Positions 1 to 64,000 of a stretch of 64,000 bases of DNA are shown here, in pieces. The notes beneath the pieces are model-generated. The model was given only the letters and a program-made list of their open reading frames with translations, had not been told where the DNA came from and ran no database searches. The DNA is from a virus: the IMG/VR virus record IMGVR_UViG_3300036818_000089, positions 1 to 64,000 of that record, one strand, 5' to 3'. Numbering within the stretch: the first letter of the stretch is position 1; each line of letters begins with the position of its first letter. A program made the translations under genes and the position numbers.

Positions 1-237
1 CCACTCCACGGGCGAGTCCTCGGTGACCGGCTTGTCGGCGTCGAACCCGAAGATCCGGCACATCTGCTGGCCGGTCGGCACGTCGACGCCTTCGTCCCAG
101 CGGAACACGCGCACCACGAAGGGGTCGACGTTCTCGTCGTACATGCGGACGAACTGGCCGGGACGGATGTGGATGGCCAGACGGTTGCGCCCGTGCTTCT
201 CCAACAGGTCCAGGCGGCTCACGGTCGTGGTGGTCAT
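1..237 (-). CDS. hypothetical protein (runs off left edge)
   Basis: ATG at 237 with GGAGG RBS at ~241-246; open frame MTTTTVSRLDLLEKHG... to window edge. Confidence 0.65.
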   Translation of the reverse strand, partial: MTTTTVSRLDLLEKHGRNRLAIHIRPGQFVRMYDENVDPFVVRVFRWDEGVDVPTGQQMCRIFGFDADKPVTEDSPVEW

Positions 238-275
238 GTGTCCTCCAAGGACGCAGGGACGGGCGGGTGGGTGGG

Positions 276-659
276 TCAGTCGAGCGGGTCGGTGCTGGTC
301 GAGCCGCAGGCGCAGGCGCGGATGCAGCGGCAGTCGGGGTCACCGTCGAACGGCGTGGAGTCGGCCAGCGCCTGGGCGTCGACCTCGAAGGTGAACCGGC
401 GGGCCTCCGCCATCGACGTGAAGCCCAGCTGCATGCGGTCCAGCTCGTCCCACATCCACTCGCCGGTGGGCTGGTGCTGCACGGCGACCCGGCCTTCGCG
501 GACGTAGCGCCAGGTGCCGTCCTTCGAGACCCGGACGTCGCCGGCGCCGGAGGCGAGCGGGGTCTTGGGGGCAGCCTTGACGGCGGCGGTCATGGGGATC
601 TGGTTGACGCCGAGGTTGGCTGTGCCGCCTGCGGGGTGGACGGTGATCGTGGTGTTCAT
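276..659 (-). CDS. hypothetical phage protein
   Basis: ORF with GGAG RBS, downstream of predicted promoter at ~700-730. Confidence 0.65.
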   Translation of the reverse strand: MNTTITVHPAGGTANLGVNQIPMTAAVKAAPKTPLASGAGDVRVSKDGTWRYVREGRVAVQHQPTGEWMWDELDRMQLGFTSMAEARRFTFEVDAQALADSTPFDGDPDCRCIRACACGSTSTDPLD

Positions 660-699
660 CCGGGTTGCTCCGTGGTGCCGTTCTGTCTGTGGTGACATC

Positions 700-747
700 A
701 GGCTACCGTCTCTAACCTACGATAAGCAAGGTTATCGTAGGTTAGAG
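700..747 (-). promoter_or_regulatory. Leftward promoter overlapped by 16-bp-arm palindrome (operator-like)
   Basis: CTCTAACCTACGATAA-gcaagg-TTATCGTAGGTTAGAG (710-747); minus strand TTGCTT-18 nt-TAGCCT. Confidence 0.6.
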
Positions 748-1047
748 GTGGAGTTGTCCACGAAATGTCCGGTCAAGCGGGTCCTATGTGCCAGCGCGCC
801 GAGGAACCCTCGACAAACCAGGGTCGATCTCCACCTCGCAGTCGACCAATCCCACCCAGTCCCCCACCGACGTCACCCACCACTCACGCAACACGCCAGC
901 ACCAGCCGTTCGCAGCGGTGAAGGTGTCCCACGTCAACGGCGCCACACGGGGCGCGTGCGCAGCGACACCGGCCGCGGGTTGCATGGTTGCCCGCCCGAC
1001 CTGGAAACCCCCAACACCCCGTCGGGCCGGGCCCGTAACCTCCGGGG

Positions 1048-1449
1048 ATGCTGCGGATGCCCGGACGGATCCTCGACGCCGTCACCACCCACTGCCGCCA
1101 CTCCCACCCCGTTGAGGCCTGCGGGATACTCGCCGGCCCGGTCGGCGGCGACCCGGACGAGGTCATCCCCATGACCAACACGCACAAGTCGAGCGTGCGG
1201 TACGGGTTCGACCCGCAGGAGCAGTTGACTGTGTGGCAACAGCTCGCCGACGCTGGCCGCGCGCCGCTGGTGATCTACCACTCCCACACCAACAGCGGCT
1301 CGACCATGTCCCGCACAGACATCGAATCTGCGGCCGAACCGGGAGCCCACTACCTGATCGTGTCTACCGCCCCGGATGCTTCGGCGGTGCGGGCGTGGCG
1401 TGTGGTGGACGGTGCCGCGGTCGAATCGCCGATCGAAGTCGTCCCGTAG
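1048..1449 (+). CDS. JAB/MPN+ (M67, Mec-like) metallopeptidase
   Basis: EACG...YHSH...S.TD JAMM motif; 133 aa. Confidence 0.88.
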   Translation: MLRMPGRILDAVTTHCRHSHPVEACGILAGPVGGDPDEVIPMTNTHKSSVRYGFDPQEQLTVWQQLADAGRAPLVIYHSHTNSGSTMSRTDIESAAEPGAHYLIVSTAPDASAVRAWRVVDGAAVESPIEVVP

Positions 1450-1513
1450 CCGGTACCGAACCGTCACCCAGGTTTCGTCACGGTGACAGTTCGGGTGGTC
1501 TCGCATCGGATCG

Positions 1514-1723
1514 TCATCGGCGAGTCCTCGCCCGCAACGGACCCGAATCGCCAGCATCCCCCACCACGCACCCAGGCGGGGACTGGCGGTTCTCGGCCGC
1601 AGTCACCGGCACCCGAAGATGCCCCACCCGCTGGCCGCTGTTCCACAGCCACCACTCCACGTCACCACCAACACCAGCCAGCATCCCGACAGCGGCGCGC
1701 TCCACCCTGCCTGCCGACGACAA
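1514..1723 (-). CDS. small hypothetical protein
   Basis: ORF co-oriented with the leftward arm. Confidence 0.35.
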   Translation of the reverse strand: MSSAGRVERAAVGMLAGVGGDVEWWLWNSGQRVGHLRVPVTAAENRQSPPGCVVGDAGDSGPLRARTRR

Positions 1724-1795
1724 ACGGCGCTGATAGTCAGGAGTCCAGAGAGAAAGGGAGGCATGCCAGACTGGCAGCCCATCGTTGAGACGCGC

Positions 1796-1981
1796 TCAAC
1801 GGTCCACCGCGAGGATCGACATCAGAAGGTTCCCGTCTCGCTGCTCCTGTACCGCCCGCCACGGCTCGAGGTCACCTTCCGTGCCGCTCAACGGGTGCGT
1901 GAGCGCGAATTCGCGACGATCATGCGCGGCCCTCCCGGTGTCGTCCGTGAGGGCTGTGGCCCGGTCCCCGTCGTCGCTCAT
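1796..1981 (-). CDS. small hypothetical protein
   Basis: ATGA overlap with upstream gene. Confidence 0.45.
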   Translation of the reverse strand: MSDDGDRATALTDDTGRAAHDRREFALTHPLSGTEGDLEPWRAVQEQRDGNLLMSILAVDR

Positions 1982-2409
1982 GTCCGCCCCGTGTCGAGCC
2001 TGTAGCGCTCGGCCAGCGCGCGGATGGTGTCGCAAGGCCACGCCTCAGCCTCGTCTTCCGGCACATAGGGCACGCGGCAAGTCAGGCAATCGACATAGCC
2101 GCCAGCCCTGTGCGGCAGGTGCAGATTGAGGATCTTCCGGTCGGCTGCGCACCCGCGCAGCACGTCGGCCGGGTCGTTGTCGGCGATGTGCTCGGCCATC
2201 TCTGTGCCATCGGTCTGGAGGCCGCGCCAGTGCTTGTCCTGCTCGTACGGGGTGTGGAACTCCGGCGGCCACATGTAGACCATCTCCGGCGAGTTCCACT
2301 CTTCACTGCCGTTGCCGACGTGCCACTCCGCTGGGCATCTGACCGCTCGCGCTTTGGCGTCCTTGGCCTCGATCGCTGCGAGCAGTCGAGTCACCAGGTC
2401 ATCCGTCAT
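1978..2409 (-). CDS. DUF6221-like protein
   Basis: AEHIADNDPADVLR...PCDTIRALA.Y motif pattern. Confidence 0.75.
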   Translation of the reverse strand: MTDDLVTRLLAAIEAKDAKARAVRCPAEWHVGNGSEEWNSPEMVYMWPPEFHTPYEQDKHWRGLQTDGTEMAEHIADNDPADVLRGCAADRKILNLHLPHRAGGYVDCLTCRVPYVPEDEAEAWPCDTIRALAERYRLDTGRT

Positions 2410-2806
2410 GTCCGCCAGTCTCCCTGTCTGTGGCGGTGTGGTCCTCGCCAGTCGGTTCGAGCGAGACGTCCAGATCCCGCGCCACGGCCTGGAGCGCCGT
2501 GATGGCCCGACCGACCTGGGCGGCCTGTTTCGCGGACAGCAGGCGAGGACGCAGCGGCGGCGCGTAGGCGTCTCCTGTCAGCAGCCAGCGCGCATCGGTC
2601 CCGGTCGCCTCGCCGATCTGCACGACACGCTCCGCGAGGATCGCTTGGCGGCCAGCTTCGATGTTCGCCACGGACGAGCGCGTCAGGTTGAGGTGGTCGG
2701 CTAGTTCGGCCTGGGTCAGCGCTGCCGCTTGGCGTGCCTGCGCGATCCGGCCGCCGAGGTCGACTTCGTACGGGCTCGGCTCTCCCGAGACCACTTCGTC
2801 GCTCAC
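2399..2806 (-). CDS. XRE-family HTH transcriptional regulator
   Basis: RIAQARQAAALTQAELADHLNLTRSSVANIEAGRQ. Confidence 0.9.
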   Translation of the reverse strand: MSDEVVSGEPSPYEVDLGGRIAQARQAAALTQAELADHLNLTRSSVANIEAGRQAILAERVVQIGEATGTDARWLLTGDAYAPPLRPRLLSAKQAAQVGRAITALQAVARDLDVSLEPTGEDHTATDRETGGHDG

Positions 2807-2861
2807 GTGCCGTCGTCCTTTCGTCCGGTGTGGTCCTCGCCTGAAGGGTGGAGACGGGAGG

Positions 2862-3083
2862 TCACGACGTGCGCTCGCCGTCGCTCAGGTCGTAGATCTG
2901 CACGCAGTCCATCTCCCACGGCATGTCCTCCAGCACGCTGTGGAGGTGCCGCCCGCAGGCGAACGCGCGGACTACCGGCTGCAGGTCGTGGCCTTCGAGG
3001 TTGCAGATGGACCAGCGGGCGCGGTGATCCTTGCCGTGGTTCCTGACGCCGCATGGCTGGCCGATCTCGTCGTCGTCAGCCAT
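2862..3083 (-). CDS. small Cys/His-rich hypothetical protein
   Basis: Overlapping-start operon structure. Confidence 0.5.
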   Translation of the reverse strand: MADDDEIGQPCGVRNHGKDHRARWSICNLEGHDLQPVVRAFACGRHLHSVLEDMPWEMDCVQIYDLSDGERTS

Positions 3084-3291
3084 GCGTCTCGTCTTCCTTT
3101 CGCTCGCCGGCCACACCCAGACTGGCGGCGTCGTCGATGGCATCCATCCAGTAGTCGCGGTCGTCGGCGTCGAGGTCCTCCCAGGGCGTCCAGGAGTAGC
3201 CGTAGACGTGCACGTCGCGGTCGATCATCGCGGCGTCGTAGCGGTCCTTCGCCAGCCGTTCCCGGATCGCCCGGTCGAGGTCACTGGGCAC
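3076..3291 (-). CDS. hypothetical protein
   Basis: Operon-packed ORF; WEDL..DDRDYW motif common in phage small proteins. Confidence 0.55.
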   Translation of the reverse strand: MPSDLDRAIRERLAKDRYDAAMIDRDVHVYGYSWTPWEDLDADDRDYWMDAIDDAASLGVAGERKEDETHG

Positions 3292-3478
3292 GGAGAGCCT
3301 CCCGTGGGACTCGGTAGGTACGCCCGCAGTTCGGGCAGTCACCGACGGTGCGACGCCGACGCCAGCCAGCGCGGCGCACGTTCTCCAACGGCGTCCGCCA
3401 CGTCACGCCCTCCAGCAGCGACGTGTCGCAGTTCGGACAACAGACCGAGCCCTCGACGATCAGCGCGAGGTCAGCCAC
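3281..3478 (-). CDS. zinc-ribbon protein
   Basis: Two CPNC motifs. Confidence 0.6.
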   Translation of the reverse strand: MADLALIVEGSVCCPNCDTSLLEGVTWRTPLENVRRAGWRRRRTVGDCPNCGRTYRVPREALRAQ

Positions 3479-3773
3479 GGTCGTCTCCCTGCTTGGCGGT
3501 CACGTGGTAGCTGGACAGCAGCCCGTCGGCGATGTCCTCGGCTTCGGGGAACGGGTTGTGGTTGGACAGGTCGCCGATCATCTCGACCAGCGCCTCCCGG
3601 CCCACTGTCGGGGCAGGCGCGGCGTTGCGGCGGTAGAACTCGATCGCTGCTCGTGCCACGGCCTGCTCGTCGGCGATCCAGTCGCCTCGATGCGTGGTCT
3701 TCATGACCGCGTGGTTGCACGCCTGCTCGATCAGCGCCCGCTCGGCTGCTGCGGTGAGGTCATCACTGGCCAT
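3471..3773 (-). CDS. hypothetical protein
   Basis: TGA/ATG-coupled ORF. Confidence 0.55.
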   Translation of the reverse strand: MASDDLTAAAERALIEQACNHAVMKTTHRGDWIADEQAVARAAIEFYRRNAAPAPTVGREALVEMIGDLSNHNPFPEAEDIADGLLSSYHVTAKQGDDRG

Positions 3774-3997
3774 CAGGTGACTCCGTTCGCTGCTGGGATC
3801 TGGTCGCGCCTCGCCTGTATGGCGGTGAGCAGGTCGCCCAGTTCGGACGCTGCGGCGTTGGCGGCGTTCTCGATGGTGCCGTCGTCCCACATCGCCTTGG
3901 CCGCGTCGTGCTCGATGCCCTCGGCTGTCTTGAGGGCGTCGATGACCGAGTCCTCTTGTGCGGTCAGTTCCATGTAGAGCACGTCGTCATTCGCCAT
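3773..3997 (-). CDS. small acidic hypothetical protein
   Basis: GGAGG RBS, coupled ORF. Confidence 0.65.
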   Translation of the reverse strand: MANDDVLYMELTAQEDSVIDALKTAEGIEHDAAKAMWDDGTIENAANAAASELGDLLTAIQARRDQIPAANGVT

Positions 3998-4550
3998 CGC
4001 CGTCCTCCTTGTCGTGTGCCTCCGTACCGGACCCAGACGAGGGAGCGGGAAATGCGATGGGCAGCACGCTGGCCGCGACGTACAGCGGATGCCACGGCTC
4101 GCCGGTCGATGTCGTCTTCAGGCAGCGGAGTCGCACGCCGAACCCGGCAAGCATGGACACGATCGTCCGACTGCGGTCATTGCGGCTGCCGTGGTTGCCC
4201 CAGGCGCATACCGTCAACGGCGACTCAGCGGATCGGCGAAGGTGCAGGTCGTTGTCTGGCCCGACCGGATCCGGGTGGTTCCACAGCGCCGCAGGATCGG
4301 TCGCCCGCAGTGCGTACAGATTGCGCACCATGATGCCCGCGTAGCCCCACGCGCGGGCGAACCCAATGCAGCGGCGGATCGTCGGGTCGTCATGCTCCGC
4401 GTCGGCCGTGGACGGATTGAGCATGATCCAGCCCAGCAGCGGTCCGTCCGCCCAGTGCCGCGTGAGCCAGTAGCGGTAGGTGCCGCACGGGCTGATGCCG
4501 GCGTCCTTCGCGGTCGCCGTGTCGATGTTGAACAGGGCTGGCTCAGTCAT
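3987..4550 (-). CDS. DUF1643 domain protein
   Basis: YRYWLTR..W, IMLNPSTAD, DDPTIRRC, CAWG, PWHPLY motifs. Confidence 0.9.
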   Translation of the reverse strand: MTEPALFNIDTATAKDAGISPCGTYRYWLTRHWADGPLLGWIMLNPSTADAEHDDPTIRRCIGFARAWGYAGIMVRNLYALRATDPAALWNHPDPVGPDNDLHLRRSAESPLTVCAWGNHGSRNDRSRTIVSMLAGFGVRLRCLKTTSTGEPWHPLYVAASVLPIAFPAPSSGSGTEAHDKEDGDGE

Positions 4551-5478
4551 CGCGCGCCTCGTCCTGTGGTTCGGGTTGGGCGGCAGGGGCGGGGGCATAG
4601 TCGTAGCTGGGCTCATCGGCCGCCTGGTCCTCGCTGACCTGCTCGTCGGTCCAGCACGTCGGATAGGAGTAGTCGGGGATGGTGCAGCCGTTGCAGCCGT
4701 TGCGGTGCGGCCAGGACGACGCCCCGATCTCCGTGACGTTCTCCCGCAGCACCACCCACGGCTTGCCGTCATCGCGCAGGACGTACGCCTCGTCGACGCC
4801 GTCCACCGTGCCGTAGGAGATCAGCCAGCCCTCCCACGAGTCGCCCTCCCACTCGTAGCGGACCCGCTGATGGGTGTGCCCGTCCGGGACTTCGCGGGTC
4901 GCGGTCACGTGCAGCGTGGTGACCTTGCTCGGCTGCTCGGCGGGTTGGGTGGCAGGAGCGGGCCAGTGGCCGGGCACGTCGCAGCGGCCATCGAACAGCT
5001 CGCCGTAGATGTGATGTGATCCCTGCTCGGTGCACGGGCCGAACGCCCGCATCGCGAAGTCGGGGCTCGGCGGCTCGGCGGGTTGGGTGGCCACACCCCG
5101 CCACGACTTGATCACCGCCGTGACCGCGGCAGGCTGGACGTGACCGTTCAACTCGCTGCGGAGCACGCCGCGGATCTGGGCGGTCGCGTCCTCGGGCACC
5201 ACCACAGCGCGGGCGAGACGGGCCTCCAGGGCATCCACACGGGCACGGGCAGCGTCTCGTTCCCGGCGGACCTCGTTCATCGCCGCCGCATTCCCACGGG
5301 CCATCTGGACGATCTGTCCGCGCGTCTCGGTGAACGTCCGGTCAACCTGGGACCGCGCCTCGTCCCGCTCGGCCAGCAGTTCGGCCAGCAGCGCCTCGTA
5401 GTCGGCGCGCAGGTTGTCGTGGCTCGTCTCCAGCACGGACCTCTGCAAGTCGCGCAGCACGTTGTCGTCGGTTGTCAT
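4543..5478 (-). CDS. multi-module hypothetical protein with coiled coil
   Basis: Coiled-coil N-half (ERDEAR...ERDAAR); two ATQPAE linkers. Confidence 0.65.
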   Translation of the reverse strand: MTTDDNVLRDLQRSVLETSHDNLRADYEALLAELLAERDEARSQVDRTFTETRGQIVQMARGNAAAMNEVRRERDAARARVDALEARLARAVVVPEDATAQIRGVLRSELNGHVQPAAVTAVIKSWRGVATQPAEPPSPDFAMRAFGPCTEQGSHHIYGELFDGRCDVPGHWPAPATQPAEQPSKVTTLHVTATREVPDGHTHQRVRYEWEGDSWEGWLISYGTVDGVDEAYVLRDDGKPWVVLRENVTEIGASSWPHRNGCNGCTIPDYSYPTCWTDEQVSEDQAADEPSYDYAPAPAAQPEPQDEARDD

Positions 5479-5675
5479 CGGCCAGCCTCCAGTTCCTTCG
5501 GATCCGGCATCCCCGGCTCGGTATCCCACTGCCGGTTCTGGATATAGGACTCGATGGCGTACAGAGATTCGTCGACGCTGTCCCAGGCGCCGGACGACCC
5601 AAATCCGATTTCGGTCCAACCCTTGTCATCGTTGGCCTGGATCGTGTACTCGATCCGGTACTCGCGTTCGCTCAC
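5475..5675 (-). CDS. small hypothetical protein
   Basis: Coupled ORF. Confidence 0.6.
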   Translation of the reverse strand: MSEREYRIEYTIQANDDKGWTEIGFGSSGAWDSVDESLYAIESYIQNRQWDTEPGMPDPKELEAGR

Positions 5676-6145
5676 TGCTGCTTCCCCCTCAGTGCCGCAA
5701 GGGCGGCGTCGGCGTAGTCAGCGGCAGCGATCAGCCGCCAGCCGAGCGAGCGGCCTTCCTCAGCGGACAGCGGCACCGTCGTCAGCCACGTCATCAGGCC
5801 GACACCGGGCTTGGTGTCCTCGACCCAGGCGGTCACTCGCGTGAACGTTTCGAGCTGCCCCTTCGGCATGACCCAGCTAGCGCCGTCGTCGAGTACTTCG
5901 TCGGGCGCGAGCTTGGCTTCGTCGTCCGGCTGTGCCGCTGGGGCAGCGAGCGCGGCGGCGGCCATTGCTGCGTCGTATGCGGCTTGGCGGATGGCGACGT
6001 CCACGTAGGCGTCGCGGTTGGCGCGGTTGCGCCAGCCTGCGTAGACGCTGGCGGCGATCTCACCGGCCCTCTTGTAGATGCGCTCGCGCGCTGCCTGTTC
6101 GGTTGGGTTGGGGTTGGCGGTGGGGCCAGCCGGGTCGGGAATCAT
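5672..6145 (-). CDS. hypothetical protein
   Basis: Coupled ORF, starts MIPDPAGPT. Confidence 0.6.
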   Translation of the reverse strand: MIPDPAGPTANPNPTEQAARERIYKRAGEIAASVYAGWRNRANRDAYVDVAIRQAAYDAAMAAAALAAPAAQPDDEAKLAPDEVLDDGASWVMPKGQLETFTRVTAWVEDTKPGVGLMTWLTTVPLSAEEGRSLGWRLIAAADYADAALAALRGKQQ

Positions 6146-6948
6146 GCCGCGCCTCCAAAAGGCAACTCGTCTTGCACTGAACGATGCGACGAAGCCATCT
6201 CCGCCAGCACGCTGTTACGCCAGGCCACCGCGTACCGCAGGCAGTTCGCGCAGTTCTTGTGACCCGAACACCCCGCCATCGGACCGCCCGCGCGTCGCGC
6301 CTCGAACGACCACGCCATCGAGTCCGCAGACGCCAAGTGGTGCCCGTACGTCGACAGTCCGCGGCGCTTGACACCGAACCCGTGCAGCGGGATCCCGGGG
6401 TCAACAGCGCGGATCGAGGCCATGATGTGCCCGATCTCCCCGGTAGCCTGCCGGCGGCACACCGACCCGACACCCACCACCGGGAACCGGGACAGGTCGA
6501 CACCGGCCGCGGCGTAGAGGTCCATGCACCGCAGGTAGTCGTCGCGCTGCCAGCCCTGCAGGACCGGCATGAACGGCGAGCGCGTGTCGTCGCCCCGCAG
6601 GTCTTGCAGGTGCACGAAGTTGGCGACCGTGCGGGCCTGGTGCTCGGCCACGCTCAAGCCCGTCTTGGCCAGCATGAACGGCTCGCACATCCAGTCCTGC
6701 GGCGCCGCCCACGACAGGCGGCCGATCTCGCTGTCGTAGCGGCGGACCGCGGCCACGTACTCCTGCGGGGTGGTGCGCCACTCGCTGAACAGGGACAGTT
6801 CGGAGAACCCGCCGGAGTCCAGGGCCCAGTCGGCCACGGCGCGCGGCAGGCCACGGCGCCCGGCCAGACGGCGGTGCGAGACGAACAGGGGCACGCCCGC
6901 GGTTTCCAGCCAGTGGGGCTGGTGGGTGCCCAGGTAGAAGTAGGTCAC
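6142..6948 (-). CDS. dpdA: DpdA/TGT-like deazapurine transglycosylase (7-deazaguanine DNA modification)
   Basis: LDSGGFS, PQDWMCEP, PVLQG, VGVGSVC, LHGFG, SADSMAWS motifs of the TGT fold; GTG start at 6948. Confidence 0.8.
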   Translation of the reverse strand: MTYFYLGTHQPHWLETAGVPLFVSHRRLAGRRGLPRAVADWALDSGGFSELSLFSEWRTTPQEYVAAVRRYDSEIGRLSWAAPQDWMCEPFMLAKTGLSVAEHQARTVANFVHLQDLRGDDTRSPFMPVLQGWQRDDYLRCMDLYAAAGVDLSRFPVVGVGSVCRRQATGEIGHIMASIRAVDPGIPLHGFGVKRRGLSTYGHHLASADSMAWSFEARRAGGPMAGCSGHKNCANCLRYAVAWRNSVLAEMASSHRSVQDELPFGGAA

Positions 6949-7505
6949 GCTGCCACCGCCCCGGTTCGGGTGCCGGTGGCGCGTTGGATGGTTTCGCGGA
7001 GCAGCAGGTAGGTGCCGGTCACCCAGATCGCCTTCACCAACAGTTGCCCGGCCACGGCAGGTCCGGTGATGCCCAGACCGGACAGGCCCAGGAACATCAG
7101 GGTGTCGATGACGGCGCCGGTCCAGGTTCCGGCGATCACCGCGACACGCCAACGGCGCTGGGTGCGCAGGCGGCTGTAGACGGCCATGTCGAGCGATTCG
7201 GACACCAGGAATGTGGTGCCGGAGGCGAGCGCGATCCGCCCGGATCCGGTGGCCCACGACAGGAGCGCGCCGGCCAGGATGCAGGCGAGCACCCAGCGGC
7301 GGCCCGCCGCGTCTTGCAGCGTGTTGCGTAGCGCGATCACGCCGCCGGCGAACCACGTGCCGGCTGGGGCTAGCAGTCCGAGGCCGACGTGGGTGAGGCC
7401 GTAGCGGCTGGTGACCCAGTTCGCTGCGACGATGCCGGCCAGGTACAGGGCGGCGACGAGAATGGCTGCGCGTGGCCTGGTCGGGCCAGCCGGGTCGGGG
7501 ATCAT
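6945..7505 (-). CDS. yhhQ: VUT/YhhQ-family queuosine-precursor (preQ0/preQ1) transporter
   Basis: IVAANW, PAGT, R..LQD..G, RIALAS..FLVSE.LD.AVY..LR, IDT..FL; multiple TM helices. Confidence 0.85.
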   Translation of the reverse strand: MIPDPAGPTRPRAAILVAALYLAGIVAANWVTSRYGLTHVGLGLLAPAGTWFAGGVIALRNTLQDAAGRRWVLACILAGALLSWATGSGRIALASGTTFLVSESLDMAVYSRLRTQRRWRVAVIAGTWTGAVIDTLMFLGLSGLGITGPAVAGQLLVKAIWVTGTYLLLRETIQRATGTRTGAVAA

Positions 7506-8743
7506 GCCGCGGTCCTCTCGATCAGTTCGGGCAACATCGCCCGGTACGCCAACAGGGCTTGGGCCGGCACGACGCCGTTGCCCAACAGGTGAATCTGGTC
7601 CGTCCGCGCCAGGCCAGGCACGTCCGTGACCCAGCCGGCGGGCAGGCCCATCAGCCACTCCACGAACTGGGGGCTCAACTGGCGTCCTCCACGTCGTCCC
7701 ACAACGACGGGTGCCGGTGCAGGTCGACCGAGGACGAGCTCCCAGCGTCGGACGGCGGGTCCGTAGGCTCCCCACTCCAGACCTGCCGGGCGATCCCCGT
7801 CAGCAGCAGCTCGTCCGACCCGGCACCTCCCCGTGCCGCCCTCGTCCCGTCCGCGTCCGCCACGGTCGGAGTCGGCAGCAGCGCCGCCACCTCGTTCAGC
7901 GGACGCGAGTTCTTCCCGTGCTGATTCGACGCCGACGACTTCCAGTCCCGCGCCGCGGGCGTCGGCAGCAGGTGCACCACTGTCCGCATGTCCGGGCCGC
8001 CCGTGCCGTGCGTTCCGGGGCCGTTCGTGTCCGAGGCTTTCGGGGTCGGCAGCAGCGCGATCGCGTCGTCCAGGTTCCGCTTGCCCTGCGCGAACCGCTT
8101 CGCCGCCGACCCGGTCGACATGCTCCTCGATGAGTGATCCCCATCCCTGGCCTGCGCGGTCGGCAGCAACGGCGAGGATGAAGATCCGCCTGCGTCGATG
8201 GGGAGCACCGGCGTCCGATGCCCGTACACAACGCCACTCCGCATCGAACCCGAGGTTGGCCAGGTCGGCGAGGGCTCGGCCCAGCTCTCCGAGAGGAGCG
8301 ATGCTTGCGACGTTTTCCAACAGCACGATGCGGGGTCGTAGGTCGCGAATGGCTCGCGCGACGGCCGGCCAGATGGCTCGCTCATCTTCGGTGCCCTTCT
8401 TCTTGCCGGATGTGGACCAGGGCTGGCAGGGCCATCCCGCGGTGAGCCAGTCGATACGACCGGCCCACGGCGCCCAGTCGGCGGTGGTGATGTCCCCGAC
8501 GTTCGGCACACCTGGCCAGTGGGCATCGAGGACACGGCAGGGGGTGGGCTCGGCGGGCTGCGCGAGCCAGCCGGAGTCACGCCCGTTGCCGGGAAATTCG
8601 CCGTCCTCGCCGAGGTGAGCGGCACGACATGCGGCGTCCTCACAGGCGAGAGCTGCCTCACGGGTGCAGAACGGGCACTCGTTGGGGTACCACTCGTCCT
8701 TGCGTGGCAGCGCGAGCGGGCCCTCGCGGGGGACGTCGGTCAT
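7502..8743 (-). CDS. C5-cytosine DNA methyltransferase-like protein lacking motif I (chimeric N-terminus; possibly inactive)
   Basis: GDIT, GWPCQPWS (IV), LLENV (VI), HRRRRIF (VIII), FVEWLMG (IX), LGNGVVP (X); no FxGxG upstream. Confidence 0.82.
   Translation of the reverse strand: MTDVPREGPLALPRKDEWYPNECPFCTREAALACEDAACRAAHLGEDGEFPGNGRDSGWLAQPAEPTPCRVLDAHWPGVPNVGDITTADWAPWAGRIDWLTAGWPCQPWSTSGKKKGTEDERAIWPAVARAIRDLRPRIVLLENVASIAPLGELGRALADLANLGFDAEWRCVRASDAGAPHRRRRIFILAVAADRAGQGWGSLIEEHVDRVGGEAVRAGQAEPGRRDRAAADPESLGHERPRNARHGRPGHADSGAPAADARGAGLEVVGVESAREELASAERGGGAAADSDRGGRGRDEGGTGRCRVGRAAADGDRPAGLEWGAYGPAVRRWELVLGRPAPAPVVVGRRGGRQLSPQFVEWLMGLPAGWVTDVPGLARTDQIHLLGNGVVPAQALLAYRAMLPELIERTAA
7675..8385 (-). 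CDS. Alternative-frame protein nested in the MTase gene (LLPTP repeats)
   Basis: Stop-free ~236-codon frame with WKTSQ.SL, WPTSGSMRSG and four LLPT(P/A)xxxD repeats. Confidence 0.6.
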   Translation of the reverse strand: MSEPSGRPSREPFATYDPASCCWKTSQASLLSESWAEPSPTWPTSGSMRSGVVYGHRTPVLPIDAGGSSSSPLLPTAQARDGDHSSRSMSTGSAAKRFAQGKRNLDDAIALLPTPKASDTNGPGTHGTGGPDMRTVVHLLPTPAARDWKSSASNQHGKNSRPLNEVAALLPTPTVADADGTRAARGGAGSDELLLTGIARQVWSGEPTDPPSDAGSSSSVDLHRHPSLWDDVEDAS

Positions 8744-8825
8744 CGGGGTGTCCTCTCGGGTCAGGGGGTCAGCCGGGCGGCGGGGTGCCTCGTGCCCGGG
8801 GGAAGTCGGGCACGAGGCGGGTCGG

Positions 8826-8927
8826 TCACTTGCGCTTCGGGTCCTGCTGCTTGCGGTTCCACTCCTGGGCGCCGCGCACGATGCCGTCGAACATCGGGTC
8901 GCTATCGGGCTTGTCTTCCTTGGCCAT
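8826..8927 (-). CDS. 33-aa peptide MAKEDKPDSDPMFDG...
   Basis: AGGAGACCGACATG start context; below ORF-track cutoff. Confidence 0.55.
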   Translation of the reverse strand: MAKEDKPDSDPMFDGIVRGAQEWNRKQQDPKRK

Positions 8928-8955
8928 GTCGGTCTCCTTCGGTCGGTCAGGTCGG

Positions 8956-9051
8956 CTACTTCCTGGACGGGCAGAGCGAGTTGGGGCAGGTGCCGCCGAC
9001 GGTCTTGACCGTGCCGCACTCGGGGCACTGCTCGACGGGGGGCTTGGGCAT
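8956..9051 (-). CDS. 31-aa Cys4 peptide MPKPPVEQCPECG...CPNSLC
   Basis: Same AGGAGACCGACATG start context; CxxC..CxxxxC. Confidence 0.55.
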   Translation of the reverse strand: MPKPPVEQCPECGTVKTVGGTCPNSLCPSRK

Positions 9052-9173
9052 GTCGGTCTCCTCGGTGTGTCGTGCTCTGCGTTCGTTGAGCGGTCGGTCT
9101 CGGCGGGTGGACATCGGGTCCTCGGTTGGGGTGCCGTGCTCCCTGGGGAAGCGGGAGCACGGCGGGACAGAGG

Positions 9174-9362
9174 TCAGCGGCTAGCGGTGGACAGACAGGA
9201 CTTGCAGACGCGGAGTCCCCACGGGACGTTGCTCCGCAGGGTGAAGTCCGTCCGGCCGCACCGCGCGCGGTCCACCTGACCGTGGGCGTCGTAGTGGGCT
9301 ACGTGCGCCTTCACCTTCCGGTGAACGGCGGCCTTGCCGCGTTTGATCAGGAAGTCGGCCAT
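9174..9362 (-). CDS. small Zn-binding-like hypothetical protein
   Basis: AGGAG RBS; H...CG...CKSC. Confidence 0.55.
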   Translation of the reverse strand: MADFLIKRGKAAVHRKVKAHVAHYDAHGQVDRARCGRTDFTLRSNVPWGLRVCKSCLSTASR

Positions 9363-9673
9363 GTCGTGCTCCTCGGTACGTTCGGATCGTCGTTGACGTG
9401 CATCCACTGAGGCATGGCCGCCCGCGAGATGCCCGTGATCAGTTCCTTGGCCCTCTTGACGATCGCTTCCGGCCTTCGTTCGCCCTCGCTTCTCGGCGCT
9501 CCGACGAAGTCCGCGATCTGCGACAGAGCGGCGCGCAGTTCGCGCACCTCTGCCTCAAGGTCGGCCCTCTCTTGGCTCCCGATCTCGGCGATCACGTCCC
9601 GTGCTACGCGGTAGCGACTGGCTCGCCTGCGGGCACTGAGCCACGCGAGCCGGGTCCGATCGACGTCATTCAC
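9347..9673 (-). CDS. hypothetical protein with coiled coil
   Basis: RTRLAWLSARRRA motif seen in actinophage small proteins. Confidence 0.55.
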   Translation of the reverse strand: MNDVDRTRLAWLSARRRASRYRVARDVIAEIGSQERADLEAEVRELRAALSQIADFVGAPRSEGERRPEAIVKRAKELITGISRAAMPQWMHVNDDPNVPRSTTWPTS

Positions 9674-9777
9674 GGTTGCCCCTCAGTTGCTGTGTCGGTT
9701 GCGGTTGTGCTCGGAGTCGCGGCGGTCCTGGATGTCCTCGGCCGTCTCCCGCATCTGCTGGGCCTCTGGCGAACGGC

Positions 9778-10431
9778 TCACGGCAGGACCGTCACGTCGG
9801 CGCGGTCGAGGTCGGCCACGGTCTCGGTGGTCCAGTCCTCCGGGTCGCGCGGCGAGGCGAACCGGACGCGCCGCTGGGACTCGTCGCCCACGTCGCAGTT
9901 CGGGTGGTGCCCGGCCTGAGGCGCACCCTCGTACGGGTACTCGCAGGTGCACTCGGGCTCGGTCACGGCGGTGATGCGGTAGACGTGCCCGGCGAGCGGG
10001 AACCGGATACGCCTGCCCACTTCGTACTTGCTGGCGGTGATGTCGTTGTTGGTCATGGCGGTGGCGTCCTCCATGTAGGTCCACTCGATGCGGGTGATCT
10101 CCACGTCCGGCGAAATGTCCTGCGCCTCGACGAAGAAGCGGCGCACGAACTCGGCGGGCGACATGCCGGGGAAGCCCTCCAAAGCCACCTCGGCGGCGGT
10201 GATGGCGTTGAGCGGTTCGCGACGCACGGCGACCACCTCGACCTCGGCGAGACGGACCAGCGGCTCACCCGGCTTGCGGCCTTGGGACTTGAGGACCAGC
10301 GTCAACCGGTCGCCGGGCAACAGCATGCGGCGGCCGTACTTGTTCTCCCACCAACCTCTGCGGCGGGTCACGGTCTTCGTGCGGTCCCGGACGGCCTGCA
10401 CAGTCATGGCGACGCTCATCAGTCTCGACAC
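9778..10431 (-). CDS. ASCH/PUA-like domain protein, apparently fused in frame to a second small domain
   Basis: KTVTRRRGW, PGDRL, RREPL..IT..EV..EGF; internal GGAGG+ATG (MTNND). Confidence 0.75.
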   Translation of the reverse strand: MSRLMSVAMTVQAVRDRTKTVTRRRGWWENKYGRRMLLPGDRLTLVLKSQGRKPGEPLVRLAEVEVVAVRREPLNAITAAEVALEGFPGMSPAEFVRRFFVEAQDISPDVEITRIEWTYMEDATAMTNNDITASKYEVGRRIRFPLAGHVYRITAVTEPECTCEYPYEGAPQAGHHPNCDVGDESQRRVRFASPRDPEDWTTETVADLDRADVTVLP

Positions 10432-10464
10432 TGCGGTCAGTTCTCCTCGGTCTTCGTGCGAGGC

Positions 10465-10638
10465 TCAGCGGTTCACGTCGGCGACATCCGCCCAGGCGCC
10501 GTCCGATGTCTCGCGGCTGACCAAGACAGCACCCGACGCGGCGGAACGGGCTGCCTCGTCGTGGGCGGTGTCTTCGGGTACGTCGCTGATCCAGCGGCTG
10601 TCGGGGATGCGGACGCCCCACTGTCTGGTGTCGCTCAT
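10465..10638 (-). CDS. small hypothetical protein
   Basis: Coupled ORF. Confidence 0.55.
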   Translation of the reverse strand: MSDTRQWGVRIPDSRWISDVPEDTAHDEAARSAASGAVLVSRETSDGAWADVADVNR

Positions 10639-10751
10639 CGGGCCGTGACCAGGGTGGCGAGCCACGCGCAGAAGACAGCGGCGACCAGAACGGCCATGAG
10701 GGGTGTGGCGAACGCGCGCCAGGGGATGCCCTTTCGGGCGTGGTGGTGCAT
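10635..10751 (-). CDS. small membrane peptide
   Basis: Single hydrophobic helix; first gene of the leftward arm. Confidence 0.5.
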   Translation of the reverse strand: MHHHARKGIPWRAFATPLMAVLVAAVFCAWLATLVTAR

Positions 10752-10911
10752 GTGTGCCTGCCTTGGTTCCGTGTGGTGACGGTGTACCCGAATACTACAC
10801 CACCGAGGTAGGATTCGAGCAAGGCCGCCCAGCATTCACGCTGATCAACACCACACGACGGCACACCACCGTCCTATCCCCCGTCACCGACACCCACATG
10901 GAGGACCACGC

Positions 10912-11205
10912 ATGGCCCGACTCCCCGGCGAAACCGTCACCGGCACCTGGATGACGGACACCGGTGCCACCATCAGCGGGCTCCACTACACCGTGAAAGG
11001 ACTCGCCGAACTCCTGGGAACCACCGCCGAGAACGTGCACTACCACATCCGGAAAGGGCACGTCCCGACCCACAAGGTGGGCCAAGCGAGGCTCATCCCG
11101 GCAGCGGACGCCCGCCGGATCGCGCGGGGCTACACACGGAACCGGGACTGGCCCACCACCTCGAAGGACTCGCCACATGCCCCGAGAAGTCGACCGACGC
11201 CGTGA
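10912..11205 (+). CDS. Excisionase/MerR-like winged HTH DNA-binding protein
   Basis: YTVKGLAELLGTTAENVHYHIRKGHVPTHKVG...LIP; GGAGG RBS. Confidence 0.75.
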   Translation: MARLPGETVTGTWMTDTGATISGLHYTVKGLAELLGTTAENVHYHIRKGHVPTHKVGQARLIPAADARRIARGYTRNRDWPTTSKDSPHAPRSRPTP

Positions 11206-11217
11206 ACCGGCCGAAGC

Positions 11218-12297
11218 GTGAAGGTGTACGGGTGGCCCGGCGACAACTTCGGGTGCTGCCACTACCGAATCGCCATGCCCCTCGACGAACTCGCCCGCCG
11301 CGGACACGACGCTGTGTGGAGCAGGGTCGCGGTGAAGGGCATGTTCGAGGCGATGCTCGGCGCCGACGTGATCGTCGGGCAGCGCGTGTCGGAGGGGTTC
11401 GCGTCGGCACGCTGGCAGTCGTGGGCGTTAGCGCGGCAACCCGAGTACACGCGCTGGATCAGCAAGGTCGGGCAGCAGCGGCCGGAGCTGTTGGCGATGT
11501 GGCGGCAGGCCATGTCGCGCCCGCGGCCACGTCTGGTGTTCGAGATCGACGACGACCTGTGGTCCGTGGATCCGTCGAGCCCGGTGCACGGCCAGTTGGC
11601 TCGCCAACCGGAGTGGGCCCGGCATCTCGCCACGAACGCTTCCGTAGCTGACACGGTCGTTGTGACCACCGAGCCGTTGGCGGAGATCATGCGGCGCCAC
11701 AACCCTGACGTGCGGGTCGTCCCGAACTTTGTGCCGGCCGCGCTACTCGACCACCATCCGCCGCGCCGGCAAGACGGGACCGTCACCATCGGGTGGGCCG
11801 GGTCCCCCACGCACGCCATGGACTGGGCCGTCATGGACGAAGAACTCCGGCGGTTCCTGCGGAAGACGCCACAGGCCGAGCTGCATGTGATCGGGGCGCC
11901 GGTGCAACGCTGGTCGCGGATCCCGCCCTCGCGGATGCGGTCCACCGGATGGTTCCCGTCCGTCGACGCCTACCTGCGGTCGGTGGACTTCCACATCGGG
12001 CTCGCCCCGCTCGCGCAGCACCAGTTCAACCTCAGCAAATCCCCGGTGAAAGTTTTGGAGTACGGGGCCCTCGGTATTCCCGTCATCGCCTCCGACGTCG
12101 GCCCATACCGCGACTACGTCCGCCACGGCGAAACCGGCTACCTCGTCCGCAAGCCTGGCGATTGGCTGCGGTATCTCCGCGAACTGGTCCACGACGAGGC
12201 TGCCCGCACCGAGATGGGCGCCGCCGGACGCAGACAAGCCGCCGAGAACACCATCGAGAGGAACGGACACCTGTGGGAAGCAGCGATGGCAGGATGA
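11218..12297 (+). CDS. GT-B (GT4-like) glycosyltransferase
   Basis: FEIDDDLW, IGWAGS, FNLSKSPVKVLEYGALGIPVIASD, HGETGYLV. Confidence 0.9.
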   Translation: MKVYGWPGDNFGCCHYRIAMPLDELARRGHDAVWSRVAVKGMFEAMLGADVIVGQRVSEGFASARWQSWALARQPEYTRWISKVGQQRPELLAMWRQAMSRPRPRLVFEIDDDLWSVDPSSPVHGQLARQPEWARHLATNASVADTVVVTTEPLAEIMRRHNPDVRVVPNFVPAALLDHHPPRRQDGTVTIGWAGSPTHAMDWAVMDEELRRFLRKTPQAELHVIGAPVQRWSRIPPSRMRSTGWFPSVDAYLRSVDFHIGLAPLAQHQFNLSKSPVKVLEYGALGIPVIASDVGPYRDYVRHGETGYLVRKPGDWLRYLRELVHDEAARTEMGAAGRRQAAENTIERNGHLWEAAMAG

Positions 12298-12797
12298 CCA
12301 CAGTTGATCTGGTGGTTCGCCTGAAGGCAGCGATCGAGGCGAAGGCAGCCAAGGCGCGAGCAGCGACACCCGGACCGTGGTTCACTCCCGAACCCGGCGA
12401 TATCGCGGAGTGGACGGTGTACGGGGCGCTCAGCGCCGACCGCCGCCGGGGCTGGGCCATCTTGGAGACGCGCCAGTTCCCGCGAGAGTGCATGTACAAC
12501 GAGGCATCGGGCCTGAGGATGCCCGCCATGGTCGTTGAGCACGCGAACGCGAATGCCGAGCACATCGCCGACAACGACCCGGCCGACGTGCTGCGCGGGT
12601 GCGACGCGGACATGCATATGGTCCAGCTTCACGCCGACCAGCACGAGTGCGCTGGGTACGGGCCCCGCGCATACGGCTTCCCCTACCAGGGTTGCGACAC
12701 GCTGAGGCTGATGGCCGCCCGGTACAAGATCGACGGCTGGCCAATCGATGTGGACGAGCACGGCGAGCCCCTACCGACCGACGAGGAGGACGCGTGA
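12294..12797 (+). CDS. DUF6221-like protein (paralog of 1978-2409)
   Basis: AEHIADNDPADVLRGC; CDTLRLMA..Y. Confidence 0.75.
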   Translation: MTTVDLVVRLKAAIEAKAAKARAATPGPWFTPEPGDIAEWTVYGALSADRRRGWAILETRQFPRECMYNEASGLRMPAMVVEHANANAEHIADNDPADVLRGCDADMHMVQLHADQHECAGYGPRAYGFPYQGCDTLRLMAARYKIDGWPIDVDEHGEPLPTDEEDA

Positions 12798-13036
12798 CGA
12801 CGAGCATCAGCGACGAGCAGGTCGTCCAAGCCTGCCGCGAATGGGCCGAGGAACCCCACACAGGGTCACTCGACCGGCTGCAGCACATCACCGGCCAGTC
12901 GGAGGAAGCCTGCGCGGCCGCGATGCACGCCACCCGCGAGCACGGCCTGATCGAGTGGGGTATCGGCATGGACACCGCGTGGCCCACGCCAGCGGGCGAG
13001 CACCTGTTCGGGCCGTCACACGACACCGCGACGTAA
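12794..13036 (+). CDS. small hypothetical protein (possible winged helix)
   Basis: GTGA-coupled ORF with GAGGAGG RBS. Confidence 0.55.
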   Translation: MTTSISDEQVVQACREWAEEPHTGSLDRLQHITGQSEEACAAAMHATREHGLIEWGIGMDTAWPTPAGEHLFGPSHDTAT

Positions 13037-13071
13037 CCACCCCGCTGTCGACTGTTCGGGAGACCACCGCC

Positions 13072-13734
13072 ATGACCATCTCCACACCACCCGCCGTAGA
13101 CGACGCCATGCCGCCACGTATCGCGAAACTGCCCCGATACCGGGCCTACCCGGTCCCGTGGTTCGTCGAATGGTTCGACGGCACACCCGACTTTCGCGTA
13201 GCTGACTCGGCGAAACAGGCCGACGCAACCCGGTTCCACCTGTGCTGGGTGTGCGGCGAACGCACCGGCCGGCACGTCGCGTTCGTCATCGGCCCGATGT
13301 GCGCGGTGAACCGGGTGTCAGCCGAGCCGCCCTGCCACACCGACTGCGCCGTGTACTCGGCCACGCACTGCCCGTTCCTGGCCAACCCGAACATGACGCG
13401 CCGCGAACGCGGGCTGCCCGCTGACTATGTCGATCCGGCCGGGGTGATGCTGCTCCGCAACCCTGGCGTGGCGTTGGTGTGGGCGACCCGCGCATGGTCC
13501 ACGTTCCGCGCGCCCGGCGGCTACCTGTACGACATCGGCGAGCCGACGCAGGTGTCGTGGTTCGCCCACGGCCGACCGGCCACCCGCGACGAGGTGTTGG
13601 CGTCGATCGACACGGGGTTGCCGGCGTTGCGGGAGATGGCCGACGAGGACGGCGAGTTGGGTCGGCGGGAACTGGACAAACAACTCGCGGCGGCGATGCA
13701 ACTCGTGCCAGCGGCGACTGGGGCGACGCGGTGA
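13072..13734 (+). CDS. Cys-rich conserved phage protein
   Basis: YPVPWFV, CWVCG, EPPCH..CA.YS...CPFL. Confidence 0.7.
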   Translation: MTISTPPAVDDAMPPRIAKLPRYRAYPVPWFVEWFDGTPDFRVADSAKQADATRFHLCWVCGERTGRHVAFVIGPMCAVNRVSAEPPCHTDCAVYSATHCPFLANPNMTRRERGLPADYVDPAGVMLLRNPGVALVWATRAWSTFRAPGGYLYDIGEPTQVSWFAHGRPATRDEVLASIDTGLPALREMADEDGELGRRELDKQLAAAMQLVPAATGATR

Positions 13735-14423
13735 TCGACAGTTTGTGTGTGTTCGTTCCGTCCAGGGGCAGGCCCGTGTCCGCGTTGGAACTCGCCGACC
13801 AGATCCGGGCCACCGCCACCGGGTACACGTGGCCTGTTCTGGTGGTGGACGAGGACGACCCGAAACGCGACGAATACATGACAACCGAAACCACCGTGCA
13901 GGTCGTCCCGCCCGGATCGGAAGGCATGGTCGGCGCCCTGAACCGGGCAGTCGCCGAGTACGCGCTCGGCGACGGCACTGCTGTTGCTTTCATGGGCGAC
14001 GACCACCGGCCACGCACGCCAGGGTGGGACACCGCCTACCTCGACGCCCTCAACCAGTTCGGCACCGGCCTGGTGTACGGCAACGACCTGATCCACGGCG
14101 CCGCACTGCCCACCCAGGTCGCGATGACCGCCGACATTCCCCGCGCACTCGGGTTCATGGCCCCGCCAGCCCTGGGTCACCTGTACGTGGACAACTTCTG
14201 GCACGAACTCGGCTCGACACTCGACCGGATGCGGTACCTGCCCGGTGTGATCGTCGAGCACATGCACCCGCTCGTCGGGAAAGCCCCAGACGACGACGGG
14301 TATCGGCGGGTCAACGCACCCGAGCGGGTGGAAGCGGACCGGCTGGCGTTCGAGCGGTACATGCACGGCCAGTTCACCGAGGACGTCGCGAAGGTGCGGA
14401 AGGTGATGGCGCCGCGTGGGTGA
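13731..14423 (+). CDS. GT-A (GT2-like) glycosyltransferase
   Basis: VFVPSRGRP, VVDEDD, FMGDDH, HLYVDN. Confidence 0.8.
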   Translation: MIDSLCVFVPSRGRPVSALELADQIRATATGYTWPVLVVDEDDPKRDEYMTTETTVQVVPPGSEGMVGALNRAVAEYALGDGTAVAFMGDDHRPRTPGWDTAYLDALNQFGTGLVYGNDLIHGAALPTQVAMTADIPRALGFMAPPALGHLYVDNFWHELGSTLDRMRYLPGVIVEHMHPLVGKAPDDDGYRRVNAPERVEADRLAFERYMHGQFTEDVAKVRKVMAPRG

Positions 14424-15033
14424 GTGGCAGTTGTTCGAGCCCGGCACGGTGCCGGCGCACACCACACCGGAGTGGTACGCCAGCCGGGAGCGGGCGCCGC
14501 ACGTGGACCAGGCCGAGCACCGCGGGCGCCTGGACATCGCCGCCGGGTTCGTCGGCGAAGTGGTCCGCGAGTTCGGGGTGGTGTCGCTGGCCGACTTGGG
14601 CGCCGGCGATGGTGGGCTTCTGTCGCTGGTGGTGGAGCGGATGCCGGAGATGCGCGGCGCCGTGTGGGGTTACGACCTTCAGCAGAGCAACGTCGACGGT
14701 GCCCGCGAACGCGGGATGAACGTGTTTTACGGCGACGTCGTTGACCCCGACAACGGTGGCCGCGCTCCGACCACGTGGGGCGACATCGCGGTGGCGACGG
14801 AGATGCTGGAGCACCTGGTCGACCCGCACGCTTTCGTGCGCAGGATCCGGCGGCACGCGACGTGGCTGATCGCCTCCTCCCCGCACAGCGAGCGGCCCGG
14901 CGCGGCGTACGAGTTCCACACGTGGGCATGGGACCTGGACGGCTACCGGGCACTCGTCGAACAGGGCGGGTTCGCGGTGCAGCGGCAGGAGACGTGGGGC
15001 CCGTTCCAGGTGATCCTCGCCCACCGCGCCTGA
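14416..15033 (+). CDS. class I SAM-dependent methyltransferase
   Basis: ADLGAGDGGL, GYDL, EMLEHLVDP. Confidence 0.88.
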   Translation: MGEWQLFEPGTVPAHTTPEWYASRERAPHVDQAEHRGRLDIAAGFVGEVVREFGVVSLADLGAGDGGLLSLVVERMPEMRGAVWGYDLQQSNVDGARERGMNVFYGDVVDPDNGGRAPTTWGDIAVATEMLEHLVDPHAFVRRIRRHATWLIASSPHSERPGAAYEFHTWAWDLDGYRALVEQGGFAVQRQETWGPFQVILAHRA

Positions 15034-15108
15034 CGCGGGATGGCTGTGGCGGAGGGGTCGTGCACGGTGACGCCAGCCTCATCCGTCACCACAAGCCGGG
15101 AGCGCACC

Positions 15109-16014
15109 GTGCACGTCCTCATCACCGGCCACCGCGGTTTCGTCGGGCGTCACGTGTGGCGCGCGTGCGAAGCCCGCGGGGACAGTCTCGTCGGGGTCGA
15201 CCTGGTCGACGGGCTGGACTGCCGCGAGTATTTCCGCCACGCCGCCCCGGATCGGTTCGACCTGGTCGTGCACTGCGCGGCGACGGTCGGCGGCCGCGGC
15301 ATGATCGAAGGTGCCCAGTTGCGAGTCGCCACGAACCTGTCTCTCGATTCGGAGATGTTCGCGTGGGCGGCGCGGACCCGGCAGCGGCGGGTCGTGTACC
15401 TGTCGTCCAGTGCCGTCTACCCGGTCAAACTGCAGGTCTCGCACAGCATCGGATGGCGGCTCACCGAGTCTGACCTCGACCTGCAGCGCGCCACCGAACA
15501 CGGTCTGGGTGGGATGCCGGACGCCACCTACGGGTGGGCGAAACTGTCGGGCGAAGTCCTCGCGCAGTATGCCCGCGACGCTGGGGTGCGGGTGCTGGTG
15601 GTGCGCCCGTTCTCCGGGTACGGCGAGGACCAGCACACTGACTATCCGTTCCCCGCGTTCATCCAGCGCGCCGGCCGCCGCGACCCCCAGTTCACGGTGT
15701 GGGGTGACGGCCAGCAGACGAGGGACTTCATTCACGTCGACGATGTCGTCGCAGGCATGTTGGAGATGGTCGCGCAGGACGTCGACGGTCCAGTGAACTT
15801 GTGCACCGGGCGGCCGACCTCGATGGACGACCTCGCCCGGCTAGCCTGCGCCACTGCGGGATACGAGCCTGCGCTATGGCATATACGTGATGCGCCCAGC
15901 GGCGTCGCCTACCGGGTCGGGAACCCTGCGGTGATGTCCGGCTGGTACGAGCCGAAAGTCACCCTGGAGGAAGGCGTCACGCGCGCGTTGCGGCGTTTGG
16001 GTCTGGACGTGTGA
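15109..16014 (+). CDS. NAD-dependent nucleotide-sugar epimerase/dehydratase
   Basis: ITGHRGFVG, SSSAVY, YGWAK, GDGQQTRDFIHVDD. Confidence 0.92.
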   Translation: MHVLITGHRGFVGRHVWRACEARGDSLVGVDLVDGLDCREYFRHAAPDRFDLVVHCAATVGGRGMIEGAQLRVATNLSLDSEMFAWAARTRQRRVVYLSSSAVYPVKLQVSHSIGWRLTESDLDLQRATEHGLGGMPDATYGWAKLSGEVLAQYARDAGVRVLVVRPFSGYGEDQHTDYPFPAFIQRAGRRDPQFTVWGDGQQTRDFIHVDDVVAGMLEMVAQDVDGPVNLCTGRPTSMDDLARLACATAGYEPALWHIRDAPSGVAYRVGNPAVMSGWYEPKVTLEEGVTRALRRLGLDV

Positions 16015-16240
16015 CGGGACCACCGTGGTGGTCCGGTGGCCCCGCGCGGCGGTTGTGGGAGGGGTAGCGATCCGAGCGAGTATGCCTCTACGTCACGCGA
16101 AGTCGCGGGGGTTTGTGGGTGTTTCACGCTCGCCAAAACGCGATCGACCCGGATGGAGCAGTCCCCCCGCTTCGCCCCGCCTACCTACTCGCTCTTAAAA
16201 CAGCGACCGTAGCGTAGTGCTACCCGTAACCGCCACGTGG

Positions 16241-16468
16241 CTACAGAGTCCACCCCCTAGGGGGATACACCACACTGTCATCCCCCCACTCCGGGGGCAC
16301 CCGCATCACCTCGTCGGCGACCGTGACCGCCAGGTGCTGGCCAGCAGGTGACTGGGGGCCGCGTTTGCCCGCCGCCTTCGCCACACCCGCCACCACGAGC
16401 CACATCAACAGCCACAACACCGCCGCAGAGACCAGCCACGGCCACCAATCGTGCACGAACACCTCCAC
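16241..16468 (-). CDS. small membrane protein
   Basis: N-terminal TM helix. Confidence 0.55.
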   Translation of the reverse strand: MEVFVHDWWPWLVSAAVLWLLMWLVVAGVAKAAGKRGPQSPAGQHLAVTVADEVMRVPPEWGDDSVVYPPRGWTL

Positions 16469-16469
16469 C

Positions 16470-16721
16470 TCACGAACCCCCTTCCGGGTCGATCACGACG
16501 GTGCACACCGGGCGACGCCAGTGATAGCCGACGGGTATGCCAACGGCGATGTCCAGCGCGAATCCGACACCAGCGGCGGCGAGGTGGGATCCGCTGGCCG
16601 CGACAACGTCCACGAGCAACGCCGCCAGGCACAGGGCCAGCAGCGCGAACGCCGCGGCGGCAGCGCGGGCTAACGCCACGACATCCGACGTGACACCCGA
16701 ACGGACATGGATGGTGCTCAC
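16470..16721 (-). CDS. small 2-TM membrane protein
   Basis: Two hydrophobic stretches. Confidence 0.5.
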   Translation of the reverse strand: MSTIHVRSGVTSDVVALARAAAAAFALLALCLAALLVDVVAASGSHLAAAGVGFALDIAVGIPVGYHWRRPVCTVVIDPEGGS

Positions 16722-16887
16722 AACCAGCCTCACAGGACATTGAGGCTGGCCGGACGCACACGGCCTGGGGGGAAGGACCGCGGCGCCCGGCCAGCGGGAA
16801 GCGGCACCCGGATCAACCAGGCCAGCGCCGCTCAGCCACAAGCGGACACAGGCCCTCACCAGGGCCGCGGGTAACAGGAGGGTCGGG

Positions 16888-17223
16888 TCAGGCGACGCGG
16901 CGGTAGCCGGCAGCGAACGCGGCCGCCGCGACCTGGACACCGATGCCGTCGGTCAGCACACGGCTCGGGCTGTCGGCGCCGGCGAGAGCGTCCGACGCGA
17001 CCTGTGCGAGTCCGATGACCTCGTCCCGGTAGTAGCCGACCTTCCCGCGGTGGTATTCACGCGGGTCGATCTGCTCGGTGCTGTCGTCGGCGTCGAAGCG
17101 CACGTGGTGGTCGGCGGGGCGGCCGCAGGTGGGGAAGGTGCAGCGGCCGCGGTCGTCGATGGCGGGTGCGGCGCCGAGGCATCGTTTGTCGGTAATCACG
17201 ATGCGGTCAAATACGGTGTCCAT
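16888..17223 (-). CDS. hypothetical protein
   Basis: ORF preceded by the CCGTCACCACA motif. Confidence 0.6.
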   Translation of the reverse strand: MDTVFDRIVITDKRCLGAAPAIDDRGRCTFPTCGRPADHHVRFDADDSTEQIDPREYHRGKVGYYRDEVIGLAQVASDALAGADSPSRVLTDGIGVQVAAAAFAAGYRRVA

Positions 17224-17332
17224 GTTTTGGCCTGCCTGGTCCGTGTGGTGACGGTTTGTACAGGCAGAACGCTACGCCCCGCACCCGACAGTGGCAACCA
17301 CCAATTTTAGGTCACATGACCGGCCACATGGC

Positions 17333-17367
17333 TTGCTGTCGCGAGCTAGAATCGTTAGCGTGACAAC
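17333..17367 (+). promoter_or_regulatory. Rightward promoter, probably leaderless, for Cro-like gene
   Basis: TTGCTG-17 nt-TAGCGT-6 nt-ATG. Confidence 0.5.
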
Positions 17368-17619
17368 ATGCCACCCAAGCCCGAACACGTCGCCAAGATC
17401 CGCGAGTGGACCACCCCCCGCGGCGGCGATCCGTCCCTCGCCAAGCAGTGGCGCGCAGCGGCCGGTCTGACCGCCACCAGCGCCGCCGGAGCGTTGGGGG
17501 TGGGCATACGGACACTCACCAGGTGGGAGACCGGCCGCGCGCAACCTCAAGGCCGCTACCTCGCCGACTACTACCGGTTCCTCAACCGGATCCGACCGAA
17601 GGAAGGTGAAAGCCAGTGA
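17368..17619 (+). CDS. Cro/XRE-like HTH protein
   Basis: WRAAAGLT...AAGALGVGIRTLTRWETGRAQP. Confidence 0.85.
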   Translation: MPPKPEHVAKIREWTTPRGGDPSLAKQWRAAAGLTATSAAGALGVGIRTLTRWETGRAQPQGRYLADYYRFLNRIRPKEGESQ

Positions 17620-18653
17620 CCGCTACGCTCCCGGCGCCGCGCGAGGAGGCGTGGGACTGCCCAGCCGCCACCCTGGTGTTGCCTGCGGACGCGCCCGAAG
17701 CCGAGTGGCTCGCCGCGCGCCGCCGCGGTCTGGGTGGGTCGGACGCCTCCACGATCGCCGGACTCGCCAACCCCAACTACACGAGCCTCTACACGCTGTG
17801 GATGGACAAGACCGGCCGCAGGAAGGCGGAACGGAGCACCCGGCAGATGCGCATGGGCAAACTGATGGAACCGGTGCTCGCGCAGCTGTTCACAGAGGAC
17901 ACCGGACTGGAGATCCGCAGGCAGGGGTTGATGCGGTCGAAGGCGCTTCCGTGGATGCAGGTCACCCTCGACGGGCTGACCAGCGACGGCGGGATCATGG
18001 AGTTCAAGACGACCAACTGGCGCACCGACGACGCCCGGATCTGGCTGGGCGGCGACATCCCCGACCACGCCGAGTGTCAGAGCCAGTGGGGCATGGCCGT
18101 CACCGGCCGGTCCCACTCGTATGCGATGGGCATGGTCGACAGCGGGTGGACGTACCAGTGGAAGCGGGTCGAGCGGGACGACCAGCTGATTGACCTGCTC
18201 ATCGAGATGGGGTACCGGTTGTGGCACCACCATGTCGTCCCGGACGTCGCCCCGCCGGTGGACTCGTCGGAAGCCACTCTGACTGCGCTGAAGGCGCTGT
18301 ATGGGCAGGCCGACGAGGGCACCGAGGCGACCGGTGACGCCGGTGTCCTGGCGAAGTACCTGGAGTGGCGAGTAGCGAAGGCGGATGAGGCTGATGGGCG
18401 TGCCCGAGCCAGGGATCTGGAAGGGGTGCTGATCGACGCGTTCGGCACGGCCGACCACCTTCTGGTGCAAGGCGAAGAGATCGCCTCCCGCAAGCAGAAC
18501 GGCAAGCTCATCGAGTCTGTGTTCCGCGAGCTGTACCCCGGCCTGGCCGCCGAGTGTGTCACCACCGCACTCGACGTCGATCGCATCAAGAAGGAACACC
18601 CAGCCGCCTATGCGGCGTGCAGGGCCCGCGTCCTGCGGCCCGTCAAGAAGTAG
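17616..18653 (+). CDS. YqaJ/lambda-exonuclease-family recombination nuclease
   Basis: EWLAARRRGLGGSD, TLDG, EFKT, Q.QW.M.VTG. Confidence 0.92.
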   Translation: MTATLPAPREEAWDCPAATLVLPADAPEAEWLAARRRGLGGSDASTIAGLANPNYTSLYTLWMDKTGRRKAERSTRQMRMGKLMEPVLAQLFTEDTGLEIRRQGLMRSKALPWMQVTLDGLTSDGGIMEFKTTNWRTDDARIWLGGDIPDHAECQSQWGMAVTGRSHSYAMGMVDSGWTYQWKRVERDDQLIDLLIEMGYRLWHHHVVPDVAPPVDSSEATLTALKALYGQADEGTEATGDAGVLAKYLEWRVAKADEADGRARARDLEGVLIDAFGTADHLLVQGEEIASRKQNGKLIESVFRELYPGLAAECVTTALDVDRIKKEHPAAYAACRARVLRPVKK

Positions 18654-18697
18654 CCCCATCCGTCACCACACGGTAAAGAACGGACAATCGAACAGTC

Positions 18698-19846
18698 ATG
18701 GCACAAGGCATGCGTGAGCGCGTCGAAGAACAGCGCGACCAGCAGCAGACCCCCAACCGCCCCGCGAGCCGGCCCAACCGCGGCGAACAGCGCCGCACCG
18801 ACGCCCAACGCGCCGCGTTCGTCCAGGCACCCACCATCCCCACGCTGAAGACCCGCAGGCCCACCGGTCGTGTCCCGCTGCCCCTCGTGCTGTGGGAGGG
18901 CGAGGAGAAGGCCGGGAAGTCCTGGGCGATCGCCGAACTCTCCGGCAACGAGCGTGTCGGCCGCACGTACTGGCTCGACGCCGGCGAAGGGTCCGCCGAC
19001 GAGTACGGCGCCGTCCCGGGCGCTGACTTCGAGATCATCGACCACGACGGCACGTGGGGCGACATCCTCGCCCAGGTCGAAGCCGTCCGCACGGTCGCCC
19101 AAGCCGCCGCTGCGGCCGGTGAACCCCCTGTGGTGCTGGCTATCGACTCAATGACCGACCTGTGGGAGATGCTCACCGTCTGGGCCTATGAGAGAGCAGC
19201 CCGGACCGACTCGAACAAGGCCAAGCTGGCGAAGAACCGCGACGCCGAGGTCACCGTGCACCCGACTTTCTGGAATGCAGCGAACCGGCGCCACGACCGG
19301 CTGATGACGATGCTGCGCGCGTTCCCCGGGATCGTGGTCATGACCGCGCTCGGCAAGGAGGTCGCGGTCATGGACGACCGGGGCAACCCGATCGAGGGCC
19401 GCAAGGAGTATCGGGTCGAGGCGCAGAAGAAGGTCGCCGCGAAAGCGTCGCTGTGGGTGCGGGTGTCGCGCACCGAGGAGCCGCTGGTGATCGGGGCCCG
19501 GTCGGTGAAGCACGGCGTGCGGCCCGGGAAAGATCGGCCGAAGCCGGCGCCCGGTCTCACCCTGGCCGGGGCGATCTTCGACGTGCTGGGCTGCGACCCG
19601 GCCACCGCCACCGTGCGGGATGTCCGCGAACTCACCCCGGACGACGGCCAGGAACAGCTCGCCGCGGCCCGTGACGCCGTGTGGGAGTCCGCGCAGGAGC
19701 TCGGCTGGGACAGCGGCCAGTTGGAGGCCGATTACGTCTCCTGGTGCAAGGAACCGATCCGGGGGGCCACCGCGCAGGACCTGGACAACTACTTCGACCA
19801 GATGCCGGTGCCCGACCACGGAGACGGTGAGGGGGCGCAGCAGTGA
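18698..19846 (+). CDS. AAA ATPase, Sak4-like single-strand annealing recombinase
   Basis: Walker A GEEKAGKS, Walker B LAIDS; adjacent to YqaJ. Confidence 0.75.
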   Translation: MAQGMRERVEEQRDQQQTPNRPASRPNRGEQRRTDAQRAAFVQAPTIPTLKTRRPTGRVPLPLVLWEGEEKAGKSWAIAELSGNERVGRTYWLDAGEGSADEYGAVPGADFEIIDHDGTWGDILAQVEAVRTVAQAAAAAGEPPVVLAIDSMTDLWEMLTVWAYERAARTDSNKAKLAKNRDAEVTVHPTFWNAANRRHDRLMTMLRAFPGIVVMTALGKEVAVMDDRGNPIEGRKEYRVEAQKKVAAKASLWVRVSRTEEPLVIGARSVKHGVRPGKDRPKPAPGLTLAGAIFDVLGCDPATATVRDVRELTPDDGQEQLAAARDAVWESAQELGWDSGQLEADYVSWCKEPIRGATAQDLDNYFDQMPVPDHGDGEGAQQ

Positions 19847-20217
19847 ATGGGTGCCCCGAAGTGCGAGAAAGGTCGTCCGGTGTGTCGCGTCTACCCGTGT
19901 GGCAAGCATGCGCGTCGGGTGTGACATCTCACGAGCTCCCCGCGCCGCCGCTGAGCAACCGGCGCGTCGAACCGACCGTCGCCGAACTGGTCGGCCAGGT
20001 GCACCGCACCGGTCTCGCCGCGAGTGACGTCCGCATCCTCCAGTTGATCGCGGACGGCCACCGCTACAGCGAGATCGGTCGGCTGGTGCACCTGTCGGCC
20101 AGCGCGGTCGGCAAGCATGCCCGCGCGATCACCGAACGGCTCGGCGGCCGGAACCTGACCCACGCTGTAGCCATCGCCTACCGGTGCGGGCTGCTGACCG
20201 CGGCGGAGGTGGCCTGA
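19843..20217 (+). CDS. LuxR-type HTH protein
   Basis: ILQLIADG...EIG...LS...V..H...I..RLG..N.THAVAIAYR.GLL. Confidence 0.85.
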   Translation: MNGCPEVRERSSGVSRLPVWQACASGVTSHELPAPPLSNRRVEPTVAELVGQVHRTGLAASDVRILQLIADGHRYSEIGRLVHLSASAVGKHARAITERLGGRNLTHAVAIAYRCGLLTAAEVA

Positions 20218-20338
20218 TGGGTAAGCGACGCTTCTACCTACCCCGTCATCTCGGCCGCGGGTGGCTTGTCCTGCTGTACGTGGCGGTCGGGCTGGCCACC
20301 GCGACGATCACCGCTGTCCTGATGTCTGGAGGTTCCCG

Positions 20339-21418
20339 GTGAGCACCGGAATCGAGTGGACCGACGAGACGTGGAACCCAACCACCGGATGTGACCGGGT
20401 CTCCCCCGGCTGCGACCACTGCTACGCCTTGACCATGGCGAAGCGGCTCAAAGGCATGGGGTCGTCGAAGTACCAGACCGACGGCGACCCGCGCACCAGC
20501 GGCCCAGGGTTCGGTGTCGCCGTGCACCCGGGGTCGCTGGACGCGCCGCTGCACTGGCGGAAGCCGCGACGGATCTTCGTCAACTCCATGGCCGACCTGT
20601 TCCACGACAAGGTGTCGGACGAGTTCATCGCCGACGTGTTCGCCGTGATGGCGCTGGCCAGCCAGCACACGTTCCAGGTGCTCACCAAACGCCACGCGAG
20701 GATGCGGAACCTGCTGTCGCGGGCTTCGTTCGTCGAGATGGTCGCCGACCGCGTGCAGGTCCGAGACGGGATCTCCTCGCGCGACATCGCCAGTTGGCCG
20801 CTTCCGAACGTGTGGCTGGGTGTGAGCGTCGAGAACCAGCCGTGGGCGGACATCCGCATCCCGGCGCTGCTCGACACGCCGGCAGCGGTGCGGTGGCTGT
20901 CCTGTGAGCCGCTGCTGAGCCCGGTCGACCTGACCAGATGGCTGCACGAGTCGACGTGCGCACTGGCCACGGAGGGGATGTGCACCTGCTTCGAGCCGCG
21001 TGAAGTGCGCCCGGACTGGGTTGTGGTGGGCGGCGAGTCCGGGCCTGGCGCGCGGCCGATGCATCCAGACTGGGCCCGGTCGTTGCGTGATCAGTGCCAG
21101 GCCGCTGACCTGCCATTTCTGTTCAAACAGTGGGGTGATTGGGGACCGGCGCCGTGGGCGATCCGGATCTGCGACCCCGCTGTCGGATGGCAGGGCACCG
21201 AGGAGGAGTTGGAGGCTGCGAAGCGGGACGCGGAGGCGCATGCGGCGACTCACCTGATCCAGCCTTGGGGGCACCTGCACCGGCCGGTGCACAAGGCGTG
21301 GTCGATGGAGCGTGACGTGGTCGGTGACTACCCGGGTGCGATCCGCAGGTGGGGTAAGGGCGCTGCTGGTCGGGTGCTGGACGGGCGTACGTGGGATGGG
21401 TACCCGGCGGTGGGTTGA
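20339..21418 (+). CDS. DUF5131 (phage Gp37/Gp68) radical-SAM-like protein
   Basis: IEWTDETWNPTTGC..VSPGCDHCYA, FVNSMADLFH, LTKR, WVVVGGESG, FLFKQWG. Confidence 0.92.
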   Translation: MSTGIEWTDETWNPTTGCDRVSPGCDHCYALTMAKRLKGMGSSKYQTDGDPRTSGPGFGVAVHPGSLDAPLHWRKPRRIFVNSMADLFHDKVSDEFIADVFAVMALASQHTFQVLTKRHARMRNLLSRASFVEMVADRVQVRDGISSRDIASWPLPNVWLGVSVENQPWADIRIPALLDTPAAVRWLSCEPLLSPVDLTRWLHESTCALATEGMCTCFEPREVRPDWVVVGGESGPGARPMHPDWARSLRDQCQAADLPFLFKQWGDWGPAPWAIRICDPAVGWQGTEEELEAAKRDAEAHAATHLIQPWGHLHRPVHKAWSMERDVVGDYPGAIRRWGKGAAGRVLDGRTWDGYPAVG

Positions 21419-21433
21419 CAGGTTGTTCGCCGC

Positions 21434-21474
21434 GATTAGGGGGACGTTTGCATGATGCAAACGTCCCCCTAATC
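21434..21474. repeat. Perfect 41-bp palindrome (20-bp arms); terminator or protein-binding site
   Basis: GATTAGGGGGACGTTTGCAT-G-ATGCAAACGTCCCCCTAATC. Confidence 0.9.
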
Positions 21475-21627
21475 CGTTTGGGGGGAGTCGTCTACCCAAC
21501 GGAGGTAACAGCTGCAGTCGCCTTGACGACGAACCACAGAGGACAGACCGTGAACCGGTAGCGCGAGCTGTGACCAGCGGCGACGCGTCCTCGAACGACC
21601 ACAACTCAACATCGAGAGGAGTCGGTC

Positions 21628-22707
21628 ATGTGTAGTGACATGCCGACACCCCGCGTAGCTGCCCGCCAACAGTTGCGCATCGTGGGGTCACCCCACCGGG
21701 CAGCCGCGAGGCCACCCGCAGGGCCGTTCGACCGCGGCGCGTGCGGCGCCACCCGCCATGGGGACTATCTGGCGTACTCGAACCATGGATGTTTGTGTCC
21801 GGATGCGCGGTGGGACATGCGCTGCTACCGGGCGGCGTGCGCTGGGCGTGGGCTGGGTGTGGTGGTCGACGGGGTAGGCGCCGAGCGTCGGTTGCGGGGG
21901 CTTGCCCGGCAGTGGTGGGCTACCACGGACCTGTCCGCGCGGGCTCGGCTGCGTCCGCAGACGTTGTGGATGATCCGTGCTGGTGGTCGGCTGCGGGTGA
22001 AGGCCAGCACGCACCGGCAGATCGCGGACACGGCTGTTCATTTGGCGTGTGAGTCGGGCCGTTCGGGGCCTGCGTGGCGCAGCGCGCGGGATCATGCCTG
22101 GTTCCCGCAGGACGCGTGGGGTGCGTGGATCGATGATCCGTGTGCGCGACCGTATGGGGGGCATCGGCGCCGGTTGGAGGCGTTGGCGCGGTCTGGGTGG
22201 CCGTTGTGGGCGATTCATGCGGCTCACCCGGCGGTGTCGGTTGAGGATCTTGTGGAGATTTGGTTTGGGCGGCCGGCGTCGGTGGGTGCTGGTGTTGGTG
22301 TTGTGTGCGCGTATGAGGCGTTGTCGATGTCGCCGGGCCCGTCGGTTGAGTGTCGGGATTGGGCGATTTTCCGTCGTTTTGCTCCCGCTTTGGCGTGGGA
22401 TGACGACGACATCGACAACCCATTCGCCGTCGCATCTGTCGACGGGCCGGCGCTGGAAGATGAGGGCTGGGTGGATCCGATCATGGTGGAGCGGCTGCGG
22501 CTCGGGGTGAGTCATTTGGGTCCGTGGACGATTCCGCAGCGCCAGTGGCTTGTCGCGGACTTGACGGACCGGGGCCGGTCAGCTGCGGAGATCGTCAAGT
22601 TGTTGGGGGTGTCCGTTCGAACTGTGGAACGTGACCGCGCCGTTATTCAGTCGGGCCATTTGAGACAGGGGTGCCCGGCCCTGGGATCAGCGGTAATGGC
22701 TAGTTGA
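21628..22707 (+). CDS. actinophage HTH-repeat DNA-binding protein
   Basis: Repeated RRL.(G/A)L modules, W.DDDID.P, C-terminal HTH (SAAEIVKLLGVSVRTVERDR); AGGAG RBS. Confidence 0.65.
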   Translation: MCSDMPTPRVAARQQLRIVGSPHRAAARPPAGPFDRGACGATRHGDYLAYSNHGCLCPDARWDMRCYRAACAGRGLGVVVDGVGAERRLRGLARQWWATTDLSARARLRPQTLWMIRAGGRLRVKASTHRQIADTAVHLACESGRSGPAWRSARDHAWFPQDAWGAWIDDPCARPYGGHRRRLEALARSGWPLWAIHAAHPAVSVEDLVEIWFGRPASVGAGVGVVCAYEALSMSPGPSVECRDWAIFRRFAPALAWDDDDIDNPFAVASVDGPALEDEGWVDPIMVERLRLGVSHLGPWTIPQRQWLVADLTDRGRSAAEIVKLLGVSVRTVERDRAVIQSGHLRQGCPALGSAVMAS

Positions 22708-23351
22708 CATTTTGGTGACACCAAAGTTCCCATTTTTAGGACACGGGCGTTTTGGTGTAGATGCGTGCGTCCCGACCATCAACCAGCACGTTCCGTAGTA
22801 CGGTCGCGGACGCGCCAACCTCACGGTGACCACGTGGTCACCGTGTCGCCAAGGACGGCCGCAAGTCAGTTGGTGACGCACAGTCGAAATCCGTAGGGGC
22901 AGATCGACTGGCCGCGAACACCGACACCCCGATCCGCCGCCCCCCGGCGGATCACCGGGGCGCCGGCCGGGGGGTGGTAGTGCACCCTCCGGCCGGCTGC
23001 ACCCCTCCCTCAACCGCCAAGCTGTGACAAGGGTGCGCCCGCCATAGTTGCGCATCCGGCAGCGGATTACACGACCAACCTGGGTGTTGTGACCGGAACA
23101 GTGGCGGCTGGCCACCTCCGGCGACACCCATCCGGCCTATCCGATGGACTAAATGGCCGCTTTGGGTGCTCTTGTCTACCTGCCTGCACCATCAGGGGCA
23201 CCGAGCAACGGCACGCAGCACCCGTCCAGACGACTCGAAACCGCCCGACCCGTAGCACACAGTCACACCCACACCGCATACGCGGCCCATCACCCACGCC
23301 ACCACACAAAACATCTATACCCACCCAGGGTACCCGTGGCACCCTTAGCAC

Positions 23352-23627
23352 ATGCTGGAGTGGCGAGCAACCCCCGCCCCGGGCACAGGCAAAGTCCTCC
23401 GCTGGACACCAGCCGGCCCGGAGCTCGTCGGCACATCCCCCCTCCGAGTCGCCTGCCCCGTCGAATCCTGCCGGGCCGCCATCGGCGAACACTGCCGCCG
23501 GCCAGTCCCACGCCGTGGCCGCATCCGCTGCACCACCCACCAGCCGCGCATCGACGACGCAGCGGCGCTGACCGACGACCCCGTGCACCAGCCCGGCAGA
23601 CCAGCGCCGCAGCGAATCTCGGCCTAA
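23352..23627 (+). CDS. phage zinc-finger protein
   Basis: CP..SC.A.IG..C...H.PR. Confidence 0.65.
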   Translation: MLEWRATPAPGTGKVLRWTPAGPELVGTSPLRVACPVESCRAAIGEHCRRPVPRRGRIRCTTHQPRIDDAAALTDDPVHQPGRPAPQRISA

Positions 23628-23758
23628 CCCACCCGGCCGCGCCTCGTTGACCAGCCCCACCTGTGGTGCCAAAATCTTGGCTACCACAGACAGAACGGGG
23701 CCATTGCTATGCCCAAATACGGTGCGCCCGTACGCGCCCGAACCCGCCAGACGATCGC

Positions 23759-24121
23759 ATGACCGGGCCCGCACGCAGCGCACCCGGCCCACACGACACC
23801 GCGATCCTCAACCTCATCGCCGGCAAACAATCCCTCGCCGCCATCTACCAGGCCGGCGGCGGCCGGTGGAACAGCCTCGACGTCGCCGACGTCCTACACC
23901 GCTACCAGCTCACCATCAACCAGGGCGGCTCGATCGTCCGCGCCGACGTGCCCGCCGACCGGGTCCTGTCCGCTGGGCTGCGATCGACCAACCAGAAGAT
24001 CCGCAGCACAGCGCTGCGGGCCGAGCAGATGCTCATCGCACTGTCCCGCGAGCTGGGTGCTGAGTCCGCGCGCGCCCAGTTGCGGGTGCTGCGGGAAGGC
24101 AACGCCGGGGGTGGCCGGTGA
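23759..24121 (+). CDS. hypothetical protein
   Basis: ORF coupled to the HNH gene. Confidence 0.55.
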   Translation: MTGPARSAPGPHDTAILNLIAGKQSLAAIYQAGGGRWNSLDVADVLHRYQLTINQGGSIVRADVPADRVLSAGLRSTNQKIRSTALRAEQMLIALSRELGAESARAQLRVLREGNAGGGR

Positions 24122-24660
24122 GGCGCTCCGGGCCGCTCCCCCGCCGCACCGAACTCAAGCGGACGACCGAACTGCCGCGCGGTGTCGACCTGGTGCGGGT
24201 CACACCGCTGCGCCAGCGCGCTGTGCCGGCCACGCCCCACGCGAAACTCGCCGCGTCCGCCGAACGGGCCGCCGAGAAACTGGCCCGCGAGATCGTGGGT
24301 GAGCGGTCCGGGGGCTGGTGCGAGATCCGCATCCCCGGCGAATGCCTGGGCCGCATGTCGAACTGGTGCCACCGGATCGCCGAAGGCCAGGGCGGCCGGT
24401 GGCTCGCCTCCAACGGCGTCGGCGGGTGCGGCTCAGGCACCACCGGCTGCCACGGCTGGACCCACCGCAACCCGGCGCTGGCCGAGGCGCACGGCTGGAT
24501 CGTCGCCCCGACCTACCAGGTCGTCGATGGCCTGCGTGTCCGGCTGGACGCTGACGCGTTCCCCGCCTACCTGTGGCGGCCCGGATCCTCGGCGCCGGAC
24601 TGGATGTGGCTGGACAACCACGGCGGCGCGGTGACCGTGGACCAGGTCGACGCGGTTTGA
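24118..24660 (+). CDS. HNH-like endonuclease
   Basis: RSGGWCE...C...HR...GG...SN...CGSGTTGCHGW.H. Confidence 0.75.
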   Translation: MRRSGPLPRRTELKRTTELPRGVDLVRVTPLRQRAVPATPHAKLAASAERAAEKLAREIVGERSGGWCEIRIPGECLGRMSNWCHRIAEGQGGRWLASNGVGGCGSGTTGCHGWTHRNPALAEAHGWIVAPTYQVVDGLRVRLDADAFPAYLWRPGSSAPDWMWLDNHGGAVTVDQVDAV

Positions 24661-24774
24661 ACTGGTGGAGATCGTCCAGCGGGACGGTGACCTGTGGCTC
24701 GTCTGACCCGGGGCGCCGCGACTGGCGGACCCCTTCGGAGGATCAGATGGTGCAGAACTGGACGGAGAAGCAGC

Positions 24775-24966
24775 GTGGGTGACTTCGTGACGACGATCGG
24801 CGTGATCCACGAACCAGGCACACCGGCAGAGCAGCGGGACGCCATCATCCGTGTCGCGCGCCGGTTCCCGCTCACCAGTCAACGGGCGGAACGGCGTCAC
24901 GTGCTGGAAGTGCTGGGTCTGCTGGATCGGATCCCGGACCTGTTCGACGTCCAGAACATCGAGTAG
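24775..24966 (+). CDS. small hypothetical protein
   Basis: ORF with GGAG upstream. Confidence 0.45.
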   Translation: MGDFVTTIGVIHEPGTPAEQRDAIIRVARRFPLTSQRAERRHVLEVLGLLDRIPDLFDVQNIE

Positions 24967-25094
24967 CCGCACCGGCCCGCTCGTCAGCGGAGAGCCCCCG
25001 AGATTGGGGTGCTCTCCGCTGTTCTGTGTGCCGACATGCCGGACGGCGGTCGCCGGGTGGGAACGTTTAACGTTTGTGCGATAGCGTTCCCGCC

Positions 25095-25337
25095 ATGCCG
25101 CGACAAGCCCCCTCACCTGCGTGTGTGTCGCACTCTGACCGCCGTGATCGGCTGCTCGGCTTCCGGGTGTCCGCGCAATGGCTGGCCCGCTGGCACCGCG
25201 AACTGGCCCGGATCAAAGCCGACACGGGTATCCATCCGCGCGCCCTGTCGCTGATCGTGCTCGACGTGCTGCGTGACTCGGTGCCAGCGATCCGGGCCCG
25301 CGCGATCAGCGAGTCCGATGTGTCCTCGCCACCCTGA
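25095..25337 (+). CDS. small hypothetical, possible ribbon-helix-helix protein
   Basis: Strand-helix-helix pattern LLGFRVS...; upstream of parA. Confidence 0.4.
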   Translation: MPRQAPSPACVSHSDRRDRLLGFRVSAQWLARWHRELARIKADTGIHPRALSLIVLDVLRDSVPAIRARAISESDVSSPP

Positions 25338-25345
25338 CATTTGCT

Positions 25346-25404
25346 GTGCACTTGTGCACAAGTGCACCTGTTGTGTCCGCCCGTGTACTTGTGCACAAGT
25401 ACAC
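25346..25404. promoter_or_regulatory. Two perfect 22-bp palindromes upstream of parA (parS/operator candidate)
   Basis: GTGCACTTGTGCACAAGTGCAC (25346-25367) and GTGTACTTGTGCACAAGTACAC (25383-25404). Confidence 0.8.
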
Positions 25405-25425
25405 ATAGATGGGAGACCACCGCCC

Positions 25426-26265
25426 ATGGCACGCAGATACGCGTTCTGCAACAACAAGGGCGGTGTCGGGAAATCCACCGAGGTCACCGACACCGCCGCC
25501 GCGCTCGCCATGCGAGACCGCAACGTCCTCGTCGTCGACTTCGACCCACAAGCCGACGCCAGCCGCCGCATGGGATTCGAGGTCAACACTGACGAGGACT
25601 GCGACACCATCGCCGACGTCATCCGCGAAGTGCACTCCAGTCGCGGCGGCGCCGTGAAAGAAGGTCTAGCGGCGAAGGTCATCCAGCAATGCCGCTGGCA
25701 GTTGCCCTACGCGCCGCGGATCCACTTCATTCCCTCCCGGTTCGACCTGGAAGACAGCGCCGCCGACACCAGCAGCGCGAATTCGTTCTTCCGGCTCGCC
25801 GACGCGCTCAAGGGCGTCGACGACCAGTACGACTACTGCCTGATCGACCTGCCGCCGTCGCTCGGCCCGCTCGCGCAGATGGGTTGGGCAGCGTGCGGAG
25901 ACCGCCAGGACGGGTTGATCGTCGTCACCCAGCCCACGTTCCCCGCGATCCGCGGTGCACGCCGCACCGTCGAACGGGTCTACGCCCGACGTTCCCGGCT
26001 GGACGTGCCCGACCTCGACGTCGTCGGCGCGGTCATCAACATGACCCGAAACACCCGCCACCACGCCCAACGCATCGCCGAGATCCGCAGCCTGTTCGGT
26101 GATCGGGTGTGGGTCGAGCAGCCGATGCGCACCGCGTTCTCCGAGCAGGACGACAAGAGCCTGCCCATCACCGCATTGCCGCCTGGCTACCCGGACCGGG
26201 AGGCCCTGTCTCGGATACCGGCGATCGTCGCCGACAAACTGATCGAGCGTGGAGAGGCAGCATGA
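25426..26265 (+). CDS. parA: ParA partition ATPase (no N-terminal HTH; type Ib-like)
   Basis: NNKGGVGKST, VLVVDFDPQAD, LIDLPPSLG. Confidence 0.93.
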   Translation: MARRYAFCNNKGGVGKSTEVTDTAAALAMRDRNVLVVDFDPQADASRRMGFEVNTDEDCDTIADVIREVHSSRGGAVKEGLAAKVIQQCRWQLPYAPRIHFIPSRFDLEDSAADTSSANSFFRLADALKGVDDQYDYCLIDLPPSLGPLAQMGWAACGDRQDGLIVVTQPTFPAIRGARRTVERVYARRSRLDVPDLDVVGAVINMTRNTRHHAQRIAEIRSLFGDRVWVEQPMRTAFSEQDDKSLPITALPPGYPDREALSRIPAIVADKLIERGEAA

Positions 26266-26672
26266 CCAGCGAGGGAATCACCCCAGAGATCCGGCCACTG
26301 CCCGAACCGCCGTCCAGCACGGCGCCCCCGAGCCGCCCGAGCCGTAGTCAGCGCATGGCCGGCGAGTCACGGGACCAGCCAGCGGCGCCCCCAGTCCGCG
26401 GCGCGCTGGTGCCTCCCGAACTGGACCTGGTCGACCCGGACGCAGGCAACGCCACGGACACGGTGACGCTGCGGATGCGCAAGCAGCACTGCGACTACCT
26501 GGGTGGTCTACGTGAGGCCATCTCGATCCGATATGGGGTGTCGAAACGGGTCATCGACGAAGCGGTGGTGGTGCTGCTGCGTCAGCACAGAGGTGACCTG
26601 ATCGAACTGGTGTCGCCGATGTCGAAGCCAGACAAGGTGGTCGACGTGGACCGGTTCCTCGGCGACCAGTAG
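26262..26672 (+). CDS. small ParA partner / centromere-binding protein (ParG/RHH-like)
   Basis: ATGA-coupled to parA; disordered N-terminus then TVTLRM-helix-helix. Confidence 0.6.
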   Translation: MTSEGITPEIRPLPEPPSSTAPPSRPSRSQRMAGESRDQPAAPPVRGALVPPELDLVDPDAGNATDTVTLRMRKQHCDYLGGLREAISIRYGVSKRVIDEAVVVLLRQHRGDLIELVSPMSKPDKVVDVDRFLGDQ

Positions 26673-26708
26673 GCGTCGACGCGATTTACGCCGTAAATCG
26701 GTGGGGGG

Positions 26709-27269
26709 TCAGGTGCAGAGGTAGGCGTGCATCGCGTGGACCACCTTCGGCGCCAGACCGGAACGGACCTGCGTTGAGTTGCGTGTCTCCCTGGCCTGTA
26801 GCAACGCGAGGGCGACGTACGCGCGTTCGATAAGGGTCAGATCGCGGATCCGCAGGCGGCCAGCGAGTCGGGCCCGCACTCGCTGGGCCATCCACGGGTC
26901 CGGTCGGCGGTGACACAGCACGTGCTGGACAGCGATCGACGTCGCCGGATCCATCACCGGGTTCGCCCACGGGTCGTCGATCGGCAGGTCCGTCCAGGCT
27001 GCCGCTGTCACCCACCGGTGGCGGATCACCCGCGCCTCGTCCGCGGGCGACAAGGGAAGCGAATGGCCGCACAGACCTAGGAACAGTTCCTCAACCACGC
27101 GGGCGGCTGCGACGGTGACCGGGCGACCGCAATGCAGCATCCGGTCGAGGTGGAACTGCGGGACCCCTGCCGCATAGAGCGCCTGCAGTCGGCGCGCCGA
27201 ACCGAGCGACGGGACCGCCCGGTTGGCGCATTGGAAGTGGCGGCGGCGCTGGTCGAGGATGGCTGCCAT
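26709..27269 (-). CDS. hypothetical protein, related to 21628-22707
   Basis: GSARRLQAL and W.D..IDDP motifs shared. Confidence 0.6.
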   Translation of the reverse strand: MAAILDQRRRHFQCANRAVPSLGSARRLQALYAAGVPQFHLDRMLHCGRPVTVAAARVVEELFLGLCGHSLPLSPADEARVIRHRWVTAAAWTDLPIDDPWANPVMDPATSIAVQHVLCHRRPDPWMAQRVRARLAGRLRIRDLTLIERAYVALALLQARETRNSTQVRSGLAPKVVHAMHAYLCT

Positions 27270-27330
27270 CGCGCTACCTACCCGTTCCGTCCACGAACCC
27301 ACTGGTCATCGAACAGATCATCGACCTCCA

Positions 27331-27552
27331 TCACACACCGATCATGGGACTCATGTGACTGATACCAGTGATGACGACCATGACCACGACGACGAGGCCC
27401 ACGACGACAAGTACCACCGGGAACCGGTTGCGGGGGCCGTGGTCAGCTCTGCTGGACCACTGGTCGTCGTCCAGGATGTCCGGGTCCGGGTAGGCGATCG
27501 TGTCGTCGTCGTCCGGGTGGTCGGCTGCTTCTCCGATCCGGTTCCGTGGCAC
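27331..27552 (-). CDS. small membrane protein
   Basis: Acidic N-terminus, C-terminal TM helix. Confidence 0.5.
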   Translation of the reverse strand: MPRNRIGEAADHPDDDDTIAYPDPDILDDDQWSSRADHGPRNRFPVVLVVVGLVVVVMVVITGISHMSPMIGV

Positions 27553-27589
27553 CGCTGGGGTGCCCCACTCCTCATCACCCGACCGTCTG

Positions 27590-30115
27590 CTACGCAATCC
27601 CATCCGTAAGCCCTCTTTCGGTGTTGTTTTGTTGCACGCGGGAAGAACCCTCCCCGTTTAGTCCTCGCCTGGCGTTGTGCTCATCGGTCCCATCCATGTC
27701 AGACAGTGCGACGTACCGCTGGCCCGCCTCGCCGTCGACGCGGCCCGCCCGGATCTCGACCTGCCCATCCCGCAGCGCCTGTGCCAGTTGCTGCGCCGAC
27801 CAGCCGCCGTACACGCTCGGCCACTGGGTGCGCAGCCGAGTCAGCACGTCACTGGACTTGACCTTCGGCCGGCCGCCCATCACCGTGATCACGTCCTCAC
27901 GGAATCCGTCCGATGAGTTGCCGCCATGGCCGCCGTACAGTTCCACCGCGCGGCGGGTGACCCGATGCAGGTCCTCGACCGACAGGTAGAAGAACCGCAG
28001 TAGCTCGGGGGTGGCGGTGAACCCTCGCGTCATCGCCGTCCCGACGTCACCCAGGCTCAGGTCGGTTTTCGGACGCAACCCGACGGCAGTCACCCCGGCG
28101 CGGTGGGATCCGGTGCCCAGGGTGGCGTCGTTGCTGGTGTGGTCACCGGTCGAGAAGCACGCCTTGTTCGAGGCGACGGACACCAGTTGCCGCGGGAGAC
28201 CGCCGTTGGTCGGCTCCGGCGTGGCCATGATGATGGTGTCGCCGTACTTACGGGCCGCGCTCATTAGCAGCACGATCCGTTCCTCGGCCAACTTGCCGTA
28301 CTTGGCGTGCAGGAACAGCGCCTGGCACTCGTCGATCACCAGGACCTGCGGGCGCAGCCTGCTGTCGACCTCGGCGATCTCGCGGGTCGCGGCCCGTTCA
28401 CCGCCGTGTTCCTTCAGCGCACGGCCGCGCTCTTCGAGATTGTCGTACATGGTCTGGATTCGGTCCATGCACGCACGGACGGTGTCCTCGCCGATCCCGG
28501 TTTTCAGGGTGGCCAGGCGGGGTTCTGCGGGGTCGTAATCGGCGTTGGTGGCCATGACGAAGACGTGGATGTCGACTAGCGGGTCGAGCATCGCGCCCGC
28601 GAGCAGGGCGAGGATCAGCGTCGATTTGCCACCGCCCATGATCCCGCTGAGCACGTAGTTGGCCTCGAACAGGCGAGCGTTGATCACGTTCGCGCGGATG
28701 CCGATACCGACCGGGACACCCCGGAAATAATCGGTGACGACAGTGTTGAGGTTAGCCAATAGCGGATAGGGGGGGACGGGACGGTTGAGACTGCCGCGGT
28801 CGGCGATCCACAGGTCCAGGACACTGGCCTTGTCGTCGGGTTCGGTAGCCCACACCTCCTGCTGCTTGCGTTCCAGGTTGTGGGCCAGCACGACCCGCTT
28901 GCCGACGATCATTTCGACGGGCACACCGCGTGGTAGGCGGATCTGGCAACGCCATCCGTCGCCGTCGCGGGTCGGGCGCATCGGCCACAGGCCACGGCGG
29001 GCGTATTCCTGGTCGCCCGGGTCGAGGTCCTCGGCTGGCCAGCCCTCCCGGTCCTCCCGGCCCTCCCGGGCGGCGGCGAGTTTGGGGATTCCCAGTTCCT
29101 GCAGGGAACCGATGATGGCCGCCTCGTCCGGGTCGAGGCCGGGGCGTGGCAGCAGACGGCGTCGGGGCTGCCGGGGCGCGGGAACAATCGCGGGGTCGGC
29201 CGGGGTATACGTGTCGTCGTGGTCGACACCCTCGGCGTCGACCACGGTGGCCGTGTCGTGGGGGTCCTGGTCCTCGTAGCCGGTGTCGGTGTAGTAGGTC
29301 AGGCCCTCCTCGTTGGGGCCGGTGATCGCGGGCGGCGAGGTGGTCCAGCGGCGGGTGGCGTCCGCCCTCGCCGCGGGGGCGTTGTCGTCGCTGTTCTCCT
29401 GGGCCTGCCACGCGGGGGTGGTGGCGCGGGCACGGCCCACAGCCCACAACACGATCCACACCGCCACCACGGCGACCAGCAGGAACGACGCCCACACCAG
29501 CGTGACGATCCGCACCAGGTCGGCGATGAACGCGAACACCGCGGTGAAGGGGGCGAAGATCGCGGCGGCGTCGCGGGACATGACCGACAGGGCGACCCCA
29601 ACAACCAGCAGGACCCCGGCCACGCAGCCGATGCCCAGGCCGAACGCCTTGGTCCACGCCCACGGCATGGTGGACCACCACTCGACGCGGTGGCGGTGCC
29701 GCTGCTCCCGGGCATCTTTGGCGCGGGATTCCCACTCCAGCAGGGCTTTGTTGTCGCCGCACTGTTCGGCGCGGCGTTGCATCCGCTCGTAGCGGGCGCC
29801 GCTGCGGGAGTCCCACACGCGTTGTGCCAGCACCATGGCGCCAGCGATGGGGTAGCCGATCGCGTGGCGGGCGGCGGCACCGAGGATGGCGCGGGTGCGG
29901 TGGTGGGTGGCGACGGTGCGGGTGAGACGGCCCAGGGCGGCGGCGTCGGTGACGTAGCCGTCGAGGCGGGCGCCGCGCTGGCCACGCTGGGATTCCAGTT
30001 GCGTGTAGAGCGCGACCGCGGCGGGGTCGGGCGCCGCGTCGGGGCCGATGTGGGGCAGGTGGTGCACGCTGGCCAACTCGTCTGGCCGGCCGCAGTCGGG
30101 TGGGGTTGGCATCAC
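27590..30115 (-). CDS. traB: FtsK/SpoIIIE-like conjugative DNA translocase (actinomycete TraB/TraSA type)
   Basis: Two TM segments, Walker A GIMGGGKS, Walker B VLVIDECQ, C-terminal wHTH-like region; 841 aa. Confidence 0.85.
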   Translation of the reverse strand: MMPTPPDCGRPDELASVHHLPHIGPDAAPDPAAVALYTQLESQRGQRGARLDGYVTDAAALGRLTRTVATHHRTRAILGAAARHAIGYPIAGAMVLAQRVWDSRSGARYERMQRRAEQCGDNKALLEWESRAKDAREQRHRHRVEWWSTMPWAWTKAFGLGIGCVAGVLLVVGVALSVMSRDAAAIFAPFTAVFAFIADLVRIVTLVWASFLLVAVVAVWIVLWAVGRARATTPAWQAQENSDDNAPAARADATRRWTTSPPAITGPNEEGLTYYTDTGYEDQDPHDTATVVDAEGVDHDDTYTPADPAIVPAPRQPRRRLLPRPGLDPDEAAIIGSLQELGIPKLAAAREGREDREGWPAEDLDPGDQEYARRGLWPMRPTRDGDGWRCQIRLPRGVPVEMIVGKRVVLAHNLERKQQEVWATEPDDKASVLDLWIADRGSLNRPVPPYPLLANLNTVVTDYFRGVPVGIGIRANVINARLFEANYVLSGIMGGGKSTLILALLAGAMLDPLVDIHVFVMATNADYDPAEPRLATLKTGIGEDTVRACMDRIQTMYDNLEERGRALKEHGGERAATREIAEVDSRLRPQVLVIDECQALFLHAKYGKLAEERIVLLMSAARKYGDTIIMATPEPTNGGLPRQLVSVASNKACFSTGDHTSNDATLGTGSHRAGVTAVGLRPKTDLSLGDVGTAMTRGFTATPELLRFFYLSVEDLHRVTRRAVELYGGHGGNSSDGFREDVITVMGGRPKVKSSDVLTRLRTQWPSVYGGWSAQQLAQALRDGQVEIRAGRVDGEAGQRYVALSDMDGTDEHNARRGLNGEGSSRVQQNNTERGLTDGIA

Positions 30116-30174
30116 GGTGGTCCAATCACCTGCGAAGGGATCACCCCCTTCCCGGGGGTTCGGGTTGGGCTGGG

Positions 30175-30207
30175 CGCCGGGGGAGCCCCGCCGGGGCTCC
30201 CCCGGCG
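30175..30207 (-). terminator. GC-rich hairpin immediately upstream of traB
   Basis: CGCCGGGGGAGCCCC-gcc-GGGGCTCCCCCGGCG. Confidence 0.6.
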
Positions 30208-30210
30208 GGG

Positions 30211-30378
30211 TCAGTCCTGCGCCGGGCCGGGCACGGCGGGGGCGCTGAACACGTGGAAGTGGATGCCCTGCGTCGGCAGGTACTGGCCGATGATGTACGC
30301 GACCACGAACAGCACGCCAACCGCGACGATCAGGGACGGCATGGACATTTTCGTGCCCTTGGGCCTGGTTCCAGCCAT
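30211..30378 (-). CDS. 55-aa membrane peptide
   Basis: GAGGT RBS; single TM helix; below ORF-track cutoff. Confidence 0.55.
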   Translation of the reverse strand: MAGTRPKGTKMSMPSLIVAVGVLFVVAYIIGQYLPTQGIHFHVFSAPAVPGPAQD

Positions 30379-30435
30379 GGTGTTTACCTCGTTCTCTGTT
30401 GTCGTTGCTGGGGTTGCGCTGCGGGTATTGGGGGG

Positions 30436-30645
30436 TCAGATCCGCTGCGAGTGGACGGCGGCGGGGGCGGCCTCGATGTGGTAGGCGTGCTGCATGTTCA
30501 CGCCGAACGCGATGGACATCATCACGACGAGTACCGCGCCAGCGGCCCAGAGGGTCACGGCCAGTGGCGTGTTCTTCGGGCGCTTCGTCGTCGACGACCT
30601 AGTGGTGGACCGGGTGGGGACGCTGCTACCGGGCATGTTTTCCAT
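30436..30645 (-). CDS. small membrane protein
   Basis: Basic N-terminus plus TM helix. Confidence 0.6.
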   Translation of the reverse strand: MENMPGSSVPTRSTTRSSTTKRPKNTPLAVTLWAAGAVLVVMMSIAFGVNMQHAYHIEAAPAAVHSQRI

Positions 30646-30691
30646 GATTGGCTTCCTGCCTTTTCTCTGGACGGTTTCAGGGTTCCTGATT

Positions 30692-30874
30692 TCAGGAGGT
30701 CACTTTGAATTCTTGCTTGGCGTGGATGTAGCCGCCGTCGCCGTTGCTGAACTCCACGAAGACTCCGTTGTCATCTGTGAAGGCCTCGTCCACGGTGGCC
30801 GTTCGGCCGTTGCTGAACTTCACCTCGTCACCGGCGTGCAGTTCGCTGGCTTTCACCACGGCATATTTGGCCAT
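30692..30874 (-). CDS. 60-aa small beta-rich protein
   Basis: AAAGGA RBS; MAKYAVVKASEL..GD. Confidence 0.65.
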   Translation of the reverse strand: MAKYAVVKASELHAGDEVKFSNGRTATVDEAFTDDNGVFVEFSNGDGGYIHAKQEFKVTS

Positions 30875-30894
30875 GTCGGTAATTCCTTTCGTTG

Positions 30895-31482
30895 TCAGGC
30901 TTCTGCGCGGTAGCGGGCGGCGCGGGCCTCGACCTCGCGCACGTACCAGCCAGCGTGGTTGTAGGCGAAGTACGCCCGGTAGGGGCTGTGGGAGAACCCG
31001 TCGTCGCACAACTTGTGGGCGGCGGCGTGGATGGCGTCGTGGAGGCTGTAGATGTTCGGGCCGATGTCGGGGTGGCGGTAGCGGACTGCGGCGAACGTGC
31101 CGGGCTCGAACTGCATCGGGCCGCGGGCGCCCGCGTAGTTCGCGCCGGAGTGCACCCCGGGCAGGTGGGACTGGCCGTGGTTGGTTTCCACCGCGCCGAT
31201 CCCGGCGAGGGCGGCCCAGTCCAGGCCTGGGCAAGTGCGCCCGTATTCGCGGTAGTAGGCCAGCGCTGTCGCGGGGATGCCGGGCATCGACGACGGGCCC
31301 AACCCGGACGTTCGGTGTGTGGCGGGCCCGGCACCCAGGGCGGGACCGATGGCGTCCTCGGTGATTCCGCTGTTGCCGAGCGCCTCGACCACGGCGGGCC
31401 GGTAGGTGATGTACGCGCCCAGCGCGGCCATCACGACCGTGCCGCACACGGCGGCGCAGGCCACGTTGACGATGCGAGACAA
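30895..31482 (-). CDS. membrane-anchored lytic transglycosylase (SLT-like)
   Basis: W..LAGIG.VET.HG, GARGPMQF.P.TF, AYNHA..YV. Confidence 0.88.
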   Translation of the reverse strand: MSRIVNVACAAVCGTVVMAALGAYITYRPAVVEALGNSGITEDAIGPALGAGPATHRTSGLGPSSMPGIPATALAYYREYGRTCPGLDWAALAGIGAVETNHGQSHLPGVHSGANYAGARGPMQFEPGTFAAVRYRHPDIGPNIYSLHDAIHAAAHKLCDDGFSHSPYRAYFAYNHAGWYVREVEARAARYRAEA

Positions 31483-31584
31483 TGTGGTTCTCCCGGTTCC
31501 CGAGGTGTTGTGGGTGCTGGGTGGGTCCGGTCGGTGGCGGGGTGCAACTTGGCAAGGTGGCGCCGCCCCGGCCGGACGTTTGTG

Positions 31585-31890
31585 TCAGGCGGTGACCTGG
31601 CTGGCCTCCTCGCCTTCGGTGGGCTGCTCGACGACGGGCCGGTCGGTGGTGCCGGCGGTGATGCACAGCGCGCGGCGCGCGGCGCGGCGGCGGCGGGCCA
31701 GCCGCCATTCGTGCAGCGCCCACCACGCGGCGACCAGGATCGCCACGAAGGTGAAGACCGGGGAGACCGTGACGCCTAGGACCGCGGGGACTGTGACGCC
31801 AGCCAGTTCGATCAGGTGGTAGCCGACCCACTCGACGACACCGTTGGTGTCGCGTTGGGTCGGGTTGATGGTGTCAGGCGGCGTAGGCAT
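31585..31890 (-). CDS. 2-TM transfer-module membrane protein
   Basis: EWVGYHLIELAGV..PA pattern recalled from actinomycete conjugative elements. Confidence 0.6.
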   Translation of the reverse strand: MPTPPDTINPTQRDTNGVVEWVGYHLIELAGVTVPAVLGVTVSPVFTFVAILVAAWWALHEWRLARRRRAARRALCITAGTTDRPVVEQPTEGEEASQVTA

Positions 31891-32101
31891 GGACGCGGTC
31901 CTCCTGTCGAACGGGTGCGGCGATGAATTCGGGTGCAGTGGCGTAGGTATTGACGCGACGCATCGAGGCCTCGATGACGCGGACCGCAAGCAGTAGCGGC
32001 GCCCGGATCAGGTGCAGCGCGAGGAACAGCAGCAGCGTCCCGGCGAACCGCGCCATGGCTGGCATGCCTTGGCTGTTGAGGATGTCGAACAGGTTCACCA
32101 T
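31874..32101 (-). CDS. small transfer-module membrane protein
   Basis: RF..TLLLFLALHL.R.PL pattern. Confidence 0.6.
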   Translation of the reverse strand: MVNLFDILNSQGMPAMARFAGTLLLFLALHLIRAPLLLAVRVIEASMRRVNTYATAPEFIAAPVRQEDRVHAYAA

Positions 32102-32268
32102 CGGTGTCGTTTCGTGGTCGATAGGCGCTGTCGCTGTATTCTGGGTGGGCACGTCGGGCCTCCTAGAAGGGCTCGGTGTTGGAGGCCCTGCCGGGTGTAA
32201 GCCGGTGGGGCCTCGTTCTGTGTCGGGTACGTGCGGGATCGTTACGTGCGACCAGGGGAAACGGGTGG

Positions 32269-32403
32269 TGTGGAGCATCGGATCGGTGATCTGCTCCACA
32301 GCGGGTTTGCTGCTCCACCGCAGGTCAGGTCGCGTAGCAGACGTGGAGCAGCAGCGGAGCATGTGGTGACGTGGGCGGCTGGCTGCTACGTAGGTGCTCC
32401 ACC
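32269..32403. repeat. Cluster of TGCTCCAC/GTGGAGCA 8-mers (5 exact plus variants), intergenic
   Basis: Copies at 32270, 32292, 32311, 32343, 32395 in both orientations. Confidence 0.8.
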
Positions 32404-32451
32404 GTCCGCTCCTATCTGCAGCAGACGTGTTTTGGCTGGTCAGCGTAGTAA

Positions 32452-32769
32452 TCACCGCGGCCACCTCCCCGCTGATGCACTGGCCACTGCTTCACCGGTG
32501 TTTTCGCTGTTCAGGGCCGATATCGCCTGGCGGCAGTAGTCCACGAGCCCCTGAGCGATGCGGGCGGCGAGGTCAGGGTTCACCGACCGCAAAATCAGGA
32601 TGCTGCGGAGCTGCGCCGAGGAGACCGCCACCAGATCAACTGGCGTGCACGCGACGGCTAACTCCTCCTCGAAGCGTGCGGCCCGCCGGGCAAGCCTCTG
32701 CATGGCTTGGGTCGGCACCACGGCCGTCCCCATGGCCGCTGCGGTCCGTGCCCGCTGGCCTGCCATCAC
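32452..32769 (-). CDS. hypothetical protein
   Basis: GTGA-type coupling within the transfer operon. Confidence 0.5.
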   Translation of the reverse strand: MMAGQRARTAAAMGTAVVPTQAMQRLARRAARFEEELAVACTPVDLVAVSSAQLRSILILRSVNPDLAARIAQGLVDYCRQAISALNSENTGEAVASASAGRWPR

Positions 32770-33044
32770 GACACCGCCCAGGCGCCGTCGGTGGCGCTAC
32801 TAGCGCTTGTGGCGGGAGGCGCTACTAGCGGTGTGGCGGTGGCGCAAGTAGCGGCGCCAGTAGCGCCACCGTTTGCGGCGCCAGTAGCGGCCGGTAGCGG
32901 CGTAGCGGTAGCGCCCGGACGTAGCGCCTCAGCAGCGCTACCCCGAACCGCGTCCGCTACCCACTCGGCGACATCCTGGCCCGCCACTAGCGCGGAGATG
33001 CGCGCGACGAGATAAACGTCGCCGGACAGGTTGACGGCGGTCAT
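32766..33044 (-). CDS. Ala/Thr-rich hypothetical protein (repeat-dense DNA)
   Basis: ATGA-coupled ORF. Confidence 0.4.
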   Translation of the reverse strand: MTAVNLSGDVYLVARISALVAGQDVAEWVADAVRGSAAEALRPGATATPLPAATGAANGGATGAATCATATPLVAPPATSASSATDGAWAVS

Positions 33045-33520
33045 CGGGTGCCCTCCGTCCGCTGCTCGGACAGGTCGCCGCTCCACTCGGCGAGCTTGGC
33101 CCGCCCGAAACTGGCAGTCGCCCCAGCCGCCCTGGCCAGCGCCGCACCGGTCAGCTGGTGAACGGTGCCGTCCTTGACGGCCCGGTCGAACATGTGGCGC
33201 ATGACCGCTGTCTTGTCGCCAGCCGCTGTCTTGGCCGCTACGCCAGCGAGCGGACGGGTGCGGCGGCGGTGCTGCTGGATGCGCGCTACTGGCGCTGGCG
33301 CTACCCGCAACTGGCGCGCTACCTCGACGGGTTCGGGTAGCGCTTCCGGGGCGCTAGTAGCGGGGGCTAGTGGCGCCTGTTCGGTGGCGCCAGTGGCGCT
33401 GGTCGGCTCCCACGGGGAGCGCAGCGGTAGCGCCGCCAGTAGCGCTGCCGATCGCTGCACCGCCAGCTCGGCCAACAGGCGCTCGCGCAGTTCGGGGTCG
33501 TGCGCTACTCGCGCTACCCG
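32793..33520. repeat. Dense cluster (~20) of GTAGCG/CGCTAC hexamers
   Basis: e.g. 32884, 32894, 32902, 32908, 32921, 33284, 33299, 33317, 33337, 33427, 33439, 33503, 33512. Confidence 0.8.
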
Positions 33521-34225
33521 AAGCGCCCGCGACAGGCGGCCGGTGCGCCACAGTGCGCGGTCCGCCAGCGCCAGCCGGGCGGCGCGGGTGACTGCCCGCT
33601 CCCGGGTGCGGGTGACAGCGTCCCGGTCGTCGTCGGCCAGGCCGAGCCGGGACAACCCACGCTCCCGAAGCTCACCGGTGACGCGTGCCCACAGGCCGGT
33701 CTGGATGCCGGCGCGGCGGCGGATCTCGATACCGAGCGCCAGGTGCAGCATGACCAGGCTGAGGATCGGGCCCAGTGCTACGCGGGCGGCGCCGTCGACC
33801 GGGCCGGACAGCACCACCGCGGCGTAGCCGGACAGGCCACACAGTGCCCACGCGACCAGACGAGGTGCGCCCGGCGAACCAGGCCGGCCGGTCGCGGGGT
33901 CGAGGTGGCGGACGTTGGCGCGCATACCGACCGCGCACGCGATCAAGGCCAGTTCGACCACCGAGAACATGACCACCCGCTCGGCGCCGGTGACACCGAG
34001 CCGGTCCCCGAAGAACCGCCACGACGTGTTCAAGCTGACCGACAGGCCACCTGCGGCGCCGGCGTAGTACCACCACGGCGTGCCCTGGGGCAGTCGCCGG
34101 GCGAACCGGACAGCGAGCGTTCCGAGCGCCACGACCACCAGAAGCGCCACCAGCGCGGCCGCGACCAGCGTCGGGCTCACGGTGGATGTCCAGGCGATGG
34201 ACTGGGCTTGGTTGCCGGGCTGCAT
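33041..34225 (-). CDS. SpdB-like multi-TM spread protein
   Basis: ~5 TM helices, R..LSRLGLA....RD.....R motif, Pro/Ala linker, C-terminal HTH-like region. Confidence 0.65.
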   Translation of the reverse strand: MQPGNQAQSIAWTSTVSPTLVAAALVALLVVVALGTLAVRFARRLPQGTPWWYYAGAAGGLSVSLNTSWRFFGDRLGVTGAERVVMFSVVELALIACAVGMRANVRHLDPATGRPGSPGAPRLVAWALCGLSGYAAVVLSGPVDGAARVALGPILSLVMLHLALGIEIRRRAGIQTGLWARVTGELRERGLSRLGLADDDRDAVTRTRERAVTRAARLALADRALWRTGRLSRALRVARVAHDPELRERLLAELAVQRSAALLAALPLRSPWEPTSATGATEQAPLAPATSAPEALPEPVEVARQLRVAPAPVARIQQHRRRTRPLAGVAAKTAAGDKTAVMRHMFDRAVKDGTVHQLTGAALARAAGATASFGRAKLAEWSGDLSEQRTEGTR

Positions 34226-34260
34226 CTGTCTGCGTCCTTCGGGGGTTCGTACTGCGGTGG

Positions 34261-34449
34261 TCAGTTCGAGTGGCCGGGTTCGGTGGCGGCGTCGGCGATG
34301 CCGTCCCACGCGGCGCGGATCGCAGGCTCGTCGGCGCGCTGTTCGGCGTCGCGCAGCGCCGGGATCAGCAGCGCCAACCGGTGGCTGGTGGTGGAAGCGG
34401 GCTGGGCGCTGGTGACGGCACAGCGTCCAGCCCGGGTCTGTGCGGACAT
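34261..34449 (-). CDS. small hypothetical protein
   Basis: TGATG-coupled ORF. Confidence 0.4.
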   Translation of the reverse strand: MSAQTRAGRCAVTSAQPASTTSHRLALLIPALRDAEQRADEPAIRAAWDGIADAATEPGHSN

Positions 34450-34754
34450 CACTGCAATCCCGCCATCCGCAGAGCCAGGCGGCCCTTGTCGGTGATGGTG
34501 TTGCCGGCCATCAGTTCGTAGCGGCGCAGTTCGGCCAGCGGCTCGGCAGTCCACGGGTCGGACTGGTCGGGCTGGTACGGGGTTCGGCGGGTGGCTTTGG
34601 CTGCTGCGACGAGGACGTCCCAGTGGAACGAGTTCAGTTCCAGCACCGGGACCGCTACGACGACGAACGGGGTGCCGTTGTCCTGGACAGAGACGAGGAC
34701 GGATGCGGCAGCGGTGGGCGTGTGACGTGCTGGCCGCTGATTGGACCTGCTCAT
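34449..34754 (-). CDS. hypothetical protein
   Basis: Coupled ORF. Confidence 0.55.
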   Translation of the reverse strand: MSRSNQRPARHTPTAAASVLVSVQDNGTPFVVVAVPVLELNSFHWDVLVAAAKATRRTPYQPDQSDPWTAEPLAELRRYELMAGNTITDKGRLALRMAGLQ

Positions 34755-34942
34755 GACGCCTCGTCCAGGTCGCTGAGTGCCTCGGGTGCGGTGATCACGC
34801 GGGCGGCGTACCGCTCGCGGGCGGCGATGAGCTTCTTGCGGTTGCGGGAGCTGGGCCTCTCGCGGACCGCGAACTCGGCGTAGATGAGGACGGTCTGCGG
34901 GTCGGCGGCCTTCCGGGACCGCGCGTTGCGTCGGCTGGCCAT
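34751..34942 (-). CDS. small basic protein
   Basis: GGAGG RBS preceded by the motif. Confidence 0.6.
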   Translation of the reverse strand: MASRRNARSRKAADPQTVLIYAEFAVRERPSSRNRKKLIAARERYAARVITAPEALSDLDEAS

Positions 34943-35001
34943 TGCTGGCCTCCGTTCAGGTTTCCGGTGGTGACGGATGGGGTGGAGCGGTGAGCGGTGG
35001 G

Positions 35002-35307
35002 TCAGGTCTGTCGCTTGAGGTTGCGGCGCTGCCGTTCGGACAGGCCGCCCCAGATCCCGAACCGTTCGTCATGGGTCAGGGCGTAGGCGAGGCAGTCCGC
35101 CCGGACGTCGCAGCCCTGGCAGATGCGTTTCGCTTCGCGCGTTGAGCCGCCCTTTTCGGGGAAGAACTCCTCGGGGTCGGTTTGCGCGCACAGCGCCCGG
35201 TCCTGCCATTCCTCGACGTCGGAGGGCACGAGATGTTCGACGAAGTCGGCGAACGCCTGCGCACGGGTGGGGATGGTGTTGACGGGGGCGGCCGTGGTGA
35301 TGGTCAT
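35002..35307 (-). CDS. whiB: WhiB-family Fe-S transcription factor (WhiB/WhiB2-like)
   Basis: WQDRALCAQTDPE.FFPEKGGSTREAKRIC..C.VR..CL.YAL..DERFGIWGGLSER.RR. Confidence 0.95.
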   Translation of the reverse strand: MTITTAAPVNTIPTRAQAFADFVEHLVPSDVEEWQDRALCAQTDPEEFFPEKGGSTREAKRICQGCDVRADCLAYALTHDERFGIWGGLSERQRRNLKRQT

Positions 35308-35516
35308 TGGCGTGGCCTCCGTTGTGTGCCGTGTGGTGACGGATGGGGCTGGGGGTGCTCGTGTTGTGGTGACGGACGGGTGATCTTGTTGACTCTCACG
35401 GTTTTCAGTGAGTGGGGTCAACATCGAGATCGAACGTAGCACGCGGACGACCTCCCATCAACCCCCAGCAACACTCCACCTTGCGGAACCCCCCTCAACC
35501 TTGCATGATGTGGGGC

Positions 35517-36359
35517 ATGCCCGACATTGAGGAGGTCCAGGCCCTTGACGACCCGTGGGAGCGGATGCGTCGCGCACACGAGCAGGTCGTCTATCACCAG
35601 ACGCAGGGCGGCGAGTACGCGAGGATCCGGCGTGAAGCGATCGAGGACCTGATCGGCCGGAAGGTCAAGCAGGCCGACATCGCTCGGATGCTGGGAGTGA
35701 GCTCGTCGCGGATCAGCCGCCTGCTGTCCTCGGCCCCCAAGGTCGAGCGTGCGCTACTGGGCACCGGGCCTGTCACGATCTCCGTCGGCGGCAAGTGGGA
35801 AGCGGCCAAGGAAAAGCCTGAGGCGGTTGTGTCGCGGCCCATGATGCGGGCCTGCACGCTGCTGGGTTCCATGTGCGTCGACTACGAACTGGGGTTGGCG
35901 GCCGAGGACTACGAGGTCGTCCCGCCGCCGGGTCACGTGCGTTTGAACAGGGACAACTTGATCGTGATGGGCAGCCCGCGGATCCTGCCGCTAGTCGGCC
36001 AGGTCCTCGAAAGCGACGAACACCTGGCTTTCGGGTGTGGCCCCGACGGCTGGTACCTGGTCGACCAGGACAGCGACACCCCTTACCGCTCGCCCAGCGA
36101 CCGCGGTGAGGCAGCGGACTACGGCTACATCGGACGCCTGCCCCGCCCGGACGGTCGGGGAACGTTCCTGTACCTGGCCGGCATCCACGCGATGGGCACC
36201 CTCGGAACCGTGCAGTACCTGGTCAGCAACATCGAGGACCTGTATCGCGAGGTCAAGACCCACCGATGGTCAACGATCGTCGAGACCAGATACAACCCCG
36301 CCGACGGCACGATCGTCGCTGCTGAACGCGTCACACCCATCCACGTCGTTCGACAGTAA
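35517..36359 (+). CDS. sigma70-r4-like HTH regulator with C-terminal domain (divergent from transfer operon)
   Basis: QADIARMLGVSSSRISRL; YGYIGRLPRPDG.G.FLYLAGIH. Confidence 0.75.
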   Translation: MPDIEEVQALDDPWERMRRAHEQVVYHQTQGGEYARIRREAIEDLIGRKVKQADIARMLGVSSSRISRLLSSAPKVERALLGTGPVTISVGGKWEAAKEKPEAVVSRPMMRACTLLGSMCVDYELGLAAEDYEVVPPPGHVRLNRDNLIVMGSPRILPLVGQVLESDEHLAFGCGPDGWYLVDQDSDTPYRSPSDRGEAADYGYIGRLPRPDGRGTFLYLAGIHAMGTLGTVQYLVSNIEDLYREVKTHRWSTIVETRYNPADGTIVAAERVTPIHVVRQ

Positions 36360-36374
36360 AAGGGGGCAACTTGC

Positions 36375-37325
36375 GTGTTCTTCACCGGAGTAACTGATGC
36401 CGGCCAGCCGGGCAACCCAAACGAGGACTGGGTGTCGGTGACGTCCGATCTTGTCGTGGTGCTGGACGGGGCGACCGTCCGCACCGACACCGGCTGTCTA
36501 CACGGAGTCGCCTGGTACACGAGGCACCTGGGCATGGCCATCCTCGCGGCCGCATCGGACCACACGCTTCCCCTGCGCAGCATGCTGGCCGCCGCGATCG
36601 ATCACGTCGCGGGCCTGCACCCGGAGTGCGACCTTGCCCATCCGGGGACGCCGTCCGCCGCGGTGGCCATCGTTCGGATCGATGTAGACGCGGTGCGGTA
36701 CGCCGTACTCGGCGACGCCACCGTCGTCCTCGAGTCGACCGCCGGGATCGCAACGGTCAGCGACGACCGCATCTCCCGGACCGCCGCCCTCGAGCGCGCC
36801 GCGGTCGACAAGCACCCGATCGGCTCACCCGAGAAGCGGGACGCGATGGTCGCGATGAAGCACGCCGAGCTGGCAGCCCGCAACAAACCGGACGGCTATT
36901 GGATCGCAGCCGCCGACCCTGCCGCCGCAGCGCACGCGCTCGAGGGTGAGGTGCCGCTCGAGGAGGTGCGGCGGATGGCTGTGATGACAGACGGCGCAGC
37001 TCGGATTGTCGACATGTTCCACCTGGGGGACTGGCTGCATGTCCTCGACCTGCTGGGGCACCGCGGGCCGGGTGCGCTCATCCACCGGGTGCGGAAAGCG
37101 GAAGCGGACGACCCGGACGGCGAGTTCTACCGGCGAAACAAGACCTCCGACGACGCCACCGTGGTGTACGCCGCAGCTGGTGTCTGTGCTGCGCCGCGCA
37201 GCCGCGTTGAAGCCAGGGGCGCAGCAGACATGCCTGCCCTGGAGATGTTCGAACTGGTCAACTCAGGACGGCTGTACGGATCCTGCCCGACGGTCGACGG
37301 TCGATATTTCGGAGGCAGACGATGA
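36375..37325 (+). CDS. PP2C-like phosphatase domain protein
   Basis: NEDW, VVLDGAT, LGD, MTDG, DDAT motifs. Confidence 0.8.
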   Translation: MFFTGVTDAGQPGNPNEDWVSVTSDLVVVLDGATVRTDTGCLHGVAWYTRHLGMAILAAASDHTLPLRSMLAAAIDHVAGLHPECDLAHPGTPSAAVAIVRIDVDAVRYAVLGDATVVLESTAGIATVSDDRISRTAALERAAVDKHPIGSPEKRDAMVAMKHAELAARNKPDGYWIAAADPAAAAHALEGEVPLEEVRRMAVMTDGAARIVDMFHLGDWLHVLDLLGHRGPGALIHRVRKAEADDPDGEFYRRNKTSDDATVVYAAAGVCAAPRSRVEARGAADMPALEMFELVNSGRLYGSCPTVDGRYFGGRR

Positions 37326-37489
37326 CCATCACGGAGTGGGAGTAGCTGGGCACTCGGTGACGGGTCAGGGTGCTATCCAGATCGTCCAGGACATCGCCGC
37401 CCAGATGCGCCGGCCACGGGGAGATCGGCGACACGCGGCCCAGCCTGGACCAGAGGAACCGGAGGAAGGGGAACACTCCTAGAGACACC

Positions 37490-37520
37490 TCAGGCCCGGA
37501 GATGTCATCTCCGGGCCTGA
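37490..37520 (+). terminator. 15-bp-arm perfect hairpin
   Basis: TCAGGCCCGGAGATG-T-CATCTCCGGGCCTGA. Confidence 0.6.
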
Positions 37521-37594
37521 TACGAGGCGCCGCTTAACCGGAACCACCACGAACCAGTTCAGCCAAGGCGATCAGTCAGCCCTACAAGCAACCA

Positions 37595-37651
37595 ACTAGC
37601 TCACTAACTCACTAACTCACGCGGCCTAAGGCAAGGCCCCGCAACTAACTT
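37595..37651. repeat. Tandem 8-bp ACTA(A/G)CTC repeats upstream of rep
   Basis: ACTAGCTC ACTAACTC ACTAACTC (37595-37618) plus ACTAACTT (37644). Confidence 0.7.
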
Positions 37652-37731
37652 CACGCGACATGGCGAGTGTACTGGGCGCCGCTGACGTCCACCAGCGCCC
37701 TGCCGCGTGTCGAGAGGAATGACACGCCGCT

Positions 37732-38832
37732 ATGAGCCAATCGGGCCCCCGCCGCAAGGCGAACGCCGCCTACGTCCGCAAGGACCCCGCCCAGTGGATG
37801 CACGCCGGCTGGACCAGCACACCGAACTCCATCACCCGCGACCCGGACGTCCCGCCCGATGAATGCTGGGCCTGGACGTGGTTGGCCAGCATGGACGGCG
37901 AGTTCGAGGTCAGCGGCAAGAAGCTGTGGGAGGCGAAGAAGTCCCTCGCTCGCAACCGGGCCTACGACCTGCTGAACGCGTTGGAGAAGCGCGGCCTGCT
38001 GCTGCGCACCAACGAGTACGACCCGGTCGCGCAAGTGCCCTACGTCCAGTACGACCTGCAGCCGGTGCCGGTACCGGAGGAGGAGCGGACGTGGAAGCCG
38101 ACCAAGGCGACCCCCCGGCGCCGCGGCCCGCATCCGGGTTCGAAGGCGGCCCGCGAGGCGACTTCGACCTCTGCTGAAGCTGTGGACAACCCCGAAACCG
38201 CAGGTCAGGGCGGATTCCCGGCAGGGCGGGAATCCGCAGGTCGGCAGCGGACTCCCGACAGGCCGGGAATCCCTTCTGACCAGGACTTTCCCGCCCTGCC
38301 GGGAAGTAGGGTGGATTCCCGACAGGCCGGTTCCCGACAGGCCGGGAATCCCTATAAGGAAGAGAAGAAAAGTAGAGAAGAAAATCCATCTATCGAGGCG
38401 GCGGGCCACGGGCAGGCGATGGACGGATCGACGGAATCGTCGAACGAACGGGAACCGAGCCCGGCGGCGCTGGACCTGGTCCTCGGCCTGTCGTACGGGT
38501 CGCACACGCACCCCACCCAGGGCCAGGCGCGTCAGCTGGCGCTGCTCGTCGATGCGGCCCTCGCTGGCGGGCATGATCTGCGGTCGATCCGGCGTCACGC
38601 TCAGGGCAAGGTCAACCAAGCGAGGCGCAACGCTGTCGCCTACCTCACGTGCGGCCTGAGCGCCGATCAGCTCCCAGCGGTCCGGATGGACTCCCCACAG
38701 CCCGCTAGGCCCGTCACGGCGCCGTCAGGGGCCAAACCGGCGACCCTGATCGAGTCGCAGGACGACCTTTTGGCCCGTGGACTGCCCACCCAGTTCCTGC
38801 CGACCCGGCTGAAGGCAGCTGCGGGTGCGTAG
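37732..38832 (+). CDS. replication initiator (lambda O/replisome-organizer-like)
   Basis: N-terminal winged-HTH-like region, low-complexity middle with iterons, C-terminal helical domain. Confidence 0.7.
   Translation: MSQSGPRRKANAAYVRKDPAQWMHAGWTSTPNSITRDPDVPPDECWAWTWLASMDGEFEVSGKKLWEAKKSLARNRAYDLLNALEKRGLLLRTNEYDPVAQVPYVQYDLQPVPVPEEERTWKPTKATPRRRGPHPGSKAAREATSTSAEAVDNPETAGQGGFPAGRESAGRQRTPDRPGIPSDQDFPALPGSRVDSRQAGSRQAGNPYKEEKKSREENPSIEAAGHGQAMDGSTESSNEREPSPAALDLVLGLSYGSHTHPTQGQARQLALLVDAALAGGHDLRSIRRHAQGKVNQARRNAVAYLTCGLSADQLPAVRMDSPQPARPVTAPSGAKPATLIESQDDLLARGLPTQFLPTRLKAAAGA
38215..38387. other. Putative replication origin inside rep: iterons plus purine/A-rich tract
   Basis: TTCCCG-N6-CGGGAA-type repeats at 38215, 38253, 38288, 38316, 38331, then TATAAGGAAGAGAAGAAAAGTAGAGAAGAAAA. 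Confidence 0.72.
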
Positions 38833-39149
38833 CGGCGATGGGATCCTCCCGAACCGGCACCTCGGCGGTCGCCCGGCAGGTCGGCGGCTAATAGCCGCCA
38901 GGCGGCTGAACGTAAACCCGCAGGTCGGACCCAAACAGCCGCGAGGCGGCCGGACGGTGAGCCCAGCGGCAGCGGTGATGGATCTTCAGGTCGCGCTATG
39001 CTGTCCACGCCGCCTTATCTGCGGCCTTTCGGGGCCGACGCTCGGGTTTGATGACCCGTTCTGTTTGTGGTGACGGATGGGATGGCAATGGCGGCCCCAG
39101 CGAGCGAACCTAGGCGCTGGGGCCGCTCCCACGCCCACCGTGTGCGGGA

Positions 39150-39764
39150 TCAGTCGGTGGCGTCTCCCTGACCGTGCATGCCGCTGGTGTTGCGGCCGTG
39201 GTGGTACCACCACCATGTGCGTTGCGGCACGTGCACGATGCGGGCGTTTTTGGCGACGCAGCCGAGCGTGAAGGCGAAATCCTCGCCGTACCGCTGGCCG
39301 CCGATCGACTCGTCGACGGGCGGCGGGTGGAACCCGACGGCTTGGGCGAGCTCGGTGCGGACCAGGGTGGTGATGGTGGTTTGGTGCGGGTCGCTCGGGT
39401 CGAACGGTTTCCCGAAATGGCCGAGCGGGTCGGCTGTGCTGTCGCGGCCGGAGGCGTCGCGCACCTGGTAGTAGGAATACACGTAATCGGCGCCCTGCTG
39501 GGCTGTCCCGGCGAGCGCCTCAAGGTGGTCTCTCATCCATTCGTCATCGGAGTCAAGAAACGCCACCCACGGCGCCCGAACAGCCTGCAGGCCCTGGTCT
39601 CTCGTGCGCCACGCGCCGGCGCGGTGCCGGTCAACCACCACATGCAGCTCGGCCGGCTGAAGGGTCTGCGCCCACACCGACGCCACCGCCCGATCGAGCA
39701 TCCCGTTGCGGACGCGCGCCGGGTGGGCGGGGATGACAACAGCGATGTCTCCGATGTCCAACAC
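39150..39764 (-). CDS. GT2-family glycosyltransferase
   Basis: VVIPAH...L.RAVASV..QT, WVAFLDSDDEW, GEDF.F. Confidence 0.88.
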   Translation of the reverse strand: MLDIGDIAVVIPAHPARVRNGMLDRAVASVWAQTLQPAELHVVVDRHRAGAWRTRDQGLQAVRAPWVAFLDSDDEWMRDHLEALAGTAQQGADYVYSYYQVRDASGRDSTADPLGHFGKPFDPSDPHQTTITTLVRTELAQAVGFHPPPVDESIGGQRYGEDFAFTLGCVAKNARIVHVPQRTWWWYHHGRNTSGMHGQGDATD

Positions 39765-39932
39765 GTCGTGCCCTTCTGTCCGGTGTCGGGTACAGAACGG
39801 TCCCGCGTCCGACGGAAGGGGACGCGGGACCGTGTGTCGCCCTGGAGGGGCGGTCCGTGTGGTGACGGATGCAGCTGTGGTGGTTCCTGGACTGAGCCAA
39901 TCACGGCGGTCCGCCACCGGTCAGGGTGCTGG

Positions 39933-40271
39933 TCAGATCGCGTCGTAGGTGCGGTGCCAGCAGGCGGGGTGTGCGTAGAGCTGCTCTCGTGTGCCGTCCA
40001 GACCCGAGGGCATCATGGGCTTGCCCTTCCGGATCAGGTCGGGGCATTCGGAGCAGGGCATGTCGCGAGGTGCGGCGGGCGCATCACCGGGGGTGTTTGA
40101 CGCGCCCGCCGCGGTCTCGGATCGGCTCACGCAGCGGCCGAGCAGGGTAAGCGCGGGCGCGCGGTGTGCCGCCAAAGCGGCGAAGGCAACATGGGGCGAG
40201 GCCTCCCGGCAGGCGTCGGCTGTGGTGGTTCCTGTAACCAGTCTTCGGTTACGGATACACCCTGTCAACAC
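39933..40271 (-). CDS. hypothetical protein (start uncertain; C-terminal C/H-rich)
   Basis: CSEC...HPAC; divergent from XRE gene. Confidence 0.35.
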   Translation of the reverse strand: MLTGCIRNRRLVTGTTTADACREASPHVAFAALAAHRAPALTLLGRCVSRSETAAGASNTPGDAPAAPRDMPCSECPDLIRKGKPMMPSGLDGTREQLYAHPACWHRTYDAI

Positions 40272-40320
40272 TCCACGCGAGGGATCTTTACGGATAGCGG
40301 GGAGCGGCTACGCTGGTTAC

Positions 40321-41160
40321 ATGGCTGGAACCGGTGACACACCCCGCGCGCATCAGCTAGGTGCGGAAATACGGGATCTGAGGCTTGTCGCCGGTATCGG
40401 CTTCCGCGAGCTAGCCAGACAATTGGGCTACACCCACACAAAACTCAGCCACATTGAATCCGGGCGTCGAGCACCAACACCTGAAGACACCGCCACAATC
40501 CTCGCCCACCTCGGCGTCACCGACGACAAACGTGAAGAACTCCTGGCCCTGGCCCGCGCAGCAGCCGACCCCGACTGGGTAGCGCCCGGCGTCGGCAAAA
40601 CACTGGCCGCGCTGCTGGAATACGAACGCACCGCGAAACTGATCACCGAAGCCAACCAGGCCCTCATCCCCGGTCTCCTGCAAACCAGGGACTACGCCCG
40701 CTCGATCATGCTCAGTTCAGGTGCCACCACCGGGGAGGCCGACCATCGGGTAGCGATCAGGATGAGCCGCCGCGACGTCCTCGACCGCGCCGACCCGGTC
40801 ACGCTCCGCGCACTGGTCGGCGAGTACGCTCTGCGCTACCCCGCCTGCGACGCATCGGTCATGTCCGACCAGATGCGGCATCTACTCAAATGGGGAGAAC
40901 GGGAAAACGTAGAAATACGTGTCATCCCGATCGCCAGCCAATGGACACCCGTCCACAACGGGCCATTCGTGCTGATCGAATTCGAACGCCCCAACCCTGT
41001 GGTCCACCTCGAAAACTACAGGTCAGCTGTCTTCGTCACCGACAAGCGTGACGTGCGCGATTACCAGAACGCGGCGGAGAACCTCCGCCGGGCGGCGATG
41101 AACCCCGCAGCCACAACGGGGCTCATCACCGAATTGCTGAACCGATGGGAGGAGCAATAA
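40321..41160 (+). CDS. XRE HTH + DUF5753 regulator (WhiJ/Scr1-like)
   Basis: LG.EIR.LR...LSHIESGRR; IPGLLQTRDYAR; followed by DUF397. Confidence 0.92.
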   Translation: MAGTGDTPRAHQLGAEIRDLRLVAGIGFRELARQLGYTHTKLSHIESGRRAPTPEDTATILAHLGVTDDKREELLALARAAADPDWVAPGVGKTLAALLEYERTAKLITEANQALIPGLLQTRDYARSIMLSSGATTGEADHRVAIRMSRRDVLDRADPVTLRALVGEYALRYPACDASVMSDQMRHLLKWGERENVEIRVIPIASQWTPVHNGPFVLIEFERPNPVVHLENYRSAVFVTDKRDVRDYQNAAENLRRAAMNPAATTGLITELLNRWEEQ

Positions 41161-41162
41161 GG

Positions 41163-41333
41163 GTGACAGACACAATACGCTGGCGTAAGTCCACGTGTAG
41201 CAACTCCACGTCATCATGCGTCGAACTGGCACCGGAAGGTCTCGTGCGGGACAGCAAGAACCCGCACGGCCCGATACTGAAGATCCGGTGGGATGGTCTG
41301 ATCGTGGCCATCCAGAACGGCACGATCAGCTAG
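41163..41333 (+). CDS. DUF397 (BldB-like) protein
   Basis: WRKS..S....CVELA...VRDSKNP.GP.L. Confidence 0.92.
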   Translation: MTDTIRWRKSTCSNSTSSCVELAPEGLVRDSKNPHGPILKIRWDGLIVAIQNGTIS

Positions 41334-41340
41334 GACGAAA

Positions 41341-41374
41341 CGGCGCCCCCGGCCGATGCTGGCCGGGGGCACCG
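41341..41374. terminator. Hairpin between convergent DUF397 and late genes
   Basis: CGGCGCCCCCGGCC...GGCCGGGGGCACCG. Confidence 0.6.
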
Positions 41375-41391
41375 TGTTCGAGTACAGACGG

Positions 41392-42681
41392 TCACCCGCT
41401 CGGCCCATAGTTGACCATGTCGACCTGGCCCGGGATCGACTCCGACCCCCACACGTGCGCACCCTGAATCAGGAACATCAGCGAGAACGACCCATCCACT
41501 GCCAGGTCGGTTTCCTGCACGATCCACCGTGCGCTGGGTCCGTGAACGTGCCCGAAATCGCCGGACACATAGAAGCCGGAGTGCCCGTTCGGGTCCTGGC
41601 TGGGACCGTAACCGTCGGACAGATAGTTCACCAGGGCACCGTCGACCAGGCTGGCCAGATCGCATTGCGAGTCACTCCCAGTGGAGATCATGTTCAGGTC
41701 CCACACCACCAGATGGCCAGCCGCGACCTTCCCCGCGGGCAGTGTCAGCACCGTCCACGACGGCGCCTGAGTCGTCGGGGTAAGACCGCCGCCGGCAGGC
41801 CCGAACGTCAGCTTCTGCGGGCCGCTCGTCACGAACACCGGGGAGAAACCCGAACCACCGCCGCCGGCGTCCCGCCAGTCGACCCCGTCCGGGGCGGCCG
41901 CGTTGGCGGTGAGCACCTGGTTGTCGGAGCCCACCGGCAGCCGGGCCACAGTGCCTGCCCCGGACGCGACGACCAGGTCACCTTTGGTGGTGACCGTGTC
42001 GAGCGGAACCAGGCCCGCTTCGGCTGCCTCGGCACGGTCGGTCTCGGACGTCAGGTCGCCTGTGCTGGCTTTCCCGGCCAACGCAGTGGCTGTGGACGAC
42101 GCGAGCACGGCGAGGTCTGCGGCGTTCGCCTTATCTGCCTCGGCTGCCTCCGCGCGAGCGACCTCCCCTGCCAGGTCAGCCGCGGTGGCCTTGTCGCCCA
42201 GCGCGGCCGTCAAGCCGGCGACCGCAGCTTGCGGCAGCGTGCCGTCCTCGCCCAACGGCCCGGCCGGGCCGCCTGGCTGGCCGACAGAGGTCAGCGGCAC
42301 ATACAACGTGGCCGGTGGCGGCGGGTTGGGGACAGCCAAGCTGTGGATCCGGGCCAGCGTGGTCGTCGACGGGCTGGCCGGCAGAGGCGCGTGGAACCGC
42401 TCCGTCCACACATCGGTTTGGATCGACCACTCGTACAGCCAGTTTTGCTGGCTGAAGTCGGGGTCGTCCGTGGCGGGCAGGCTCGGCGGGTCACCGACGA
42501 ACACGCCGTCGCTGATGACGAACGTCACGGCTTCGCCCGGGCCGAGGACGTACCCGTCGACGGGCACGTCCAAGGCCACGGGGATCGCGGCCCGCGCGGT
42601 GCCGGTAGCCAAAGCACCGGTCACCGGGTGGGCGATGATGCCGCCCACGGTGACCCGGGAGATCGACGGTGGCTCCGACAC
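41392..42681 (-). CDS. putative tail-fiber/structural protein
   Basis: VGQPGG.A..L..DG, KA..ADL repeats, TTKGDL.VA.GA..VARL.VG...QVL.A segments typical of fibers. Confidence 0.55.
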   Translation of the reverse strand: MSEPPSISRVTVGGIIAHPVTGALATGTARAAIPVALDVPVDGYVLGPGEAVTFVISDGVFVGDPPSLPATDDPDFSQQNWLYEWSIQTDVWTERFHAPLPASPSTTTLARIHSLAVPNPPPPATLYVPLTSVGQPGGPAGPLGEDGTLPQAAVAGLTAALGDKATAADLAGEVARAEAAEADKANAADLAVLASSTATALAGKASTGDLTSETDRAEAAEAGLVPLDTVTTKGDLVVASGAGTVARLPVGSDNQVLTANAAAPDGVDWRDAGGGGSGFSPVFVTSGPQKLTFGPAGGGLTPTTQAPSWTVLTLPAGKVAAGHLVVWDLNMISTGSDSQCDLASLVDGALVNYLSDGYGPSQDPNGHSGFYVSGDFGHVHGPSARWIVQETDLAVDGSFSLMFLIQGAHVWGSESIPGQVDMVNYGPSG

Positions 42682-42762
42682 GGCGGCCTGCCCTTCCTTA
42701 TGCGACGTCGGGGTCTTGTGGTGGCCAGTCCGGGGCGACGCGCCGCAGGCTGGGTAACCGTG

Positions 42763-43173
42763 CTAGCGCTGGTCGGGGATCTCGTCCCCACCGGACAGGC
42801 GGGATCCGGCGGGTGGAGTCGACGTCGATCGGGACCCAGGTACCGGAGATGCTTCGATACCCGGGCCCGGTCGGTCCGACCGTGCTGCGGTGTAGACGGG
42901 TGCGGCCGCGTAACCCAACGCGAGGGTGATGAGCCATCCCGGGACGCGGGGTTCCAGCCACCGCCACAGCCCGTACCACCCGGCGGTAAGGACCGCCGTC
43001 ATCGCGGCGACGACCAGGTCGTGCACGCGGGCCAACACGATCAGCGGCAGGCCGAGCCCGACCAGCCACGACACGGCGAAACCCCACGCCACTGGAACGA
43101 CGGTGCGGATGAGGCTGATGGCCCCATCGGACAGCGGCTGGTCCGGGTCCGGCCCGGCGATGTGCTGCGACAT
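42763..43173 (-). CDS. holin
   Basis: SLIRTVVP..W; 2-3 TM helices; directly after endolysin. Confidence 0.75.
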   Translation of the reverse strand: MSQHIAGPDPDQPLSDGAISLIRTVVPVAWGFAVSWLVGLGLPLIVLARVHDLVVAAMTAVLTAGWYGLWRWLEPRVPGWLITLALGYAAAPVYTAARSDRPGPGIEASPVPGSRSTSTPPAGSRLSGGDEIPDQR

Positions 43174-44177
43174 CACGACGCTCCCTTCGGGGTGACCAAC
43201 ACGTTGAACCCGTTTCCGAGGTAGACCTCCATGTCCTTCGCGACCTCGTCGGCCATCGCCGCGACCTGCGCGTCGGATACCTCAACGTCGGGCGCGGCGA
43301 GCGCGGCCTGTAGGGCAGCGACCTTGGTTGCCAGATCAGCCAGCGCGTTCTGCTGGGACTGGTCGAGGGCGATGTCCTGCTTGATCAGCGTCGACAGCGT
43401 GGACACGGCGGAGGCGAGTAGGCCGCGGAACGCGAAGATCTCGGCGTTCGTGCGTCCCTGCGGGTTGCCGCCTGGGGTGGAGTTGCCGACCAGCAGGTCG
43501 TGTGCGGCCGATGCGATCTCGGCGGACTGCTGCGCGGTGAGCTTGTTGATGGGACTGGTCACGGTTGGCTCCAGAGTGAATAGTCGGTTGGACAGGTCGC
43601 AGGTGACGCCGCCGATCACGCGGGTGACGGGTGTCGCCGGGCCGTCGGCTGCGGTAGCGGGTCCGCCCTGGCGCTGCCAGAAGGTGGCGACGTCAGCGGT
43701 GCCGGTGCGCGAGGGCGCGGGCCCGGCCTGCCAGGCGATCGGCGCGAGCCCGGCCTTGGCGCACGCGGCGAGGAACGCCCCGAACCCGTACGGGCCGACC
43801 GTGAACCGGAACGGGGTGAGGACGTCGTGGAAGCCCTTCACGTACTCGATGTCGGCTTGGTTGAACCCGGGCTTGTCGTTGGCGGCGAACACCATCGTGA
43901 CGGGTGGCTGTCCGGCAGTGATGTTCCGCAGGTCGGTCAGGGCGATCGCTGCGTTGGCCCGCCCGGTGGCGTACCCGCCGTCGGCGTCGGTGGTGGTGCG
44001 TTCGACAACGGCGATGGTTTTGCGGCCGTGCGCGAGGTGGTCGGCGTACTCGGCGTGGGTGAGGCGTTTGCCGCTGCCGCCGAGCCCGACGTAGCGGATG
44101 GCGCCTTCGATCCCGGCCGCCCGCATGGACGCGCCGGACACGGTGCCGCCGCTGTAGTCGATCCACACTGTGGTCAC
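43173..44177 (-). CDS. endolysin (DUF1906/GH25-like glycoside hydrolase domain)
   Basis: IDYS...AG..G.IRY, KRLT..E, GPYG, CD; lysis-cassette position. Confidence 0.78.
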   Translation of the reverse strand: MTTVWIDYSGGTVSGASMRAAGIEGAIRYVGLGGSGKRLTHAEYADHLAHGRKTIAVVERTTTDADGGYATGRANAAIALTDLRNITAGQPPVTMVFAANDKPGFNQADIEYVKGFHDVLTPFRFTVGPYGFGAFLAACAKAGLAPIAWQAGPAPSRTGTADVATFWQRQGGPATAADGPATPVTRVIGGVTCDLSNRLFTLEPTVTSPINKLTAQQSAEIASAAHDLLVGNSTPGGNPQGRTNAEIFAFRGLLASAVSTLSTLIKQDIALDQSQQNALADLATKVAALQAALAAPDVEVSDAQVAAMADEVAKDMEVYLGNGFNVLVTPKGAS

Positions 44178-44308
44178 GGCGCCTCCCGTGCGGGAGCGCG
44201 ACGCCAGGAGACACGGCCGTCGAGGAATTCGAACGCCAGCCAGTCCGGGCCTTCGGCGTGCACGAGCACGTCGTGCCCGTCCTCGCGGCGGATCGTCGGC
44301 GCGGCCAT
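44174..44308 (-). CDS. 44-aa hypothetical peptide
   Basis: Translationally coupled on both sides. Confidence 0.45.
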   Translation of the reverse strand: MAAPTIRREDGHDVLVHAEGPDWLAFEFLDGRVSWRRAPAREAP

Positions 44309-45108
44309 CAGCTCACCCGCTTCACGGTCCAGAAGTCCGAGGACAGCCGCGAGTCGGTCAGGTAGGCGTAGGGCAGCGTGAACAGCCCGCCCTTGCCCCA
44401 CCCGGTGCCCCACGAGTTGCGGCAGATCCACCGCTGGATCGCGTCGTCGTAGCCCACCGCGACAACGCAGTGCCCGCCGAGCTGCTCCTCATCCCGGCTG
44501 GGCATCGGGACGGTGCCGGTTTCGGCGACCTGCCGGGACTCGAAACTGGCGTACACAGTGAACCCGAACACGACCGGTGTGCCACCGGCCAGCACCGCCT
44601 TGATCTGGTCCGCCTGCTGCGGCACGCGTTCGTACACGACAGCCTCGGTGCCCGATGCGGCCGCGTAGCACGCCGAGGTCGGCTTCTGGCCGGCGCGGTG
44701 CCCAGCCGGCCACGACCCGTCGCTGTTGGCCGCCTCGCCGTCGTAGGGCCACTCGGCTTCTGGGCACACGCCCTGCTTCGCGACCGAGCGGACACCATCG
44801 CGGATCTGCGCGCCGGAGTCCGAGCCGACGCTCTTCTCCATCGCGCGCTCGTTGTAGTAGATGAACAGGCGCGACGGCATGAAGTCGGCGAGGTTCTGCT
44901 TGCGCATCTCGTACTCGACTGCCGCGCCGATGCCGTTCGCCGTGCACGACCCGATCTGCTGCTGGTCGTAGATCGGCGGCATCGCAGGGTCGGTGGACAG
45001 GTCCGCCGCTGCGGGCAGGTGGGCCAGCGTCTCTGGCGCTGCCGTGCGTACGCGGTCGCGGTGGTCGGGTAGATCCGCGACCCAGCCGTATCGTCTGTCG
45101 GTTCGCAT
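44308..45108 (-). CDS. C1A papain-family cysteine peptidase (xylellain-like)
   Basis: DQ.QIGSCTA, SRLFIYYNER, GGHCV..VGYDD, CRNSWG..WG. Confidence 0.92.
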   Translation of the reverse strand: MRTDRRYGWVADLPDHRDRVRTAAPETLAHLPAAADLSTDPAMPPIYDQQQIGSCTANGIGAAVEYEMRKQNLADFMPSRLFIYYNERAMEKSVGSDSGAQIRDGVRSVAKQGVCPEAEWPYDGEAANSDGSWPAGHRAGQKPTSACYAAASGTEAVVYERVPQQADQIKAVLAGGTPVVFGFTVYASFESRQVAETGTVPMPSRDEEQLGGHCVVAVGYDDAIQRWICRNSWGTGWGKGGLFTLPYAYLTDSRLSSDFWTVKRVS

Positions 45109-45140
45109 GCCTGGTGTCCTTTGGTGGTTGTGGTGACGGA

Positions 45141-45500
45141 TCAGGGGGATGGGGGTAACTGCTGGGACATCGTCTTGACCTGCAGGCGCAGGAAGTTCAG
45201 TTCGGTCTGGGCGTCGGCCAGCTTCGAGTTCAAGTCCTCGGCTCTGGCGTTCGCGGACCGCAGTTGGCCGGTCATGTCGCGGATGGTGCGTTCGGCGCCG
45301 GAGAGCTTCGACTCCAACTCCTCCACCCGCTCCCGGTAGGGCTTGAGGAGTTCCACCGCCGACTTGACCACAAGGCGGTCGCCTTCGTCGGCCTGCTGGT
45401 CCCGCTCGGCGCGGCGTTTACGCCAGCCGTCGACGATGCCCCACAGGCCGGGGATCCACGCGGCCGCGCCGATCAGGCCGATCAGCAGCACGGCGTTCAC
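45141..45500 (-). CDS. TM plus coiled-coil lysis-region protein
   Basis: N-terminal TM helix, long heptad repeat. Confidence 0.7.
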   Translation of the reverse strand: MNAVLLIGLIGAAAWIPGLWGIVDGWRKRRAERDQQADEGDRLVVKSAVELLKPYRERVEELESKLSGAERTIRDMTGQLRSANARAEDLNSKLADAQTELNFLRLQVKTMSQQLPPSP

Positions 45501-45910
45501 GGCTTGTTCTCGCTTAGCGTGCGTCTGATGTCGCCGCTGATCTGCCGGTACCGCGCAGTGCAGGCGATCGCGAGCCCGACGATGACCGCGGTACCTGGCG
45601 AAGATGTCCAGCCGGCCACGACCACGACCTCAGCCTCGTAGGCGACCAGGAGGATGCCGATCATCAGGACGGCGCCTCGTTCGACGTACAGCGACCACAG
45701 CCACTTTGTGAGCGCGCCCGTGAGGCACAGTGCCAGCCCGAACGAGATGCTGGCCGCCCACACGTACACGTTCCACCGCGGCATCGCGTTGAGCGCCTTC
45801 GACCCGGACGTCGAGGGGCTGATGATGATGCTGAGGCAGCCGACCAGAAGCGCCGTGAGAATCCATATCTCGAACGGCGACTTGCTGGTGTGCACGATGT
45901 TGCGTGTCAC
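45497..45910 (-). CDS. 4-TM membrane protein (holin-like accessory)
   Basis: Four hydrophobic helices. Confidence 0.7.
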   Translation of the reverse strand: MTRNIVHTSKSPFEIWILTALLVGCLSIIISPSTSGSKALNAMPRWNVYVWAASISFGLALCLTGALTKWLWSLYVERGAVLMIGILLVAYEAEVVVVAGWTSSPGTAVIVGLAIACTARYRQISGDIRRTLSENKP

Positions 45911-45979
45911 GGTGTTTGGACCCCTGTCGCTGTGGTTGCGGCAGCCGCTGCGTGCACCTTCGCAGCGACCTCCGCCACG

Positions 45980-47242
45980 TCAGATCGCTTGGTAGGTGCC
46001 GGACAGCGGGTACGAGTACTGGTCGCTGGTGTTGCCGTAGTCGAGGCGCAGCGTGCCGTCCGTGTCCACGTTGAGCACCCCGACACCGGCCGCCGGGTTG
46101 GATCCGTGGGTGACCGCGTAGAAGCGCCGCTTCGGTGGCCACGCCGCGGCGACGGGCAGCGAACCGACCACCTGGTGCCCGTTGGCCACCAGGATGCCGC
46201 CGGCCGGTGGGATCACGTCGCCGTCCACCGTGACGGAGTTGCCGTCCACGGTGAAGGTCGGCGGGAACGCGGAGTTCGCGGTCCATCCGCCGGTGAGGGT
46301 GACCGGTGTTGCGGCCACGTGCGCCCGCGAGTTGTTGGCGACCGTCGTGTTGGTGCGGTCCCACGTGATCGTGGAGATCGGCTGCTGCCCGGTCCCGTCG
46401 TAGCCGCGGATCGTGTTGCCGGTGACCGTCGCCGACGCGCCCGACGCCCCGATCCCGGCCAGGAAGATCCCGATGTCCGCAGGGACCCGGCAGCCGGTCG
46501 AGTCGATGGCGTTCCCGGTGACCGTGCACCCGGTGGGTACCGTCAGCCGCCCCGCCGCCCCCGTCACCAGGGCGATCGACCGACGGGTCGCGGTCACCGT
46601 GTTGCCTGCGACGGTGATGCCCAGGCCGCCGTGCGTGTCGATGCCCTCCCAGTCGATCTGGTGGACGCGGTTGCCGATCGCGGTGCAGTACCGGGAGCGG
46701 GCTGCCTCAGCGGCTACCGGGTTGGTGTTGGGGTCCAGGTCGGTGAAGGCGATGCCGTACACGGACACCCCGCCGCCCGGCACCAGGTGACCGTCGGAGA
46801 TGGAGTTGTGGGACACATCGACCCGGTTTCCGGAGATCACGGTGACACCGGAGTCGATGTAGTCGCTGATCGCGTTGCCGCGGGCTGCCGAGTCGACGCA
46901 CCATTCGAGCCAGATGTTGATGCCGCGTGACCCGGACAGGGTGCAGTCCTTGACGCGCACACCGGACAGCGGCGCGGACTGGGTGCCCAGGGCGTAGATC
47001 AGCTTCTGGTTGTTGTCGCTGACCGCGTCACCCGGCCCGGCCGCGGTGACGTGTTCGATAGTGACGTCCGACGTACCGATCTCGAACAGCGGGCTCGTGG
47101 GGCACACGAACGTGCCGCCCCGAAGCCACGTCGGCAGGCCCACGGACAGCGGCGAGTCGACCTCGATGGTGACGGTCGGGTCGACGTCGATGACACCGCC
47201 GTCGAGCAGGGCTGCCTGCAGATCCGCCAAATTAGTGATCAC
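45980..47242 (-). CDS. right-handed beta-helix tail spike / depolymerase-like protein
   Basis: Repeated V.GN.I / T..GN rungs; EGIDTHGG. Confidence 0.7.
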   Translation of the reverse strand: MITNLADLQAALLDGGVIDVDPTVTIEVDSPLSVGLPTWLRGGTFVCPTSPLFEIGTSDVTIEHVTAAGPGDAVSDNNQKLIYALGTQSAPLSGVRVKDCTLSGSRGINIWLEWCVDSAARGNAISDYIDSGVTVISGNRVDVSHNSISDGHLVPGGGVSVYGIAFTDLDPNTNPVAAEAARSRYCTAIGNRVHQIDWEGIDTHGGLGITVAGNTVTATRRSIALVTGAAGRLTVPTGCTVTGNAIDSTGCRVPADIGIFLAGIGASGASATVTGNTIRGYDGTGQQPISTITWDRTNTTVANNSRAHVAATPVTLTGGWTANSAFPPTFTVDGNSVTVDGDVIPPAGGILVANGHQVVGSLPVAAAWPPKRRFYAVTHGSNPAAGVGVLNVDTDGTLRLDYGNTSDQYSYPLSGTYQAI

Positions 47243-47258
47243 GATTCGCTCCCCGTCT

Positions 47259-47936
47259 TTACCGGCCGCACATGAAGACGCCGACACATGTACAGGCGAT
47301 CTGATCGGTCGAAGTTGTGTTCACCTGGGCCGTGAGACTGACCCCCACGTTTTCGGAGCCGAATACCGTGACCGCTGTGACATCAAGTTGGCCCGTATCG
47401 AACGTGCCGAAAGTGGTCTGCGAAAAGGTGTCCACCAGAGCACCGTTCACATACAGCCGATACGTGGGTGTCGACGTGGCGCCGCTGGCCCTGCCGATGA
47501 CGCAGCGCATACCGATGTTCGGGTGCAACACCTGGGGGATGATGCCCCTCCACAGCTCCGTTTCCGTGGTGATGTGCGAGGCGCCGATCAGGTACTCGCC
47601 CAGGCCATCGGTGCCGCCACGGATACCGCCGCCGTTCCAGTCAGCCATCATCGGGACAGACAGGAACGGTGTGGACAGGCCTTCACCGGTTGTGCCGTCA
47701 GCCGAGAAGACGATGTTTCCGTTGCCGTCCCTGATGTGGCCGCCAGTAGCGAGATTGATGTCACCGCCGTTTTGAAAAGTGATGCTGCCGCCGTCGATGG
47801 TGATGCCACCCGAGCCGATCGCAGCGGCCGCAAGGGTCCTGTTGGAAAGGTTCGCGAGCGCTTTTTCCAGCCTGGCTACTCGCTGCTGGAGAGCATCATA
47901 CTGTGACCCGGGGATATGCGGCGGTGTGGTAACCAT
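47259..47936 (-). CDS. minor tail protein
   Basis: N-terminal coiled coil then Gly-rich beta region; tail position. Confidence 0.7.
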   Translation of the reverse strand: MVTTPPHIPGSQYDALQQRVARLEKALANLSNRTLAAAAIGSGGITIDGGSITFQNGGDINLATGGHIRDGNGNIVFSADGTTGEGLSTPFLSVPMMADWNGGGIRGGTDGLGEYLIGASHITTETELWRGIIPQVLHPNIGMRCVIGRASGATSTPTYRLYVNGALVDTFSQTTFGTFDTGQLDVTAVTVFGSENVGVSLTAQVNTTSTDQIACTCVGVFMCGR

Positions 47937-49090
47937 CAGTCCTCCATTGTTTGGAGAAGGTGAACGACCTGTCCCTGCTCGGACCCGTTCTGCAGACCCA
48001 AAATGCGCTGCGTGTACAGGCCGTCGAGCAGCCAGCAGTGCTCCTGCACGTTGTAGATGCCGGTGGCGCCCGCGTCGTAGCTGCCGAACGGGTAGTCGGC
48101 GTCGTCTTGGGCGACAGCCACAGCCCAGGTGGCGATCGGGCGGCCGGTGAGGGCTTGGGTGCCGTCTGACCAGGACTGGAGGGTCGCTTGGACGGTTTCA
48201 CCGGAGTGGCTGGTATCCACGTTCTCCAACAGCGGCCAGCCGTCGTCGGTGAGGCTGGGGTCGCTGGACCGTGCCCAGAGGGTGGCGTACTCGATACCGC
48301 CACCCTTTTCGTAGGTGGTGGTCGACAGATTCGAGCCGTCGTCTGTGGGCAAGATCGATACCGCGTTACCTGGATAGTCGAACACCAACGGGCGCCCGGA
48401 TGTGGCCAGCGTGGGGTTGCCGATCAGCGCCTGGTGGCGGACATGCCCGTCGCCGGTCAGGTAGGGCTTGAGCAGGATGTCCGGGCCACCTTCGCCCTGG
48501 GTGAGTTCCTGCAGGCGTTGACCAGCCGAGATCAGTTCGTAGCCGAAGTAGGTTTGGGTGGCCGTCCCGCCGATCGGGCCCGGCAGGTCCAGCGGATAGG
48601 GCTGCCGGGCGAGTGCGTTGGTGAGGATCGCGACGGCGATGCCCTGCAAACTGGACGTGTAGGTGGTGTCCGCGCCGCCGGCCTGCGCCAACGACACCCC
48701 CGGCCAGGTCGATGCGATCTGCGCGAGCTTCCGCAGCAGCGGCCAAAACCCGGTGCCCCCGATTTTCAGGATCGGTGGCTGCTCACTCACCAACTGGCAG
48801 GCCGTGAGCGGCCCGGCCTGGCACACATAGTCGGTGCCCGACCCGTCGCCCCAGCAGATCGCTACGGAATGACGCCACTTGTCGGTGACCGCATGCAACT
48901 CGGTCTTAGTTTTGCCTGACGAGCCGTCGTCCGGGCCGATCTGGGTGGTGATCGACCAGGTGCCGTCCGCGTCGATGGTCTGGTTCCACTGCGGCATGGC
49001 CTGCAACGGGATCTCGTCCACGATCCGGCCGCTGACAGTGAGGTAGACCAGGGCGTAGTAGCCGACCTCGACGTCGATGGCGGAGGTCAC
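47936..49090 (-). CDS. minor tail (hub) protein
   Basis: Size, synteny, L.EL...EGGPD motif. Confidence 0.7.
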   Translation of the reverse strand: MTSAIDVEVGYYALVYLTVSGRIVDEIPLQAMPQWNQTIDADGTWSITTQIGPDDGSSGKTKTELHAVTDKWRHSVAICWGDGSGTDYVCQAGPLTACQLVSEQPPILKIGGTGFWPLLRKLAQIASTWPGVSLAQAGGADTTYTSSLQGIAVAILTNALARQPYPLDLPGPIGGTATQTYFGYELISAGQRLQELTQGEGGPDILLKPYLTGDGHVRHQALIGNPTLATSGRPLVFDYPGNAVSILPTDDGSNLSTTTYEKGGGIEYATLWARSSDPSLTDDGWPLLENVDTSHSGETVQATLQSWSDGTQALTGRPIATWAVAVAQDDADYPFGSYDAGATGIYNVQEHCWLLDGLYTQRILGLQNGSEQGQVVHLLQTMED

Positions 49091-50223
49091 GCCGGTTGCG
49101 ATTCGGTGTAGGGATTGGCAGCCGTCGCGGTGCCACCGCCGGACTCATGCCACAGCAGGAACATGTTGTATGTCGACCCGGGTGTCAAACCGGTCACGGT
49201 CCTGGACCTGTAGCCGGGCAGCACAGATTGGCCGTTGGCCTGCAGGCTTGACGCGTCTGTGATGGCGGACACCACTGTCCCGGACCCGACCGTTGAACCC
49301 TGAGCGACAGATGCGCCGATGAACATCGTGGAACCGCTGGCCAGCGAGTGGAAACAGTTGGCGCCCCACCCGATGCGCACGGTGCCCGAAGCAGGCGCGA
49401 TGAACGAGTGGCCGACTACTGCGGCGCTCACCGTCATTGCCGCGTTGGCAGAGTTCGTGGTGGTGGCGTTCCCGCTCACCGGAACGTTGTGCACCGACGC
49501 GCCGGTCAGGTCGGTGACGCGCACCCAAACGCGGTTGGCGGCGTCCCACCGGTCGATGGTGAAGCCGCCGATCGCTACGGTGTCGCGCATCTCGCCGACC
49601 ATGAACCCAGGGTCGGTGAGCAGATCCCCTTCCAGCAGGGGCCGTATCGTGCCGCGCAACGCGGTCGACTTCCGCTTGAAACTGATCATGCCGGTGGTCA
49701 CGGTCGAGGTGGTCGCCGGGAGCAGCACCTGCGCCAAGGGAATCGAGTTGGCAGGCGCAGCCGGCACCGCAGGTGTCCCGGACGCCACCCCGGTGGTCAC
49801 CACGATCTGGGTCAGCGACACGCCACCGTTATCGCCGAGCGCGCCGTCCAACACCTGCAAGTCGACCCGGTCGATGCGAGAGTTGGTGGCGTCGGCCGTC
49901 GCGAGCGTGACCGGCACCGAGGTTTCGCTGACTACCACGTACGAGCCGACCTTCGTGGTCCGCTCAACCACGGCGACACCGGCGCGCACAGTGCAGGTCA
50001 AACCGCTGGACGGTTCCAGCACCCAGCAGGTCGGGTTAGGGAATCCGCTGTCGGACGGCCCGACCAGGCAGCCGGGTCGGGAGGTCGCCATATTGGTGAG
50101 CGACCCCTCCGCCAGGAATCCGAGGTCGTGGAACCGGCCGCCCTGCGCGGAGTTGGTGGATTGGATGGTCCACGTGACACCGGGGTGCGTGCTGCCGATT
50201 ACCCCGTTGACTGCGCCTGCCAT
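49087..50223 (-). CDS. minor tail protein
   Basis: ADAT..RIDRV, G....P..P..P.N..PLAQV motif. Confidence 0.75.
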   Translation of the reverse strand: MAGAVNGVIGSTHPGVTWTIQSTNSAQGGRFHDLGFLAEGSLTNMATSRPGCLVGPSDSGFPNPTCWVLEPSSGLTCTVRAGVAVVERTTKVGSYVVVSETSVPVTLATADATNSRIDRVDLQVLDGALGDNGGVSLTQIVVTTGVASGTPAVPAAPANSIPLAQVLLPATTSTVTTGMISFKRKSTALRGTIRPLLEGDLLTDPGFMVGEMRDTVAIGGFTIDRWDAANRVWVRVTDLTGASVHNVPVSGNATTTNSANAAMTVSAAVVGHSFIAPASGTVRIGWGANCFHSLASGSTMFIGASVAQGSTVGSGTVVSAITDASSLQANGQSVLPGYRSRTVTGLTPGSTYNMFLLWHESGGGTATAANPYTESQPA

Positions 50224-50238
50224 GCGTTTTCCCCCGGC

Positions 50239-51138
50239 TTAGTAGGCGTCCGATGCGGACACGGTGAGGGTGGGTGTACCGGCCGATGTGCCCTGGAACT
50301 GCACTGTCACGGAGGACTGCGCAGGCAGTGACCACCATTGGGCGACGGTCAGGTTGGGGCGGAACGGCACGTTGTTTTTGGTGACGGCCCGGTTGATCGG
50401 GTTGGACCGCAGCACGACCGTGTCGCTGGCCGCGAGGGTGTCGGTGAACACCAGTTGGCGGCCGTCGGGTCCGACGATGGTCGGGTTGGTGACCGGCCCG
50501 ACGATCGTGAAGGTGGGCCACGTCTTGACTTGGCCGTTGTTGGTCAAGGTGATCAGGCCGAGCGACGTGACCGTCCCCCAGTCCAGGCCGCCCGTGCTGC
50601 CACCGGTCCAGTCGAGGCCGCCGCCGGTGGACCAGTCCAGGCCACCCGACCCGGACGGCAGCCCCGTGGACTGGCTCACCAGCGCCCCGTACAGCGACGG
50701 GTCGACGGCAGACAGGGTGAGTTGCCAGTCGAACTCGCCCGCCGACGCCGGCGTCGCCTTAGGCTGCCCGGCGCGTTCAACCAGCGCAGTGAGAGTCAGG
50801 CCGTCCAGGTAGGTGACGGTCAGCGTGTCCTGGCCGCCGTTGACCAGCAGATTCACAAAAGCGCGGCGGGACGCCTCGGTGCCGGCGACCGACGAACCGC
50901 GGGCCCACCCGGAGATGGTCATCTGGCGGGGGATGCGGAAGTTCCGGGACCGTTGGGCGCCGTCAGCGTTCGGGAACGGCGACTGGTTGAGCCGCACATC
51001 GGGGCCGTCGAAGATCCCGGTGGTGCCGGGCCGCACAGCCCATGTGGTGCCGTTCGCGTCCGTCACACCCGTGTCGCCGGCGGACCAGGCGCCGAGCACG
51101 TAGAGCGGACTGGACAAGGCCACGGTCATGTCAGCCAC
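50239..51138 (-). CDS. distal tail (Dit-like) protein
   Basis: Follows tape measure; N.G....WP.F.I.GP..NP; GGLDW x3. Confidence 0.75.
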   Translation of the reverse strand: MADMTVALSSPLYVLGAWSAGDTGVTDANGTTWAVRPGTTGIFDGPDVRLNQSPFPNADGAQRSRNFRIPRQMTISGWARGSSVAGTEASRRAFVNLLVNGGQDTLTVTYLDGLTLTALVERAGQPKATPASAGEFDWQLTLSAVDPSLYGALVSQSTGLPSGSGGLDWSTGGGLDWTGGSTGGLDWGTVTSLGLITLTNNGQVKTWPTFTIVGPVTNPTIVGPDGRQLVFTDTLAASDTVVLRSNPINRAVTKNNVPFRPNLTVAQWWSLPAQSSVTVQFQGTSAGTPTLTVSASDAY

Positions 51139-54100
51139 CCACCGACGTCATCAGGTCCCACTGGGTCTGCGCAGATACGCGGTGCGCCAGCTCGTAGGCG
51201 GAGTCGTTGTCCCGCACCGAGATGTGGTTGTGGATCTCTACCGAGGTCGTCTTCGTCGTGCCGGTCGAGACGCCCTGGTTCGCGGCGGCTGCGGCGATCA
51301 GCGACCGGGAGCGTTGCGACCCGTCCAGCGGGGCGAAAAGTTCCGGTTTGGTCATGTTGTCGCCGATGACGCGCCACGTGTCCGGCGGCACCACCGTGGC
51401 CACCGACCCGGACATGGGGGTCAGGCCCTGCGCTGGGACGTCAACGTTGCCGACAGCGTTGGGCTGGATCAGGCCGCCGTGCGCGAACCCCGAGCCGGGA
51501 CCGGCGTGGATCTGCCCGGTCGACACGTTCACCCGGATCGTTTTGCCTGAGTTGGTGCGGATGATCTGGTTGACCGCTGAGGTGACCGCGTCATGCGCGG
51601 TGACTGTGACCGTGCCGTTGGGCAGGTGGGTCACGTCGAACCCGAGCGTCTTGAGCCGTGCTTCAGCGGCCGCAGTCAGTCCGGTCACAGTGACCGGTGT
51701 GTTCGGCGGCAGGTTCTCCAAGGACCGCTGGACCTGCCCAATGTTCTGGAACGCCAGCGTCGCACCGGGAGTGGTGATAGCGGTAGCGACCTGGGAGGGG
51801 ATCCCGCCGTAGGCTTCGATCAGGTCGAGCGCATGCTGCCTGGATATCCCCAGGCTCTTGGCCAGCGGGCCGACCAGCTCGTTCACCAGGTCCTGCGTCT
51901 TGGAGGTGACCTGTTGCTGCGTGTCGCCCTGGTTGGCCAGGGCCGATGCGTAGGTGCCGATCTGGTCCACGACCTGCTTGATCGCGTCCCGAGCGACCTG
52001 GCCCTTCTGCGACCACAGGTCCAGGCCACCCTGAGCGTTGAACAGTGGCCCCTTAGTGCCGGACAGTTGCGTCGACAGATCCTGTACGGCTTTCGCCGCG
52101 CCCTCGATCGCGTCGTCGGCGGTCTCGGCGCCGCCCTCGGCCATCTGGTGCATCTGGTCCAGCAGCGCCTGCAGCTTCGCCGACGCCGTCGACGAATCGT
52201 CGCCGAGGACCTTGGTGTCCGCGCCGATCTGCTCGATCTGCCCGGACAGACCAGGCAGGAACCCGGTCTGCTGCTCCCAGATGGCGGTCTGAATCTGTTG
52301 CGCGGCTGCCGACCCGAGGAACGCGTTCCGCAGGCCACCGAGGTGGTTGGCCAGCACGTCCGCCGCCTGCGAGTTGGCCTGCTGGGCGTCGGTGCTGTTA
52401 CCGGTCGCGTTGTACTGCTGCTGCACGCCGGCGATGTAGTCCTGCAGTCGCCCCTTCACCGAGTCCAGCGCGGTCCCGCCCTGTTCAACGGCGGACGCGA
52501 ACGTGGCCTGTGAAATCCCGGACGCGGCGAGCACGTTGGCCAACTGGACGTGCGTGAAAATCTGGTCACCCGTGGCCGCGGTGTTGAGCACCGTCTGGGT
52601 GTGCTGCAGCACCGCCGAGTTGATCTGTGTTGTGGTGGCGTCCTCAACGCCTCGCAGCGCGGTGTCCAGGTCGTCGCTGGACGATGCCTGCTTCTGTGTG
52701 GCGGCTGCGGCCTTGTCCTGCTGATCGGACAACACCCCGGTCAACGCGGACAGGCCAGCCACGGCGATACCGACATAGGGCAGGCCGCGGGCCAGCCCAC
52801 CCAGGCCGCCGGTGATGCCGGTCGTGGACTCGATCAACCGGTTCGCGCCGCCCAGCAATGCGCTGGACTCCAACGACACAGCCCAGCCCTCTGTCGCGGT
52901 CTGCAGCGCCCGAAACACGGGCACACCGATCGCGGCGGCCGCGGCCATCGCACCGACTTCGGGTCCGATCGGGCCCAGCACCGATTCGGCGTCGTCGAGG
53001 GTGCCGACCACCGTGTGCAGGACACCGTCCAGCGCGGGCAACGCGCCCTGCGCCAAGTTCGCGGTGATCCCGACGAGGTCGCCGATGCCGTGACCGACCG
53101 TGCCGACGATCTGCCCTACTTCTGACAGGTCGGAGCCGATAGCGCCCGACGACGACGCCGTCTGGTTAGCGACGTCCGCGATCGCGTTACCGATGCTGCG
53201 TTCGACATCGGCGAGGCCCTGCGCGATCGGCTGCGACCGGGCCAGCGCGTTGTCCAGCGCCGGCAGCGTGGTCTGCGCCAGTCCGACGAGGCCGTCGGTG
53301 AGCGGCTTCACATCTTGCGCGGCGTGCTCGAACATCGACGACAACCGCGGCTGCTCACCGACAACGAGATCATCGATCCGTGTCAACGCGCCCTGGATCG
53401 GGGGCACCATCGACGTGGCGGCATCCGTGGCCGCCGACTTCGCGTCCTGGGACAGTGATTGCCACCCGGCCTGGATCTGGGTGTTGCCCTTCTCCAGGTA
53501 GGCACCCAGCGCGGTCAGCCCGATCGACGTGCCGGCGATCAGCGCGCCACCAATGAGGGGGCCGCCTGCGATGACGGCCAGCCCGATCGCGGAGGCCAGG
53601 GCAGATCCTGTGGCGGAGCCGGTCTTCTTCACAGCGTCCTGGTCCAGCACGGGTTCGACGGGGATCTGGGCCTGGACCTCGGCTCGGACCTCCTCCGCGA
53701 GCGCCAGCACCTCTGTTTTGAACCGGTCACCTGCAGCCATCTGGACCGGGATGTCCTGGTGCACGGCGGATTCGATCTCGCCGATCGCGATCAGAACCTG
53801 CTCGCGGTACTCCGCCATCTCCGGGTTGACCGGAAGGTTCACCGCGTCAGCGGAAATCCCTTTCAGTTCGGCTTTGACCCTCGCCCGCCACGCCTCGGTG
53901 ATCGGATCCTCGGCCTCGGTTGGTACCTCAACCGCGGGCAGGTTCTCGATCATTTCGCGGGCCTTCTCGTACCGCACTTCCCACGAGTCCGTGGACAGCA
54001 CGGTCGGCACCAAGATCGGCACACCGGTCGAGATCCGAACCCTGGCCTCGTCGACCTTCCGCTGGCCAGGCTCGCCGAGCTCCGTGGGCACATCCGCGGG

Positions 54101-54772
54101 GTCTTCGCCCTCCAACGCCGCGCGGGCACGATCCACCGGCGTCTCGGAAGGCCGTTCAAGCTGGGTCGGCACCTGGAACGCTGGCTCGGCTTGGAGGGCC
54201 GCCCGTTCGGTCTGGATAGCGGCCTGCGACGGCGTACCAAGCTCGGTCGGCAGTTGCAGAGGAGGCTCGCGGTCCAGGTCAGACTGCAGGTCCCGGACCT
54301 CGGACTCGGTGGGTGCGCCGAGCTCCGTGGGGATCGACAGCGGCCCCGAGCCGGAGACGCTGCTGCGGGCTTCCTCCACCACCTGCCCGCCTGGGGTGCC
54401 CATGGAGGTGGGGATCTGGATCGGCGGTTCATGCTGTACCTGCTCACGGATCGCATCCAGGCCGGCCGTGTCCGGCAGGTCCAGTTGGGTGCGCACGTCG
54501 AGCGGCGCTTCACCTTCGATCTCGGCGCGGACCTCGGTCAGCCGCACCGTGTCGGGGAGTTGAAGTTCGGTGCCGAGTTCGATCGGTGCTTCGTCGGACA
54601 GCCGGGTGCGTACGGCGTCGATCTGGGCGGTGTCGGGGTCGGACAGCGACGTCCGCAACTGGATCGCCGGTTTCGCGGCGAGTTCGTCGTGGATGCGTTC
54701 GTAGTCGGTCTCGGTGCTGTCTTCGAGCCGGATCTCCACATAGCCTTCGGCGATCTTGAACCCGTCTGGCAT
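51131..54772 (-). CDS. tape measure protein
   Basis: ~1210 aa, Ala/Gly-rich helical; follows tail chaperones; F.IAEGYVEI N-terminus. Confidence 0.88.
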   Translation of the reverse strand: MPDGFKIAEGYVEIRLEDSTETDYERIHDELAAKPAIQLRTSLSDPDTAQIDAVRTRLSDEAPIELGTELQLPDTVRLTEVRAEIEGEAPLDVRTQLDLPDTAGLDAIREQVQHEPPIQIPTSMGTPGGQVVEEARSSVSGSGPLSIPTELGAPTESEVRDLQSDLDREPPLQLPTELGTPSQAAIQTERAALQAEPAFQVPTQLERPSETPVDRARAALEGEDPADVPTELGEPGQRKVDEARVRISTGVPILVPTVLSTDSWEVRYEKAREMIENLPAVEVPTEAEDPITEAWRARVKAELKGISADAVNLPVNPEMAEYREQVLIAIGEIESAVHQDIPVQMAAGDRFKTEVLALAEEVRAEVQAQIPVEPVLDQDAVKKTGSATGSALASAIGLAVIAGGPLIGGALIAGTSIGLTALGAYLEKGNTQIQAGWQSLSQDAKSAATDAATSMVPPIQGALTRIDDLVVGEQPRLSSMFEHAAQDVKPLTDGLVGLAQTTLPALDNALARSQPIAQGLADVERSIGNAIADVANQTASSSGAIGSDLSEVGQIVGTVGHGIGDLVGITANLAQGALPALDGVLHTVVGTLDDAESVLGPIGPEVGAMAAAAAIGVPVFRALQTATEGWAVSLESSALLGGANRLIESTTGITGGLGGLARGLPYVGIAVAGLSALTGVLSDQQDKAAAATQKQASSSDDLDTALRGVEDATTTQINSAVLQHTQTVLNTAATGDQIFTHVQLANVLAASGISQATFASAVEQGGTALDSVKGRLQDYIAGVQQQYNATGNSTDAQQANSQAADVLANHLGGLRNAFLGSAAAQQIQTAIWEQQTGFLPGLSGQIEQIGADTKVLGDDSSTASAKLQALLDQMHQMAEGGAETADDAIEGAAKAVQDLSTQLSGTKGPLFNAQGGLDLWSQKGQVARDAIKQVVDQIGTYASALANQGDTQQQVTSKTQDLVNELVGPLAKSLGISRQHALDLIEAYGGIPSQVATAITTPGATLAFQNIGQVQRSLENLPPNTPVTVTGLTAAAEARLKTLGFDVTHLPNGTVTVTAHDAVTSAVNQIIRTNSGKTIRVNVSTGQIHAGPGSGFAHGGLIQPNAVGNVDVPAQGLTPMSGSVATVVPPDTWRVIGDNMTKPELFAPLDGSQRSRSLIAAAAANQGVSTGTTKTTSVEIHNHISVRDNDSAYELAHRVSAQTQWDLMTSVGG

Positions 54773-54780
54773 GTGTGCTG

Positions 54781-55110
54781 TCACCCCCTCCCGAAGCTGA
54801 TGACCGTGGACAGGACCGGGTCGGCCGCTACCGCAGCCGCCGTGGCGGGCACCTCACGGACCGCCGGATCGCGTGGTGCCGCAGGCTGCGGCACCGGTTG
54901 GGCTGGCGCAGGCGCCGCGTTGGCGACGTGTTGGGCATGCCCGGCCGCACGCACCGCGCCCGGGTAGTGGACGAGCAACTCGGCCAACATCACGAGCCGT
55001 ACCGCCTCGACGTCCTCGATCCGGTCGATGCGGTGCAGCACGGAGAAGTCGGACCGCAGTTCGTCCAGGTGCCCCACGAACAGCGGCAGCAGCTGCTGCA
55101 GCCGCTGCAC
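54781..55110 (-). CDS. tail assembly chaperone, frameshift-extended (GT) part
   Basis: In the -1 frame of the upstream chaperone. Confidence 0.75.
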   Translation of the reverse strand: MQRLQQLLPLFVGHLDELRSDFSVLHRIDRIEDVEAVRLVMLAELLVHYPGAVRAAGHAQHVANAAPAPAQPVPQPAAPRDPAVREVPATAAAVAADPVLSTVISFGRG

Positions 55111-55115
55111 GAGGG

Positions 55116-55526
55116 CTACGCTTTTGGGTCCGTGCGCCGCAGAATCCGGGCCAGGATCTGGTCGCGGATCCAGTGCATCTGCTGGTCGGTGAGGTTGCGC
55201 ACCTTCCGCAGGTCCCGGTAGCTGCGCTCACCCAGCCCAGCCGAGAACGCGAAGTCGATGGCGGCCTCCGTGCCGGCCCGCGCCGCGAGGTAGTTGAACT
55301 CCAGGGTGATCGATCCGGGGAACGCCAGGGGGATCGTGTATGCGTTGCCGTCGATGAAGAACAGCGGCTCGCGGGTGGTGAACCGCGGGTCGGTGTCCTG
55401 CGAGGTGTCCAGCTGCAGCGGGACGAGCCCCGCGGTCTGTACCGGGGGCACTGTCTCGTCGACGTCGCTGTCCGGAACCACAGCGGGTTCGCTTGGCTTG
55501 GCCTTTTTCCGTGTGGCGGTGGTCAT
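55116..55526 (-). CDS. tail assembly chaperone (G)
   Basis: Between major tail and tape measure; ends at slippery site. Confidence 0.8.
   Translation of the reverse strand: MTTATRKKAKPSEPAVVPDSDVDETVPPVQTAGLVPLQLDTSQDTDPRFTTREPLFFIDGNAYTIPLAFPGSITLEFNYLAARAGTEAAIDFAFSAGLGERSYRDLRKVRNLTDQQMHWIRDQILARILRRTDPKA
55122..55128 (-). other. Programmed -1 frameshift slippery site C CCA AAA
   Basis: Minus strand GAC CCA AAA GCG TAG; -1 frame reads PKSVALVQRLQQ into the downstream ORF. Confidence 0.8.
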
Positions 55527-55611
55527 CTACTGACCCCTTCTTTCGAATGGGCGGTGGTCAGCGGGCCAGCCGCAGCGCTCTACACGCCACGGCTGGCCTG
55601 CCGTGTCGCGG

Positions 55612-56184
55612 TTACGCGGTCTGGTCGACGACGTGAATGGGCGCGGTCGTGGGTGACACGTAGTGGGCGCCGAGCACTACGGGCACGAATGTCTGCTTGT
55701 CCTTGGCGTAGGTCATGTCGACTTTGCCGGTGTTCAGCACCCGCCTCATGATCACGCGCCGTCGGGCGTTGGGCACGGATGCGGGGGCGAAACCGTCGAG
55801 CATCGCCGCGATGTACGGAAGCTGGCTGGTCGCAGTGCCGGAGAACACTGGCTCGTAGACGGCGAAGTTCGCGCCCGTCGCCCCCACCGTGCTGTTGAGC
55901 GACAACGCCAAGTTCGCCAGGGTCGGCTCGGCGAGGTTGGAGGTGAGCGTGATGTCCCGGGCCGTGAGGCGGCGTCCGACGGTGTCGACGACCTGGTCGC
56001 ACGACAGCACGGTCAGGGTCTGGTCGACCTCCAACATCAGCCCGGAGTCCGTGGCGCCGGCGTCGGTCCACGCCGACGCGGCGGGCGCGGCGTTGACGGC
56101 GGCATCGGCCGGTTCGGTGGCGCCGAACGCGCCGGTGTACAGCACACCCGGACCCATGATCAGGTTCGCGACGGTGACGGACAC
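55612..56184 (-). CDS. major tail (tube) protein
   Basis: NL..GPG.LY.G.FG..EP, W.D.G.T..G, L.E.TL.NL. Confidence 0.85.
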   Translation of the reverse strand: MSVTVANLIMGPGVLYTGAFGATEPADAAVNAAPAASAWTDAGATDSGLMLEVDQTLTVLSCDQVVDTVGRRLTARDITLTSNLAEPTLANLALSLNSTVGATGANFAVYEPVFSGTATSQLPYIAAMLDGFAPASVPNARRRVIMRRVLNTGKVDMTYAKDKQTFVPVVLGAHYVSPTTAPIHVVDQTA

Positions 56185-56234
56185 GAGGTCCCTCCCTCTG
56201 TGTGGCCCAGGCGTCTACCGCCCGGGCGCGGTGA

Positions 56235-56615
56235 TCACTTCTTCTTGCCCCGGGTGGTGCGGGTGACAGCGATGCCCGGGTAGCGAGCCGCTACCCGGCC
56301 TTGGACCTGCTTCTTCTGCGCGGGCGTCCCGTTTTGTGCGACGCGGACGAGCGCGTTGCGGGCGTGGGCGGCGTCGTCGATGCGGTACTTCTTTGCGCCG
56401 GGCAGCCCGAAGTCGTTGCCGCCCATCTGGGCGCGGCCGGTTTTGGTGTTGCGGCGCCGGTTCGTCTTCGCCGACAGCCCCGACTTGCCGGTGGGCGCCG
56501 GGCTTTTGCCCTTCGCCGCCGTGGTCTTCTTCGCGCTGCCCGACGACTTGCCGCCGCTGCGGTTCGCGGTCAGGCGCTTGTCGGCGCCCGTGCCGCGGCT
56601 CGGCTTGCCGCCCAT
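56235..56615 (-). CDS. highly basic protein with DUF6582-like C-terminal domain
   Basis: K/R-rich N-terminus; FGLPG.KKY.IDD..HARNAL.RV.Q. Confidence 0.65.
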   Translation of the reverse strand: MGGKPSRGTGADKRLTANRSGGKSSGSAKKTTAAKGKSPAPTGKSGLSAKTNRRRNTKTGRAQMGGNDFGLPGAKKYRIDDAAHARNALVRVAQNGTPAQKKQVQGRVAARYPGIAVTRTTRGKKK

Positions 56616-56872
56616 CACGACCCCCTCCGCGGATCCCGGAACTGGCTGCGGTCCAGTTCGCCGTTCGGGCCCCACCGCACGGCCGCGAAGTCCGGCATCC
56701 GATGAAGCGGGAAACACTGGTCATCCGGCACCGTGGGCGGGATCTCGCGGGCCTCGATACCGGGCACCAGGAACTCGGCCTGGCCGGCGTCGTGGTGGGC
56801 GATGATCCGACCGAAATAGGTGAGGAAGTCGCGGGTATTCCGCGGCTCGTACAGCCCGTACCGGCGGCTCAC
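56615..56872 (-). CDS. hypothetical virion-region protein
   Basis: Coupled ORF. Confidence 0.55.
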   Translation of the reverse strand: MSRRYGLYEPRNTRDFLTYFGRIIAHHDAGQAEFLVPGIEAREIPPTVPDDQCFPLHRMPDFAAVRWGPNGELDRSQFRDPRRGS

Positions 56873-57321
56873 AGCTGCACCCACTTGAGCTGCAGGTCGA
56901 GGATGAAGTGGGCGTAGTCCCCGGCGTCCGCGTAGGCGCGCCGCGGCGGGGACAGCACCCACGCGCCGCTGACACGGGCGGGCGGGTAGCTGCCGGACAA
57001 GGTGACGTCCCGTGCTGGTGCGCTGCGGTCATGGGCGTGTAACCAGATCGCCGACGCGAGATTGTTGGCGGCGTTCCACGGCGGCCGCGCCGACGTCGCC
57101 GAATACGAGTACACGTCGACCGTGACCACCGGCCCGTTGAGCTGGTAGTCCGGGTTGTCCGCGCCGCCGACCGTGCGGGCGGTCACGAAACCCTGCTTGT
57201 CCGCCCACGCCGCCGGGGCCGGCAGGACAGCGCCGACCATGTCCGCGGTGATGCCGGGCACGGTGGCCAGCCACGCCTGCGCGACCAGGTCGGTGTTCGC
57301 GTACAGCGTCGGCGCGCTCAC
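56869..57321 (-). CDS. tail terminator
   Basis: Synteny and size. Confidence 0.7.
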   Translation of the reverse strand: MSAPTLYANTDLVAQAWLATVPGITADMVGAVLPAPAAWADKQGFVTARTVGGADNPDYQLNGPVVTVDVYSYSATSARPPWNAANNLASAIWLHAHDRSAPARDVTLSGSYPPARVSGAWVLSPPRRAYADAGDYAHFILDLQLKWVQL

Positions 57322-57644
57322 AGCGACCGCTCCCGGAACAACGCCGGCTTCATGTACGGCTGAGGCGGCTGGAACCGGCCGGTGCGCACCTTCACCCCGG
57401 ACGTGTTGACGTAGACGATCTCGTGGCCTTCCTCCACATACACCGAGTAGTCCTTGTCGGTCGACCCGACCCGGGTGGTGGTGTCATCGGTGCGGCCCCA
57501 GGTCAGGGACTCGTCCAGCGCTCCGGTGTCGATCGGGACGAGGACGTGCATGTCGGTCAGCACGTTGCGCGACACCTGGTCCTGCTTGTCCTGGCCGATC
57601 TTCAGCACGTGGTCGTGCCAGTCGCGTTCCTCAACGATTCGCAT
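57318..57644 (-). CDS. HK97 gp10-like neck protein
   Basis: VPIDTG.L..S, Y..YVE.G, PQPYM.PAL. Confidence 0.8.
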   Translation of the reverse strand: MRIVEERDWHDHVLKIGQDKQDQVSRNVLTDMHVLVPIDTGALDESLTWGRTDDTTTRVGSTDKDYSVYVEEGHEIVYVNTSGVKVRTGRFQPPQPYMKPALFRERSL

Positions 57645-57650
57645 GGCCAG

Positions 57651-58010
57651 TCACCCGCCCTGCTGGCTGAGGTCGATGCGCTTGAGTTCCACGTTCAGGT
57701 CGGAGGTCCAGGCCCAGCCGCCGCCCTGCGAGGAGGAGGTGACCTGGAAGGTGCGGCCGCCGGGCCCGTCTTCAACCAGGACGTCGTTGGTGCGCAGGTC
57801 CGTGTCCGACTGGACTGAGCACTCGTAGGTGCGGACCACCCGCACTGTTTGGGTGGCGGGGTCCCACGCACGTTTGGTGGTCTCCTGGATCGACACCAGC
57901 ACCCCAGCTGCGACCCGGTCGCTGGGATCGATCGACGCGACCTCGTCACCGAAAGCGGTTTCGGTGGTGCCGCGGTAGATGGCTGCGGTGCCGGTGGCGA
58001 GGGAGTACAT
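57651..58010 (-). CDS. head-closure/stopper protein
   Basis: Synteny; D.R.ND.L...F.V pattern. Confidence 0.65.
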   Translation of the reverse strand: MYSLATGTAAIYRGTTETAFGDEVASIDPSDRVAAGVLVSIQETTKRAWDPATQTVRVVRTYECSVQSDTDLRTNDVLVEDGPGGRTFQVTSSSQGGGWAWTSDLNVELKRIDLSQQGG

Positions 58011-58486
58011 CAGCCCCACCCCGCAGCCATCGGCGACCACGACTCGTAGGCGTCGTTCGCTGACGAGTCGGGGTCCGGGGAGATCGGGGACATACCGTCC
58101 TGGAACGGGGTCCGCACATGCAGGCTGCGGGATTTGAGCCAGGAGACGCGGCGCAGCGCCATCTTGGCCATCGGCGCGAGCATCAGCGACAAGTCCTTGA
58201 CGCCGATCGACCGGCGGCCTTCGGTGATGGCCTGGACATCCAGGCGGGTGAAGAAGTCCGGCTGCCCGGTGATCCACACGGCCTCGAACACCACGGCCCG
58301 CTTCATCCACTCCAGGTCCCGTGCACCGGTGCGCGGCGCGGCGATGGAGTAGATGCGGCCACCCAAAATTTCGATGACCGTGTTGGCGGTGCCGACGATC
58401 TCGTCGGTCACCTCCTGGCCGAGCAGGGCGAGTACGTCAGCCGGAGTCGCCCACGTCGCCTGCGTCGTCGGCTGCGTCACGGTCAC
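58010..58486 (-). CDS. head-to-tail adaptor
   Basis: WAT..DV..L.G; synteny. Confidence 0.7.
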   Translation of the reverse strand: MTVTQPTTQATWATPADVLALLGQEVTDEIVGTANTVIEILGGRIYSIAAPRTGARDLEWMKRAVVFEAVWITGQPDFFTRLDVQAITEGRRSIGVKDLSLMLAPMAKMALRRVSWLKSRSLHVRTPFQDGMSPISPDPDSSANDAYESWSPMAAGWG

Positions 58487-58976
58487 CCCCCGACCGGTGG
58501 ATCACCTTCGGGGTGATGGTGTCCTGCGGGGCGGTGTCGATCGACGCGGGGACCACGGCCACCTCGTAGGTGAGGTCCGTGAACTGGGAGCGCCGCACGC
58601 CGGACGCGTTGAGCGGTTCGTCGTGCTCCTCGACGCGGGTCAGATACACGTCGCCGCGGGCGTGCAGACCGCGCTGCATCGCCTCCTGGACGACACCGAC
58701 CGCGTTCGCCGTGTGCAGCTCGTCGCCGTCCGCCGGAGCCAACCGGCCGATGCGGATCGTCTTCACGAACCGGCCCGGTGACTGGCCGTCCGGGGACCGC
58801 TTGGCGATCTCCCGTTCGCGCCCCTCGTCGGTGCCGTCCGTGGCCGGGAACTGGCCCGGCTTCCCCTCAACCGGAAGGTTCGGCAACTCCGGTGACATGT
58901 CCAGGTCGTCAGCCCCACCGTCGGGCTTGGCCGTCCTGGCGCGGCTCGTACGCCGTGTGCTCCCGGTTGCTGCCAC
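58437..58976 (-). CDS. hypothetical virion-region protein
   Basis: ORF after capsid with AAAGG RBS. Confidence 0.6.
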   Translation of the reverse strand: MAATGSTRRTSRARTAKPDGGADDLDMSPELPNLPVEGKPGQFPATDGTDEGREREIAKRSPDGQSPGRFVKTIRIGRLAPADGDELHTANAVGVVQEAMQRGLHARGDVYLTRVEEHDEPLNASGVRRSQFTDLTYEVAVVPASIDTAPQDTITPKVIHRSGGDRDAADDAGDVGDSG

Positions 58977-59014
58977 TGTCCTGGACCTTTCCGATCGTCA
59001 CCGCTGGCTGGGGT

Positions 59015-59055
59015 GGTGGTGGGCGTGAGCGACCACCCCACGCACGCCCACCACC
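59015..59055 (-). terminator. Hairpin after major capsid gene
   Basis: GGTGGTGGGCGTG...CACGCCCACCACC. Confidence 0.55.
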
Positions 59056-59065
59056 GCTCGGGGAT

Positions 59066-60124
59066 TCAGCTGCCGGAGTTGTCCTCGAAGATCGAGAACG
59101 CGTTTTCGTGGCCGGGCGCGAAAGCGCGGCGGGAACGCATCTTGAGGATCGATTCGTCGGTCAGCGCGGCCAAACCGTTGCGGCCGTCGATGAACACCGA
59201 CTCCGGGCCGGAACGCACGCCCAGCAGGAGGAACATCCTGTTGCAGATGATGAACAGCGGGTTCCCGGCTGGGGTGCTCGTCGGGGCGGGCGACGTGCGG
59301 GCGCCCAGCGACCAGTGGATGGTGTAGCCGAACACGCGGTCCGGGGTTGCGCCCTGGCCGCCGCCGGGGAACCCGCCGGAGCCCTCCTGGAAGATCGGGC
59401 GCCCGTTGGTGTCCTTGATGCCGCGGAGCTTCCGCTTGTAGCGGGGGTGGGCGACGACCAGCGATTCGCCCTCGTCCCAGTAGTCGCCCTCTTCGACCTT
59501 GCCGACCGCGGTGTTCAGGCCGTCATAGCCGGTGCCCGCGCTCCCGGACTGGGTGATGTTGGCGTTGGCGGTGTAGCCGGTCGCGGAGTCGGTCTGGGAG
59601 AGGATGTAGTACAGGCTGTCGAACGCGCAGCCGGTGGTGCCCTTCGCTGCGGTGACCGCGAGACCGGCGTTGTCGAGGCCCTTGGCGTAGGCGGTGGCCC
59701 AGTCGGACATCTTGGTGTTGATGATGTCCGCCAAGCTGTCGTCGATGTCCTCCTCGGCGACGCGGACGGCCTTGCCGAACTTCTGCACCGCCAAGATCAC
59801 CTGGTCGTTGGTGGAGGTGTCCTCGCCGTACGTGCCGCCCTTCGACACGATGTCCACACCCACACCACCGCTGCGCGGGGTGGATCGGGTCTGGGTGTTC
59901 ATCGACACCCGCTGCGCGTACGCCTCCAACGCGGAACTCTGGCGCACCTTCGTGATCACATCGGATCCGAACTCCTCCGGGATCCAGGCGTCGAAGTTGT
60001 CGCGGGCACCGCCGCCCACACTGCGGATCGGACGCCCGTCCGGGGTGAAACCGATGACATCCCCGGCGTCGACATCAGGGACTCGCGGGTCGAACAGGGT
60101 GCGGGAACGAAGGGTCGCGGACAC
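59066..60124 (-). CDS. major capsid protein (HK97 fold)
   Basis: WIPEE...VI..V...S, L..IKD.NGRPIF, ILKMR.R..F; synteny. Confidence 0.92.
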   Translation of the reverse strand: MSATLRSRTLFDPRVPDVDAGDVIGFTPDGRPIRSVGGGARDNFDAWIPEEFGSDVITKVRQSSALEAYAQRVSMNTQTRSTPRSGGVGVDIVSKGGTYGEDTSTNDQVILAVQKFGKAVRVAEEDIDDSLADIINTKMSDWATAYAKGLDNAGLAVTAAKGTTGCAFDSLYYILSQTDSATGYTANANITQSGSAGTGYDGLNTAVGKVEEGDYWDEGESLVVAHPRYKRKLRGIKDTNGRPIFQEGSGGFPGGGQGATPDRVFGYTIHWSLGARTSPAPTSTPAGNPLFIICNRMFLLLGVRSGPESVFIDGRNGLAALTDESILKMRSRRAFAPGHENAFSIFEDNSGS

Positions 60125-60363
60125 GGCTGGGCGCCTCTCGGGATGGTGACGGGGGACTGGCGTCCGCGTCCCATCCGGGGCGCCGGGCGGTTACACGTCC
60201 CCGGCGCGTGGCCGGGGTGGTGCCCATCCGGGCGTTCAGTTGTCTTCCCCGTGCGGCGTGCCCATCCGGGCGGCTTGTCGGGGTTCGACTGGTGGAACCG
60301 TAGATCGGGGTTCCGTCACGCTGCTGAGCAGCGGAAATCTATGTGCGGGTGGGGCCGGGCTGG

Positions 60364-60714
60364 CTATCCGTTGGTGTCGCGGACACCGCAGTTGTCCGGG
60401 AAGTGCCACGTGCCGCCCGCGCGGTCGTCCTCGTCCTGCTGGGCGTCGTTGAAGAACATGCCGGTCGGGTTGAGCACGACGAGCGCGCACATGGCGGGCT
60501 CGTACTCCTGGATTTCGCCGCCGGACAGCAGGCCGCCGCCCTGCTGCGGGTAGACCTCAGCCACGACCGCGGCACGGCACTGCGACGTGAATGCTTGGCC
60601 GCCGTCCGGTTGGACGGGTGTGCCGTGGGCTACGTAGTGCACGGGGGTGTTCAGCCGCAACCGGGCGGGCCGGTCGTCGGGGTCGGGTGTGGCGACAGCG
60701 GTCGGGACGTCCAT
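60364..60714 (-). CDS. hypothetical phage protein
   Basis: VHYV.HG.P, CRAAVV, LVVLNPTG.FF, GGTWH motif. Confidence 0.7.
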   Translation of the reverse strand: MDVPTAVATPDPDDRPARLRLNTPVHYVAHGTPVQPDGGQAFTSQCRAAVVAEVYPQQGGGLLSGGEIQEYEPAMCALVVLNPTGMFFNDAQQDEDDRAGGTWHFPDNCGVRDTNG

Positions 60715-60793
60715 GGTGGCCTCCGGTTGTGGCGGGTCGAGGTCGTCGAGCCAAGGATCTCGACGGGCTTCTTGCGGAACGTGCGTGCGGCGC

Positions 60794-61609
60794 TCAATGC
60801 CGTGCCCGTTCGTTCATGGCCTGGACGTGCTTGTCGCCGGTGGTCTTCGGCGCCGGCTTGTCGTTCTTGCGGTCCGCCCCCGTGATCCGCCCCGCACGGC
60901 GACGCGGACGGTCCCGGTCCTTCGCGTCATCCTCGGCCGCTGGCTCGGTGAACAGTTCAGGGAACTCATCCACCAAGTCGGCGATCTGGTCATCGAGGCC
61001 GTCGACCTCCCCGGTCTCCAGATCGACGTCCAGGTCGTCCATTTCCAGCCGCCGGATCATGCGGGTCAGCCGGGCATCGGTCGGGTTCTGGAACTTCGCC
61101 TTGTGCAACGCCGTTGCGGCGGCCGCGCGGACCGCGACCGGCTTGAACTTGGCCATGGCTGCCTGCTCTGCCTTCTCTGCGGCTTCAGCGGCGTCGGCAT
61201 CCTGCTTGTCGCCGGACTGGTCGGCGGTGCGCTGTGCGGTGCGCTTATCCCGGCGGGCTTTCTGCGCTGCCTCGCGGTGCTTCTTCGCCTCGGCGTTCGC
61301 CGACTTCAGCGCGTCCTGGACCTTGGTCCACTCCTCTTTCGACGGCGGCTTCCACTCCTCTTCGTCCTCGTCGTCGCCGTCGTCCGCGTCTTTGTCCTCG
61401 TCGTCACCATCGTCGCCATCGTCGTCGGTCTTCTTCTTGCCGCCCTTGCCGCCGCCTTCGAGGTCCATCCCGGTGTCGTCGTCATCGTCGTCCTCAGCCG
61501 CGCCCAGCACGGGCCACACCGGGCGTCCGGCGACGTAGCCGATCGCCGCTAGCCCGGTGACGGGGTGGACAGGCATCAGGCTGCCCGGTGGGAGGGTGGT
61601 GGTGGTCAT
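60794..61609 (-). CDS. scaffolding protein
   Basis: Acidic N-region, L..AN.EAKK.R coiled coil, PELF. Confidence 0.85.
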   Translation of the reverse strand: MTTTTLPPGSLMPVHPVTGLAAIGYVAGRPVWPVLGAAEDDDDDDTGMDLEGGGKGGKKKTDDDGDDGDDEDKDADDGDDEDEEEWKPPSKEEWTKVQDALKSANAEAKKHREAAQKARRDKRTAQRTADQSGDKQDADAAEAAEKAEQAAMAKFKPVAVRAAAATALHKAKFQNPTDARLTRMIRRLEMDDLDVDLETGEVDGLDDQIADLVDEFPELFTEPAAEDDAKDRDRPRRRAGRITGADRKNDKPAPKTTGDKHVQAMNERARH

Positions 61610-61623
61610 GGTGGGGGGCCCTT

Positions 61624-62736
61624 CTACTTCGCGGTGACGGAACGTCGGGGGCGTGGGCGGGGTTGCGGGCCGAACGCGCCGCGGGCGATGGCGATGCGGG
61701 CACGCTGCTGCACCGACTTCGGCAGATCAGTGCCGCGGGCGAGCAGGTTTCGGGCTGCGACGAGCCGCACGGATTCGGATTCGGACGGCAGCCGCCAGCC
61801 GGTGAGGATGGACCGTTCGGCTTCGCGTCGGAGCGCTGTGGGCAGGTCGGGGCCGTTGTAGCCGGGCACGGAACCGCGCCAAACCTCTGCGCGGCATCGG
61901 CACCATGGGTGCCGCGGGGGTTGCCACAGGGCGGTGCCGGCCGGCCAGACGGCGAGCGGGCGGGTGCCGTAGGTGGCATCCCCGTCGAACGCGGCGTCGA
62001 CCGACACGGTCCCTGACAGTGCCAGACAAACTACGCACGCGTTGCGTTCTGCTACCCAAACCCGCCCAAACCCCAGTCTCCGGGCAGTGTCCCTGCTGCC
62101 TTGGTTCGCGGCGTAGTTCACCACCCAATGCGCGATCCGCTCCGCCCCGGTCGCAGCCGACATCGCGCGGGTCACGATGTCCGCGACCTCCGACCAGCGG
62201 CCGATCTCACCCAGCCCATACGCTTCGTGCGCGGCTTGGGAGAGCCGGTCCCGCATGGATGGCTCGATCCGCGACAGTTCGCGGCGCACCAGCGCGTCCA
62301 ACTGCTGGCCCAGATCGACGTGCCGGCGGATGTCGTCGACCTCGGCCGACAGATCCACACCCGGGTAGGCGTCGATGGCGGCCAGTTCGTCGAGGGTCTG
62401 CCGCCACCCAGTCTCCGCGGCCTTCACGGTCGCGGCCTCGACGCGCGACGCCACACCAGTCGGGTCGAGGTCCTCCAAACCGCGCAGCACATCGGCGGTG
62501 ATGATGGCCATCTCGATCGGGTTGGCCTGCTCGTGCAAACCACCGGTGGTGCGGACCCAGGTGGCCATCATGCGGCGCGTGAACCGCTGCAACTGCAACC
62601 GGAACGGCGCCAACGCGCGGCGGGCGGTCTCCTCGATCGCCAGGATTTCCGCGGCACGCTCAGCGAGGTGTTCCCAGCCCGGCGGTGTACGCGGAGGCTG
62701 CGGAACAGGCTGCTGAGCGGGCGTGGTGGTTGCCAT
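61624..62736 (-). CDS. MuF-like head morphogenesis/minor capsid protein
   Basis: WVAE..AC..C.AL.G...PP.HP.CRC; after portal. Confidence 0.8.
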   Translation of the reverse strand: MATTTPAQQPVPQPPRTPPGWEHLAERAAEILAIEETARRALAPFRLQLQRFTRRMMATWVRTTGGLHEQANPIEMAIITADVLRGLEDLDPTGVASRVEAATVKAAETGWRQTLDELAAIDAYPGVDLSAEVDDIRRHVDLGQQLDALVRRELSRIEPSMRDRLSQAAHEAYGLGEIGRWSEVADIVTRAMSAATGAERIAHWVVNYAANQGSRDTARRLGFGRVWVAERNACVVCLALSGTVSVDAAFDGDATYGTRPLAVWPAGTALWQPPRHPWCRCRAEVWRGSVPGYNGPDLPTALRREAERSILTGWRLPSESESVRLVAARNLLARGTDLPKSVQQRARIAIARGAFGPQPRPRPRRSVTAK

Positions 62737-62739
62737 GCG

Positions 62740-64000
62740 CTACCGGCTGCCGAGGGACACGTCATCAGCCAGCGACGGAGGCGGCGCCCCTTGGCCGCTG
62801 GCGGGTTCGAACGCGGGCGACCCATCGGTCTCGCCGCCGGTGTCGATGCCGACCTCACCGAGGAACGCCACGATGACCGTGCGGATCTCTTCCTCGCTGA
62901 ACATGCCGGTGGCCGCGGCCGCGGAGAACGCCTGCAGGGCGCCTGCGATCTTGATGAGCTGGTCGACCTTCTCCGGGATGTCGTCGCCCGGGTCGTCGCC
63001 GAACCACTCGTCGACCTGGTCCTTCAGATACCCGGCCTCCAGGAACGCCTGCTTGACCGGCATCCCCGCGTTGATCTTCGCGACGACGACCTGCCAGCCC
63101 TCGACATCGTCCACGATCGACGGGGACTTCCACTGCACGTCGACCTTCACGTGCTCCCACTTGCCCGGCATCTCCGGGTGGTCGGGGTTGCGGCCAGCGA
63201 TCCGCAGCGCGAACTCCAACTGCTGGCGCAGGGTCGCGCCGAACGACAACTGCAGACGCCGGATCTTCTTCGTGAACGGGCCGTCCTCGCGGCGTCGCGC
63301 TTCACCGGACGGCGGGTTCTGGCCTTCCGGGTCCATCAGGTACATGGGGGTTTCGCTGATCTGGGCGCCACCCCGAAGGTAGAGTTCGATCGGCTTAAGG
63401 AACGTGTCGGGGTCGGCCTCGGCGAACTGGCCGACCGACTTGACCCGCTGCAGCCACCACAACGCCCCCGGCTCCCCAGACAACTGAGACTGGGGGTCGC
63501 CGCCGACATGGGTCGTGGCGCCCGTGTCGAGGGGGATGGCGAACTCGTCCTCGTCGAGGCTGGCGATCTCGGACGAGTCGGCGTCTTCCGCGCCGATCGC
63601 GTACCGCTGCGGAAGCGACTGGTAGTCGACCCCCGACATGTGGCTGATGATCAGCTTGTGGATGGCGTCCTGCGCGCCGTAGAAGTCCACGTGGACCGGC
63701 CGGCCGTAGGGGCGTGCGGTGCGGTAGTGGAAGACGGGGATCTCGCCGAACGGGTTGTCGATCGTGGAGTCCTGGTCGTCGCCGTCGAACTCCTCCAGCT
63801 CGTGCGCTTTCGGGGCCAGCACACCCGGCTTGGAGATGTAGCGTTCGATCCGGTCCGGGTAGTACAGGTCCACGCGGACTCGTTTGACGTTCGACAGCAT
63901 CCACCGTTTGATCGCGAACGCCTTACGGCGCGGCTTCTCCGGGTCGTAGAACAGGCGCACCGACATCGGGGAGTTGTAGAACATGTCCACATTGAGGTAG
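62740..64000 (-). CDS. portal protein (SPP1 gp6-like), 5' truncated
   Basis: NPFGEIPVFH, PQRY, SGEA.R..D motifs; synteny. Confidence 0.9.
   Translation of the reverse strand, partial: YLNVDMFYNSPMSVRLFYDPEKPRRKAFAIKRWMLSNVKRVRVDLYYPDRIERYISKPGVLAPKAHELEEFDGDDQDSTIDNPFGEIPVFHYRTARPYGRPVHVDFYGAQDAIHKLIISHMSGVDYQSLPQRYAIGAEDADSSEIASLDEDEFAIPLDTGATTHVGGDPQSQLSGEPGALWWLQRVKSVGQFAEADPDTFLKPIELYLRGGAQISETPMYLMDPEGQNPPSGEARRREDGPFTKKIRRLQLSFGATLRQQLEFALRIAGRNPDHPEMPGKWEHVKVDVQWKSPSIVDDVEGWQVVVAKINAGMPVKQAFLEAGYLKDQVDEWFGDDPGDDIPEKVDQLIKIAGALQAFSAAAATGMFSEEEIRTVIVAFLGEVGIDTGGETDGSPAFEPASGQGAPPPSLADDVSLGSR

Follow-up and report, generated by a model that had tools for sequence, protein, structure and literature searches.

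A short asymmetric word with the core GTCACCACA recurs along a 75.8-kb circular, phage-plasmid-like contig (C13, within a 9-Mb assembly), where it is strictly oriented, intergenic, conserved, private to the element and not a fixed part of a promoter. We tentatively read it as the binding site of one element-encoded regulator, operator- or stoperator-like in the manner of the sites of P1 C1, a monomeric repressor, or of L5 gp71; we hold this reading as plausible rather than probable. The window referred to below is the whole 64,000-nucleotide stretch that was analysed.

Distribution and placement of the motif

The 11-mer CCGTCACCACA occurs nine times in the window against 0.13 expected, a count reached by none of 100 shuffles, and window matches with at most one mismatch number 16 against 2.9 expected. 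Across the 9-Mb assembly, 12 of the 20 copies of CCGTCACCACA lie on C13, as do all seven occurrences of the 14-mer CATCCGTCACCACA, so that the initial annotation's description of the motif as genome-wide holds for the element and not for the host. Outside the window, C13 adds five copies (154, 2199, 2431, 6165 and a GGGTCACCACA variant), and the motif total on the contig is ~17 sites. The copies in the window and the features beside them are as follows:

688-698 (-): variant copy ATGTCACCACA, heading the leftward gene 276-659
700-705: -10-like TAGCCT, 3 nt ahead of GTCACCACA at the 688 site
10772-10782 (-): exact copy, with an ATG at 10751, 20 nt further on
10817-10822 and 10792-10797: TTGCTC and TAGTAT, 19 nt apart, upstream of the 10772 copy
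10881-10892 (+): degenerate copy CCGTCACC-G-ACA, facing the rightward HTH_17/glycosyltransferase operon (ATG 10912)
15083-15093 (+): exact copy, 15 nt before the GTG of a nucleotide-sugar epimerase gene (15109-16014)
17244-17254 (-): exact copy, with an ATG at 17223, 20 nt further on
17292-17297 and 17269-17274: TTGCCA and TAGCGT, 17 nt apart, the -10 box 14 nt upstream of the 17244 copy
18660-18670 (+): exact copy within CCCATCCGTCACCACACGG, between the YqaJ stop and the AAA_24 (Sak4-like) ATG at 18698
32362-32372 (-): near copy ACGTCACCACA, not start-associated, amid GTGGAGCA/TGCTCCAC repeats
34966-34976 (-): near copy CCGTCACCACC, 23 nt before the ATG (34942) of a 63-aa gene after whiB
35365-35375 and 35332-35342 (-): tandem exact copies ahead of a whiB-like gene (35002-35307)
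39066-39076 (-): orphan exact copy after the GT2 stop and a hairpin; a ACAGAACGGG box is kept and no start codon follows
39093-39124: 10-bp-stem hairpin between the GT2 stop codon and the 39066 copy
39799-39831: 12-bp-stem hairpin between the 39858 copy and the GT2 gene
39858-39868 (-): orphan exact copy, not start-associated, after the stop of a small Zn-ribbon-like ORF
45129-45139 (-): exact copy overlapping the upstream stop codon (CTGATCC)
60142-60152 (-): weak variant CCGTCACCATC; the GTG of the major capsid gene follows after 17 nt

All nine exact copies lie where the initial annotation had placed them. Its near copies at 688, 34966 and 32362 are all real, although the last is not tied to a start and its membership of the set is doubtful, and the weak copies it had put near 10880 and 60143 are those listed at 10881 and 60142.

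The 14 strong sites are all intergenic, on a contig whose intergenic share is 13% by our own gene calls (P ~5e-13), and all 14 have the same orientation as the gene that follows (P 6e-5). At 11 of them the core ends 15-27 nt before the start codon, the others being 39066, 39858 and 35365, the upstream member of the tandem pair; the intergenic, sense-oriented, pre-start placement first described is therefore borne out. Strong copies stand mostly 5' of the ribosome-binding site, and the Shine-Dalgarno (SD) sequence is a separate element, 5-12 nt downstream of the core. Every motif gene is preceded by a gap of at least 30 nt, while only 6 of the 48 same-strand gaps of at least 30 nt hold the motif. 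The 15-27 nt spacing is kept even in gaps of 94-390 nt, and in one 50-nt 5' UTR the motif is far from the promoter and still near the start codon. Of 12 motif genes, 11 start with ATG; among other genes preceded by a gap of at least 30 nt the figure is 18 of 42 (P 0.003). The extended SD-like ACGGA precedes 7 of the 12 motif genes against 6 of 110 others (P 1.6e-5). The copy at 45129 lies 20 nt before the ATG of a papain-like peptidase gene that opens the lysis block, and the whiB-like gene is the head of a leftward TraB-type operon; the partition, replication and XRE-regulator genes of C13 are without a site.

Conservation and promoter context

Over 30 sites in three phages, TCACCAC is invariant and the flanking G and A are present in at least 90%. 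The 5' extension is lineage-specific, reaching CCCATCCGTCACCACA(C/A) here, and both the 9-bp core and the 16-bp extended word are non-palindromic. In two partly sequenced relatives the word is kept at orthologous sites (14-19 of 19 positions) while the flanks have diverged (35-77% identity). A core perfectly conserved at orthologous sites, where overall divergence is ~25%, points to selection acting on the word itself. At the 18660 site, the core is identical to that of G404 at 19/19 positions, with flanks at 47-77%. The G401 orthologue of the 688 site reads TAAGTT-GGG-GTCACCACA; the degenerate 10881 copy has an exact CCGTCACCACA as its orthologue in G404 and CTGTCACCACA in G406; and the G404 counterpart of the 15083 copy is itself degenerate (CCGTCACCGGC). 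Tandem copies, such as those at whiB, also occur in G404 and G403. Sites also turn over among relatives and precede non-homologous genes, and a distant relative (73% capsid identity) is without the motif and without the HTH_17, Cro-like and HTH_23 genes.

Beyond these relatives, scans of 6 further genomes from the host genus and of 400 from its family showed no enrichment. Nor was the motif found in isolated phages, in 46 phages that have a recombination module in common, or in plasmids carrying a homologue of the 35505 HTH. Enrichment, strict orientation, conservation and the negative scans of the host genus and family uphold the original proposal of a phage-specific regulatory element tied to gene starts.

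At four to five operon heads, the motif stands just downstream of a predicted sigma-70-like -10 box. These promoters were inferred from TANNNT-type boxes kept in relatives, a strict consensus scanner having called none. The distance from the motif to the -10 hexamer varies from 3 to 16 nt, as at the copies at 688, 10772 and 17244, and is about +28 in G406; because it varies, the motif is not a fixed promoter part. Both motif and -10 box are retained at the 10772 site in G404 and G406, as are motif, -10 and -35 boxes at the 17244 site in G404. The longer leader that the 10772 and 17244 copies had been said to share is real, and arises because both lie just downstream of sigma-70-like promoters. 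The predicted rightward promoter of the Cro-like gene (~17350) carries no motif copy.

Regulator-site reading and its rivals

We infer that the reader is a protein that acts on DNA and represses, most likely recognizing the motif in double-stranded form. Because the motif at operon heads falls downstream of the -10 box and ahead of the ribosome-binding site, a protein sitting on it would obstruct initiation or early elongation; within operons, the motif may act as an orientation-dependent roadblock in the gap ahead of a gene. The ~17 sites would in this way bring the transfer (whiB-TraB), lysis, packaging-proximal, recombination and glycosylation modules under one switch. Enrichment, privacy to the element, strict orientation, intergenic placement, conservation at orthologous sites and tandem copies all support the regulator-site reading, and the variable -10 spacing fits an operator or roadblock. 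Favouring it too are the joint absence of the motif and three HTH genes from the distant relative, the unsupported state of the RNA-structure alternatives, and the many candidate DNA-binding proteins that the element encodes, set against no recognizable RNA-binding protein in the ~70 of ~122 products scanned. To our knowledge, wherever dispersed asymmetric phage sites have been resolved experimentally, they have proved to be DNA sites for a repressor. Counting against a regulator site are the closeness to the start codon, which a roadblock does not require; the ATG and SD biases, which are translation features, as in the cluster K SAS; and the lack of a gp71-family repressor by sequence or profile. 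A search with the L5 gp71 protein gave no match on C13, its best in the assembly being on another contig (E 0.86), and the gp71 profile phrog_357 returned nothing beyond HTH-level noise (E 0.86). The reader put forward by the initial annotation, the divergent HTH gene at 35517, is unsupported in that role: its homologues, more than 50% identical, occur in many actinomycete plasmids, syntenic with a PP2C-like partner and an FtsK/TraB operon, and two such plasmids hold no GTCACCACA in 40-50 kb.

The main rival to a regulator site is a linear RNA leader tag, possible though somewhat unlikely, which would lie 6-12 nt 5' of a strong Shine-Dalgarno and be read by an RNA-binding factor or sRNA of the element; it would set translation or stability for a regulon of ~14 cistrons, functionally like the cluster K SAS or the 18-bp Microbacterium cluster EC motif. 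Analogues in the same position exist in cluster EC (PMC7302621) and in the SAS with its ATG bias (PMC3203893). Orientation is absolute, and nearness to the start codon, rather than to the promoter, is the single feature of the layout that does not vary. The ATG bias and extended SD point the same way, AGAACGGAGG matching the 16S 3' end at 9 of 10 positions, as does the orphan at 39066, which keeps an SD-like box minus the start as if motif and SD were one travelling unit. Other phages with the AAA_24 module, moreover, mark their starts with a different, SAS-like word, GACCTCTTGGAGA. Against such a tag, the motif forms no conserved hairpin (59% of cells pair, 58% in shuffles), SD accessibility is 0.52 for motif genes and 0.47 for other genes (P 0.2), 16S complementarity of the motif is no better than for shuffled motifs, and a candidate antisense sRNA is unsupported as reader, its seed region being paired. 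Transcription is predicted to start within the motif at 688-type sites, which would leave the RNA with only part of it; genes with the highest expression, capsid among them, have only a degenerate copy; and we know of no phage example of a protein-read linear RNA tag of 9-16 nt. An ops/JUMPstart-RfaH type of reader was also rejected, PF02357 finding only the host NusG (contig C240) and nothing on C13. Within the window, no Rfam covariance model reached its gathering score, and neither tRNA nor tmRNA genes were found. Of the four mechanisms first listed (start-associated sequence, stoperator-like operator, RNA processing site, translation enhancer), none is proven, and the versions of a translation enhancer based on RNA structure or rRNA pairing are unsupported. 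It is in our view unlikely that an RNA-binding protein or sRNA encoded by a conjugative phage-plasmid here reads GUCACCACA in ~14 mRNA leaders and thereby coordinates translation of the transfer, lysis, recombination and glycosylation genes. If an RNA tag were nonetheless at work, it would represent a type of post-transcriptional regulon not yet demonstrated for any actinobacteriophage, and would for the first time supply a mechanism for the start-associated motifs in clusters K, EC and EF, which lack an explanation so far.

Two further explanations are each improbable. The motif may be a junction or leader cassette repeat, that is, a recombination joint for leader-plus-gene exchange with regulation secondary, modelled on the PeSL cassettes of T4-type phages or on lambdoid boundary sequences. 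It would account for the GT2 gene being bracketed by the 39858 and 39066 orphans as direct repeats, with hairpins, and for the duplication of AGGAACCACCACAGC beside 39858; for the tandem leader-leader joints at whiB and in G404; for the paralogous leaders of 45129 and 75647 and of 10772 and 17244; and for the turnover of sites before non-homologous genes. Yet 9-16 nt of identity is short for homologous recombination, the conservation of the orthologous core points to selection on the word, as described above, and the motif is missing from most same-strand gaps of at least 30 nt. The other of these readings, a promoter or start-site element for an RNA polymerase redirected by a sigma-like or appropriator protein of the element, would place transcription starts a few nucleotides downstream of the motif, as in T4 late or T7-type promoters. 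In its favour, the motif forms a contiguous oriented block of 16-19 bp, 20-30 nt ahead of starts; module heads (lysis, packaging-proximal, whiB) carry it, the element encodes a WhiB as well as a small GerE/sigma-region-4-like protein (19843-20217), and G403 has a separate repeat with an extended -10 (TGGTTTAAT) followed by CACCACAACAG. Set against this, CCCATCCGTCACCACA contains no TANNNT, no conserved -35 or ECF-type GGAAC lies upstream of the motif, and a predicted sigma-70-like promoter with variable spacing is already upstream at four to five sites. A strong hairpin lies 20 nt past the 39858 copy, and no RNA polymerase gene was found in the ~70 of ~122 products scanned, a set that leaves out most head and tail genes. 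An 841-aa protein was ruled out as an RNA polymerase, being of AAA/TraB type.

Comparison with known systems

The kind of motif described here is already known from other actinobacterial phages; the private word is new. L5-type stoperators are asymmetric sites that point in the direction of transcription (PMC6550527, PMC9283540), a stoperator-type system has been reported for Streptomyces phages R4 and phiJoe (PMC10276819), and some cluster A phages are extrachromosomal parABS prophages (PMC6550527, PMC9283540, PMC10276819). Like the cluster A stoperators (L5 gp71, Bxb1 gp69, TipsytheTRex), which provide many asymmetric 13-16-bp sites per genome, the present sites occupy short intergenic gaps, mostly in one orientation to transcription, with one or more copies at promoters (early ones in cluster A, predicted ones here). 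They differ in having an unrelated sequence and no detected gp71-family repressor, in density (~17 in 76 kb here, where cluster A has more than 20 in ~50 kb), and in the coupling to start codons with ATG and SD biases, which is not described for stoperators. Phage-plasmid P1 carries 22 dispersed asymmetric 17-bp operators for a single C1 repressor, serving many operons (PMC8546580). The likeness lies in a plasmid prophage with dispersed asymmetric sites; host phylum, sequence and repressor family differ. PeSL cassettes likewise have conserved oriented junction repeats, and the genes between them turn over; these cassettes include an early promoter and a stem-loop, whereas the repeat here has neither promoter nor conserved stem.

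Closest in placement are the EC motif and the SAS/ESAS of clusters K and EF: phage-private asymmetric words in 10-19 copies, sense-oriented, intergenic just ahead of starts of genes of differing families, and absent from host genomes. The 18-bp motif of Microbacterium cluster EC (Quhwah) precedes starts by 21-30 bp and stands 5' of the ribosome-binding site (PMC7302621). Word length (~18 bp), copy number (~12), orientation, distance and order relative to the ribosome-binding site are all similar, but the EC motif begins with a -10-like TAGACT and is unrelated in sequence to CCCATCCGTCACCACA, so the resemblance is one of kind and not of homology. SAS genes of cluster K prefer ATG (PMC3203893). 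The SAS itself occupies the position of the ribosome-binding site, 3-8 bp before the start, and contains AGGAG, whereas the core here ends 15-27 nt before it. Unlike the EC and SAS words, several copies here stand just downstream of recognizable predicted promoters.

A phage-private word in front of gene starts

No other 10-12-mer of C13, the 75.8-kb circular contig that contains the window, comes close to the word CCGTCACCACA in over-representation, and the nine exact 11-mers placed in the window by the initial annotation are all at their correct coordinates, nine copies of CCGTCACCACA against 0.13 expected. The whole assembly holds 20 copies, 12 of them on C13; the eight on host contigs all lack the extended context, and half of these (4/8) come from one repeated coding sequence. 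The 14-mer CATCCGTCACCACA is found seven times in the assembly, each time on C13 (7/7). It was not found in the six other genomes of the host genus, and none of 400 host-family genomes has more than one copy, with 18 matches in total (including single chance matches in genomes G044 and G126), about the number obtained for a reversed control word. A host-wide signal was rejected on these genus, family and host-contig counts: the extended word is not enriched in the host.

A weight-matrix scan of the whole of C13 yielded 14 strong sites; weaker variants lie at 688, 10881, 60142 and C13 ~11180. The intergenic, sense-oriented arrangement first described for the window holds at 14/14 strong sites of the full contig, each read in the direction of the downstream gene. 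The position before the start codon, 5' of the ribosome-binding site, is likewise confirmed at 11 of the 14, where 15-27 nt separate the end of the motif core from the start codon and the core is upstream of the Shine-Dalgarno (SD) sequence.

Searching isolated phages with a 35-nt motif leader returned chance matches only, the 26 matches of a motif 18-mer in metagenome contigs were all due to chance, and a literature search for the motif string retrieved only primers. An IMG/VR scan with a motif 15-mer gave 99 single chance matches and the contigs of two relatives. The sequence of the word is new, not found in isolated phages, plasmids, the literature or metagenome scans; the kind of motif, oriented, start-associated and phage-private, is already known. 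To our knowledge, actinobacteriophages repeatedly carry phage-private words of this sort, dispersed and oriented ahead of gene starts, with a mechanism for the stoperator class only.

C13 measures 75,824 bp and is circular, judging by a 23-bp overlap between its ends; the window corresponds to its bases 11811-75810, read on the minus strand. The assembly (9.08 Mb, 287 contigs) is probably a metagenome bin, because the public data set that best matches the sequence is from a soil metagenome. The public runs listed for the sequence comprise two soil-metagenome DNA runs and no RNA run. Gene calls, made by codon log-odds trained on C13, are rough. Family scans identified a full siphovirus-type virion and lysis set (head, tail, terminase and lysis genes), a divergent, lambda-like switch that includes a Cro-like HTH, the recombination genes YqaJ and AAA_24, genes for glycosyltransferases and an epimerase, ParA, an operon that begins with a WhiB gene and encodes an 841-aa AAA (TraB-like) protein, a tyrosine recombinase, and a divergent HTH/PP2C-like pair. 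In Micromonospora and Saccharothrix plasmids, this pair and the FtsK/TraB operon have the same synteny. The new example comes from a prophage of plasmid type in which conjugation-type genes are also present, and one word ties together modules that differ in origin: lysis and packaging of the phage, transfer of the plasmid, and glycosylation cassettes.

Genes of the switch and the WhiB operon (window coordinates)
16888-17223: gene for a 111-aa product
17368-17619: Cro-like gene
35002-35307: WhiB gene

Conservation and turnover in relatives

A 20-kb megablast query gave no match among phages and plasmids. Two partly sequenced relatives were found in IMG/VR with the capsid protein as query (contigs of 3300036795 and 3300024426), the first (G401 and G404, one metagenome) at ~75% and the second (G403 and G406, another metagenome) at ~70% nucleotide identity; three protein queries found no relatives covering 23-56 kb. 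Conservation in related phages, which the initial annotation had proposed as a check, is borne out by orthologues of sites 18660, 17244, 10772, 10881 and 688, in which a 19-nt block retains 14-19/19 identical positions against 35-77% identity in the flanks. Over 30 sites from the three phages, TCACCAC is invariant and the flanking G and A are each kept in at least 90%, so that the core reads GTCACCACA. Each lineage has its own 5' extension, the usual form in the second relative being CCACCA-CTGTCACCACA-C. Sites also turn over: G401 lacks the copy before the exonuclease gene, the epimerase-gene copy has decayed in G404, and G406 has a copy before YqaJ where C13 has none. Certain copies precede non-homologous genes. 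The word is a real cis-acting sequence under selection, private to this element, and its action is linked to transcriptional direction.

A more distant relative (3300025913_000034; 90% complete, capsid 73% identical) has neither the motif nor any repeated start-associated word, and the motif was not found in six prophages with 44-59% capsid identity or in 46 phages and prophages that share the AAA_24 module at 28-60% identity. Within the latter set, L202 and ~20 similar IMG/VR prophage loci (L195-L221) carry a different start-associated word, GACCTCTTGGAGA, in 5-7 copies on one strand (six in one case), 7-14 nt before start codons and often directly after the upstream stop. Carrying private start-associated words is therefore a habit that recurs in the wider group. 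Three other loci (L192, L180 and L183) have clustered iteron-like repeats beside the AAA_24 module. The second relative contains a further repeat, TGGTTTAATTGTCNCA-CACCACAACAG (also written TGGTTTAATTGTCNCACACCACAACAG), in six copies (L131, i.e. G403, 6224-14924; L141, i.e. G406, ~5361), which resembles an extended -10 promoter joined to a conserved, related CA-rich leader and an ACGGAG SD.

Promoters, leaders and translation signals

In four divergent regions, the motif is closely preceded by a predicted sigma-70-like promoter that is conserved in the relatives. The actinobacterial -10 element follows the rule TANNNT, and the promoters were predicted from this rule and from conservation in relatives; a strict E. 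coli-type scanner called none of them.

Predicted promoters at motif sites
Site 17244: TTGCCA-17-TAGCGT, then 14 nt to the motif
Site 10772: TTGCTC-19-TAGTAT, then 9 nt to the motif
Site 688: -10-like box TAGCCT, 3 nt before GTCACCACA; TAAGTT-GGG in G401
G406 (second relative): TTGACA-18-TACGGT; word at ~+28 to +40 of a 50-nt leader

The spacing from the -10 box to the motif ranges from 3 to >30 nt, the word occupying about -3 to +40; with such variable spacing, it is not a fixed part of the promoter. The internal copies at 18660, 45129 and C13 154, 2199 and 2431 directly follow or overlap the upstream stop and have no TANNNT box. An ECF-type promoter was rejected, CGTC being present without GGAAC at -35.

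Several RNA-level candidates were tried and rejected. A proximal hairpin, CCGU-CACCAC-ACGG, is possible at about half of the sites, with pairing and covariation no higher than in shuffles (over 30 sites, 59% pairing versus 58% shuffled; 170 of 500 shuffles as high). SD sequestration or an unusually open leader found no support in the predicted SD-zone accessibility (0.52 for motif genes, 0.47 for others; P 0.2). Pairing with 16S rRNA, taken from a genome of the same genus since the assembly has no 16S, amounts to an 8-mer match in a variable region, with a duplex energy no better than that of shuffled motifs. For an antisense sRNA at 39066, the + strand folds well and resembles a small RNA (z -3.0 to -3.3), but the anti-motif itself is paired. 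Rfam and tRNA scans gave no match.

Two translation-linked associations of the motif genes are real. ATG is the start codon of 11/12 motif genes versus 18/42 other genes with gaps of at least 30 nt (P 0.003), and ACGGA is present in the SD zone of 7/12 versus 6/110 (P 1.6e-5), often within AGAACGGAGG, which matches 9/10 positions of the 16S 3' end.

Two copies depart from the usual arrangement. The 39858 copy comes after the stop of a small Zn-ribbon-like ORF and is itself followed by a 12-bp-stem hairpin and a GT2 gene; the 39066 copy lies beyond the stop of GT2 and a 10-bp-stem hairpin and retains the ACAGAACGGG box without a start codon. The GT2 glycosyltransferase gene (39150-39764) is thus bracketed by these direct copies and by two strong hairpins (39093-39868), much like an inserted cassette. 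Nearby, AGGAACCACCACAGC is duplicated at 39874-39888 and 40219-40233.

Candidate regulators and rival readings

The initial annotation had nominated the HTH gene at 35517 (gene 35505-36359) as a candidate reader, i.e. the regulator that recognizes the motif, and this was not borne out. Family members more than 50% identical to it occur in hundreds of sequences from actinomycetes and on 27 plasmids, and two plasmids with a homologue have no GTCACCACA in 40-50 kb. The gene belongs to the plasmid backbone and is not a motif-specific reader. The XRE-type HTH_31+DUF5753 gene (40321-41160; true start ATG 40321, not the TTG of a naive caller) probably has its own operator, a unique palindrome GTAACC-N7-GGTTAC at 40234-40252 that overlaps a predicted divergent promoter (TTGACA...AAGACT). 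In the switch region between the 111-aa and Cro-like genes (17290-17335), two palindromes, GGTCACATGACC and GGCCACATGGC, are replaced in G404 by CATCTG-centred ones, which suggests heteroimmune operators; the motif is unchanged between the two, so the Cro-like protein is an unlikely reader. The predicted rightward switch promoter (TAGAAT) leaves almost no leader. No gp71-family repressor was found, and no NusG paralogue on C13. By phyletic pattern, the remaining candidates are an HTH_17 protein (10912-11205) and a 359-aa HTH_23 protein (21628-22707), which the motif-bearing phages encode and for which the motif-less relative has no homologue, a weak pointer that compares three genomes with one, all fragments. 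A small GerE-type protein (19843-20217), another DNA-binding candidate, has no match in any relative and falls outside this argument.

We tentatively favour the motif as a DNA-level site for a putative element-encoded regulator, which would act in an operator-like manner when bound at promoter-proximal copies and as a roadblock when bound at copies inside operons. This preference follows from the operator-like positions at predicted promoters, the existence of tandem copies, the several uncharacterised DNA-binding proteins encoded, the lack of support in every RNA-structure test, and precedent, since every resolved case of this type is DNA-level. L5-type stoperators are one such case (PMC6550527, PMC9283540, PMC10276819), and the P1 C1 repressor has 22 asymmetric operators in a phage-plasmid (PMC8546580); the motif resembles both in type, as a set of dispersed sites. 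A linear RNA leader tag is a doubtful alternative, kept alive by the closeness of the motif to start codons and by the ATG and SD bias of its genes; it also matches the unexplained start-associated sequences of cluster K and the cluster EC motif (PMC3203893, PMC7302621), but the structure tests speak against it.

A junction repeat with a role in cassette exchange, to which the bracketed GT2 gene and the copies before non-homologous genes are relevant, is improbable. We give a similarly low rating to a promoter for a redirected polymerase; no RNA polymerase was found among the ~70 of ~122 predicted products scanned, a set that leaves out most head and tail genes. Were a single regulator to read the motif, it would define the regulon separating plasmid maintenance from lytic and transfer functions. 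The natural variation at hand (two lineage-specific 5' extensions, one invariant core, promoter-near and operon-internal sites, orphans and a motif-less relative) would make binding and reporter tests informative.

Other features were observed beside the motif. A Rv2179c-like 3'-5' exoribonuclease gene (C13 6197-6721) has a CTGT variant of the motif upstream and adjoins the gene of a 203-aa protein (C13 5491-6102) with the PHROG family label 'RNase E', for which Pfam gives only a sigma-r4-type HTH. The scaffold-capsid intergenic region (60170-60270) holds three direct copies of CCCGGATGGG(C)AC (four in the window versus 0.56 expected). At 32270-32402, five GTGGAGCA/TGCTCCAC words in both orientations cluster where the transfer operon has a 299-bp non-coding gap, and they may form a clt-like or iteron site.

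What the first reader, a model, noticed from the sequence alone, without database searches (positions are those of the whole stretch)
25095..38832. Tailed phage with partition, own origin and a TraB-type conjugation module: candidate conjugative phage-plasmid
Seen: between phage early genes and a siphovirus head-tail-lysis module lie ParA plus a small partner with twin palindromes, an FtsK-like TraB, a lytic transglycosylase, SpdB-like and other small membrane proteins, a divergent HTH regulator and an iteron-bearing rep. No integrase, RepSA-type AICE replicase or att-like boundary is visible in the window. Known: TraB moves dsDNA between actinomycete hyphae without a relaxase, aided by Spd proteins; ParA systems stabilise extrachromosomal prophages. 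Inference: one element may spread by virions and by hyphal conjugation while kept as a plasmid. The CCGTCACCACA motif is shared by the transfer, early and lysis modules, which argues against a recently inserted independent AICE.
Basis: partly seen in the sequence, partly recalled or inferred. Interest (0 to 1): 0.9.

Follow-up and report, generated by a model that had tools for sequence, protein, structure and literature searches.

The report
Soil actinomycete phage carrying conjugation genes
A 75.8-kb tailed-phage genome from a soil actinomycete also carries plasmid-style partition and replication genes and a Streptomyces-type TraB DNA-transfer module. It probably can spread both as virus particles and by hyphal conjugation, as the known plasmid-phage pZL12 does, but it comes from an unrelated lineage.

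Summary
The window lies on contig C13, a 75.8-kb circularly assembling contig with a full siphovirus virion module. The flagged block (25.1-38.8 kb) holds ParA with a small partner and twin 22-bp palindromes. It also holds an FtsK-fold TraB, a lytic transglycosylase, a four-TM SpdB2-like protein, other small membrane proteins and WhiB. An initiator-like gene carries iterons inside its own coding sequence.

I add three things. A cluster of 21 GTAGCG repeats in 720 bp is a candidate clt, the cis site that TraB binds. A tyrosine recombinase lies on the contig outside the window. TraB relatives occur on 41 IMG/VR viral contigs, two of them circular phages.

The block is not a chimera and not a recent AICE insertion. 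Independent contigs bridge both borders, no att-like repeats flank it, and the phage-specific start-associated motif heads its operon.

The idea is not new: Streptomyces plasmid-phage pZL12 (2010) has the same architecture, but C13 is almost unrelated to it in sequence. Plasmid state and transfer are unproven, because the source is a low-coverage soil-metagenome MAG. The scan had already noted this element on overlapping windows.

Verdict: a new, independently assembled variant of a known kind; moderate interest.

The parts
25345..25405 (.). Twin perfect 22-bp palindromes 38 nt apart, directly upstream of parA: candidate parS/operator
   Evidence: the repeat finder I22; each arm is itself a perfect palindrome on reading the sequence
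25426..26265 (+). ParA-type partition ATPase, 279 aa, with no N-terminal HTH (type Ib-like)
   Evidence: Pfam AAA_31 1.5e-27, CbiA 1.9e-18
26262..26672 (+). 136-aa partner gene overlapping the parA stop: candidate centromere-binding protein
   Evidence: Position and coding potential; no Pfam, NCBIfam or PHROG hit
26709..27269 (-). 186-aa protein, last gene of the leftward transfer gene run; function unknown
   Evidence: phrog_1590, unknown function, 1.1e-8
27331..27552 (-). 73-aa single-TM protein downstream of traB (Spd-like position)
   Evidence: Hydrophobic segment at residues 39-73
27590..30067 (-). TraB-family FtsK-like dsDNA translocase, 825 aa: N-terminal helices/TM, disordered linker, motor domain, C-terminal winged-helix-like unit
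30211..30645 (-). Two small single-TM proteins (55 and 69 aa), Spd-like
   Evidence: Gene calls and TM scan
30895..31482 (-). Secreted or membrane-anchored lytic transglycosylase (SLT-type), 195 aa
   Evidence: Catalytic motifs ET..GPMQF..AYNHAG; atlas neighbours are SLT/SLT_2 at 0.94 with 174 shared features; 66% homologue in phage G004; no Pfam or PHROG hit
31585..32152 (-). Two small single-TM Spd-like proteins (101 and 92 aa)
   Evidence: TM scan; the 101-aa protein has a 52% homologue beside the TraB homologue on chromosomal contig C2
32795..33517 (.). Cluster of 21 GTAGCG/CGCTAC repeats (about RGTAGCGS): candidate clt, the TraB recognition site
   Evidence: 15 per kb against 0.47 per kb in the genome; the next-densest 800-bp window in 9 Mb has 5; analogous element-specific clusters beside traB in G004 and C2
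33041..34225 (-). SpdB2-like integral membrane protein, 394 aa, four N-terminal TM helices and an Arg/Ala-rich tail
   Evidence: TM scan; 50% homologue next to traB in circular phage G004; weak similarity to pZL12.73c (30% over 203 aa, E 0.004); none to pSVH1 SpdB2
34449..34942 (-). Two small genes (63 and 101 aa) at the head of the spd/tra gene run; a 1-mismatch motif copy lies 24 nt upstream
35002..35307 (-). WhiB-family transcription factor, first gene of the leftward gene run
   Evidence: Pfam Whib 2.2e-26; WhiB also sits beside SpdB2/TraB in G004
35332..35375 (-). Two exact copies of the phage-wide start-associated motif CCGTCACCACA upstream of whiB
35505..36359 (+). 284-aa protein with an N-terminal HTH, divergent from whiB: candidate regulator
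   Evidence: Weak HTH hits; phrog_1468 transcriptional repressor 1.1e-4
36375..37325 (+). 316-aa protein, weak PP2C-like; function unknown
   Evidence: PF13672 at 0.0049, below cutoff
37732..38832 (+). Candidate replication initiator, 366 aa: winged-helix N-domain, disordered linker, helical C-domain
   Evidence: AlphaFold model; best folds are primosomal DnaB/DnaD-type 5WTN (4.7e-3) and RctB domain 1; atlas neighbours HTH_36/DnaD; only 7 homologues
38194..38351 (.). Three 26-nt iteron-like repeats with inverted sub-repeats, inside the linker-coding part of the Rep candidate: candidate ori
   Evidence: the repeat finder D3, D11, I1, I7, I8; the linker peptide is conserved in homologues
41392..64000 (-). 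Lysis, tail and head modules: endolysin 43173-44177, minor tail 47936-49090, tape measure 51131-54784, major capsid 59066-60124, scaffold 60794-61609, and portal from 62740 running off the window
   Evidence: PHROGs. Large terminase (L005:7738-9384) and tyrosine recombinase (L005:1038-2168) lie on the contig beyond the window

Best explanation
C13 is the genome of a temperate siphovirus of a mycelial actinomycete, probably of Pseudonocardiaceae type. It has built plasmid and conjugation functions into its own backbone, making it a pZL12-like 'conjugative phage-plasmid' that arose independently.

Proposed working (all inferred from sequence, none shown experimentally):
1. Replication: the initiator-like protein binds the iterons within its own gene and fires replication.
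2. Partition: ParA and its small partner act on the twin palindromes to segregate the low-copy circle.
3. Transfer: the leftward gene run from whiB through spd, SLT and traB is switched on through the phage's start-associated motif. TraB hexamers dock on the GTAGCG repeat cluster (clt) and pump double-stranded phage DNA into neighbouring hyphae and across cross-walls. The SpdB2-like pore protein, the small Spd proteins and the transglycosylase assist.
4. Virion route: the virion and lysis modules give a second route of spread.
5. Recombinase: the tyrosine recombinase either resolves dimers, as Cre does for P1, or allows optional chromosomal integration.
For: - Complete virion module on the same contig: portal, large terminase, capsid, scaffold, tape measure, minor tail and endolysin.
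- Contig ends overlap by 23 bp and no chromosome-junction contigs exist.
- ParA with upstream twin palindromes.
- Initiator-like fold with in-gene iterons, paralleling pMEA300 RepAM, which binds repeats within its own gene.
- TraB has an FtsK motor by profile and by fold. It is homologous to pSVH1 TraB (E 9e-14) and to Tra proteins of small actinomycete plasmids.
- The gene order (small, small, SpdB2-like, small genes, TraB, small genes) mirrors pSVH1.
- The 21-copy repeat cluster is unique in 9 Mb. Element-specific equivalents lie next to traB in G004 and C2, matching the documented TraB-clt model of short direct repeats.
- The phage-specific motif lies 15-57 nt upstream of start codons across the early, lysis, integrase-side and transfer modules, including whiB and the next gene of the run.
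- Both block borders are bridged by independent Logan contigs at even depth.
- There are no att-like repeats around the block.
- Precedent: pZL12 has the same architecture and transfers conjugally through a major tra gene.
Against: - No experiment, and no coverage comparison with the chromosome. The source is a roughly 7-9x soil metagenome and the host link rests on binning into a MAG with 8% contamination. A circular assembly would equally arise from virion or replicating DNA.
- A catalytically plausible tyrosine recombinase is present.
- Relatives with the same virion module are integrated in chromosomes (G391, G281).
- Rep function rests on weak fold matches (best E 4.7e-3).
- The SpdB2-like protein shows no significant similarity to pSVH1 SpdB2.
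- No GntR-type TraR/Kor regulator was found in the block.
- C11 and C13 share all four contig ends, so a single 136-kb molecule is not formally excluded.
Confidence: 0.5

Rival explanations
1. C13 is an ordinary integrative temperate phage. The circle in the assembly is virion, excised or replicating DNA. The recombinase is the integrase and ParA/Rep serve lytic or transient episomal replication. The TraB/Spd/SLT/clt module spreads phage DNA between hyphal compartments, or acts as a moron, without any stable plasmid state.
For: - A tyrosine recombinase with recognisable catalytic motifs follows a small upstream gene.
- C13-like virion modules sit inside large chromosomal contigs in G391 and G281.
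- TraB-bearing phage G030 has a serine integrase.
- None of five TraB-bearing viral records tested has a ParA.
- Thoma et al. already suggested that SpdB2 homologues on actinophages may help spread phage DNA.
Against: - No attP-like match to the MAG and no tRNA on the contig.
- No junction contigs.
- A dedicated ParA, partner and palindrome locus is typical of extrachromosomal prophages.
- pZL12 and pSLE1 carry recombinases yet are plasmids.
Confidence: 0.27
2. The block is a passenger: an AICE or small conjugative plasmid that recently recombined into a phage genome and is not part of the phage's biology.
For: - The MAG holds at least five other TraB-like loci. One, on C2, shares homologues of TraB, an Spd protein, WhiB, DUF1643 and DpdA with C13.
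- The close virion-module relative G391 showed no TraB, ParA or Rep homologue in the region fetched.
- TraB phylogeny follows host taxonomy, not element type.
Against: - No integrase or RepSA/RepAM/Prim-Pol replicase in or next to the block.
- The longest repeat shared by the flanks is 11 bp, no better than shuffled sequence.
- GC and GC3 are uniform across the contig.
- The C13-specific motif precedes whiB (two copies) and the next gene of the run.
- AICE-like genes (DpdA, DUF1643) are also scattered in the early region, not confined to the block.
- TraB next to tail genes recurs in the circular phage G004.
Confidence: 0.1
3. The TraB-like ATPase has a role other than transfer in this phage, for example superinfection exclusion, defence, or handling DNA at septa during infection. 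On this view the repeat cluster is unrelated to it.
For: PHROGs files phage FtsK/SpoIIIE-like proteins under 'moron/host takeover' with no known function (phrog_1358). TraB is only 22.7% identical to characterised pSVH1 TraB. No TraR-type regulator was found.
Against: The full conjugation-type set co-occurs in pSVH1-like order: SpdB2-like, small Spd-like proteins, SLT and a repeat cluster. Equivalent clusters lie next to traB in two other elements.
Confidence: 0.08
4. Assembly artefact: C13 is chimeric, or C11 and C13 together form one 136-kb replicon.
For: C11 and C13 share the same 23-mer at all four ends and about 400 bp of 98-100% identical sequence. The data are a low-coverage metagenome.
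Against: Logan contigs from an independent assembler bridge both block borders without mismatch at even depth. C11 has its own complete virion module, so a joint molecule would carry two full sets. The motif occurs 12 times in C13 and never in C11.
Confidence: 0.05

Closest known systems
Streptomyces plasmid-phage pZL12 / phage ZL12 (GQ919031; Zhong et al. 2010) and its relative pSLE1
   Same: A circular element combining a siphovirus virion module, ParA/ParB partition, an integrase/recombinase gene and an FtsK/SpoIIIE-type tra locus with adjacent membrane-protein genes. Conjugal transfer of pZL12 needs a major tra gene plus adjacent genes. pSLE1 carries ParAB and two integrases.
   Different: Almost no sequence relationship. 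Only six weak protein matches were found (recombinase 27.5%, exonuclease 42%, WhiB, part of the tape measure, a weak terminase hit and DUF3307). C13 TraB gives no BLAST hit to pZL12.71c, which is a very long branch in the tree. C13 has a small ParA with a 136-aa partner instead of ParA/ParB, no GntR regulator, a different initiator, and a 21-copy hexamer cluster as candidate clt. C13 is untested experimentally.
pSVH1 TraB-Spd conjugation system (Streptomyces venezuelae; Reuther 2006, Vogelmann 2011, Thoma 2015)
   Same: An FtsK-like TraB with an N-terminal membrane part, a motor and a C-terminal DNA-recognition part. A four-TM SpdB2-type protein and small Spd proteins surround traB in the same order, and there is a short-repeat cis site.
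   Different: TraB is 22.7% identical. SpdB2 similarity was not detected. C13 adds a dedicated SLT transglycosylase and WhiB and lacks TraR. The repeat unit is about 6-8 bp in both orientations with 21 copies, placed within and next to the spdB2-like gene rather than at traB.
AICEs (pSAM2, SLP1, pMEA300; Ghinet et al. 2011 definition: Int + Rep + Tra)
   Same: It has a tyrosine recombinase, a Tra of the actinomycete family, Spd-like genes and an initiator with repeats inside its own gene, as RepAM has. It shares a type II hammerhead element with two AICE-like loci of the MAG.
   Different: 75.8 kb with a full virion module. Int lies about 28 kb from Tra. There is no RepSA, RepAM or Prim-Pol replicase and no att-bounded compact unit.
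Extrachromosomal prophages with par loci (P1, N15, cluster A mycobacteriophages)
   Same: A temperate tailed phage carrying a partition ATPase locus and its own origin (for the mycobacterial case).
   Different: Those phages have no conjugative DNA-transfer module. C13 has both par and a recombinase, a combination not listed for the cluster A phages in the text I read (recalled from my own knowledge; not checked here).

Membership tests
Actinomycete TraB conjugative dsDNA translocase | FtsK/SpoIIIE-type motor domain with Walker A and B motifs | tested here: met
   GGGKST and VLVIDEC motifs; profile hit to 2IUS at 2.2e-7; fold match to FtsK motors at E about 1e-12, TMt 0.58-0.64; phrog_1358 at 4.5e-13. 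Pfam PF01580 itself did not reach 0.01 for this sequence, though many family members carry it.
Actinomycete TraB conjugative dsDNA translocase | Homology to an experimentally characterised TraB | tested here: met
   pSVH1 TraB: 22.7% over 348 aa, E 7e-8 database-wide and 9e-14 pairwise. It is a distant branch in the tree.
Actinomycete TraB conjugative dsDNA translocase | N-terminal membrane association and C-terminal winged-helix clt-recognition domain | tested here: inconclusive
   TM segments at 137-216. The model shows a helix-strand-helix-helix-helix-hairpin unit at 722-787 with pLDDT 80-90. No separate fold match for that domain was obtained.
Actinomycete TraB conjugative dsDNA translocase | Cognate clt made of short direct repeats bound by TraB | tested here: inconclusive
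   21 GTAGCG repeats in 720 bp, unique in the genome, with analogous clusters in G004 and C2. Binding cannot be tested here. The repeats occur in both orientations and are more numerous than in described clt sites.
Actinomycete TraB conjugative dsDNA translocase | Adjacent spd genes including four-TM SpdB2 | tested here: inconclusive
   Architecture and gene order match. There is no significant sequence similarity to pSVH1 SpdB2 and only weak similarity to pZL12.73c.
Actinomycete TraB conjugative dsDNA translocase | GntR-type TraR/Kor repressor forming a kil-kor pair with traB | tested here: not met
   No GntR-family hit among the block proteins. Regulation may instead use WhiB, the HTH protein and the phage motif.
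Phage-plasmid (pZL12-like plasmid-phage) | Complete tailed-phage virion and lysis module | tested here: met
   Portal, large terminase, capsid, scaffold, tape measure, minor tail and endolysin.
Phage-plasmid (pZL12-like plasmid-phage) | Plasmid partition and replication functions | tested here: inconclusive
   ParA is firm. The partner and palindromes are positional inferences. The Rep assignment rests on weak fold and atlas leads plus iterons.
Phage-plasmid (pZL12-like plasmid-phage) | Stable extrachromosomal maintenance in lysogens | not testable with these tools
   There is only a circular graph node in a metagenome bin. No coverage ratio or junction reads could be obtained.
Phage-plasmid (pZL12-like plasmid-phage) | Sequence relatedness to the pZL12/pSLE1 lineage | tested here: not met
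   Only six weak protein matches, none for TraB or ParA. The portal has one distant plasmid hit.
AICE (Int + Rep + Tra, att-bounded) | Compact module with Int beside att, a RepSA/RepAM/Prim-Pol replicase and Tra | tested here: not met
   Int is about 28 kb from Tra. No AICE-type replicase was found. There are no flanking direct repeats above chance.

The most novel reading that the evidence does not exclude
TraB/Spd/clt DNA-transfer modules are a widespread, overlooked component of temperate actinomycete phages. TraB relatives occur on 41 IMG/VR contigs; 28 of the 31 records tested carry a terminase and/or capsid gene, and two are circular genomes. These modules would give phage genomes a virion-independent route through mycelia and between hyphae. 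C13 would be the fullest case, one replicon able to use virions, conjugation, plasmid partition and possibly integration, with transfer genes under phage-specific regulatory signals.
Probability: 0.35. Interest if true: 0.75.

Novelty: new variant of a known kind. Interest (0 to 1): 0.58.

Why it matters
Elements that move both as virions and by conjugation blur the line between phages and plasmids, and they change how gene flow in antibiotic-producing actinomycetes should be modelled. Only one lineage (pZL12/pSLE1) has been described and tested. C13 shows the same architecture assembled independently from unrelated modules. The IMG/VR survey suggests that TraB-type transfer genes are common cargo of actinomycete phages. 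Standard conjugation detectors, which look for relaxases and type IV secretion systems, would miss this. C13 also offers concrete, testable cis sites: the candidate clt repeats, the parS palindromes, the iterons and the start-associated motif.

Tried and rejected
- Both metagenome-contig scans for close TraB relatives found nothing. A single-protein scan of viral contigs also found nothing.
- tblastn of TraB against 50,697 GenBank phages gave no match at 1e-5.
- Only one sequencing run holds the DNA and no RNA holder is listed, so there is no expression evidence either way.
- Read laying returned Logan contigs only, so depth cannot be compared with the chromosome. The short 'joints' in its table 5 have 20-21-nt sides and were treated as noise.
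- No tRNA on the contig. The only match to the rest of the MAG near the recombinase proved to be a hammerhead element shared with AICE-like loci, not an attB.
- Pfam, NCBIfam and PHROGs gave nothing for the ParA partner, the SpdB2-like protein, the SLT candidate or the Rep candidate.
- The Foldseek search with the Rep model gave no match at E <= 0.001.
- The pZL12 paper itself (PMC2897331) is not held. Its content is cited only through papers that cite it and through the GenBank record.
- I did not test the third reading, in which the recombinase acts as an integrase on an attB missing from this 95%-complete MAG.

Full report
**Where the window lies**

The window is the minus strand of contig C13 (positions 11811-75810) of a 9.08-Mb, 287-contig assembly. 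That assembly scores 95% complete with 8% contamination. The only public run holding the DNA is labelled soil metagenome. The 'genome' is therefore a MAG, and the link between C13 and its host rests on binning plus shared genes.

C13 is 75,824 bp with a 23-bp direct overlap between its ends. The same 23-mer also ends contig C11 (60.6 kb) on both sides. The two contigs share about 400 bp at 98-100% identity there, plus patchy homology over about 7 kb. C11 has its own virion module and only 27-48% identity to C13's tail proteins. The simplest reading is two related, co-resident circular phage genomes that recently exchanged a small gene. A single 136-kb circle is not formally excluded.

In what follows, coordinates written 'w' continue the window numbering past 64000 along the contig. 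Locus L005 is C13:1-20000.

**C13 is a tailed phage**

PHROGs identifies the following:
- portal (3e-63)
- large terminase (2.5e-67)
- major capsid
- scaffold
- tape measure
- minor tail
- endolysin

The left part of the window encodes DpdA (6e-117) with a YhhQ-type transporter, glycosyltransferases, a methyltransferase and an epimerase. It also encodes a YqaJ exonuclease, an AAA_24 ATPase and DUF5131. The portal is only 30-40% identical to portals of known Streptomyces phages.

Outside the window, at L005:1038-2168, lies a 376-aa tyrosine recombinase (phrog_1 at 3.5e-17; PF00589 at 41 bits against a cutoff of 27). Its R, HxxR and Y motifs are recognisable.

**The flagged block: partition**

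ParA is firm. Its start lies 21 nt downstream of two perfect 22-bp palindromes. A 136-aa gene overlaps the ParA stop.

**The flagged block: transfer genes**

The minus strand then carries an unbroken run of genes, in order of transcription:
1. WhiB
2. two small genes
3. a 394-aa four-TM SpdB2-like protein
4. two single-TM proteins
5. a 195-aa protein with SLT motifs
6. three small genes, two of them with a TM segment
7. the 825-aa TraB
8. a 73-aa TM protein
9. a 186-aa protein

.

TraB belongs to a large actinomycete family annotated as FtsK/SpoIIIE or 'Zot domain'. The evidence for its identity:
- The family profile matches the FtsK motor.
- Its AlphaFold model matches FtsK motor structures at E about 1e-12, followed by the conjugation coupling protein TcpA.
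- It aligns with pSVH1 TraB at E 9e-14.
- Its closest plasmid homologue (44%) is on a 14.6-kb Saccharopolyspora plasmid.

The gene order mirrors pSVH1: spdB3, spd79, spdB2, orf108, traB, spd198 and onward. The SLT call rests on catalytic motifs and protein-atlas neighbours, not on a profile hit.

**The flagged block: replication**

The Rep candidate has a confident winged-helix N-domain, a disordered linker and a helical C-domain. The linker is exactly the stretch that encodes the three 26-nt repeats. That peptide is conserved among its seven metagenomic homologues, as expected if the DNA repeats are under selection. Fold matches to DnaB/DnaD-type and RctB initiators are weak. I know of in-gene iterons in lambda gene O (from my own knowledge), and pMEA300 RepAM binds repeats within its own gene.

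**A candidate clt**

I counted 21 GTAGCG/CGCTAC hexamers in 32795-33517. That is 15 per kb against 0.47 per kb in the genome, and no other 800-bp window in 9 Mb exceeds 5.

An unbiased 7-mer scan found the same kind of cluster in two other TraB-bearing elements, each with its own word:
- 22 copies of CGTGGGA in the 3' part of the SpdB2-like gene, just upstream of traB, in the circular phage G004
- 16 copies of CGGTACC about 2.4 kb from traB on chromosomal contig C2

This fits the documented model in which each TraB recognises element-specific short repeats in clt. Four other TraB-bearing viral records showed no such cluster near traB with this method.

**Is the block an integral part of the phage?**

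Several results say yes:
- The motif CCGTCACCACA (extended form CCCATCCGTCACCACA) has 12 exact copies in C13, none in C11 and 8 in the other 8.9 Mb.
- All 12 copies are intergenic and co-oriented with the downstream gene. Ten end 15-57 nt before a called start codon.
- Two copies precede whiB, and a 1-mismatch copy lies 24 nt before the next gene of the transfer run.
- Independent Logan contigs bridge 24021-27233 and 38278-39685 without mismatch at even depth.
- The flanks share no direct repeat longer than 11 bp, no better than shuffled sequence.
- GC and GC3 are uniform.

On the other side, G391 holds an integrated prophage with a C13-like virion module (terminase 56%, capsid 64%). No TraB, ParA or Rep homologue was detected in the 80 kb fetched. 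So the block is accessory within the lineage.

The MAG also has several other TraB loci. One, on C2, shares homologues of TraB (47%), an Spd protein, WhiB, DUF1643 and DpdA with C13. The module was therefore probably acquired from AICE-like elements of the same host group, but not recently.

The TraB tree agrees. It follows host taxonomy. C13 groups with three metagenomic proteins, and that group is sister to the Pseudonocardiaceae-type clade containing C2. pSVH1 and pZL12 Tra are far outliers.

**How common is this?**

An alignment-based scan of IMG/VR found 41 loci encoding TraB relatives. Of 31 records searched:
- 26 encode a large terminase, 4 of phrog_38 type and 22 of phrog_9 type
- 28 encode a terminase and/or an HK97-type capsid

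.

Two records are circular assemblies with 127-bp terminal repeats. I confirmed both as tailed phages carrying TraB:
- G004: terminase, portal, capsid, tape measure, primase-polymerase, WhiB, SpdB2-like protein and TraB
- G030: terminase, portal-protease fusion, serine integrase and TraB

Some 'provirus' records may merge a prophage with a neighbouring AICE. None of five tested records has a ParA, so the par-plus-tra combination is special to C13 among them.

C13-type portals occur in 4 of 400 other genomes of the family. One of those, G093, is an unpublished genome. The portal count, and the TraB hits listed for G093, rest partly on it.

**Comparison with what is known**

pZL12 (GQ919031) is filed as Streptomyces phage ZL12, 90.4 kb and circular. 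It carries ParA/ParB, a Tra3-like gene, an integrase/recombinase and phage structural genes. It also has an FtsK/SpoIIIE-like gene (pZL12.71c) with two large neighbours and a GntR regulator. [quoted passage not shown] PhiNon1 exists both as a circle and integrated. [quoted passage not shown]

The concept is therefore established. C13 shares almost no sequence with pZL12 and uses a different TraB clade, par type and initiator. It is an independent assembly of the same architecture. I found no paper describing TraB-family genes as a recurrent feature of actinomycete phages. The library is incomplete, so this absence is weak.

**Verdict**

The element is best read as a pZL12-like conjugative phage-plasmid of a new lineage (about 0.5). 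An integrative temperate phage that uses the module for mycelial spread is the main rival (about 0.27). Plasmid state, transfer and every DNA-protein interaction remain inferences.

Noticed in passing
L005:621-692 (+), equal to contig position w75190-75119 on the minus strand, outside the window. Also G000:C11:59909-59978 and 60220-60290; C102:85402-85471; C156:28294-28364: A type II hammerhead ribozyme motif sits just after the stop codon of a gene and before the small gene plus recombinase in C13. There are two copies in phage C11 and one in each of two AICE-like loci. Rfam missed all of these, but it scores related copies in genome G108 as Hammerhead_II (41.9 bits against a gathering score of 37). 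Across 20 copies, 99.6% of cells pair, 9 of 14 pairs change on both sides, and no shuffle of 500 reaches the covariation score. The C13 copy has a 1-nt insertion in the CUGANGA core and one C11 copy has U to C there, so those two may be inactive. The motif was found in 10 of 150 other family genomes. G108 has six copies within 3 kb.
   Followed up: yes
window 6142-7505: DpdA (PF23859, 6e-117) lies next to a YhhQ/Vut_1 preQ0-type transporter. This is a likely 7-deazaguanine DNA-modification cassette in the phage. Homologues sit on chromosomal contigs C2 and C154 beside other C13-like genes.
   Followed up: partly
window 11218-16014 and 39150-39764: A phage-borne sugar-modification set: a GT1 glycosyltransferase, a SAM methyltransferase, an NAD-dependent epimerase and a GT2 glycosyltransferase. 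The GT1 and GT2 genes are conserved (44% and 73%) in the related prophage of G391.
   Followed up: partly
G000:C2:30600-43500 (locus L082): An AICE-like cluster in the MAG holds homologues of TraB (47%), an Spd protein, DUF1643, WhiB (69%) and DpdA, plus its own 16-copy CGGTACC repeat cluster about 2.4 kb from traB.
   Followed up: partly
window 1-237, contig ends, and C11:60329-60577: The 82-aa gene spanning the C13 junction is 96% identical to one in the otherwise divergent phage C11. Several early genes are 58-100% identical in patches. This indicates recent recombination between two co-resident phages.
   Followed up: partly
window 21418-23759: A 2.3-kb stretch with weak codon bias. The only long ORF (21628-22707, 359 aa) has a marginal C-terminal HTH_23 hit. 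It may be a foreign or regulatory gene, or an immunity region.
   Followed up: no
G004 (IMGVR_UViG_3300036799_000099), 4776-8876: A circular 42.4-kb metagenomic phage carries WhiB, an SpdB2-like protein and TraB directly abutting its tail operon, with a primase-polymerase nearby. It is a compact example of a TraB-bearing phage. It was not checked for an integrase.
   Followed up: partly
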